Shown in pieces: positions 1-54,572 of a DNA stretch of 54,572 nt. This stretch comes from Dimargaris cristalligena (taxonomy: Eukaryota), in NCBI GenBank assembly GCA_003614675.1, contig ML002262.1, positions 1 to 54,572 on the forward strand, read 5' to 3'. A model generated the notes under the pieces. The model was given only the letters and a program-made list of their open reading frames with translations, did no database searches and was not told where the DNA came from. How positions within the stretch are numbered: position 1 is the stretch's first letter; the number at the start of each line of letters is the position of its first letter. Made by a program: the position numbers and the translations under genes.

Positions 1-1375
1 TTTAATATTTTAATTTTTAAAAATTCAAATAAAAATTTTTAAAAATTTTTACACCGCCATATTGAAAAATTGATTTAAAGATTTTGCTCTTATGTTAAGT
101 AATATTACTTATATTCTCTTAAACTGTTTATAATTCTTCTTATCTTGTTTATCTTTGATAAATGGTTTAATCCTCCCCACCACCATTATGTAATTATGCT
201 GTTTTACGGTTGCCCCGTGAATATAATGATAAAATATAATTATATCACCCCTCGTTGTTATTACATTTATCACAATCACTAGGAACCGTTCCACCATAAA
301 AAAAAATATAAAAAATAACCGAAAAAAACTTAATGATGTAACAATGAACAATCAGTAGGAAATCAATAGATAGTCCAATAAACATGGTTTAAAAATTGTG
401 AACCCCCCACATTTATGTGTGTTTATATAAAATATCTAAACCTGGCCTGTACCTTAACTCCACCGTGCCGTACCTATAAATGGGTTAAAATTTAAAACAA
501 TAAAATGAACATGGATATGAAATAAATTGTATTTGTTCCAATATGTTTCGCCCCATCATTAACAAAAAATATATGAAAAATGGAAAATCAAAATTACTAA
601 AGTTACTTGATTAAATATTTATAAAAATGTTAAAGATTATGAAGGAATTATTTCATATTAAATTTATATATATAAGCGTTTTTAATCACATATTTATAAA
701 ATTAATTTATTTCCCCCAATACTTCGTATTGCTTTGTTGATTGGCTTTCAATTACCAGTATTTTGTACTTTAAACACATAAATGTGTTACTAAGATAATT
801 ATATCAAAATATGTTTATTCATTATTAACCGCCCTACGGGGGGTTCCCACATTTATGTGTGTTTATCGATACTTCGTATCATATCCCCGCCAAATCTACG
901 ATTGGCAACATATTTATGTAACATTTATACCATTATATTCAAAATCATAGATTGGCTAACATTCTGGAAATTAATAAAGTAAAAAGGAAAGGGGCAAAAC
1001 CTGGGTTTTTCTATTTATGAACATTAGGTAAAATATAAATAAAAACATAAAGGAGGAATATCTAATAAATCAACTAAATAGGACAAATTGAAAAATAATA
1101 CAATCATATATAAACCAATATGTACAAAGTACTGGCTTGTTTCCTACAGATATTACCATTATTAATGAAAATGTACTAAGAAATATAAACACACATAAAT
1201 GTGGGAACCAACAGTTAAGCAAATCTATGATTTGGGTAATTGCGTATCTGATATGGGAAAATTCTTTTTGTATTATTACCATTTTCAATAATATAATGGG
1301 ACCAAAATTAATATTTTATAATTGGTGGGTATGAATATATAATTAACTAAAAAACAATATTGAAAATATTGCTCC

Positions 1376-1390
1376 CCAATCTATGATTGG
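1376..1390. repeat. Representative dispersed mini-hairpin element CCAATC-TAT-GATTGG (dozens of copies and variants genome-wide)
   Basis: Copies or variants near 6381, 11263, 13728, 14539, 19617, 32702, 33226, 34838, 34942, 36102, 39581, 42680, 48875. Confidence 0.9.
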
Positions 1391-1859
1391 TTCTAGATAT
1401 GAAATAAAAACACCAATATTATAAATATTGTGGGGTACGAAGTACTGCAGATTGATAATTTAAATATATAGGATCATAATATACTCTACCCCCATATTTT
1501 TAATATGGTTTATCAGTTTATTATTATCATAAATTCATTCAGTACATATACAAAGTATGGGACCAAAATTTACTTCTTTTAAAAGGATATTATAGCAAAT
1601 CTAAGATTGGGATTGCCAGATACATTATAACATCTACGATTGGGAATATGGAATAAAAGTATTTTAATTATATTTACTGCACAATCTACGATTGGTTAAA
1701 GATAAATAGAACAATTCCATCAGTATAGCTTTTGCATGGGTCCTATGGTGGGAGATTGCCTGCAGACCAGTTCATTCATACTAAAGTACTTAAAATAAAA
1801 AATAAAAATTTACTTACAATATTAGAATGAATATGCATTCAATCCACATTTTAACTTAC

Positions 1860-1942
1860 GCCTACTTGGAGAAATTGGTAAACTCAGACGCTTTAAAAGC
1901 GCCGCATCTTTGATGTTGAGGGTTCAACTCCCTCAGTAGGTA
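1860..1942 (+). tRNA. trnL: tRNA-Leu(UAA)
   Basis: Cloverleaf, anticodon arm gacgc-tttaaaa-gcgcc, long variable arm, GTTCA T-loop. Confidence 0.92.
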
Positions 1943-1946
1943 AATA

Positions 1947-2027
1947 GAGAAGTATGGAGTTTGGATCTCCAACCTTTCTGTAAAAAAGGCGGTAATACCA
2001 TAAAGGGTTCGAATCCCTTACTTCTCA
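1947..2027 (+). tRNA. trnY: tRNA-Tyr(GUA)
   Basis: Acceptor gagaagt/acttctc; ccttt-ctgtaaa-aaagg; long variable arm. Confidence 0.92.
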
Positions 2028-2075
2028 AGTAACACAATGAATTTATATACGCTTTGATCTGATAATATCTTAAAA

Positions 2076-2148
2076 GAGGGAATAGCTTAATAGGTAGAGC
2101 AAACCGCTCATAACGGTTAAAGTAGAAGTTCAATTCTTCTTTTCCTTA
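2076..2148 (+). tRNA. trnM: tRNA-CAU (Met, or lysidine-type Ile)
   Basis: aaccg-ctcataa-cggtt anticodon arm. Confidence 0.88.
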
Positions 2149-2149
2149 A

Positions 2150-2220
2150 GGTGAATAGGTGTTAAGGCTGCACATAAGGCTCATGATCTTAAAGAGATAG
2201 TTCAATTCTATCATTCACCC
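2150..2220 (+). tRNA. trnM: tRNA-Met(CAU), possibly initiator
   Basis: ggtgaat/attcacc; taagg-ctcatga-tctta. Confidence 0.85.
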
Positions 2221-2286
2221 AATTATATAACCACAATATTGAGTTACTTAGTAACTTTAATGCTATTTTTATACTAAGCTAAATCA

Positions 2287-2358
2287 GACTCCATGGTCAA
2301 ATGGTTAAGACACAAGATTTTCAATCTTGTAATGCCCGTTCAATTCGGGTTGGAGTTA
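2287..2358 (+). tRNA. trnE: tRNA-Glu(UUC)
   Basis: caaga-ttttcaa-tcttg. Confidence 0.93.
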
Positions 2359-2371
2359 TTAAAGTGCATTC

Positions 2372-2442
2372 AGGATTATAACTTAATGGTAAAGTAGCCA
2401 ATTGATAATTGGTTGATAGTGGTTCAATTCTACTTAATCCTA
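2372..2442 (+). tRNA. trnI: tRNA-Ile(GAU)
   Basis: gccaa-ttgataa-ttggt. Confidence 0.93.
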
Positions 2443-2526
2443 AATTCGGTTTTGACCGTTTACGAGACGGCAACTAGAGACTCGACAAATCTCGGCTTTC
2501 TTTAAGCTACAAAACCTGTTTCGTTT

Positions 2527-2597
2527 GGCTGGATAACATAATGGTAATGAGCAAGATTGCAAATCTTGATATAAGAGTTCAATTCTCTTTCTAGCCT
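2527..2597 (+). tRNA. trnC: tRNA-Cys(GCA)
   Basis: caaga-ttgcaaa-tcttg. Confidence 0.93.
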
Positions 2598-2625
2598 CAA
2601 CCAAGTCATAAACGACTTGCCCCAT

Positions 2626-2698
2626 GGGAATATAACTCAATTGGTAGAGTAACAAACTTTTAATTTGTATTATTTGGGTTCAAGTCCCAATATTCTCA
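2626..2698 (+). tRNA. trnK: tRNA-Lys(UUU)
   Basis: acaaa-cttttaa-tttgt. Confidence 0.93.
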
Positions 2699-2701
2699 AT
2701 G

Positions 2702-2774
2702 GCTTCGATAGCTCAACTTGGCAGAGCATAGGGCTGAAAACTCTAGGGAAGATGTTCAAGTCATCTTCGAAGCA
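2702..2774 (+). tRNA. trnF: tRNA-Phe(GAA)
   Basis: taggg-ctgaaaa-ctcta. Confidence 0.93.
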
Positions 2775-2836
2775 AACAATCTATGATTGGTTGGAAAGGT
2801 ATCGAAGCAAACAATCTATGATTGGTTGGAAAGGTA
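2767..2836. repeat. Perfect 35-bp tandem duplication (tcgaagcaaacaatctatgattggttggaaaggta x2) between converging trnF and trnM
   Basis: Units at 2767-2801 and 2802-2836; mirrored in the right TIR. Confidence 0.9.
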
Positions 2837-2893
2837 ATCGAAACCTTATTAACCGTTTATGATACGGCTGTTTTACCTTTAAACTATCCAACT
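2823..2893 (-). tRNA. trnM: Third tRNA-CAU (Met/Ile)
   Basis: gccgt-atcataa-acggt; A1:C72 mismatch. Confidence 0.85.
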
Positions 2894-2921
2894 TACTTGC
2901 CCCAATTATTAATGATCTTAC

Positions 2922-2994
2922 TTTGGATGGAGAGATTCGAACTCCCAAATGATGAAACCAAGATCCATTGCCTTACCTATTTGGCTACATCCAA
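2922..2994 (-). tRNA. trnQ: tRNA-Gln(UUG)
   Basis: ttggatg/catccaa; atgga-tcttggt-ttcat (C33). Confidence 0.88.
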
Positions 2995-3069
2995 ATTACG
3001 GATCAACATCTACAGTGCTGCTCTTTTATCATCTTATATTATTGATTTATTTTTATTTCTTATTTTAAT

Positions 3070-3140
3070 GCGAGTATAGGTTAATGGTAGACTCTCTTCC
3101 TTCCAAGTAGATTATGCTGGTTCAAATCCAGCTACTCGTA
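3070..3140 (+). tRNA. trnG: tRNA-Gly(UCC)
   Basis: gcgagta/tactcgt; loop cttccaa. Confidence 0.9.
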
Positions 3141-3161
3141 AACGGTTAAAACCGGATCTAT

Positions 3162-3233
3162 GGGGATATAGTATAATTGGTAGTACACACGTTTTGCATA
3201 CCTGTAGCAAGAGTTCAAATCTCTTTATCTCCA
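3162..3233 (+). tRNA. trnA: tRNA-Ala(UGC)
   Basis: ggggata/tatctcc with G3:U70; loop tttgcat. Confidence 0.92.
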
Positions 3234-3283
3234 AGGCGCCCGCCAAATCCTAGCGCAATTAATTACCCCACTTACGGTGTGGT

Positions 3284-3367
3284 GGATAGATGACTGAATT
3301 GGTTTAAGGTATCTTACTTGAAATAAGAAGGTTTATTACCATCTGGGTTCAAATCCCAGTCTATCCG
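3284..3367 (+). tRNA. trnS: tRNA-Ser(UGA)
   Basis: tctta-cttgaaa-taaga; long variable arm. Confidence 0.92.
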
Positions 3368-3391
3368 TTCGTTCGATGGCCACTGTTTTGT

Positions 3392-3465
3392 CGGATTGTA
3401 GCGTAATAGGATAACGAGTCCGGTCTGGGCCCGGAAGATTGCTAGTTCAACTCTAGCCAATCCGA
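3392..3465 (+). tRNA. trnP: tRNA-Pro(UGG)
   Basis: tccgg-tctgggc-ccgga (C33). Confidence 0.9.
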
Positions 3466-3507
3466 ATCTGAAAAATAAATCAAACCAAATTCCATTGAAC
3501 ATTTATA

Positions 3508-3617
3508 ATGTTGCTGAATACATTTTTAACCTATTTAATATTTACTCCCTTATTTATTATATTATTATTAAGTATTAATTTATTTTTACCTGTTAATAAA
3601 CCGGATTTTGAAAAATT
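3508..3617 (+). pseudogene. nad3: Truncated 5' copy of nad3 at the inner edge of the left TIR
   Basis: [36 protein letters not shown], identical to the start of nad3 exon 1 up to the TIR boundary. Confidence 0.85.
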
Positions 3618-3641
3618 TAAAAGAAAAAATAAATATAAAAT

Positions 3642-3713
3642 GTTATAATAGCTTAATGGTAAAGCCAATCACTGTTAATGATTATTATCTGGGTTCGAAT
3701 CCTTGTTATAACG
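3642..3713 (+). tRNA. trnN: tRNA-Asn(GUU)
   Basis: aatca-ctgttaa-tgatt. Confidence 0.92.
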
Positions 3714-3731
3714 ACAATCTATAATTGGCAA

Positions 3732-3802
3732 GGGAAAATAATTTAATGGTAAAATCTTGATCTTCAAAATCAATTATATAGGTTCAAATCCTATTTTTCC
3801 TG
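3732..3802 (+). tRNA. trnW: tRNA-Trp(UCA), reads UGA
   Basis: ttgat-cttcaaa-atcaa; agrees with TGA at conserved Trp sites of cox1 and nad4. Confidence 0.92.
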
Positions 3803-3913
3803 TATAATATAAATAATAATTAACTTTATTATAAATATTTATACCATTAATCTTAGATTAATTAATTTTTTTCACTTTCCAAAAGATGAATTTACTCAGT
3901 TTATATATTTATT

Positions 3914-4177
3914 ATGATATTAGGATTAACATTATATTTTATAGGTATATATGGTATAATATTAAATAATAAAAATTATTTACAAATATTAATCTGTATA
4001 GAAATTTTATTATTGGCTGTAAATATAATTTTATTAACTTTTTCTTTAAATAATGATGATATAATTGGTCAATTATTTGCTCTTTATATAATTTGTATAG
4101 CTGGTGCAGAAACAGCAATAGGATTAGCTATATTAGTAACTTATTATAGATTAAGAAATTCTATTCTTATTAGTTAA
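3914..4177 (+). CDS. nad4L: NADH dehydrogenase subunit 4L
   Basis: 87 aa; IEILLLAVN...DDIIGQLFALYII.IAGAETAIGLAILV.YYRLR. Confidence 0.97.
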   Translation: MILGLTLYFIGIYGIILNNKNYLQILICIEILLLAVNIILLTFSLNNDDIIGQLFALYIICIAGAETAIGLAILVTYYRLRNSILIS

Positions 4178-4198
4178 TATTAAAGGATTTATGTATTT

Positions 4199-4240
4199 AT
4201 TATGGAAATGTATATATAATTAAAGATATAAAAATTTATG
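4199..4240 (+). promoter_or_regulatory. Conserved leader/promoter-like motif, copy 1 (attatggaaatgtatatataattaaagatat...ATG)
   Basis: 39/42 identical to 50268-50309 (minus strand); 22/24 identical to 33241-33264. Each copy precedes an orphan ORF. Confidence 0.6.
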
Positions 4241-5090
4241 AATTTAACTAGCATATTAAGTCTATTAGAAGTATTACTTTCATTTTTATTTTGATTTTTC
4301 TTTACCAGCAATATAATATATTGGTGTGGATTATCTTATTCAAAATATTTAAAAATTCTACAAATAATTTGTATTGTGAGTTTTATAATATTATTATTAA
4401 TGCATTTATATATTGGTTCGAAAAATTTTGAATATGTTTTATTATTAAATAACGATAGTAAAAATACTATAAATAATACTATAAATATTTTAAATATTTG
4501 TATGGATAAAAATTCTGCTAAATTAATTGGTAAAAGGCATTATTAAAAATAATGGGGTTCAAATATAGGATTAGGTGCAACTGTAGCAGGGGTTGCTGCT
4601 GCTGTAGCTAAAAGTGTTAGCAAATCTTCTTTACCTCCAATTCAAAAAGCAAGTATAGTAATTGGTGGAAGTTTAATTGGTGGAGCTATACATATGGGAG
4701 CATCTATTATTAATAAAGCCCCTCAATGTCAAACATCAGGGGAAAGTTATAATTTAAATATAATAAAAAATCTATCAGATAAAAATATTAAGAAATTTAT
4801 TGAAACTGATACCCCATTCAATGAATGGCAGATTTAATATTTGTTATTGAAACTATAAATGGAGTATGTTTTATGTTAACAATAATTTTAATTATTCAAC
4901 CTATCCAATATTTTATTGGGATAAAAATATTGAATTAAATTTAAGTAAATATTTTGGTAGTAGTATTAATAATAAAATAAATTTATATTTAAATAAAAAA
5001 GTCATTATATGACTGAGTCATTAAACGTACTTTGAATATATTTATTAATTTTAATTTTATTTATCGGATTAATGTCCTCGAATTATTTCC
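4238..5090 (+). pseudogene. Frameshifted orphan membrane protein with glycine-zipper region
   Basis: MNLTSILSLLEVLLSFLFW... then GSNIGLGATVAGVAAAVAKSVSKSSLPPIQKASIVIGGSLIGGAIHMGASIINK and hydrophobic C-terminal segments. Broken by frameshifts and a hairpin insert near 4900. Confidence 0.65.
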
Positions 5091-6720
5091 CATTAATTAC
5101 ATTAATGTTCTGGATTGATTTATTAACGATCATATAAATTCTTAATTTTATCTTCTTATTATATACAGCTTTTTTGGCTGAAATGTTATTAATTGATTTA
5201 TTATACTTTTATTACAAGAATATATTTTTAATCAAGCTCTATTTATTATTTATATTATGAGCTATATTTTTCTTTTATTATTTTATCAGTTCTTCGTATT
5301 TTACTATTCTTTCTGGATTAAACCATAATTTATTTACCAAAATCAATAAATCTTCTTTGTATTAATATTTAACCTCATTATATTAATTTCATTAATGTTA
5401 ATATTGGGTCTCTGAGGAATCTATTCATAATTGTTATTATTTTGGTTTCCTACCCAATATTTTCAATATTGTTTATTAAATTTTTACAGTAAAAATCCCA
5501 ATTATTTCATAATTGTTAGCTAACAATTAAGGAGTTTCTAGTATATAGTGATATTTTTTTTTTTACAGCTATTATTTACTTAACTGTAGCCAAATCTTTA
5601 ATTTATTTACCATATAATTCATATTTATCATAAAATCTAATGCTATATAAATCCTTGTATCAATAACATTGTTATTCCTACATAGTCAATATCTTCTTTA
5701 AAAAATAATAAAACTAAAAATGAAAAACTTATGAATATGTGATTAAAAAGACTTATTTTATTACTTACCGAATCCCCAATATATGATTGTGGGTAGAATT
5801 ATTTATAATATCAATAATATATATATATTTGTATATATGATATTAAATTTTACAATCATATAAAAATTTTTAATTGTGGGTTCGAATCCTTGTTCATAAA
5901 ATTTCAGTTAAACCTTAAAAATATTGATATATTATAGAATTAAATATAAATGAAGAAGAATATAAAATTATATCATAAAATTATTTTTATTATAATGCAG
6001 AGTAAAAATTTAAGATAATTTGATCTATGGTGGTCATAATATAACTGAATATAAATAATAAAAGGAAATTGTTTTTAATATTGTTTAATTCGATTATGTA
6101 TAGAAATAATTGTTATTATCTGTAATATTTTTATATTCATCAGTTTACTAAGATATAACAGGATCACAAATCGTAGATTTGGCTTAGTTATAATTATTAC
6201 ACTTTTAGTTATTATAACTTTTTTTAAAATAATTTATAGATTTGGTATCTTATTACTCTAGATATTCCTACTAAAAACACATTTATGTATTGTACCATAT
6301 ATGTTCTTTACCAATTTTAATATAAATTTTACCCAAATTTGATTAATTAAATTATTTGCAATTTAAAATTAAAGTATTACCCAATCTATGATTGGTTAAT
6401 CAATTTAGGAATTAGAATTTGAACCAATAATAAACGAATATGTTCGAATTGTTATTGACCCAAATCTTAGATTTGTTGTGATAAAGGAATCATTATGTAA
6501 TTTAATTATAATAAACCTAATAATTCTAACAAATAAAAAAGATTATTGCACATCTTCGATGGGTGATTGTAGCTAAATACATTTATTAATATTTTTAAAG
6601 TTATGATTTAATTAAATAATATTTTTTATCCTGATACATAATATTGGTGTTTAATGATAAATTCATAAAAAAATCTATTGTTTTATTGTAAAATTTAATA
6701 ATGTGCATTATTGTTTAATT

Positions 6721-6975
6721 ATAGGAACTGTATATTGTTTATTATCAATTTTAAAGGCCTTTTTCTCGAATTTAAATGCAAATCCTAAAATTAATACTAA
6801 AATAATACTAGCAAAATTATTAAACCATATAGATCGTTAGCATAAGTACTAACTACATAAGGATATACTAATAATATTTCTAAGTCAAATAATAAAAATA
6901 ACAACGTAAATATAAAGAAAGATATATTAAATTGAGTTCTATTTTTGCTTAGGAATAAATGAAATCAGGGTCATT
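6721..6975 (-). pseudogene. nad3: Degenerate second nad3, Pezizomycotina-like
   Basis: FHLFLSKNRTQFNISFFIFTLLFLLFDLEILLVYPYVVSTYANDLYGL...LGFAFKFEKKAFKIDNKQ. Confidence 0.85.
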
Positions 6976-7009
6976 ATAAATTAAACATTATTATAATCAA
7001 TCCTAGATT

Positions 7010-8010
7010 AGGTAATACTTTATCATTCTTGGTGGGTAAAAAATAAATAATAGAGTAATTAATGTTAAAATTTAAATTATAATTTTTATTGGATAATAAT
7101 ATATGGTTTATAAAAGAATATTTGTTTTACAATATTTAGATAATAAATTGCATTGTGTAGCAGTTATAGCTACAATAGATATGAATATATATCCATTGTT
7201 AATAATTAATGATAAAATCATTTGTTTTGCAAAGAATGCTATTAATAATAACTGGTATACTTACTAATGCACAGAATTTATACTAAAATAACCTTTAAGT
7301 TGATCCTATATAATGGGGTGAGTTATTTTTATCTTTGAATATATTTATTAATTTTAACTTTATCCAGAGACGAAGTATTTTGTATAACCTATAGCTATTA
7401 AAATAATAAAATATTGAGTATTGTATTAGATAGAACCAATTTATAAGCAAATAGTCTTTTTATTATAAATTGGTTCCCACAATTAGAGATAAGAAAGAAT
7501 ATGATTATAAATCATGGTTCAATTATAAATTATATTTGTATTACCCATTTATATTATAAATGTTTTTATCTCGATATAGATATTTTACTATAATAGCTAC
7601 AAATGTTATTGTTACTGTAGATATAGCATCATAAATATCAGAATTTCAAAAATAAAAAGGAACTACACCCATATCTTATATGTAAATCTTATAGAGCATC
7701 TAAGATGTTTTGATATCTTGTATTATCTTCATTAATATACCTAATAAAAATAATATAATCCTGCTGATATTGATGATTCATAATTTCCAGATATTAAAAA
7801 TATCTTATTAAAATTTTTAAATATTGTTACAATATATAATAAAAATATTAATAATATTCCTCTCAGTATCATAGATACTTTATAATTGAATAATTTATTT
7901 GTTTTATTATTATTATTATATGAATAGAAATTTATTAAATTTAATATTATAAATATTTGGATTAAGTTATCTATATGTAATAATCCATTAAAAATAGATA
8001 TAGCAATAAT
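7010..8010 (-). pseudogene. nad2: Degenerate nad2, Pezizomycotina-like
   Basis: Collinear fragments GLLHI, RNYESSISAGL, GVVPFYFWNSDIYDAISTVTITF, QFIIKRLFAY, DQLKGYFSIN, FFAKQMILS...NNGYIFISIVAI, with many frameshifts. Confidence 0.85.
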
Positions 8011-11000
8011 ACATTAATCCTATACTTATAATTCTAGAAGATCTTGCTAACTACCTTAAGATCAAAAAAATAAATTATATCATTGAAGAATATATTCCCA
8101 ATATTACTGTAAATATTGCCAATGATAATAATAAAATAAACTCTCCTCCAAATGCTATTCAGTTATTTTATTACTTTAGTATAGGCTGCTTAGAATACAA
8201 TAGATAAATTAAACATACGAAGTATGGGCTAATCTTTCATATGTTTCGTAAAATGATATAAATTCTCCTAATAAATAAAATATTAATGATGTATCACAAT
8301 TACCAAGATACAATATAAAGAAGAATAATGTATAAATCATGGTTCAATTACAAAATTTAAGTTTATTTATTTTGGTGGGAAGAAATAAATAGATATTTCA
8401 TTGAATTTGGTAAAAATAATAATTAATTATATATAATATCCCTTTAGGTTTTTTATAACTTTAGATAATAAATAATGGTAAATCTATAGAATGTAATTTT
8501 ATTTTTAATCTAGCCCCTGATATTTATAAATTTCCTATTTAAATATACCAACAATAAATACATCGCTAAACCTAGTTATAAATTATAATTTATTTATATA
8601 AAAAGATTATAGTTATTACCAGATATAAAAAATATCTTTTCTTACTTATTTATAAAACAGTGATTATGAGATTTAAATTTTAATTTTATCAAAATGTTTA
8701 TCAAAAGATCAAAGTATAGTGAACATTCCTATTGCCTACTCTATTAGTTAAAAATGCGGAGTTATTCTAGTATATCAAAAATTAACTAATAAATAAGAAC
8801 ATATACTTACTCCTTCTCATTTTACAAATATTAATAGATTTTATGTATCATGATTAAAAAAAAGTAGTATAATAATTATAAATTCTTTATTATGACTGTG
8901 TTATAATTCAATTAATTTGTTGGGATAAAATTTACATTTAACAGAGATAATGACTGTATTACAGTTCAGAATAAATTGTTTTATTTTATTACTTTTTGAT
9001 AGGAAATCTATGTGTAATTATTTAAATTTAAAAACATTATGAATTGGAAAAATTAATGTGTTACAATTTAGAATAAATTATTTTTTTTAATTTATGTTAA
9101 ATGGAGTCAATGTCCAATTATTATTATTTTATTAGATTAAATTTTATCACCCCCCCCGTAGGGCGGTTATAAGGATATTTATATTTAGCATAAACATTAA
9201 TGTAATTAATGGTAGTTTTATTTATTTTAATGGAAAATATGTTAATATTAAGTTAAACATGGGAAGATAATTTATCTGTAATAATAATTTATTTTTATAT
9301 ACTTAACAGAAATAATAACTGTGTAAATGGCATACGCGTGTTTACAGATTTTATTTCTGTGTAACAATTCATAAAAATTATTTTTATTTTTTATGGGTAT
9401 TTATCTGTTATTATTTATTTTAATATCATTTAGGTATTTAATTAAAGAGGTATTATTACTGTGTAACAATTTATAATTTATTAAATTTTTATTAATACAG
9501 GTATTATAAATATTTGGGGAATTACTATAATAAATTTTTTGTAACTATTTATACAAGGAATTTATTTTCTTGTAAATGCCTCATCAAATGAAACTTTTTT
9601 ATAATTTCTATATTGGTTAAATTTTTATATTTTTTTACTTTTTCGACTATTATCTTATAAAAATATATTATTTTTACTTTAGAAACAAATCTATGATTTG
9701 GGTTATTATACTCTCTTTATTATACTACTTTAATATTTTATCTATACATAGGAAGTTAATATAAAAATTAAATATTAATCATGTTTATACCATGTTTAAA
9801 TAAAAAGACTATTTTATTAACTCTGTTCCATTATGACATTTATGAAATAAATGGCTCCCATATAAACATTAATGCCATTTATTACATTAATGTTTTACAT
9901 ATCTGCACAAATAAATATATTACTCTACATATTTTATGAACTTATATATGCATTAAAAATCAACCGAGATACTTGTTTATCTATGATTAACGGGTTAAAT
10001 GGTTTGGTTATATAAAACATTTAACCACTTACATATTAATGATTATTGAATTTAAAATTTCTTATCATATGAATTATAATTTTTTTTTATTTTATAAATT
10101 ATTTCCATCTTATATAGTTATTTTTAGATAAAATTTTTATTTACAATAAAATTGTGGAAAAGTAAGTATCTTTGATATTGGTTATTAAGCATATTTTTAA
10201 TTTAAATAAAGTTATTATATTTTTTGATACGTATTAATCAAATTTAAATTATTAATATATATAGAAGATGCAGTAATATTTTATTCATCTCGTATATACC
10301 AATATAAAAATATTTTTATATTTCAGTAAAAATGATGTAACTAATATCGTATTTCCTAGCATAATGTTAAAAGTAATGGTTCCATATCAAAATAAAATAA
10401 GAATATATACATGATTATATTTGTATCAACATTTATGAAATAAATGGCTAGATATAAATAATAAAAAAGTAATGCGTATACCTAATTAATAAAAAAAATT
10501 ATTCATTTAATGGAAAAAATAAAGTAAAAGACCTATAAAAGAATAAATATGTAATTGGTATAAAGATATAATTTGTAGTTTATAAGAATATTGTAAAAAC
10601 AAAATTAAGTAAATTTGAATTAAATAATCTATAGATAAATTGTTATATTATTAAAAAAACGTGTAAACCAAATATATTTGAATGTACAAAAACTATTTTA
10701 TAAAAGGTATAACTAAACTTAGAAAATATATAAAAAATATTAATCTAAGACCTGTTATTAAATAAAACTTAGAACCATTTACGTAAATATAAAATTATAA
10801 GAGAAACAGTTAATTCACAATTATGAAATAATTGGGTAGTACACTGGAAATAAAAATAGTAAAAAGTCTAAAAAGGTTTTACGTGGTTGGTTGTATAAAG
10901 ACAGACTAGATTGTACAAAGTACTGGAACTAATAAAATAAGTGTAAAAATTTTAGTAGAACAAGATATAATAAATGATATATAACTTAAAATATAAAATC

Positions 11001-14000
11001 GTATATTTGGAATTCAGTAAATAGCATAAAATTAGTATAAAAATTAAAATTAATCAATTTATTTAAAAGATAAAAATAATAAAAATTGCCAATCTAGGGT
11101 TTGGAACAAGTACTGATATTTACTAGTATTGCATATATTATAATATTTATCCAAATCTATGATTTTTAATACTTTCAAAGATACTTAGTATATTTTATTT
11201 AATCATCTATACCCATAACCAATATACCCTAATTGTAAATTGGCAGTATCAAAGATATTCCCCAATCTATGATTGGTTATCGTAACAGATCCATACAAAT
11301 TTTAATTATTAGAAGAAGAGGTAAAAGCAAACATTATTGGATAATATGCATAAGTATTGATACACATAATTTCATTTATTAGTGAATTTTTATATTTTTG
11401 TTATATGTCAGTTTTTACAGTTTATTAAATAAACTTATAAAGTTTTTAATTCAACCCCATATTATAAATATGCGGGTAATAACTTTAAATTTCTATAGTT
11501 ACACCCAATTTTTTATTATACGAAAAATTATATAAATTTCTGCACATAATTTGTTACCTTGGCATTTAAAATGAATAAACACCCCATATTATAAATATGC
11601 GGGTAATAATCACCAAAACCTAGTATTTCGTTTACTATAATTAACTTCCGCCTAGCCTTTATACTTTAATGACATTTTTTATTAATAATAAGTATCTGTA
11701 CTAATTTAAATAATCTAAAATAAAATTGATTGTGAATGATTATTACAGGAAAGATATAAGTAAATAGAATGAATTATATATAATTGTAATAACGTTATTA
11801 AAAACAATGGGGGTTTTTAAATATATGTTTTTATAGCAGAATATCAATTGTATTCAGGTTCTCAGTATTGTAAAATATTTGGGTGGATAGCTTTGGTAAA
11901 TGTTGATAGGAGAAAGTCTAGTACTTATAAAATTTGTAAAAATAAAAACAATTATTAAAGAATTGGGCACAGAAATAATAAATTATTTAATAAAAACAAG
12001 CCTAAGATAAAACCGCCAATAGAAAATATTGGTGTTTACACAGGAATTAGCTTAAATTTATACTTCATCATAAATTTATAAAATAATTGGGCAAATAATC
12101 TAGGCTGTAAGTTTAACTCTAATTTTAAGTCCCCAATATTATATATTTAGTTAAATTAATTAGGGTAGATATAAATAGTTTAGGACCCATTTATGAAATA
12201 AATGGATTGTCGAGTTTACTTTATAGGTAAATATTATGCCCCATACAAAGTATGGCTATTAATTATGAACACATAAATGTGTTGCCAATCTACGATTAAT
12301 TGACCATAATAATTTTATCTTATATTATATTACTTTATTTATTTACGTTAATCATATGATACAATTTATTAATTTTATTATTACCAGAGGAATTAAACAA
12401 ATTTTATATGTTCAAAATTTAATTACAATATTAGAATGAATTTATAACAAATCGTAAATTTGGGTAACTTAAAATTTAATAATTACCAATCAGCTGATTT
12501 AATATAATAAAAATTATATAATTAATCTAAATTTTAAGTATTTCTTATTCAATACTACGTATTGTAAAATTATTTTTATAAATAAACGTTGTTATCTACG
12601 TAATGATTTATTATTTTTTTTAGGTATCCAGATATATATAAATCTAACAGAAGTATAACAAATTATTAATTTATTGTTGTTTTTATTTTTAAATTATATA
12701 TCTTTATAATTATAACTGGAGCCAAATTTGATTTATATAAAATAACCAATATTGCAATATTGGGGTCATATATTTTAAATATGTCGTTTATTATTAATAT
12801 TTATATTCTGGGCAAAATATTATATATAAATTTATATTTTATACTAAATTTTGGAATAATAAAATATAAAATCAATAACGTTCATGCTAAATAAAATGTA
12901 ATTAATAAATAAATTAATAATTTAAATTTACCCACCCCAAACCCCTATCATAGGGGCTTTGAATATACTCAGGTGATTCAAGTTAATAATAATGTGATAT
13001 AATTATATACTTAAATAAGCATATATATTAATCTTATATTAAAAGTTTGGATTATATAGTCTTGAAACAATCTATAATTGGTTGAACACTTCAATGTCTA
13101 TGCAATTTTAAAATTTTTTTATATATCCATTTTTATCATATAATTTTACTCCCCCCCACAATATTTATAATATTGGTGTTGTTTTTTATTTATTTATGGG
13201 TATGTAAAATATCGATAACTCCATAATTTCAATAAATATAAAAAGAAAAGTAAGTATCTTTGATACTGGTTATTACCCATATTTTTAATATGGTTATCAA
13301 TTTGTAATTATGCTCCATAATATTTTCCATTAATATTATAAATGTTTTCTATTAAATATCTAAACCTATAATAATTAAAGTTTATAAAATAAACTATACT
13401 TTAATTCATCTAAATACTTTATACCCTCATTGTTTTAAATAACTTTAATCACCTTTACCACATAATTGTAAATGTTCTATAAAATACTATTAAACTTTAA
13501 CTTTAGTATTTTTAATAACAATATCTCAAATAATATTTATAACCAATATTATTAATTATTACTCATATATATTATATTCATTTTAACCCATTATATTTTT
13601 ATTATTCATTATGGTACCTTTGAACTATTTATCATTACAGTTATTATTTTATAAAATTTCAATTATATACGTTTAAAATTGTTATGTTTGTATGGAGTCT
13701 TGACCATATAACTAAAATAACAATAAACCAATCATAGATTGGGTCTATTAATTAAAACATAATCGTTTATATTTTATTACAACAACTTTGTTGTTTTTAT
13801 TCATATTTTATTACAACTTATATTTCTTTTATTACTTATTTTATTAATTCTTTTTATTCCTCACCATTTCAAATTTGTTTTCTTTTTTATGTATATTTTT
13901 TTTTAATTAATCCACACCACAGATAGATTATGTAAAGATATTTTATATTAGCTAGATGATATTATTATAAAATTTGGTAAGGTAAAAATAATGAAAAAAA

Positions 14001-14701
14001 AGAAGTTCTAATTCACTTTAATTTTATACTTTTATAATATTAGATATATCAAATCTATAACTTTTGTATTTATTATATTATTTTAATTAATTAGGTATAA
14101 AAGATAAAAATAACTGCTAGTAATATAATATAAAAAAATAATTGGTAATAAAAAAGAAATTATATCTTAGCTACTATATATAATAATAAAGTATTTTAAA
14201 TCCCACCCATCTTCGATGGCTATTATTAGTAATTTTGTTTCAATTATTACAACATCATTATCAAGATATTTCATATTGTATACTACGCTCTAATTAAAAT
14301 ATTATTAACTTTGTATTAACTAATAAACTTATCTATATTATATGATTATAAAATTTTAAATGCATAAAATTATCTACTGTCTTTAAACATATTTTTAATA
14401 TGGTAAATATTGTTTACTAAAAACTAATTTATCTTCTGGAGGCTAAATATATAATAACCAAATCTACGATTTGTTCAATAATATTTCTATTGTATTTTAA
14501 TAAATCATTACCAGTTAACATAACTTCTGTACAATAAACCAATCATAGATTGGGATAATATATATAAAGTTATTGTTCCATTATATAATAAATTATTACC
14601 ATATTCGATAACCAATCAAAAATATATAAAAAAAGTATTAGTTACAGGCATATTACCTTAAAATAAGAAATAAAAATAAAATAAAAATATAAGGAATAAA
14701 A

Positions 14702-14784
14702 GGAAAAATAACCTAATTGGTAAGGTAGAAACCTGCTAAGTTTTAAGATTAACATCTTTGAGAGTTCGAGTCTCTCTTTTTCCG
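14702..14784 (+). tRNA. trnS: tRNA-Ser(GCU)
   Basis: gaaac-ctgctaa-gtttt; long variable arm. Confidence 0.9.
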
Positions 14785-14820
14785 TATAGAGTAAATAAAA
14801 TTAAGGATCACATATAGGAT

Positions 14821-30903
<16,083 letters not shown>

Positions 30904-30936
30904 ATAAATAAACAAATTTAAATAAAAAAAAATTCA

Positions 30937-32364
30937 ATGGTAACAATATTTACATTAATTCCTTCATTAAGTATAATAAATTCTATAATAAATAAAAAAT
31001 GAATAATGGAAGTAGCTATATCAACAAGTATATTAATATTTTTATATACATTAACTTTATTATTACGATATGATTATAATATAATAGAATTTCAATTTTT
31101 TTATAAATATGGAATAGATTTTTTATTTGGTTTAGATGGTATAGCATTAATACTTATAATATTAGTAGCTTGATTAATACCAATATGTTTATTAACTAGT
31201 TATGTATCAATAAAGGATGGTTTAAATAAATTTATAATATTAATACATTCATTACAGTCAATATTATTATTAACATTTATATTATTAAATATATTTATAT
31301 TTTATATTGTATTTGAAGTATCATTAATACCTATGTTTTTATTAATTGGTATATTTGGTAATAGACATAGAAAAATTTATGCATCTTTTCAATTCTTTTT
31401 AACTACATTATTTGGTTCATTATTTATGTTATTATCAATTATTGTAATATTTGATTATTATGGTAGTTTAAATTATTTATATTTAACTTCTTATATTAGA
31501 TTATCAAGTATGTCATCTGATATTTTAGATATTTTATGATTAGGATTTTTTATTTCTTTTGCTATAAAAACACCTATGATGCCTATTCATTTGTGATTGA
31601 GTGATGCACATACAGAAGCTAATGTATCAGGTTCAATATTATTAGCAGGTATATTATTAAAATTAGCTGGATATGGATTTATACGTTATTCAATAGCTTT
31701 ATTACCAATATCTTCTATACATTTTGCTCCATTTATACAAATTTTAACTACTATATCAATTTTATTTTCTAGTTTTACTACATTAAGACAAATTGATTTA
31801 AAAAAAATTATTGCTTATTGTTCTATAGGTCATATGAATTTGAGTATATTCTCTTTATTTTCTAATAATTTTCAAGGTATTAATGGATCATTATTTACTA
31901 TGATTTCTCATGGTATAGTATCTCCTGCTTTATTTTTTTCAGTTGGTATATTATATGATAGATTTCATTCTCGTTTATTTAAATATTTTAAAGGTATTGC
32001 CATTTATATGCCTTTATTTGTTTTATTTTTTTTTATATTTAATTTAGCTAATATGGGGGTTCCTTTAACTTCTAGTTTTATTGGTGAATTTTTATCTTTT
32101 ATTGGTATATTTCAATATAATCCATTTTTTTTTATTTTAACTTGTTTATCTCTAATTTTATCTGCTTCTTATTCTATTTGATTATTTAATCGTATCTCTT
32201 TTGGATCTTTTTCTTATTATATTAAACCAATTTTTGATATTAATCGTAGAGAATTTACTATTTTATTTTCATTTTTATTTTTTATATTTTTATTTGGTAT
32301 ATTTCCAAATATAATTTTAAATCCTATTTCTTTAAGTACTTCTAATTTATTATATTTATTTTAA
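30937..32364 (+). CDS. nad4: NADH dehydrogenase subunit 4 (475 aa)
   Basis: Open with code 4; FGLDGI, AH.EA..SGSILLAGILLKL, RQIDLKKIIAY.SIGHM, SHGIVSPALF, LYDRFHSR. Confidence 0.96.
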
Positions 32365-33240
32365 TTTACTATTTTTATTTTACATTATGATCCCTACCTA
32401 TATATATTTTTTTTTAAGTTACTAAAGTAACTCATTCGATATTCTGTATCTGTTATCATTAATTTCATTTACTTATTATTACTACCTAGTTACATTTATG
32501 AAATAATTGGGTAATAAAATAACATGAGTATTATTATTTTACTGATTTAGTTTAAAATGAATTAAATCTATGAATCGGGTAATAAATTTAATGGAATAAC
32601 ATACCTTAAAATAAACTATAGAATTTACTCAAGAATTTTATAGAGCAATACTTTTTTTAGTAAATTAGCAGTAACTATAAAGGTAATGTCTTTATTATTA
32701 ACCAATCTATGATTGGGAGCTTTTAATTCTACACATTTATATCAATTGCCAAATATTGATAACTTGTTTTTCAATCTTTATAATAAGGTCTATTTACTTT
32801 AATAAGTCATTATATAACTACATCAGGTTTTTCAATATCTATGATATTTGGTAGCTCTAACCGATCTAATCAATTTTTATGATATATAGGAATAGTGAGA
32901 ATGTCTTTAGGTATCCCTTTTATAATACATAGTACTTTTAGTACTTCATGTAATTATAATATTTTTATCAATATGGGCTATAGGTTGAATATTTTTTTAT
33001 GTCTTAGAATTATATATATATTACAATTATTTCATAATTGGGATCCTCATTCCAATACTTCGTATTGCTTTACCCAAATTTATTACTAATTGAATTTAAT
33101 GTATTAGGAATACTCTTACTATAGATAAAAAAGTTATAATAAGGATATATATTGGAAGTATATTTATGTATAAAGATATCTATGATATCTAAATAAAATA
33201 TTATAAATATCTATATGTACAATCCCCAATCGTAGATTGG

Positions 33241-33264
33241 TTATCGAAATGTATAAATAATTAA
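33241..33264 (+). promoter_or_regulatory. Conserved leader/promoter-like motif, copy 2
   Basis: ttatcgaaatgtataaataattaa, 22/24 match to copies at 4200 and 50308. Confidence 0.5.
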
Positions 33265-34135
33265 CATATTTTTTTTAACTATCAAAAATAACTTTAACAC
33301 ACTCCATATCTTAAGAATCAAATTAACAATAAAATTTGTTCAATATATTATAAAAAGAGATATTAAATTATTTGAGACTGTATATTGTGATAACGAAGAA
33401 AACAATAATCAATCACTATTAGATACTACTGTAAATTTTGAAACTACTCCAAGACAAATGTTAAATTTAGCTGGAAATCTATCAATAGGTGGTGTAAGTT
33501 CTTATATTGCATTCTATGATTTAAGATGAGGTATATCATCCGATGAACATTTTAATGTAAATCTATCTTCAAGAATAATTCTAATGTCTGCTGGAGCTAT
33601 TGGAGGAGGATTATTTGGACTAGGTATGTACCAAATAGCTTCTAGAAGATTAAGTGGTCCATATGCAAATATAACATTAAATTTACCTAGAGAAAGTATT
33701 ACACCCAATTCTTTAATAAATAAACCAAAATTAGACAGTTCTAACGAGGAAAATATATTATCAAGTATCAATAATAAAAATAATCCAGATTCCAATTCCG
33801 GAACAGACGTAATAAACCCATATTGTAAATATGGGTATAGTTTATTAAATCCTTTATCCGAAAATCCGGACATAGGTACATCAAAGATGTGTATATTAAT
33901 GTTATTACTTAGCATTCAATGCATGAATATAATAATTTTTAGATATCTTATATTGAAAAACCAAAATTTGATAAAAAAATATCTTAATGAAAAATTGAGA
34001 AATTATTATATCAAATTTATCAATATATTAGAAAAATCCTTTAATTTATATTTTATTTACTTTTTTATTTTAATTTATTTGATAATTCTTAGTGTAATAT
34101 ATTTTCTATACGACATATTAAAAAACATATATTAA
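33257..34135 (+). CDS. Intact orphan membrane protein with glycine-rich hydrophobic segment (frame open from 33257; first ATG at 33458)
   Basis: Stop-free for 292 codons in code 4; ETVYCD, LAGNLSIGGVS, MSAGAIGGGLFGLG, Asn-rich linker, two C-terminal hydrophobic helices. Confidence 0.7.
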
Positions 34136-34199
34136 AAAAATATTAACCCCAATCTATAATTGGTTATTTTTTTTTAATTATTCAGTAAAATTTAACTAC

Positions 34200-35400
34200 A
34201 GATAAATACTGAGAAGGTCATTATAAAACTCGATTGTCTAAAAGAACAAAAAATGAAATAGAGCCAACAATGAGTAAAATATTTGCATAAGTGATATAAT
34301 AACTGGATTGATTTACCTTTAGAGATAACAAATAAGTGGTTGGTTATCATATTAAAGAGCGAGGTATAGGGGCTCTTTATATAAATAATCCGAATAAACA
34401 TGGCACAAAGTATTGTAACGAATAACTTAAATAATTGTATCTAAGGTATTGGATATAAAATAAAATTTAATAAAAATTAACAATTATATTATGGTCAGCA
34501 TAGAAAATATGGATAGCAATTTTATTGTTAATTTGATTATTTTATAAATCTGATTTATTTATTTTAAATTGAGCCTAAACAAAGATAATTAATATACTTA
34601 TTATAAAATATATTAAAATATTGCATATAATATTAAGTTATACATTGATCCCCATATTTATAATATGGGTTCCTAAGATTATCAGAATAATTAAAATAAG
34701 CTTTCTCTGAGATAACTCCTGTAGCTAGACCTTTAGTTAAATCATCCATAAAAATTAAATCTGAAATTTTGTTAGTTGGCACCAAAGGTGTAGGTTATTT
34801 TTTTATTAAGGTTTATAATAACCCTAAAAGTAAATAACCAATCATAGATTGGGGTATTTACAATAACTGAATATATCCGTGATTCTTTATTATTAACCAA
34901 TTTTGAAAGATATCTAGATTGTGGTAAATAAAATTAGGTAACCAATCATAGATTGGGGGTTGGAGATTTAAGAGTTCAATACATAGTATTGGTGAAGATT
35001 ATTCCATTTTTTGATAAATAAATTATGAAAGCATTAGATTATCCATTCTATGGATGCAGCATATTATAAACTCATATTACATTATCCGGGTTAGAACAAA
35101 TAGAAAAATTTAAATCAGGGAGGCAGTTGAAGAAAAAAAAGGATATTTACTTCTTACCAGATAAAAAAGGTTAGGTTTAAATATAATAAATAATATTTCA
35201 TATTGTTGGTTTAGTGTATTAGCCGATAATTTATAATTGACAACCAATCAATACCTTTGGTGTTTCATTAATTAAAATAAAGTTAGAAATAAAAATAAAC
35301 ATTCACCTAAAAATATTTTGGATATCTTATTATACTGAGTACTAAGGTACTGGATATTATAATAAATTACTATATCTCAGTACTTCGTACTTTAAATATG
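34200..35400 (+). pseudogene. Decayed T7-like (mitochondrial plasmid-type) RNA polymerase; boundaries approximate
   Basis: RPLVKSSI (34727-34750, RxxxK motif B) followed in order by IIHSMDAA (35038-35061). Confidence 0.6.
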
Positions 35401-38400
35401 TTTTGGTTTATAATTAGGGAGACAGTATCATAAAGATAATTTATACATAAATGTGTTATCTTGCACCATTACAGGTAATCCATTATTCCAATCAGCCAAC
35501 CTAGATGTCTTTAAATATTATATAGGCCAGTTACTACGAAATTTTTACCAATCAGCCATCATAGATGTTTTTAAATATATTAATCAATATATATTCTTAG
35601 TAATCATAGATATCTTTCCAGTAAAATAATATAAAATATTATTGTAAAGCTAGATATAAAATTTATTGAAAATCCTATAATAAATAAAGATAACAATTAT
35701 TTAAGATACTTTATATATGAATAAATTATCTCAGGTAAAATTTAAAATAAATAACGTATTATTGGAATATATAAATAATTATAAAGAAATTCTTTTAATT
35801 AAATATATATAAAATGATGAATCATCCACAAAATATTTTATTATTAGCTTATAAAGATGTTTCAAATACATAAATGATATCTATGATATTTGCATTATAA
35901 AAATATATATAGCAAATATATGAAAAAAAAGATTATACATCTATTGTATTTAAAGGTAAATATCATTATTATTAAATTTATTATCTGGACATCTATAGAA
36001 GGAAAAAATTTAAATTAAACAAAATCGTACTTTTAGATATTTTTATGACTTATCTGGCCATTTATAGAAAATATATATTTAGGATAAAACTTTATATTTC
36101 ACCAATCTACGATTGGCTAGATAACACAATTATTGTTTTAAAATCTCCCTATTAATATAATTTTACCTGATAACATATAAGCTATAATTACAAAAGTTAA
36201 TATTATAAATTGAAATAAAATAATACTGATCTTATGTAAAAATAAGATAATTTTGTAATAACAATATTGAAAATATTGGTATAAAGTAAGTTATGATATA
36301 AAACCATTAATAAATTTTAATTAAATTATTTTCCTTTAATACTTTACCCCACTATTGTTATTGATAATAATTGTTATATAATAACTGATTTATCTCCAAT
36401 TAAAGACCATTAATAAAATATAAATATATTACCTAACTTTTAAAGTGAACAATATGAATAGATAAGAAACAAGAATAAATTATAATACGGTAAAAGGATA
36501 TTATAATAAATAAATTAAAATGGTATTAGTATATAATTATTATTTAATATTATTTAGTTTATTATAGGTTTAACCAATCATAGATTGAACTGGATAATAT
36601 AACCAATATTGCAATATTGGGGGAAAATTTTAATTTTAAATTGATAAAGTTTAAAAATTTTTATTTTAATTTTTAAAAATTTTTACACCCAACTTTTTAG
36701 GTAAAATACAATAATAGCTAATAGTTTTATTTATAGTAGTAAAAATAGGTTTAAAGTAATGTAATTACTGGTAAAGGATATATGATTGAATAATATTTAT
36801 GATAAAATTATTTAATTATATAAAGAGTATTATTATACAATAATTAAAAGAGGTATAAAGTTAAAAAAGAAATAAATATAATAAAATATGCTTTAATAAA
36901 TATAGAAGTTAAATTATGTAATTATCTGTTACATCATAGATTATTTAAACAAGGTATTTCACAAATATAATAAAATATGTTCCAGTTTATTAATTAATTG
37001 ATCGATATGTAACTACATATTACTATAATTAAGTTATTTAAATTATTACAAAATCTAAAATAAATATTTGAATTAAGAGAAAAGCATATATCTATTGGTT
37101 ATTAATATAGTAGCCAATAAATAATTGGTTGTATGAACTTTATGTATAAACAATATTTCAATTATTGAGGGAACAAAGTAATAAGATAATTAATTAATTC
37201 ATTATAAAATATTTTGAATGTAAGAATAAGTAATAAATTTAGTTAATAAATATTTACAAACATAATATAATCTCAGCACTGTAAGTATTGTAAATATTTT
37301 AATAATAAATTCTAATTAACCAGATATAAAATATCTTCATATATTCTATATTATACAAGATATTTATAATATCTTTAAGTACCAAATCTTATTATAAATT
37401 TATTATTCTGCACAGATAAATAATTTTAATTTTATGATATAAATTTAAAATCCTAGAAAGAGTTAGAAAATTCAATTAGATTTCAATTTGAACTAAATGT
37501 TTAATATCATCTATGGATAAAATATATAATTGTCTAAATTTATATTTTTATAGGATAAAATATTAATTGGATATTTTATTTACAGTTAATTGATATATTA
37601 ACTAATATTTAAGGCCTTTAAGTTTAACTAAATTCCAATACTTTGTATTGCTATTTTGTGATATTTAGAGGTAAAGATAAAGGAAAAATGTAAGAAAAAT
37701 TCAGTTAGAACAAAATAATTTGTAAAACAGTATTAAAATAAATCAGTAATAATTAGTTTAAACTTTTTACCATATCCAAAATCTTAATTAGATTTTAATT
37801 TACCCATTTTGTTATGTTACTGAACAAAAATTTTTAAAGATTCGATTCTAAGCCTGGCAGTTAATTAATAAAAAAATTTGTTTTATATTTGGATAACCGA
37901 TTATAATACAAAGGAAAATTTATATTAACAATATTCGAATTTTATTACATACTGAAGTGTTTATATTTACTTTTATTTTTTTTCTAATGCAAAATATTTA
38001 TATGGATCAGTTATTAAAATACCTACAAACAACACTTATAATGCTGGTTTATAATAAAAACGAAAGGGACCCAATAAAAATAAAATTAAATATTTGTATT
38101 ACAATTTTACCTTAAATTTATATAAATAATAAAATTATGAACTGTCCATCATAAAAATAAAATATTTTTTATATTCTTTTACAGATTTTTGATTAACTCA
38201 TTTTTAATTTATTATTTTTATTAATGATCTTCATTTAGTTCAAATTTAACGTCTATCCATATCGACTAATTGTTTATATAAGATAAAAAAAATTACCAGA
38301 TATTTTAATATTTAAAATTTATGGTTTTCTCTCTAATCAATTCTTTTACTTTATTAGTTAAATTTCTAATAGATTATTCTATTTAAATAATATTACCTTA

Positions 38401-40802
38401 TTACATAAATTTTTATTTGATTAATCTTAAATTTACTTATAAAAATAAGTTATAAAATTACTGATTGTCTAAACGAATACTCTTTCAATTTATTATTATT
38501 TCACTTCGTATTTAATAATCTATATAATGATCTATTCGCACCTCCTCAATTGTTTTACAATCTTCTCTGATCTATATATATTTATCATTAGTTTATTTAT
38601 CAATATTGTCTTCCGTCCTTTAACTTTTTATTTTTGTACATGGCTTATATTTGTATAATAGAAAAAATAATATAAAATATAAAAAACTGTTTATTTATGA
38701 TATAAGGTAACAAAGTTACTCTGATATAATTAAAGATGCATATAAAACTATGTTACATTATTTCCTAATCAATATATCTTGTATAATATAATTGAACTAT
38801 ATTGTACTGATGATAATACTTCACTATTTATAAATTAAAACTAAAAAAGGACAGAATAATATTTAAGATTTTACAAAAATTATTAATATTGATGAATTAA
38901 ATTAATCTTTCATGAAAATAAATACAGTTAAAATTGGTAAAAAATTTTGCTATTGCTATTAATACTGATTTATCCTTAAAAATTAATAATATTTCTTATA
39001 ATATAACTAATTTAAAATGTTTTGATCATATAAAGATTTTTCTTATATTTAAATATTTTAACTCTTGATTATGGGACTATTATTAATATTAATGGTCAAA
39101 TACATAAATGTATTTTTATAAATATTTTAATATATTTAGCTCGAATATAAATCAATTGTAACTTAAATAAGCGGTAAAGTTTATAAATAATAAAGCTTAT
39201 CTTACTGTTAAAGATTAAAATCAAATAGTAAATATCAAAGCATCAATGAATTAAGGTTTATCTGATATGTAAAAATAAGAATTTACTGAATATACTCTAG
39301 TTGAAAGACCTGTAATAAATTATCATTATATAATTTTAGATCCTTCAATATTTGTAAGCACTGAGATAAACTTTAATGTTTGTATACCATTAACCAATAG
39401 TTAATAAAGTTATCGAGTACAATAAAAATTTAGAGTATCAATTAGGATCTTAGATTAATGAATAAAATAGTTGAATACTTTCAATATAATAGTTCCATTT
39501 TTAATAAAAACCCTATAATTGGAATAAAACTCTATGATTATCTGGATTGATGTAAAATTCATCAATTAGAAAGATTAAATCCAATCATAGATTGGCAATG
39601 ATAAAAATAAGAATAAAAATATAAAAATATTCGTAGCAAGTTACAAAGTTACTTAGGATATTAAGGGTCAGCATATAGCTTGATTTAATGAAAAATTAAA
39701 ATAACTTCCAGTAATTATATAACTGAGTTGATAAATGTAGAATAGATATAAACACATATACGTAATTTAATTTATTATATAATATACATAATTAAATTCA
39801 TTAAATAAGAAATAAAAATATTTCATCAATATCAGGAAAAAAAAATATAAGTATATAAAAAATTTAAATAAAGAAAAGTCATTATCAAGATATTTTATAT
39901 CTGGTTATTATATAAAAATTCTCTAAGTTAGTTAAACCAGCTGAAGTAGATAATTAACTATTTCTATTAAGATTACACAATAAATATAAATCATAACCAT
40001 AACTGAAATATAGATACAATATCACAATTACCATATTGAAAATATGTTTAAAGGATATTCCAGTAACTTTGTTACTGCTCCTGGTTTATTAAGAGTATTT
40101 TTAGCTCAATAGTTAATTCTAGCAAAAGGTGTTTTATTCAAAAATAATGATTTAATATCATAAAATTGTCATAATTTTCTTTAGCACCCAATTCTGAAAA
40201 GATATTTTTAATATCTGGAAATATATATATGTTATAGCTGTCATATGGAATTAATCTCTAAATAATCGATATCACAACAACTTTGTTGTTTTTAAAGTAT
40301 TGATTAATCACATATAGATGGTATGAAAAATAAAAATAAATAATTTATTCACATTTTGATAAGAGTAAAATAATACGTAATAAAGAAATGAAATAACTGG
40401 TTAAAAATTAGAGGCAAATTTGTAAAAGGGCAATAAAGGGTAAAATAAGAAACTAAATAGGATACTGATAGATCAAATGATGAGATAAATACTAGAGATA
40501 TGGAAATTTAATATTAAAATCATGTAATAATTAGGTAAAGCATAAAATAAAAATAATAGTCTAATAAATTATCTTATACAGGTGATGAAAAAGATAATAA
40601 AACTATTACATTTTTATTATATATGTTATACTGATTATAATAAAGTACCAACTAAAAATACATAATAATATTGGAACAGAAGGCGAAATAGCAATATTTA
40701 GCAATCTAGCCATAGGGAATATAAGTAAAATAAAAAAGGTAAATAATTGTAAGATAAAGAATAAAAGATATAGTAAATAAAAAAATAGCTACAAATAATA
40801 AT

Positions 40803-40878
40803 AGAGAGTTGTATGATGGGAGACTATCACGTACGGTGGCAAGTAGGAACCGTAAGGAACTTAGACTTAGCCAACTAT
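40803..40878 (+). mobile_element. Orphan group II intron 3' end (degenerate domain V/VI)
   Basis: agagagttgtatgatgggagactatcacgtacggtggc...ccaactat. Confidence 0.75.
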
Positions 40879-41399
40879 TTTTTTTACCAATTATGATAAA
40901 AGTTTATTTAATAAACTGTAAAGACTATATACAGTCAGGGATAAATAGGATAACTCTAACGTAGGTATATGTATAAAATAATGGATCGAAATATCTTGAG
41001 AAATCCTAGTTAGCTATCCCTAATTCTTTTGGTTAGAGTTTAACGAAAGTGAACTGATGGTTTAAAAATGGTATAACGATACTTGTTTGTATAGAGATAA
41101 ATACAAATAAATAATACAATAAAATAAGTATCTAAATGAAGCCGTAGATATTGAGATAAAATCTTTGGATAATCATAACAGACAGGGACTAATATTCAAA
41201 CCAGTACGAAATCTAGAAATAGATACATCAAGAACGGAACATCTTATGAGAACCTCAGAAAAAGATATAATATTGAATCATATAAATCATAGATTTGCTT
41301 AATGCCCACCCATCTTCGATGGACATATATCATTATATAAAAATGGAATATTATGTATTTGTAAGTTAATAACATTACTGTTAAATTTTAGCTTAATAT

Positions 41400-42560
41400 A
41401 TCTCAAAGACGCAAGATAAGGAAAAAAGCAAGCAAATCTATGATTTGGGTAATGCTAATGATATTTGAAATATAAAAAGAGTAAGACCAGTATCAGGTAA
41501 TACCGTAGAAAAGCTGAATTTATGATGCCTTTCAAGAAGGTTTAAAAGTTCTACTCATCATCATAATATCAAGAACGAATCTATGATTAAGAGATTAAAA
41601 AATAAAAATATATTATCATGACCCAATGCAAAACTCTTAGGAGTTATACAATAATGGATAAGTAGAATTAGTTAACTTAGCTATACTTTATGGTTATTAC
41701 AGTAATATTGTATTCAAACAACAATGAATATAAATGGAATCACTTGCATTAATTATAGTAGCTATAGAGTAACCTAATATATAGATTTTGGAATCTCAGG
41801 AATTAATAATCTTACAGTAAAAAAATCTAATGTAAGTGGATAAACCAATAATTATATTGAATAAAAATAAAATAACCAAATGAATATATGGGAGATCCTG
41901 TTAAGAGAGTATAAAACTAAAAGGCAAAATTTATAAGATTTGGACCTTTAGGTACCCCAATTATAAATTGTGGCTCCATATTAATCTCATTTTAGAGTCT
42001 TAAATATTAAATATTTGTGATAAAAACAGTTATGATTTTATATCTAATAGAAGTACTAAATAAGAAATAGCTAATTTAAAAATGAACTAAAGATTCTTAA
42101 TGATAAATAAAATGAAATCTGAAATAAAATAAAAAGTTAGCACATCAACATAAGTTATTTTTGATGCTGATATTTAAGGTTTTTTTGATAATATAAATTA
42201 TGAGTAATTATTATCTAACTTATTCGTAAATCCTACAGAATTATTAATTAATAAGAGAATGAAAAGTGGAGTAATTGACAAAAAAGTATTTGAAATATAA
42301 GAGAATGGTATACCATAAGGTGGTATCATATTTCCAACATTAGCTAATTTTACTTTAAATGGTTTAGATTATACTAAAATAAAAACATTAATGTATTTGA
42401 AGATAAAAAAATTATTTTCTGAAATGAACTAGAGTAGCATCTGGCTTACATTATATAAAATATGCATGCAGATAATTTATAGTTTTAGTAATAAATAAAT
42501 ATATTATGACTAGATACATTAAAACTGCAATAGACAAACCCATATTATAATATGGGATCT
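41400..42560 (+). pseudogene. Decayed group II intron reverse transcriptase
   Basis: FDADI*GFFDNINYE (~42160) and GIP*GGIIFPTLANFTLNGLD (~42307). Confidence 0.8.
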
Positions 42561-44849
42561 GAAATTATCTGAAGAGTAATTTAAAGGATAAAAAGAATAA
42601 AAATAAGTAAAAGAAATGAATAATAAAAATAAACTAATAACCAAAAATATCTAACTAAAAATAAAAAGGGATTATATAACCAATCATAGATTGGGTAACG
42701 AAAAAATAATAGTAATTAAAACTTTGTTCAGCTGCGATAAATTATATAATCAATAGTTGTTTTTACTTTTCTAAACTTAACTAACAGTTTCTATTGATAA
42801 AGAGTTTTATTAAGATTTAGTCTTATACTTTTAACCAAATTTGAAGTTTAATTGGGATAAGAATGGATTATTGCTCAAGATATCCAAACACTCTCGTGCT
42901 TGTTAATATTTTTTTATAGGTTAATTAGATCCATAAGACCAAGATTTTTAATCTTGTTTAAAGGCAATTTTATATAAATCCTTATTTTGTCATAATTAAT
43001 TTATTATATAAAACTTGGATTAGTAAAAAGCTGTTTTATTGCATTTTGTATTAATTAAGAAATATGCTCATATATATAGAATTTTAATAATTATTAATAA
43101 AACTATTACAAAATATCTATATAATTTAACCTTAAACTCCTTATATTATTTATTTATAAAAACAAACGACCATATGATATTTAACAATACGTAGTATTGG
43201 AATAAAATATACCATTATTTAATGATTAAATGTATAAAAATCTATTGATTTTGGTTAAATAACGTATTAATAAAATAATTTCGTAACTCTGTAATATTAC
43301 TAATTTAAAACTGTTTAAGAATTTATAAGATGTTATTATGGAATCCTAGCTGATGCTTATCTAATCATATATAAATTGCATATATAAATAAATCCGTATC
43401 TTTATTATTCTTACCAAATATTCTAGTTCCCAATATTTTCAATATTGTTATTAAACACATAAATGTGTTGCCATATCTATATTCAGCCTAAAAACTATTG
43501 TTACTTAAATAATCCGTCCAGTATCAAAGATATTGTTTCTTTCATTTAATAAAATCAAATTGTAAATTATAACATTTATTTCCATAATTTAAGATCATGT
43601 TTTATGGTATAATATCTTACAGGATTCCAAATATTATTTTTATTTTATTATTATTTCATATTTTTAGTATTGTTTATCTGTCCTGTCAGCATTAATAATT
43701 ATTGTACAAACACAATATTTTTAATATTGGGTATTCGATTTATTAAATAGCTCCTACATAAATTAAAGATAGTAACTAGTTAATTGGAATATAAAAAGAA
43801 AAATTATCAAGATCTAAGATCTGGTTTTTATAACATACTTTAAGGGAAAAACACAAATATTATTGTACAAATTGCATAATTTAAATTTAAAATAGATAAG
43901 ATTCAAAATATAATTAATATAAGAAAAACCCATTTAAAATTAAGTTGATGATTAATAATAATAGAGTAAATAGTATATTTACGGTATGGATAAATAAGAA
44001 TAATAAAAACTAAATAAACAGTAGGTAAGGTGTAAACATAAAATAATAATATGCAAAAATATATGATGATGTGATGAAAAGGTAAATAATTCACACATTA
44101 ATGTATTAAATGGTTATAATGCCAGTTATTACGTAATTTCTATAATCATAGTCTACTTTAGAACAACCCTAATAATGCATAATATAAAATTTTATATTAA
44201 TTTTTATGATATCTGGCTGTAAAATCATTAAATGATATAATAATACAGATTACATATTATAAATGGTAAGCTTATAAGTTAAAGAATATGACATAAATAA
44301 ATTCGTATCAGGTAAAACAATAAATTTTTTTATATACCTAAGATATAATTTATATGATGGTAATATAATAAAACCATTTTGAAGATCTATTGATCTTGGT
44401 AAATTAAAAAGAAAAATTTTATATATCTTTATCTGTATTTCAACCCTTTAAATATTTATTAAACTAAATCAAAATATAGAAAATATATATCATTTTTATG
44501 TTATTTACTTTATTATTATTTTATCATTATTGGCCATATTAACCATTAGTTATTCTTTTTTATACTAATTTACCACCTTTTATTCCAATACTACATATTG
44601 TTTTTACCAAAAATCATAGATTTCTTGTGTTTATATACTTTAGTAATATTTATAATGATTATACTTATTAGCACACCTTTGGTGGGGGTATATTTTTTTT
44701 AATAATTGACTAGTTATTATCTTTAATTTATATTGGAATATCTATATAATTTTAGTGCTTATTGCTTAAGTTAAAAATATTATTGTTACTTAGTAAATAA
44801 TAATAACAATATTATTCCTAAAAGTACATTATTTAGTCAATTAATAAAA

Positions 44850-45520
44850 CAATTTTCAAGTGAAAAAATTAATTTAAAAGATTTTTATGAATGATTTGTA
44901 GGATTATTTGATGCTGAATCTTGTTGTTACCTAAAATAACGCAACTAATAGAAATTATCAATTTAAAATTAGTTCAAATCTTCGATTTGTTTATAAACTA
45001 TACAAGATACTTTAGAAATAGTAAAAATTATTTATAATATTAATAAGTATTTTTAATAAATTCCCACTAAATTTAACAAAATATCTTAATTATTTGAAAT
45101 TTTAAGAAGCTTTTGGAATTTATACTTCTTTACTTAATTCTTAATAGAAATTATAATTAATTTTAAAAAGCAATACGAAGTATTGGGAATAAACAGATTT
45201 GTACATATATAAAAATAACTTCCAGTAATTATATAACTGGGTTTATAAATGGAGAAAGTTGTTTTACTAAATAATAAAGCAAAATCTTTTTAAGATGACA
45301 AATTAAACCTATTTTCAGTATATATTTACATAGTAGAGATATAAAAATATTAGAAGTTCTGCAAATAACTTTAGGAGTAGGTAAAATATATAAATTTGGA
45401 AAAGAATAAAAAATAAAGAACATTTAATTTTAGAGGGTTTACAAAAATAGTTAATTTAAAAGCTACAAACAATCTATGATTGGTAAGACATGATTAAAGA
45501 TATAAGAATAAAAGATTTAA
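44850..45520 (+). pseudogene. Decayed free-standing LAGLIDADG endonuclease
   Basis: DFYEWFVGLFDAESC and YITGFINGESCF; stops and frameshifts. Confidence 0.8.
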
Positions 45521-47429
45521 ATTAAATAATAGAATTTACTACCTAGATTTTTATTTTTATTATCTCAATATATTATAAATAAAATATTATTTGTATCTAT
45601 TATTGATTATTTAAATTTAATAAAAATAATTTGATAGGGAACTATGGTTAAGGCTGCACGAATAGAAGTATAAATAGAATTTATATTTAATTATAAATCA
45701 ATAACTTTAATTTTTATAGTCAGGTAAGTTAGCTAGTACTTTGTATTTTAATTATAGAAAATAAAGTAAGAGTGATCTTATTTGTATTAAGGTTTTTAGC
45801 TGCATCTGTTAAAGAAACATATTAATGTGAAATATTTATTTCTATATTAGTAACTTTAACTTTTATTACTTTATTTTTAAGTAAATTGGACAAATTCTTT
45901 CTTACTTTAATTAAAGCCATAATATAACCTAAAGATGAATAAGCTTTTCTTAAAACATTATATTCTTGCTTTAAAGAATCCATATAATACTGTAATTTTT
46001 TAGTTATAACTTTAGTATCACAATATTCTAGGATCACAAATATACGATTTGGTTTATCCATATTTTTTAAGAGCTTTATTTATAACCATATTTTTACGTG
46101 AGGGGTGTGAGATTGATTAAAATAACTTATAAATCTAATTTTTATTCGTATCTAAATGAGTTCAATGATATATACCCGCCTTACCTTCATTATTATAAAT
46201 AACTACCGATATAAATGCTAAATAGTAAAAATCAATATATTTATAATTAACATATTTTTTAAATAACAAAATTACACTCGAAATGTGGTGAAATAAAAAA
46301 TAATTTAAAAAGCTAACCCTCTAGGAGTACAATATTTTTAATATTGGATATAGTTTATGATATTTTTATATATGTACAAATATGTTTATGAAGAAAAACA
46401 TATATTTCAGATATAACAAATATAATATTTATAATATTGGTAATAATTCAGATTGCGTAATATACTCCCCCATCAGAGATGATTATGCCAAATTTACAAT
46501 TTGGGATCTGTATTGAATTTAGAAATATTAAAGAAATATCCGACGTTTAAACACACATAAATGTGGGAATTATTAAAAATATCATGTAGTAACTGTAAAC
46601 ATCGATATATGTTGTTATCATAATGTGACCCCCATCCATTTTATATCTATCTTATGGGCTTATAAAATAGTCAGCTGGATTTGTACCACAGTTAATTTCA
46701 TAAATTTAAACAAAACCCAAATTGTAAATTTGGCTCATTTGGACTAAAACATTAAATAGTAATAGCTTATTATTACTTTTATTAATTAGATTTAGTATGA
46801 AAAACTAGATATAAAATATCTTTTTAAAAGCTATTATTCATCTTATAAATTTAAATGCCAAAATTTAATATTTTTGATCAATAATAAATTATCAAATTTT
46901 TATACATTTGCATAGTATAATTATCGTTATTTAATTGACTGGTTACATATATATAAATGTGGTCTTAAACGGATAATACAGGACAATAAGCATAATCTTT
47001 TATATATGATAATTTTTAGCCAGTAAATACGTCATAATAAAAGATTTAAATTAAATAAGAGGCATAATTCTGAAATTGTGGTTACAAATATAAAAAATTT
47101 TTATACGAGAGTGATTTTATAAATTAAATTGAGACATAATGGACTACAAAAGGTATTAAATATAGTAAGCTTTATATAAACCATTAGTATTGAGTTACTT
47201 AGTAACTTGAACGTAAGCCATTCATTGAATGGGGTAAAAGATCAAAATATTATTTTAAGTTTATTATAGAATAAATATCTTTAAAAAGTTTATTACTTCT
47301 AATATATTTATCCCAATAAAATATTGGATAGGTTAATAAATTATACAGCTTTTTTCATAGAATAGAATTTAACTGCTTTTTTATTATTACCGATATTAAA
47401 AATATTGTATTTGTTATTTTTAATTCCTA

Positions 47430-48010
47430 TTTTATTTTTAGTTTCCTTAGTATATATATGATTTAAAATTTAACTTTTTTAATATATTTATATCCTAAAC
47501 TTAACCTAGCAATTAAACAATTTGGATCTAGATAAAATTGTTCTATCTCAAGCAGTTTAGCTTTTGGGCAATACTCTAAATTCTTCAAGGGAGTATTGCA
47601 AAATATCTTTGACTTTGTTTCTATTAAATTCAGGTTTATTATAATAACTTCCTAATCTTTTTACTTAATGTTTTATCATTCAGATTATTAATTAGATACC
47701 TAATTAATCCTTATTATCTCTTAATATCTCCTCTTTTAATTTATCTGCATTATCATAACTTTTAACTAGAGATACTAGTCTTTAATCTGACCCATGACTT
47801 TAAATAAAATTATTGCTATTATTGTTATTTATTGTGACGTATTGTAAATATTTATTGTAATGTCGACAGCTTAGTGTTTGTTTCATTCCAAACATAGGTC
47901 ATGGTAACTTAAAAATAACCTAACTCACATTTCATAGTCGCAACTAGATACGGCCAAAGACTCATCTTAGTAAGCTGTTTAATATCGTATCTTGCAGTCT
48001 CTTAACCCTA
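47430..48010 (-). pseudogene. Possible remnant of a further group II intron 5' part / RT N-terminus
   Basis: Locally higher GC; PKAKLLEIEQ resembles the RT0 region. Confidence 0.35.
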
Positions 48011-48377
48011 TTATACCTGAATTCTTTATTATTACATTATATAACTTATATTTTACTTGTTAATGTTGTATACCGGATATTTTATTATCCATAAGTTTTG
48101 CTTAACCATTTTTCCTAATAATTTTAATTTCTTTTTATTTCTTATTTAATGAATTTACAAAGTAACTTGCAGTAATAATAATAAATAAACAAAATACTAT
48201 AATTATAATCGTGTATTTAAAATATATATAATATGATTTATTTATTTTTAGGTACTACTAATAATTATAAAGTTACTTTAAAATATGATATAATTTATAT
48301 ATATAATTTAAAATTTTATCCATATCCTTAATTTTACCAAGATAGATAATCCAGTTTATTTATGAACTTAAAATAAA

Positions 48378-48790
48378 ACCATATGCTGGAAACTTTTAAA
48401 GCTTTGGATACAATTAATAATGTGTTCTAACATTAAATAATGTAAAAAAATCTTAAAGATGTAACAATTAATAATCAGTAGGAGTCCAATTAAGACAAAT
48501 TTAATTTGTCATAAATATGTGGTGTAATCTTTAAACTATATTGCAGATTAAACACATAAATGTGTTATGGGTATATTATTAAGTGATATATATATAGCTA
48601 GAATAAGTTCTACATATTTATGGACAGATAACCATAAAACATAAAGAATATTTTTATTATGTATATAGTTTTTTTTTACGAACTAATAAAATATATAGTA
48701 CTATATCTTTTACAACTATGCAATTTCCTTGTTTTAATGTATTTAAAGAAACATTATTTAAAATATAGTTATTCTGGCAACTATATTTTA
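48378..48790 (+). pseudogene. Group I intron core remnant with decayed LAGLIDADG_2-type ORF
   Basis: atgctggaaac...aatcagtagg; GILLSD; FTTMQFPCFNVF. Confidence 0.6.
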
Positions 48791-49748
48791 AATAAAATAC
48801 TAACCATTTGAGAAAATTTCGTAATACACACCACACTAGTTACAACAATGTCAATTTGTTGTTTAATATTAACCCCAATCTACGATTGGTTTTTCAATAT
48901 AAGATATCTATAGATAATTAATACATAAAATAATAATTTACTTACATGTATGCCAATTATATGCTTTATAATCAGTATCAAAGATACTTACTGTACAAAT
49001 ATGCTTAATAATTTATTTATATATTTGGTATGTTATAAATAATTTTATTAAAGCCCCGTCCACCGCTTTAAATTGTGATGAACAACCATTAATTTCCATC
49101 TCCATAAATAATAAAACAAATTTTTTAAATAATATAAATATGAATTAATTAAATCAATTTATTTCCTCTCTCTCTTTAATAAAATTATTAAATTTAAACA
49201 TATTATCCATTAATTTATTTTATTCTTCTTATAATCTATCTTTAGTTTTATTCCAACAAAAATATTGTAGTATAGTATCTTCTTATTAATTTTTTCATGG
49301 TCGATATCTTAGATATCTTTAAACATTTTGAATGATGAATAGTACAATATTTTAATATTGGATAAAATGCAACAAGGATATAATAAATTTTTATAGATCA
49401 AAGATTAAAAATATGATTACATAAATTTAACAAATTTATTGTACACAGTAATTATTAAAATTTATTTTGTTTTTAATTTATGATAAAATTTTACTGTTTT
49501 CTTGATCAGAAATATTATTTATTATATTTTCTTTTTGTCTTAATAATTTCATTTTTATTAAATCTAATTCTAAATTTAATTCTTTTATTACCTCTTTTAC
49601 TAATTGACTGTCTATTGAATTACACTCATTATTTAATTCAGCTAGGTCCGATCTTATATCTTTAAGTTTTTAACTTTAAAATCTAATAGATCTTTTTTTA
49701 TTTAATTTTATACCTTACTTTAAATAATATACTGTCTAAATAATTTTT

Positions 49749-50270
49749 CTATTTATTTCTTACTTTTAATTTATTATTCCAAATCATAGATATTATATAT
49801 TTTATTTTACAAAATATCATTATTAATGTATATATTGAGAATATTAATACTATAGGTATGACAATAAATAATGAATAATTTTTATTTATTTCTATTGATG
49901 ATATTAACAATATAAAATGTATTCCTCCTAATACTCTAAATATTCTTATATACACATTATTGTTAAAAGCCTCTAATTTTGGTGGTAAAATTGGTACACT
50001 TAAACCCAATTTAAATCCATATATAAATCTTTTAATTTTTGATGTTTTTCAATAAGGAGGAATTACAAATTTAAATTCTGAATCTTTATTTTCAAAATTT
50101 TCAACTTTACTTTTTAACTCCCCTATTTTATCTAAATTTTTATTTTGTATTAATATACTGGGTAAAAATAAATAATTTATATCTATAGTATCTAAGTTTA
50201 TTACAAAAATTGTGAATAAAAAAAAAATTTCATTATCAGAATGAAGCTCCATTTTAGTTATATTTTTCAT
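49749..50270 (-). CDS. Orphan membrane protein (173 aa, possibly C-terminally truncated)
   Basis: Two track ORFs join through TGA=Trp; GFKLGLSVPILPPKLEAFNNNVYIRIFRVLGG followed by hydrophobic helices. Confidence 0.65.
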
Positions 50271-50309
50271 AACATTTAATATCTTTAATTATATATACAT
50301 TTCCATAAT
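50268..50309 (-). promoter_or_regulatory. Conserved leader/promoter-like motif, copy 3
   Basis: 39/42 identical to 4199-4240; ends at the ATG of ORF 49749-50270. Confidence 0.6.
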
Positions 50310-50423
50310 CAATTAAAATTATAACATTTTACTTATCACACCAATATAAATACATTAATATAGGATTTGGGTAAAGATATTTTAAACACATAAATGTGTT
50401 TTTTACCGCAATAATAAAACCAG

Positions 50424-50495
50424 GGTGAAAAACGGGAATTGAACCCGTATAGACAATGCCACAAATTGTTATTTTACCATTAAATTATATTCACC
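50424..50495 (-). tRNA. trnH: tRNA-His(GUG)
   Basis: acaat-ttgtggc-attgt; encoded G-1. Confidence 0.92.
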
Positions 50496-50502
50496 TTATA
50501 AA

Positions 50503-50584
50503 TACGGATAGTGAGATTTGAACTCACAAGGAATTAACCAACGCAATCTAAATACGTATTGTTTACCAATTTCATCATATCCGT
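50503..50584 (-). tRNA. trnL: tRNA-Leu(UAG)
   Basis: acgta-tttagat-tgcgt; long variable arm. Confidence 0.92.
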
Positions 50585-50606
50585 AAACAAATTAAAATAT
50601 AATAAA

Positions 50607-51065
50607 TTATTTATATTTTAAAGCTCCTTTAGTATATTCATAAAAAAAACCGATTGTTAATAAAATAATAAATATTATCATTATTACTCAACCATATATT
50701 GATAATTCATATAATAATAAAGCAAAAGGAAATAATAATATAATTTCTAGATCAAAGATTAAAAATAAAATTGCTACTAAAAAAAATTGTATTTTAAATT
50801 TTTCTCTTGCATCACCTAATGGATTAATACCGCCTTTATATATATGGACTTTGTTATTATGTTATTAATTTTATATTAAGTCTCTGAAAGTTATTTTGCA
50901 TATAAAAATTTATGCATATAATAAAATAATAGAGCACTTTAACTCATATGGGGATAATTTTTCAAAATCCGGTTTATTAACAGGTAAAAATAAATTAATA
51001 CTTAATAATAATATAATAAATAAGGGAGTAAATATTAAATAGGTTAAAAATGTATTCAGCAACAT
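50607..51065 (-). CDS. nad3: NADH dehydrogenase subunit 3; exons 51065-50942 and 50833-50607 (116 aa)
   Basis: Splicing restores [38 protein letters not shown]...[14 protein letters not shown]. Confidence 0.93.
50834..50941 (-). mobile_element. nad3 mini group I intron (108 nt)
   Basis: IGS gctc vs exon gagt; P3 attttat/ataaaat; P4 tgcata/tatgca; P7 gactt/aagtc; terminal G. Confidence 0.85.
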
Positions 51066-51107
51066 TATAAATGTTCAATGGAATTTGGTTTGATTTATTT
51101 TTCAGAT

Positions 51108-51181
51108 TCGGATTGGCTAGAGTTGAACTAGCAATCTTCCGGGCCCAGACCGGACTCGTTATCCTATTACGCTACAATCCG
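51108..51181 (-). tRNA. trnP: tRNA-Pro(UGG), TIR copy
   Basis: Mirror of 3392-3465. Confidence 0.9.
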
Positions 51182-51205
51182 ACAAAACAGTGGCCATCGA
51201 ACGAA

Positions 51206-51289
51206 CGGATAGACTGGGATTTGAACCCAGATGGTAATAAACCTTCTTATTTCAAGTAAGATACCTTAAACCAATTCAGTCATCTATCC
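51206..51289 (-). tRNA. trnS: tRNA-Ser(UGA), TIR copy
   Basis: Mirror of 3284-3367. Confidence 0.92.
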
Positions 51290-51339
51290 ACCACACCGTA
51301 AGTGGGGTAATTAATTGCGCTAGGATTTGGCGGGCGCCT

Positions 51340-51411
51340 TGGAGATAAAGAGATTTGAACTCTTGCTACAGGTATGCAAAACGTGTGTACTACCAATTAT
51401 ACTATATCCCC
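51340..51411 (-). tRNA. trnA: tRNA-Ala(UGC), TIR copy
   Basis: Mirror of 3162-3233. Confidence 0.92.
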
Positions 51412-51432
51412 ATAGATCCGGTTTTAACCGTT

Positions 51433-51503
51433 TACGAGTAGCTGGATTTGAACCAGCATAATCTACTTGGAAGGAAGAGAGTCTACCATTAACCTATACT
51501 CGC
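51433..51503 (-). tRNA. trnG: tRNA-Gly(UCC), TIR copy
   Basis: Mirror of 3070-3140. Confidence 0.9.
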
Positions 51504-51578
51504 ATTAAAATAAGAAATAAAAATAAATCAATAATATAAGATGATAAAAGAGCAGCACTGTAGATGTTGATCCGTAAT

Positions 51579-51651
51579 TTGGATGTAGCCAAATAGGTAA
51601 GGCAATGGATCTTGGTTTCATCATTTGGGAGTTCGAATCTCTCCATCCAAA
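51579..51651 (+). tRNA. trnQ: tRNA-Gln(UUG), TIR copy
   Basis: Mirror of 2922-2994. Confidence 0.88.
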
Positions 51652-51679
51652 GTAAGATCATTAATAATTGGGGCAAGTA

Positions 51680-51750
51680 AGTTGGATAGTTTAAAGGTAA
51701 AACAGCCGTATCATAAACGGTTAATAAGGTTTCGATTACCTTTCCAACCA
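51680..51750 (+). tRNA. trnM: tRNA-CAU (Met/Ile), TIR copy
   Basis: Mirror of 2823-2893. Confidence 0.85.
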
Positions 51751-51798
51751 ATCATAGATTGTTTGCTTCGATACCTTTCCAACCAATCATAGATTGTT

Positions 51799-51871
51799 TG
51801 CTTCGAAGATGACTTGAACATCTTCCCTAGAGTTTTCAGCCCTATGCTCTGCCAAGTTGAGCTATCGAAGC
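51799..51871 (-). tRNA. trnF: tRNA-Phe(GAA), TIR copy
   Basis: Mirror of 2702-2774. Confidence 0.93.
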
Positions 51872-51874
51872 CAT

Positions 51875-51947
51875 TGAGAATATTGGGACTTGAACCCAAA
51901 TAATACAAATTAAAAGTTTGTTACTCTACCAATTGAGTTATATTCCC
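51875..51947 (-). tRNA. trnK: tRNA-Lys(UUU), TIR copy
   Basis: Mirror of 2626-2698. Confidence 0.93.
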
Positions 51948-51975
51948 ATGGGGCAAGTCGTTTATGACTTGGTTG

Positions 51976-52046
51976 AGGCTAGAAAGAGAATTGAACTCTT
52001 ATATCAAGATTTGCAATCTTGCTCATTACCATTATGTTATCCAGCC
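51976..52046 (-). tRNA. trnC: tRNA-Cys(GCA), TIR copy
   Basis: Mirror of 2527-2597. Confidence 0.93.
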
Positions 52047-52130
52047 AAACGAAACAGGTTTTGTAGCTTAAAGAAAGCCGAGATTTGTCGAGTCTCTAGT
52101 TGCCGTCTCGTAAACGGTCAAAACCGAATT

Positions 52131-52201
52131 TAGGATTAAGTAGAATTGAACCACTATCAACCAATTATCAATTGGCTACTTTACCATTAAGTTATAATCC
52201 T
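52131..52201 (-). tRNA. trnI: tRNA-Ile(GAU), TIR copy
   Basis: Mirror of 2372-2442. Confidence 0.93.
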
Positions 52202-52214
52202 GAATGCACTTTAA

Positions 52215-52286
52215 TAACTCCAACCCGAATTGAACGGGCATTACAAGATTGAAAATCTTGTGTCTTAACCATTTGACCATGGAGTC
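52215..52286 (-). tRNA. trnE: tRNA-Glu(UUC), TIR copy
   Basis: Mirror of 2287-2358. Confidence 0.93.
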
Positions 52287-52352
52287 TGATTTAGCTTAGT
52301 ATAAAAATAGCATTAAAGTTACTAAGTAACTCAATATTGTGGTTATATAATT

Positions 52353-52423
52353 GGGTGAATGATAGAATTGAACTATCTCTTTAAGATCATGAGCCTTATG
52401 TGCAGCCTTAACACCTATTCACC
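52353..52423 (-). tRNA. trnM: tRNA-Met(CAU), TIR copy
   Basis: Mirror of 2150-2220. Confidence 0.85.
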
Positions 52424-52424
52424 T

Positions 52425-52497
52425 TAAGGAAAAGAAGAATTGAACTTCTACTTTAACCGTTATGAGCGGTTTGCTCTACCTATTAAGCTATTCCCTC
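52425..52497 (-). tRNA. trnM: tRNA-CAU (Met/Ile), TIR copy
   Basis: Mirror of 2076-2148. Confidence 0.88.
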
Positions 52498-52545
52498 TTT
52501 TAAGATATTATCAGATCAAAGCGTATATAAATTCATTGTGTTACT

Positions 52546-52626
52546 TGAGAAGTAAGGGATTCGAACCCTTTATGGTATTACCGCCTTTTTTACAGAAAGG
52601 TTGGAGATCCAAACTCCATACTTCTC
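52546..52626 (-). tRNA. trnY: tRNA-Tyr(GUA), TIR copy
   Basis: Mirror of 1947-2027. Confidence 0.92.
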
Positions 52627-52630
52627 TATT

Positions 52631-52713
52631 TACCTACTGAGGGAGTTGAACCCTCAACATCAAAGATGCGGCGCTTTTAAAGCGTCTGAGTTTACCAATT
52701 TCTCCAAGTAGGC
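52631..52713 (-). tRNA. trnL: tRNA-Leu(UAA), TIR copy
   Basis: Mirror of 1860-1942. Confidence 0.92.
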
Positions 52714-54572
52714 GTAAGTTAAAATGTGGATTGAATGCATATTCATTCTAATATTGTAAGTAAATTTTTATTTTTTATTTTAAGTACTTTAGTATGAATG
52801 AACTGGTCTGCAGGCAATCTCCCACCATAGGACCCATGCAAAAGCTATACTGATGGAATTGTTCTATTTATCTTTAACCAATCGTAGATTGTGCAGTAAA
52901 TATAATTAAAATACTTTTATTCCATATTCCCAATCGTAGATGTTATAATGTATCTGGCAATCCCAATCTTAGATTTGCTATAATATCCTTTTAAAAGAAG
53001 TAAATTTTGGTCCCATACTTTGTATATGTACTGAATGAATTTATGATAATAATAAACTGATAAACCATATTAAAAATATGGGGGTAGAGTATATTATGAT
53101 CCTATATATTTAAATTATCAATCTGCAGTACTTCGTACCCCACAATATTTATAATATTGGTGTTTTTATTTCATATCTAGAACCAATCATAGATTGGGGA
53201 GCAATATTTTCAATATTGTTTTTTAGTTAATTATATATTCATACCCACCAATTATAAAATATTAATTTTGGTCCCATTATATTATTGAAAATGGTAATAA
53301 TACAAAAAGAATTTTCCCATATCAGATACGCAATTACCCAAATCATAGATTTGCTTAACTGTTGGTTCCCACATTTATGTGTGTTTATATTTCTTAGTAC
53401 ATTTTCATTAATAATGGTAATATCTGTAGGAAACAAGCCAGTACTTTGTACATATTGGTTTATATATGATTGTATTATTTTTCAATTTGTCCTATTTAGT
53501 TGATTTATTAGATATTCCTCCTTTATGTTTTTATTTATATTTTACCTAATGTTCATAAATAGAAAAACCCAGGTTTTGCCCCTTTCCTTTTTACTTTATT
53601 AATTTCCAGAATGTTAGCCAATCTATGATTTTGAATATAATGGTATAAATGTTACATAAATATGTTGCCAATCGTAGATTTGGCGGGGATATGATACGAA
53701 GTATCGATAAACACACATAAATGTGGGAACCCCCCGTAGGGCGGTTAATAATGAATAAACATATTTTGATATAATTATCTTAGTAACACATTTATGTGTT
53801 TAAAGTACAAACTACTGGTAATTGAAAGCCAATCAACAAAGCAATACGAAGTATTGGGGGAAATAAATTAATTTTATAAATATGTGATTAAAAACGCTTA
53901 TATATATAAATTTAATATGAAATAATTCCTTCATAATCTTTAACATTTTTATAAATATTTAATCAAGTAACTTTAGTAATTTTGATTTTCCATTTTTCAT
54001 ATATTTTTTGTTAATGATGGGGCGAAACATATTGGAACAAATACAATTTATTTCATATCCATGTTCATTTTATTGTTTTAAATTTTAACCCATTTATAGG
54101 TACGGCACGGTGGAGTTAAGGTACAGGCCAGGTTTAGATATTTTATATAAACACACATAAATGTGGGGGGTTCACAATTTTTAAACCATGTTTATTGGAC
54201 TATCTATTGATTTCCTACTGATTGTTCATTGTTACATCATTAAGTTTTTTTCGGTTATTTTTTATATTTTTTTTTATGGTGGAACGGTTCCTAGTGATTG
54301 TGATAAATGTAATAACAACGAGGGGTGATATAATTATATTTTATCATTATATTCACGGGGCAACCGTAAAACAGCATAATTACATAATGGTGGTGGGGAG
54401 GATTAAACCATTTATCAAAGATAAACAAGATAAGAAGAATTATAAACAGTTTAAGAGAATATAAGTAATATTACTTAACATAAGAGCAAAATCTTTAAAT
54501 CAATTTTTCAATATGGCGGTGTAAAAATTTTTAAAAATTTTTATTTGAATTTTTAAAAATTAAAATATTGGG

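Follow-up and report, generated by a model that had tools for sequence, protein, structure and literature searches.

A candidate linear mitochondrial chromosome with tRNA-bearing inverted ends from a zygomycete-grade fungus

Protein-coding genes and gene relics

The window, by which we mean the whole 54,572-nucleotide stretch of DNA analysed here, carries a small set of mitochondrial protein genes between two long inverted repeats. Pfam searches under genetic code 4 covered 171 of the 190 stop-to-stop ORFs of at least 55 amino acids (the 19 omitted begin in the right repeat arm and mirror those of the left) and 352 of the 637 ORFs of 30–54 amino acids, namely all 315 in positions 4175–14700 and 32362–50610 and all 37 in 1–1860. 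They retrieved nad4L, cox1, nad4, nad3, two group II reverse transcriptase/maturase ORFs and four LAGLIDADG ORFs. Both nad4L (3866..4177, plus strand; Oxidored_q2, E 3e-21) and nad4 (30922..32364, plus strand, 480 codons) are intact, open frames with strong Pfam matches. The cox1 gene (14833..30903, plus strand), delimited by Pfam, Rfam and alignment to a reference COX1, consists of 11 exons and 10 introns. All 11 exons are in register with the reference over residues 9–534, apart from a gap of ~20 residues filled by eye; exon 9 (about 25587–25650) was likewise positioned by eye. Two of the introns are group II, with reverse transcriptase/maturase ORFs at 14818–17442 and 25587–27956 and domain V at 17473–17549 and 27980–28071, and the LAGLIDADG ORFs of cox1 lie at 17474–18817, 22576–23736, 23918–24841 and 27934–28923. 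A further ORF of 292 codons (33257..34135, plus strand), to which no function could be assigned, belongs to a small conserved family.

The remaining gene, nad3 (50607..51065, minus strand, start codon at 51065), is interrupted by about 105 nt with four in-frame stops (about 50942–50838, limits set by eye), followed by its conserved C-terminal part (50861–50610) and a stop codon at 50609–50607. The original prediction of four core genes thus stands for cox1, nad4 and nad4L, which are intact, but not fully for nad3.

About 27 kb (49%) of the window is AT-rich DNA of no recognisable function, holding only decayed relics of genes and introns. Among these are a nad3-like fragment (6800..6973, minus strand) that is 70.5% identical at the nucleotide level to the other copy of nad3, and fragments of a proton-antiporter-type gene (8078..8900, minus strand; PF00361, E 6e-4, under its cut-off). 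Positions 8078–8343 are matched by 54 nad4 references (best E 0.003), and one piece of the antiporter-type fragments, WEGVSICSYLLVNFWYTR, appears nad5-like when read by eye. The longest gene-poor stretch (34136..49751, 15.6 kb, about 20% G+C) has no recognisable gene and contains decayed LAGLIDADG pieces (39446–39601 and 45278–45406), a sub-threshold group II domain V (40804–40875) and, in inverted orientation, remains of the 5' region of cox1 (48028–48147). Judged by their sequences, the decayed nad3, nad5-like and cox1 5' copies probably show past segmental duplication followed by the loss of one copy.

With half of its DNA non-functional in appearance and nad3 interrupted, the window might not represent an essential chromosome. 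It could instead be a dispensable or defective rearranged sub-genomic molecule, a by-product of recombination that exists beside a complete master genome with its own cox1, nad4 and nad4L, and the several pseudogene fragments would fit such an origin. However, the register kept across the cox1 exons and the open frames of nad4, nad4L and the intron ORFs argue for selection on the copy in the window, and we regard a defective molecule as very improbable.

Inverted repeats and the tRNA genes within them

We detected a single pair of inverted repeats, with arms of 3614 nt each at 4–3617 and 50956–54569 that are 99.972% identical over that length (blastn). Base-by-base comparison of the window with its own reverse complement placed the only mismatches at bases 1–3 (TTT versus CCC) and at base 761 (T versus G); the right terminal repeat (50956..54572) otherwise mirrors the left (1..3617). 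The inner limit of the repeat is sharp, identity stopping abruptly at 3617/3618, and the window stops 3 bases beyond each repeat copy. No terminal tandem array was found at either end. The left arm opens with a non-coding part (1–1859, 26% G+C), continues with a cluster of tRNA genes and ends in a partial nad3 copy that comprises the first ~37 codons (3508–3617) and is truncated at 3617. At the opposite end, the right arm contains the nad3 start and the same ~37 codons, and the rest of the gene lies outside it.

ARAGORN identified 35 tRNA genes, 15 in each arm and five unique, of which Rfam at gathering score confirmed 31; the two copies of trnY and the two of trnP are supported by ARAGORN only. 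The left-arm cluster (1860..3466) reads, on the plus strand, L(uaa), Y, M, M, E, I(gau), C, K and F, then G, A, S(uga) and P, with M and Q on the minus strand between F and G. The same 15 genes recur in the right arm (51107..52713, minus strand; ARAGORN and Rfam). The unique genes are trnN(guu) (3641–3715), trnW(uca) (3732–3802; labelled SeC by ARAGORN under the bacterial code) and trnS(gcu) (14702..14784) on the plus strand, and trnH(gug) (50423–50494) and trnL(uag) (50502–50585) on the minus strand; all five have both ARAGORN and Rfam support. These findings bear out the original prediction of near-perfect 3.6-kb terminal inverted repeats with 15 tRNA genes each. That prediction had also suggested sister chromosomes, possibly with the same termini. 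A 40-base stretch of the repeat had no match in a collection of genome contigs, a search that did not reach the source assembly; a repeat-derived ORF had no relatives in the protein collection searched, and exact look-ups gave absence in 10 of 10 cases.

The window encodes 20 distinct tRNAs, covering 16 of the 20 amino-acid specificities. Acceptor stems pair at 7/7 positions in 18 of the 20 and at 6/7 in the other two; within the left-arm cluster, 14 of 15 pair at 7/7 and the third M gene at 6/7. Chytrid-type mtDNA has acceptor-stem mismatches that require 5' tRNA editing. Chytrid mtDNAs are also described as having reduced tRNA sets and a trnL(cua), TAG being read as Leu (PMC6131824). We rejected a chytrid-type mtDNA on the strength of the 20 distinct tRNAs, their well-paired stems and the lack of trnL(cua) in the window; in-frame TAG is likewise absent from nad4 and the sampled exons. 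By its sequence, nad4 places the host as a long-branch, zygomycete-grade fungus, and it groups with no named chytrid among the matches listed. The mitochondrial origin of the window is genuine, and its host is a fast-evolving fungus of zygomycete grade that reads TGA as Trp.

Genes missing from the window

Rfam found no rRNA anywhere in the window at gathering score, nor any in 3600–51000 when the limit was relaxed to E<=1, and three universal rRNA core motifs, searched with 2–3 mismatches allowed, gave no matches. Among the scanned ORFs (171 + 352), no Pfam match was obtained to cob, cox2, cox3, atp6/8/9, nad1/2/5/6 or rps3, and 0 of the 10 other expected core protein genes has an intact copy. 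Genes for trnR, trnD, trnT and trnV were not found in the window, although they are needed by 148 of the 1195 codons sampled from its genes. The absences originally listed (rns/rnl, cob, cox2/3, the atp genes, intact nad1/2/5/6 and four tRNA genes) were therefore upheld by Pfam, Rfam, ARAGORN and the motif searches. The same ORFs, 171 of at least 55 amino acids and 352 of 30–54, contain no DNA or RNA polymerase domain; with no match to a family-B DNA polymerase or a phage-type RNA polymerase among them, an invertron or integrated linear mitochondrial plasmid was rejected.

Lacking rRNA and most respiratory genes, the window cannot be a whole mitochondrial genome. A reading in which it is nonetheless complete, the absent genes being nuclear and the rRNAs fragmented or diverged within the 27 kb of unassigned DNA, draws on the size of the AT-rich regions. 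It has against it the failure of the rRNA searches even at permissive thresholds, and the presence, next to intact nad4 and nad4L, of decayed copies of nad3 and of a nad5-like gene, a setting in which loss of complex I is unlikely. We are aware of no fungal mitochondrial genome devoid of mitochondrially encoded rRNAs, and we consider this reading extremely improbable. Given the missing rRNAs, core genes and tRNAs, the conclusion that further mitochondrial DNA must exist beyond the window is well supported.

Separate chromosome or part of a larger molecule

How that further DNA is joined to the window is the main question of interpretation. We favour, at somewhat better than even chance, the reading that the window is a linear chromosome in its entirety, one of two or more DNA molecules over which the mitochondrial genome is split. 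Its 3.6-kb inverted ends would serve as telomeres, and recombination or gene conversion would have expanded them inwards, thereby duplicating the 15 tRNA genes and the first ~37 nad3 codons. The chromosome would contribute cox1, nad4, nad4L and tRNAs for 16 of the 20 amino acids, and sister DNA would supply rns, rnl, tRNAs for the four other amino acids, cob, cox2/3, the atp genes and the remaining nad genes. Genes read inwards from both ends, rightwards on the left side and leftwards on the right. The original prediction of a multipartite linear genome thus holds in that more mtDNA is needed, and a separate linear chromosome is its most likely form; we infer the physical ends, the separateness of the sister molecules and any ends common to them.

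This reading is favoured by the position of the repeat, within 3 bases of both sequence ends and with a sharp inner stop, by the way in which the inner border cuts nad3 and leaves a partial copy at the other end, and by a gene set that is not self-sufficient. The duplication-then-loss pattern of the relics is also what is expected if genes are partitioned among molecules, and so supports a split genome. The lack of a terminal tandem array and of a linear-plasmid-type polymerase gene weakens it, as does the lack of a second contig with these ends in a search that stopped short of the source assembly.

Alternatively, the window may be a single-copy region of one larger mtDNA, circular-mapping or linear, plus the two copies of a 3.6-kb inverted repeat that flank it. 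The assembler would then have halted where the repeat branches into another single-copy region with the rRNAs and remaining genes, and recombination across the repeat would flip the genome between isomers. An assembler that extended a single-copy region into both repeats and halted at the far branch would give the same picture, with contig ends that coincide with repeat ends; the disagreement of the outermost 3 bases could be end noise or the first bases of diverging flanks; and the want of telomere-type arrays and of a polymerase gene would be unsurprising. Circular-mapping yeast mtDNAs with large inverted repeats are, moreover, on record (PMC3105423). Against this, the arms differ at 761 and at the three outermost bases, which indicates that they were called separately and not copied from one collapsed repeat. 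A method able to separate them would in most cases also bridge 3.6 kb and extend into any flank, and three divergent bases make an odd stopping place for an assembler. We judge the larger molecule doubtful, albeit a serious contender.

It is also conceivable, though unlikely, that both states coexist, a larger master form occurring together with linear sub-genomic molecules of which the window is one resolved form. The inverted repeats would act as resolution elements and the ends would be covalently closed hairpins at the palindrome centre, a mechanism proposed for Candida labiduridarum and C. frijolesensis (PMC3105423). The long inverted repeat that it requires is present at both ends, and neither an array nor a polymerase gene is seen; however, no feature in the window sets this reading apart from a plain linear chromosome or a plain repeat-flanked region.

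Fungal precedents in Batrachochytrium dendrobatidis and the two Candida species support the separate linear chromosome. B. dendrobatidis mtDNA is reported to be divided among three linear segments, all of them bounded by terminal inverted repeats (PMC6131824; PMC11277600; PMC11797018), and its mitochondrial genome includes a dpoB homologue (PMC6131824). The window, known from one contig, would resemble it as fungal mtDNA split over linear molecules ending in inverted repeats, and departs from it and from chytrids in its 20 well-paired tRNAs and in having neither trnL(cua) nor dpoB. In Synchytrium endobioticum, the linear mtDNA (72.9 kb) has terminal inverted repeats of 3529 bp, nearly the length of those seen here at ends whose linearity we infer, but, as reported, it holds a full gene set with rns and rnl, a dpoB relic and only five tRNAs (PMC6131824), none of which applies to the window. 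C. labiduridarum and C. frijolesensis have three linear mitochondrial chromosomes, and a model of resolution at large inverted repeats was built on data from pulsed-field gels, Southern hybridisation and mapping with nucleases (Valach et al., 2011; PMC3105423). With the window they would share terminal large inverted repeats and linear fragmentation, with no plasmid-type polymerase needed in the published model. Unlike it, both are ascomycete yeasts with compact genomes and experimentally mapped ends, whereas the window is zygomycete-grade, half unassigned DNA and bounded by ends known from sequence alone.

Expansion of telomeres by gene conversion has been described in linear mtDNAs, with up to more than 30 loci duplicated (Smith and Keeling, 2013; PMC3673629). 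Examples include cox1 in Hydra, four tRNAs and a piece of nad11 in Ochromonas, and trnM with a piece of atp6 in Candida viswanathii. As in those cases, the inverted ends here hold complete tRNA genes along with the 5' part of a protein gene that spans the repeat border, with a truncated copy opposite; the load of 15 tRNA genes per end exceeds that of these three examples.

A bolder version of the linear reading, which we put forward only tentatively, is that the 15-tRNA, 3.6-kb module forms the common telomere of every chromosome in a truly multipartite linear mtDNA and that resolution at large inverted repeats gave rise to these chromosomes, with reciprocal decay of the duplicated genes thereafter. 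The nad3, nad5-like and cox1 relics would be leftovers of that decay, and tRNA gene dosage would climb with chromosome number.

Should the window turn out to be the stretch that a larger genome carries between its inverted repeats, it would be an ordinary assembly fragment and would remind us that linearity cannot be read from repeats at both ends of a contig. Linear mtDNAs that are multipartite and have inverted ends have been described before, and the window would join that kind; the common telomere, if true, would be the first such fungal case outside chytrids and ascomycete yeasts in the literature searched. If the ends are physical, an independent fungal lineage would be added to the few known fragmented linear mitochondrial genomes, together with a clear case of telomere expansion that engulfs most of the tRNA set. 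It would then help to test whether multipartite organelle genomes originate by repeat-mediated resolution or by plasmid integration, and how a genome that lacks a partition system manages gene dosage and segregation.

Ribosomal RNA, tRNA and protein genes

No ribosomal RNA gene was detected in the window, either as an Rfam match at gathering scores or, over positions 3600-51000, at E<=1, and searches for three core motifs universal to rRNA gave no matches when 2–3 mismatches were allowed. The Pfam scan covered 171 of the 190 open reading frames (ORFs) of 55 aa or more, the other 19 being mirror ORFs in the right arm of the terminal inverted repeat, and 352 of the 637 ORFs of 30-54 aa, namely all those in 1-1860, 4175-14700 and 32362-50610. 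These scanned ORFs included no match to cob, cox2, cox3, atp6, atp8, atp9, nad1, nad6 or rps3, nor to a DNA or RNA polymerase. The Rfam, motif and Pfam searches thus bear out the absence of rns, rnl, cob, cox2, cox3 and the atp genes noted in the original prediction, and further mitochondrial DNA almost certainly must exist. For the window to be a complete genome, its rRNAs would have to be hidden from both the Rfam and the motif searches, which we consider extremely improbable.

ARAGORN called 35 tRNA genes in the window, 31 of which were confirmed by Rfam; trnY and trnP, present in two copies each, were called by ARAGORN only, with acceptor stems pairing at all seven positions. The outer 1.86 kb of each arm is gene-free (26% G+C) and is followed by 15 tRNA genes, and five more (N, W, S-gcu, H and L-uag) are found only in the core, the DNA between the arms. 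Acceptor stems are perfect in 18 of the 20 distinct tRNA genes. The ARAGORN calls agree with the earlier claim of 15 tRNAs per arm and of the absence of trnR, trnD, trnT and trnV from the window, where codons for these four amino acids account for 148 of the 1195 sampled in its own genes. A 35-nt tandem duplication (2767-2842, mirrored at 51731-51806; 2.1 copies, 97% matches) overlaps the 3' ends of trnF and of the minus-strand trnM and holds a palindromic motif that is dispersed in the window.

Translation code 4 was used; trnW(uca) is present, and each of the 19 Trp codons sampled in core genes is TGA, with no TGG. Pfam identified nad4L (3866-4174), nad4 (30922-32361) and the C-terminal part of nad3 (50861-50610). 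The cox1 gene (14833-30903), likewise identified by Pfam, extends over 16 kb, or 29% of the window. Searches by tblastn with four full-length COX1 references recovered ten exons, corresponding to residues 9-358 and 379-534 of Allomyces COX1; the remaining ~20 residues fit the beginning of the ORF at 25587, an exon placed by eye, and cox1 therefore has 11 exons and 10 introns. Two of these are group II introns, each holding an open reverse transcriptase/maturase ORF (the two share 31% identity), and four introns contain open LAGLIDADG ORFs.

The inverted repeat, nad3 and the form of the molecule

The window has a single inverted-repeat pair, 4-3617 and 50956-54569, and no other long inverted repeats. 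When the window is compared base by base with its own reverse complement, the arms differ only at position 761 (T versus G) and in the three bases at the extreme ends (TTT in the left arm, CCC in the reverse-complemented right arm), which confirms the near-perfect 3.6-kb repeats reported at both contig ends, and their identity breaks off sharply at 3617/3618. A long decayed extension of the repeat was not accepted: the inverted matches are short, 34-49 nt (4195-4242/50266-50313, 4892-4938/47293-47339 and 10161-10194/48959-48992), and some of them are dispersed hairpin elements. The first of these pairs is a 48-nt inverted element (92% identity) whose two copies each end at the ATG of an uncharacterised ORF, 4232-4543 on the plus strand and 49752-50288 on the minus strand; it could be a leader or promoter common to both, or a remnant of a once longer repeat. 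Inside the window, at 36650-36689, the terminal ~40 bases of the repeat recur in nearly identical form, ...TTTTTAAAAATTTTTACACC among them; this stretch may be a relic end or a chance resemblance in AT-rich DNA.

The inner border of the repeat falls within nad3. This gene begins in the right arm, which holds its start codon at 51065 (minus strand) and its first ~37 codons, so that the left arm closes with a truncated nad3 copy, which continues directly into trnN. The nad3 gene itself (50607-51065, minus strand) is interrupted, from 13 nt past the repeat border, by about 105 nt, or 35 codons, with four in-frame stops, inserted between the 'SPYE' of its N-terminal part and the conserved C-terminal part, limits that were set by eye against a NAD3 consensus. 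A structured mobile hairpin was considered for the insert and rejected, because shuffled sequence folds at least as well (z 0.53). The interruption of nad3 could mean a pseudogene, a split gene, or removal or bypass of the stretch. Four core genes had been predicted; cox1, nad4 and nad4L are indeed intact, but nad3 is not, so that the tally becomes three intact core genes and one interrupted.

That the window represents a separate linear chromosome is plausible but unproven, and it is the reading towards which we lean slightly. The repeat reaches both sequence ends, and the difference at base 761 indicates that the two arms were called independently. Data able to separate the arms would normally also extend an assembly through 3.6 kb into any flanking DNA. 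In linear mitochondrial DNAs, telomere expansion is described (PMC3673629) as leaving a border that cuts a gene and, at the opposite end, a truncated copy; the gene-cutting border in nad3 and the truncated copy on the left carry this signature. Fungal precedents also exist in Batrachochytrium dendrobatidis, Candida labiduridarum and C. frijolesensis, for which three linear segments or chromosomes are reported. Against a linear chromosome stand the disagreement of the three outermost bases, the lack of a polymerase gene among the scanned ORFs and of any tandem array found at the window ends, while a terminal hairpin would be invisible in a contig. Moreover, an assembler halting at a repeat branch would yield an identical contig, and a repeat-flanked region of a larger genome is accordingly a real, if distinctly less probable, explanation, one that fits less easily with arms that are separable and yet not extended. 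A mixed state, as in the model of Valach et al. (PMC3105423) in which large inverted repeats serve for resolution, would accommodate both a repeat-flanked region and linear ends, and we regard it as improbable. Searched for in a collection of genome contigs, 40 bases of the repeat had no matches and nad4 no relatives; none of ten ORFs was present in exact look-ups, and an ORF derived from the repeat had no relatives in the protein collection.

Relics and repeats in the gene-poor half

About 27 kb of the window (4178-14701, 32362-33256 and 34133-49751) is without an open gene and has a G+C content of ~20%. On the minus strand this DNA includes a nad3-like fragment (6800-6973; 70.5% identity to the other nad3 copy) and proton-antiporter fragments read as nad5-like (8078-8343 and 8751-8900). 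Between them lies a possible nad2-like fragment (7544-7675, minus strand), read by eye only (GVVPFYFWNSDIYDA), giving the decayed block (6800-6973, 7544-7675, 8078-8900) the minus-strand order nad5, nad2, nad3. LAGLIDADG scraps occur at 39446-39601 and 45278-45406. A third group II domain V (40804-40875, plus strand) scores 35.9 bits, short of the cut-off of 40, and is 75% identical to the domain V at 17470-17566, with no recognisable reverse transcriptase nearby. At 48028-48147 lies a relic, in inverted orientation, of the sequence upstream of trnS(gcu) and of part of cox1 exon 1 (87-88% identity), about 228 nt including trnS being deleted between its two matching pieces. No decayed paralogues of the window's reverse transcriptase, LAGLIDADG or uncharacterised ORFs were found in the gene-poor DNA by tblastn at E<=0.01, which matched only the known intron ORFs and the 5' copy of nad3. 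A dispensable rearranged molecule could carry relics of this kind, and is a most unlikely reading of a window that also holds intact cox1, nad4 and nad4L.

The 15-nt palindrome CCAATC-NWN-GATTGG occurs in 16 copies in the whole window, against 0.01 expected, in both arms, in introns and in gene-poor DNA (for example at 1376, 6381, 11262, 13728, 34838, 34942 and 48875), and has the look of a family of short hairpin elements scattered through the DNA. There is also a second recurrent palindrome, ACACATAAATGTGT.

An ORF of 292 codons (33257-34135, plus strand) belongs to a small conserved family: a search of 1.8 billion representatives gave 10 relatives at E<=0.001, five of them below 1e-17 and none named. 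The family has an invariant ETTPR motif and hydrophobic segments in common, and the protein matched no Pfam family and no PDB entry.

Relationships of the host

The best identity of the nad4 protein in the protein collection is 52-53%, the best named matches being from Mucorales, Conidiobolus/Neoconidiobolus, Endogone and Blastocladiella. For a quick maximum-likelihood tree, 44 rows were used: the window, all 11 named matches and the 32 unnamed matches of 440-520 aa among the top 40, out of 120 matches listed. The tree placed the window inside the fungi, above Blastocladiella, on a branch of length 1.59, weakly (SH-aLRT 85) beside the two Conidiobolus and Neoconidiobolus sequences. This position is unsafe because the branch is very long, and the Conidiobolus-side placement may be due to long-branch attraction. 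Judged from sequence, the host would be a zygomycete-grade fungus, and we claim nothing narrower. In the chytrid mitochondrial DNAs of PMC6131824 the tRNA sets are reduced, trnL(cua) is present and a dpoB relic remains, whereas the window has 20 distinct tRNA genes and no dpoB. A Batrachochytrium origin was rejected on tRNA content, genetic code and the absence of dpoB.

A limited literature search found no comparable multipartite genome in print for zygomycete-grade fungi, a weak indication that there may be none. Chytrids, yeasts, cnidarians and algae already provide known genomes of this kind, and at best the window adds one more, from a poorly sampled fungal lineage.

What the first reader, a model, noticed from the sequence alone, without database searches (positions are those of the whole stretch)
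50834..50941. 108-nt group I intron in nad3, possibly among the smallest known
Seen: it splits the Cys codon of the conserved YECG motif (T|GC). It retains P1 (gagt/gctc), P3, a P4 hairpin, P7 (cagagactt/aaagtcc) and a terminal G, with almost no room for P2, P5, P6, P8 or P9. It begins with an in-frame TTA AAG and contains stops, and this is the only intact nad3 here, so splicing is needed. Automated annotation would likely miss the gene.
Basis: partly seen in the sequence, partly recalled or inferred. Interest (0 to 1): 0.85.

Follow-up and report, generated by a model that had tools for sequence, protein, structure and literature searches.

The report
Tiny group I intron splitting nad3
A 108-base insert that breaks the mitochondrial nad3 gene carries the key sequence marks of a self-splicing group I intron at about a fifth of the usual size, so if it is really spliced it shows how small such an intron can become.

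Summary
On the minus strand, nad3 is cut by exactly 108 nt (50941..50834) between T and GC of the Cys codon of YECG. The insert is in frame and carries four stops.

It is group I-derived, not random AT-rich filler:
- It contains the 9-mer TCAGAGACT. This occurs exactly five times in the window, always in sense inside an intron (four cox1 introns plus this insert).
- AGTCC follows 28 nt later and a terminal G 12 nt after that. A cox1 intron that carries a LAGLIDADG ORF has the same layout.
- The two motifs form a P7 helix with a bulged A beside a G-C pair.
- The 5' exon ends in U, paired with G in a 4-bp P1.
- A related protein reads straight through YECG.

Limits:
- There are no transcripts and no DNA from relatives, so splicing and covariation are untested.
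- P3 and P8 are only 4-5 A-U pairs.
- The window lacks rRNA genes and most mitochondrial genes, so another nad3 may exist elsewhere.
- Group I introns of 56-81 nt are already reported in nuclear rDNA, so this is not the smallest known.

Verdict: a probable miniaturised, ORF-less group I intron, likely protein-assisted.

The parts
50942..51065 (-). nad3 exon 1 (41 codons MLLNTF...EKLSPYE plus the T of the Cys codon). Bases 51065..50956 lie inside the right inverted-repeat arm.
   Evidence: Translation. Alignment A1. 75% identity over the aligned N-terminal part to P0243, which has YECG uninterrupted. Repeat boundary.
50834..50941 (-). 108-nt insert, read as a miniaturised ORF-less group I intron (intron nt k = window 50942-k).
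50932..50935 (-). Internal guide sequence GCUC (intron nt 7-10). It pairs with exon GAGU (50945..50942) to form P1 with U.G at the 5' splice site, closed by the 6-nt loop UAAAGU.
   Evidence: Sequence. The MFE fold with exon context forms this helix. cox1 intron 7 has the same geometry: exon GUUGAU with intron nt 7-12 GUCAAU and loop AUUAGU.
50891..50924 (-). Single hairpin (intron nt 18-51: UUAUU/AAUAA, internal loop, UGCAUA/UAUGCA). It is the only candidate for the P4-P6 domain.
   Evidence: Folds. Assigning it to P4/P5 is inference.
50879..50887 (-). TCAGAGACT (intron nt 55-63): 5' strand of P7 with bulged A59. This is the 'R' element of group I introns (name recalled from memory).
   Evidence: 5 exact copies, all in introns and in sense..
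50846..50851 (-). AAGUCC (intron nt 91-96): 3' strand of P7 ('S' element, name recalled from memory). Pairs: G58-C96, G60-C95, A61-U94, C62-G93, U63-A92, U64-A91.
50834..50834 (-). 3'-terminal G of the insert (omega G), 12 nt after AGUCC.
   Evidence: In one search, the four cox1 introns with an AGTCC in the 90 nt shown and a G-terminal 3' end (i2, i3, i7, i11) end in G 11-34 nt after it.
50607..50833 (-). nad3 exon 2 (GC of the Cys codon, then [12 protein letters not shown]...KGALKYK and stop).
   Evidence: Pfam Oxidored_q4, E 1.4e-22, profile positions 27-98 of 99. Best homologues 59-69% identical.
3508..3617 (+). Truncated copy of the nad3 5' end inside the left inverted-repeat arm. It leaves nad3 at the repeat boundary and runs into ...EKFKRKNKYKML*.
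6737..6964 (-). Degenerate nad3-like fragment covering TM2-TM3 only, with stops and a deletion. It is not an intact second nad3.
   Evidence: Pfam E 6.1e-10. tblastn.
23892..24889 (+). Comparator: cox1 intron 7, a group I intron with LAGLIDADG ORF 23945-24844. Its non-ORF parts (53 nt at the 5' end, 45 nt at the 3' end) parallel the nad3 insert.

Best explanation
The 108 nt are a miniaturised, ORF-less group I intron of the same compact type as cox1 introns on this molecule.

Proposed mechanism (the chemistry is established knowledge of group I introns; its use here is inferred):
1. [quoted passage not shown]
2. A free guanosine binds at the G-C pair next to the bulged A in P7 (GAGACUU/AAGUCC) and attacks after U50942.
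3. The intron's terminal G (50834) then occupies the same site.
4. The freed exon-1 3'-OH attacks the 3' splice site. This joins T to GC and restores the Cys codon of YECG, giving a 116-residue NAD3.

Only one hairpin stands in for P4-P6, and P3 and P8 can be no more than 4-5 A-U pairs. The RNA is therefore unlikely to fold on its own. It most likely depends on proteins, either intron-encoded LAGLIDADG maturases of cox1 or nuclear splicing factors.

Shown: exon boundaries, motifs, predicted helices, and parallels with cox1 introns. Inferred: that it is spliced, the chemistry, and the need for helper proteins.
For: - Junction: exactly one residue (Cys) is missing between the two exon products, and all 6 homologues in A1 have YECG. 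P0243, a relative, reads EKLSPYECGMNPLGDAR without interruption.
- Motifs: TCAGAGACT is exact 5 times, and 5 of 5 copies are in introns in sense. With up to 1 mismatch there are 13 hits against 3.91 +/- 1.99 expected, and 0 of 100 shuffles reach 13. The compound pattern CAGAGACT-N12-42-AGTCC has 3 matches (cox1 i3, cox1 i7 and this insert), and 0 of 100 shuffles give any.
- Layout: cox1 i7 has R - 18 nt - AGTCC - 11 nt - G|exon. The nad3 insert has R - 28 nt - AGTCC - 12 nt - G|exon.
- P7 distal pair: it changes on both sides among the 7 introns read, and all 7 form standard pairs. These are ACTA/TAGTCC in cox1 i3, i7, i10 and i12, ACTG/CAGTCC in i11, ACTG/TAGTCC in i2, and ACTT/AAGTCC in nad3.
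- P1 geometry: it matches cox1 i7, with a 6-nt loop ending AGU and a guide sequence starting at +7.
- Fold: the unconstrained MFE fold of 12 nt exon + insert + 10 nt exon gives P1, the hairpin and P7 together, at -13.3 kcal/mol.
- G+C placement: 14 of the 19 G/C lie in the 40 model positions, Fisher p = 4e-4. This is partly circular, because folding favours G-C pairs.
- Exon integrity: both exons are intact and conserved, whereas the second nad3-like fragment has decayed.
- Similarity to cox1 i7 ends: the 5' 54 nt and the 3' 54 nt align to the ends of cox1 i7 better than shuffles (p = 0.0135 and 0.001).
Against: - No transcript or cDNA evidence was available.
- No homologous intron DNA was available, so nothing supports P1, P3, the hairpin or P8 by covariation. 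P3 and P8 are short A-U pairings that an 82% A+T sequence offers by chance.
- The insert folded alone is unremarkable: -11.6 kcal/mol, z = -1.11, and 28 of 200 shuffles fold as well. In that fold the guide sequence pairs with the P7 5' strand instead of the exon.
- Rfam's group I model gives no hit, neither in 50600-51100 at E <= 10 nor in the window at E <= 1. It also misses every cox1 group I intron, so this counts for little.
- P1 has only 4 pairs, and P10 at most 2.
- All other introns on the molecule are about 500 nt or longer, so there is no second mini-intron to show that such a size works.
- The molecule carries decaying gene fragments and lacks most mitochondrial genes. A dead copy here and a working nad3 elsewhere remains possible.
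Confidence: 0.6

Rival explanations
1. Dead remnant. A once full-size group I intron lost its ORF and most of its core by deletion and no longer splices. This nad3 copy is then a young pseudogene, and the working gene lies on another mitochondrial segment or in the nucleus.
For: - The window has no rRNA motifs and no Rfam rRNA hits.
- It has no motifs of cob, cox2, cox3, atp6, atp9, nad1 or nad5, while the control motifs for cox1 and nad4 were found. More DNA must therefore exist.
- The molecule tolerates decayed fragments: a nad3-like one at 6737-6964 and a nad2-like motif near 7660.
- The intron is far below the size of every other intron here.
- Predicted nad3 introns have proved false before (PMC7315562, passages read).
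Against: - Both exons are open and conserved, with Pfam E 1.4e-22 for exon 2 and no frameshift.
- Every position that group I chemistry needs is intact: the exon-terminal U, the guide G, bulged-A P7 with its G-C pairs, and the terminal G.
- The few G/C of the insert are concentrated in the model helices.
- The P7 distal pair differs from the cox1 introns on both sides yet still pairs.
Confidence: 0.25
2. Split gene. The insert is not removed. NAD3 is made as two polypeptides: TM1 from the 51-codon ORF 51065..50913, and TM2-TM3 from an alternative start near the end of the insert (for example the in-frame ATA at 50843..50841).
For: - The break falls in the loop between TM1 and TM2.
- The upstream ORF ends 11 codons into the insert.
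- Two database proteins of 74 aa (P0003, P0004) start at MNPLGDAR, right after the break point.
Against: - The conserved Cys of YECG would be lost from both pieces.
- A relative has Met at that position (YECGMNPLG in P0243), so the 74-aa entries may simply be truncated gene calls.
- The group I signature would go unexplained.
Confidence: 0.05
3. An insert of another kind: a degenerate group II or group III-like intron, a translational bypass element, a mobile hairpin element, or an artefact of the nearby repeat boundary.
For: - Its size (108 nt) and A+T richness resemble euglenid group III introns (recalled from memory).
- The insert is in frame.
- The inverted-repeat boundary lies 14 nt upstream.
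Against: - There is no GUGYG start. Rfam group II domain V hits lie only at 17473-17549, 27980-28071 and (weakly) 40804-40875.
- No codon on either side could serve as a matched take-off and landing pair, and the Cys codon exists only after RNA joining.
- There is no second copy of the insert in the window.
- The 14 nt between the repeat boundary and the insert encode the expected LSPYE.
- Similarity between exon 1 and the insert is at chance level (p about 0.3-0.4).
Confidence: 0.05

Closest known systems
Canonical mitochondrial group I introns, represented here by the cox1 introns of the same molecule (e.g. 23892-24889 and 19030-19857)
   Same: - The 5' exon ends in U, paired with G of an internal guide sequence.
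- The P7 5' strand is identical (TCAGAGACT) and the 3' strand is AGTCC, with a bulged A next to G-C pairs.
- AGTCC is followed by a short tail ending in G at the 3' splice site.
   Different: - It is 108 nt, against about 500 nt or more for every cox1 intron here.
- It has no ORF.
- There is no room for P2, P6 or P9.
- A single hairpin stands in for P4-P6.
- P3 and P8 can be only 4-5 A-U pairs.
[quoted passage not shown]
   Same: Both are reduced to P1, P7 and little else. [quoted passage not shown] Both are presumed to need help from outside the intron.
   Different: - Those introns sit in nuclear rRNA genes and belong to subgroup IC1.
- They end in U rather than G.
- Their P7 is thought to derive from P9.2, and they pair with the 3' exon.
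- The nad3 insert is in a mitochondrial protein-coding gene. It keeps the standard P7 sequence of its full-size neighbours and a terminal G, and it is larger (108 nt).
Group III introns of euglenid plastids (recalled from memory, not checked here)
   Same: About 100 nt, A+T rich, and interrupting organelle protein-coding genes.
   Different: Those are group II derivatives with group II-like ends and a domain VI. The insert has neither, and it carries group I P7 motifs instead.
Predicted mitochondrial introns that cDNA showed not to be introns (Tremella fuciformis nad3-i1 and others; PMC7315562, passages read)
   Same: A nad3 reading frame interrupted in the genome and annotated by prediction alone.
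   Different: Those are kb-sized elements carrying duplicated host-gene N-termini. Here the similarity between exon 1 and the insert is at chance level.

Membership tests
Group I intron | The 5' splice site follows a U that forms a U.G wobble with the internal guide sequence in P1. | tested here: met
   The exon ends GAGU and intron nt 7-10 are GCUC. The helix appears in the unconstrained MFE fold with exon context. cox1 i7 has the same geometry. It is only 4 bp.
Group I intron | 3'-terminal G (omega G). | tested here: met
   G at 50834. Of the ten cox1 3' ends printed, seven end in G (i2, i3, i4, i5, i6, i7, i11). The approximate ends used for i8, i10 and i12 do not.
Group I intron | P7 helix holding the guanosine site: an unpaired nucleotide next to a G-C pair. 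| tested here: met
   Pairs G58-C96, bulged A59, G60-C95, A61-U94, C62-G93, U63-A92, U64-A91. The sequence is identical to that of cox1 introns. The feature is described as characteristic of group I P7 regions in PMC3160393.
Group I intron | P3-P8 pseudoknot domain and P4-P6 domain forming the catalytic core. | tested here: inconclusive
   Only one hairpin (nt 18-51) and possible 4-5 bp A-U pairings are available (P3 11-15/64-68, P8 73-76/83-86, both by eye). These cannot be told from chance in 82% A+T sequence.
Group I intron | Match to the curated covariance model (Rfam RF00028). | tested here: not met
   There is no hit at E <= 10 in 50600-51100 or at E <= 1 in the window. The control fails too: none of the cox1 group I introns is found, so the test has no power here.
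Group I intron | Helices supported by compensatory changes among homologous introns. | tested here: inconclusive
   Only the distal P7 pair varies among the 7 paralogous introns read, and it stays paired in 7 of 7. No orthologous intron DNA was available. Alignment A2 misplaced the nad3 base, so no formal count was made.
Group I intron | Excision by two transesterifications started by free guanosine (linear intron with an added 5' G). | not testable with these tools
   Needs RNA work.
Group II / group III intron | GUGYG-like 5' end, domain V, domain VI with a bulged A, and a 3' AY. | tested here: not met
   The insert starts UAAAG and ends AAAG. Rfam group II hits lie only in cox1 and at 40804-40875.
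Translational bypass element | Matched take-off and landing codons flanking an untranslated gap. | tested here: not met
   No matching codon pair flanks the insert. The conserved Cys codon exists only after T and GC are joined.

The most novel reading that the evidence does not exclude
The insert is a working 108-nt group I intron. It would be the smallest found in an organelle or in any protein-coding gene. It keeps the canonical guanosine-binding P7, the U.G splice site and the terminal G, but has shed P2, P6, P9 and nearly all of P3/P8. That would define in nature the minimal RNA a protein-assisted group I splicing reaction needs. It could even use RNA helices supplied in trans by the full-size cox1 introns of the same molecule.
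Probability: 0.45. Interest if true: 0.75.

Novelty: new variant of a known kind. Interest (0 to 1): 0.62.

Why it matters
Group I introns are usually taken to need roughly 200 nt or more of core RNA.
- If it works: a natural 108-nt version with the standard active-site helix, inside an essential respiratory gene, would give a natural lower bound for the RNA part of the reaction. It would also point to strong help from proteins or trans-acting RNA, and provide a compact substrate for finding those helpers.
- Annotation: inserts this size escape intron finders. Rfam's model finds no group I intron on this molecule at all. Genes such as this nad3 would then be called truncated or missing.
- If it is dead: it is a snapshot of intron decay caught just after the loss of the ORF and core.

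Tried and rejected
- Rfam (gathering thresholds on the whole window; E <= 10 on 50600-51100; E <= 1 on the whole window). No group I hit anywhere, not even for the cox1 introns, so this is uninformative.
- Folding the insert alone: z = -1.11, unremarkable.
- Search for other copies of the insert in the window (blastn): only short A+T-rich matches, so it is not a repeated mobile element here.
- The insert as a decayed duplicate of exon 1: local alignment score 15.5 against 14.3 +/- 2.3 for shuffles (p = 0.30) and 0.42 against genomic windows. Rejected.
- A Pfam hit for the ORF reaching 10 codons into the insert ([11 protein letters not shown]) scores 89.7 bits against 80.1 bits for exon 2 alone. 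This hinted at residual coding similarity (YKGG versus YECG). By my own count, 10 of 22 bases are identical, close to composition expectation, and the stretch contains the AGTCC motif. I treat it as chance.
- P0003 and P0004 (74 aa, starting MNPLGDAR) as evidence that relatives are split at the same site. This is ambiguous, because P0243 has Met there in an uninterrupted gene.
- Fold of cox1 intron 7 with its ORF removed in a script: it showed neither P1 nor P7, so it was no help.
- Alignment A2 of the P7-to-P7' segments: it misplaced the nad3 base before AGTCC, so no formal pair count was run.
- The protein-atlas search would not take a code-4 translation, so no atlas look-up was made.
It was replaced by ORF lists.
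- Literature. Searches for small or minimal group I introns, degenerate or mini introns with nad3, eroded or ORF-less introns and nad3 introns found no report of a group I intron of about 100 nt in a mitochondrial protein-coding gene. Searches by genome features and length did not identify the source. The library lacks most subscription journals, so absence from print is not shown.
- DNA of relatives could not be examined. The genome collection (bacteria and archaea) was not scanned because it cannot hold fungal mitochondria.

Full report
**Setting.** The window is a 23.5% G+C organelle molecule read with UGA as Trp. It has a tRNA with anticodon UCA, and nad3 and nad4 contain in-frame TGA. A perfect 3,614-nt inverted repeat occupies both ends (4-3617 and 50956-54569) and holds about 15 tRNA genes per arm.

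Recognisable protein genes are:
- nad4L (3866-4177);
- a cox1 gene broken by about a dozen introns (14821 to about 30900);
- nad4 (30937-32364);
- nad3.

Of the cox1 introns, two are group II with reverse-transcriptase ORFs, and several have LAGLIDADG ORFs.

The best named relatives of nad4 are about 50% identical: Mucorales, Conidiobolus, Endogone and Blastocladiella. The source is therefore probably an early-diverging fungus with no close relative in the databases.

The following are absent:
- rRNA core motifs and Rfam rRNA hits;
- conserved motifs of cob, cox2, cox3, atp6, atp9, nad1 and nad5, although the control motifs for cox1 and nad4 were found.

The molecule therefore looks like one segment of a multipartite linear mitochondrial genome. 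That architecture is described for a chytrid with three linear segments bearing terminal inverted repeats (passage in PMC6131824).

**The observation.** On the minus strand, nad3 starts at 51065. Exon 1 ends ...CCA TAT GAG T at 50942. Then come 108 nt (50941..50834, 17.6% G+C). Then come GC GGT ATT AAT CCA..., open to the stop at 50607.

Read through, the frame gives [12 protein letters not shown] and three further stops. Exon 2 matches Pfam Oxidored_q4 from profile position 27 to 98 (E 1.4e-22).

In alignment A1 the exon-1 product stops at YE and the exon-2 product starts at G. One column is left between them, and it is Cys in all six homologues. Joining T to GC recreates it. No other register does, because exon 1 ends in T and the insert in G, while exon 2 starts with G and the insert with T.

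P0243, a relative whose N-terminal part is 75% identical over the aligned stretch, reads EKLSPYECGMNPLGDAR without a break. The 108 nt are therefore an insertion relative to the ancestral gene.

**What the insert is.** The strongest evidence comes from the molecule's own introns.
- The 9-mer TCAGAGACT occurs exactly five times in 54.6 kb: four times on the plus strand inside cox1 introns, and once on the minus strand inside the nad3 insert. It always lies on the sense strand of the host gene.
- With one mismatch allowed there are 13 hits against 3.91 +/- 1.99 expected, and no shuffle of 100 reaches 13.
- From memory, this is the classical 'R' element of mitochondrial group I introns.
- It pairs with AGTCC (part of 'S') to make P7. 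The pattern CAGAGACT-N12-42-AGTCC has three matches (cox1 intron 3, cox1 intron 7 and the nad3 insert) and none in 100 shuffles.
- cox1 intron 3 shows the textbook GGAAGATATAGTCC version with a clear P8 hairpin between the two motifs.
- cox1 intron 7 carries an intact 299-codon LAGLIDADG ORF. It has only 18 nt between the motifs and 11 nt from AGTCC to the terminal G. The nad3 insert has 28 and 12 nt.
- In the insert the helix is G58-C96, bulged A59, G60-C95, A61-U94, C62-G93, U63-A92, U64-A91. This is the arrangement (an unpaired base beside a G-C pair) that PMC3160393 describes as characteristic of the guanosine site of group I P7 regions.
- The outermost pair differs among the seven introns I read. 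It is A-U in cox1 i3, i7, i10 and i12, G-C in i11, G.U in i2, and U-A in nad3. It pairs in seven of seven.

**The 5' end fits as well.** Exon GAGU pairs with intron nt 7-10 GCUC, with U.G at the splice site and a 6-nt loop UAAAGU. cox1 intron 7 has exon GUUGAU pairing with nt 7-12 GUCAAU and loop AUUAGU.

When 12 nt of exon 1, the insert and 10 nt of exon 2 are folded without constraints, the minimum-energy structure contains P1, a hairpin (nt 18-51) and P7 together, at -13.3 kcal/mol.

Fourteen of the insert's 19 G/C lie in the 40 positions of these elements (Fisher p = 4e-4). This is partly circular, since folding favours G-C pairs.

The first 54 and the last 54 nt align to the ORF-free ends of cox1 intron 7 better than shuffles (p = 0.0135 and 0.001). 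The insert looks like that kind of intron without its ORF.

**What is missing or weak.**
- There is room for only one hairpin where P4-P6 should be, and none for P2, P6 or P9.
- P3 (about nt 11-15 with 64-68) and P8 (about 73-76 with 83-86) are my own by-eye A-U pairings. They cannot be told from chance.
- The insert folded alone is ordinary (z = -1.11), and in that fold the guide sequence pairs with the P7 strand.
- Rfam's group I model finds nothing. It also finds none of the cox1 group I introns, so its silence means little.
- No other intron on the molecule is shorter than about 500 nt.
- No DNA from relatives could be fetched, so there is no covariation test for orthologues.
- There are no transcripts.

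**Is this the only nad3?** Within the window, yes.
- The left repeat arm holds the first 110 nt of the gene. That copy leaves nad3 at the repeat boundary, 14 nt before the insert would begin.
- A second nad3-like stretch at 6737-6964(-) covers only TM2-TM3 and has stops and a deletion.

Because the molecule lacks most mitochondrial genes, another nad3 on another segment or in the nucleus cannot be excluded. This weakens the argument that splicing must occur.

**Mechanism and rivals.**
- *Best explanation (0.6).* The insert is a miniaturised ORF-less group I intron, spliced by the usual guanosine-initiated pathway. It is probably assisted by cox1-intron maturases or nuclear factors, because so little scaffold is left.
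- *Main rival (0.25).* It is a recently crippled intron in a young pseudogene. The decayed fragments elsewhere on the molecule and a published false nad3 intron (PMC7315562, passages read) keep this alive. The intact exons and the intact catalytic marks speak against it.
- *Split gene making two polypeptides (0.05).* This would lose the conserved Cys and leave the group I marks unexplained.
- *Group II or group III-like intron, bypass element, mobile hairpin, or an artefact of the repeat boundary (0.05 together).* Each fails a specific check.

**Comparison with what is known.** Fungal nuclear SSU rDNA holds putative group I introns of 56-81 nt reduced to P1, P7 and P10. One of 67 nt is reported to splice in vitro and is called the smallest intron with demonstrated group I activity (PMC3160393, parts 1 and 2 of 3 of the full text read). 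The nad3 insert is therefore not the smallest known.

It differs in several ways. It sits in a mitochondrial protein-coding gene, it keeps the standard P7 sequence of its full-size neighbours, and it ends in G. My searches found no report of a group I intron near 100 nt in a mitochondrial protein-coding gene. The library lacks most subscription journals, and supplements were not consulted.

I rate it a new variant of a known kind, of real interest to people who study ribozymes and organelle introns. It remains conditional on a simple RT-PCR.

Noticed in passing
window 4-3617 and 50956-54569: Perfect 3,614-nt inverted repeat at the very ends of the molecule, with about 15 tRNA genes per arm. 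Its inner boundary lies inside nad3 exon 1, so the left arm carries a truncated nad3 5' copy (3508-3617).
   Followed up: partly
whole window: No rRNA core motifs or Rfam rRNA hits, and no conserved motifs of cob, cox2, cox3, atp6, atp9, nad1 or nad5. tRNAs for Arg, Asp, Thr and Val are also absent from the tRNA list. The molecule looks like one segment of a multipartite linear mitochondrial genome.
   Followed up: partly
window 6737-6964 (-) and about 7544-7675 (-): Degenerate nad3-like fragment (TM2-TM3 only, with stops and a deletion) and a nad2-like motif (VVPFYFWNSDIYD). They lie in a 10-kb stretch (about 5-14.7 kb) with no intact genes, which may be a decaying duplicated or foreign segment.
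   Followed up: partly
window 40804-40875 (+): A third group II domain-V-like match (35.9 bits, below the gathering score of 40), in a region with no recognised host gene.
   Followed up: no
window 5407-5415 (-) and 47996-48004 (-): One-mismatch copies of the group I P7 9-mer on the minus strand, in unannotated DNA. They may be remnants of further group I introns.
   Followed up: no
window 33257-34135 (+) and 49752-50288 (-): Open reading frames of 292 and 179 codons with no Pfam match.
   Followed up: no
window 29245-29262 (+): cox1 appears to contain a micro-exon of about 18 nt (TYYVVA) between two introns. With the junction placed by eye, the intron upstream of it does not end in G.
   Followed up: no
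window 14821-30900 (+): Rfam's group I model (RF00028) detects none of the cox1 group I introns on this A+T-rich molecule even at E <= 1. The two group II domain V elements are found easily.
   Followed up: yes
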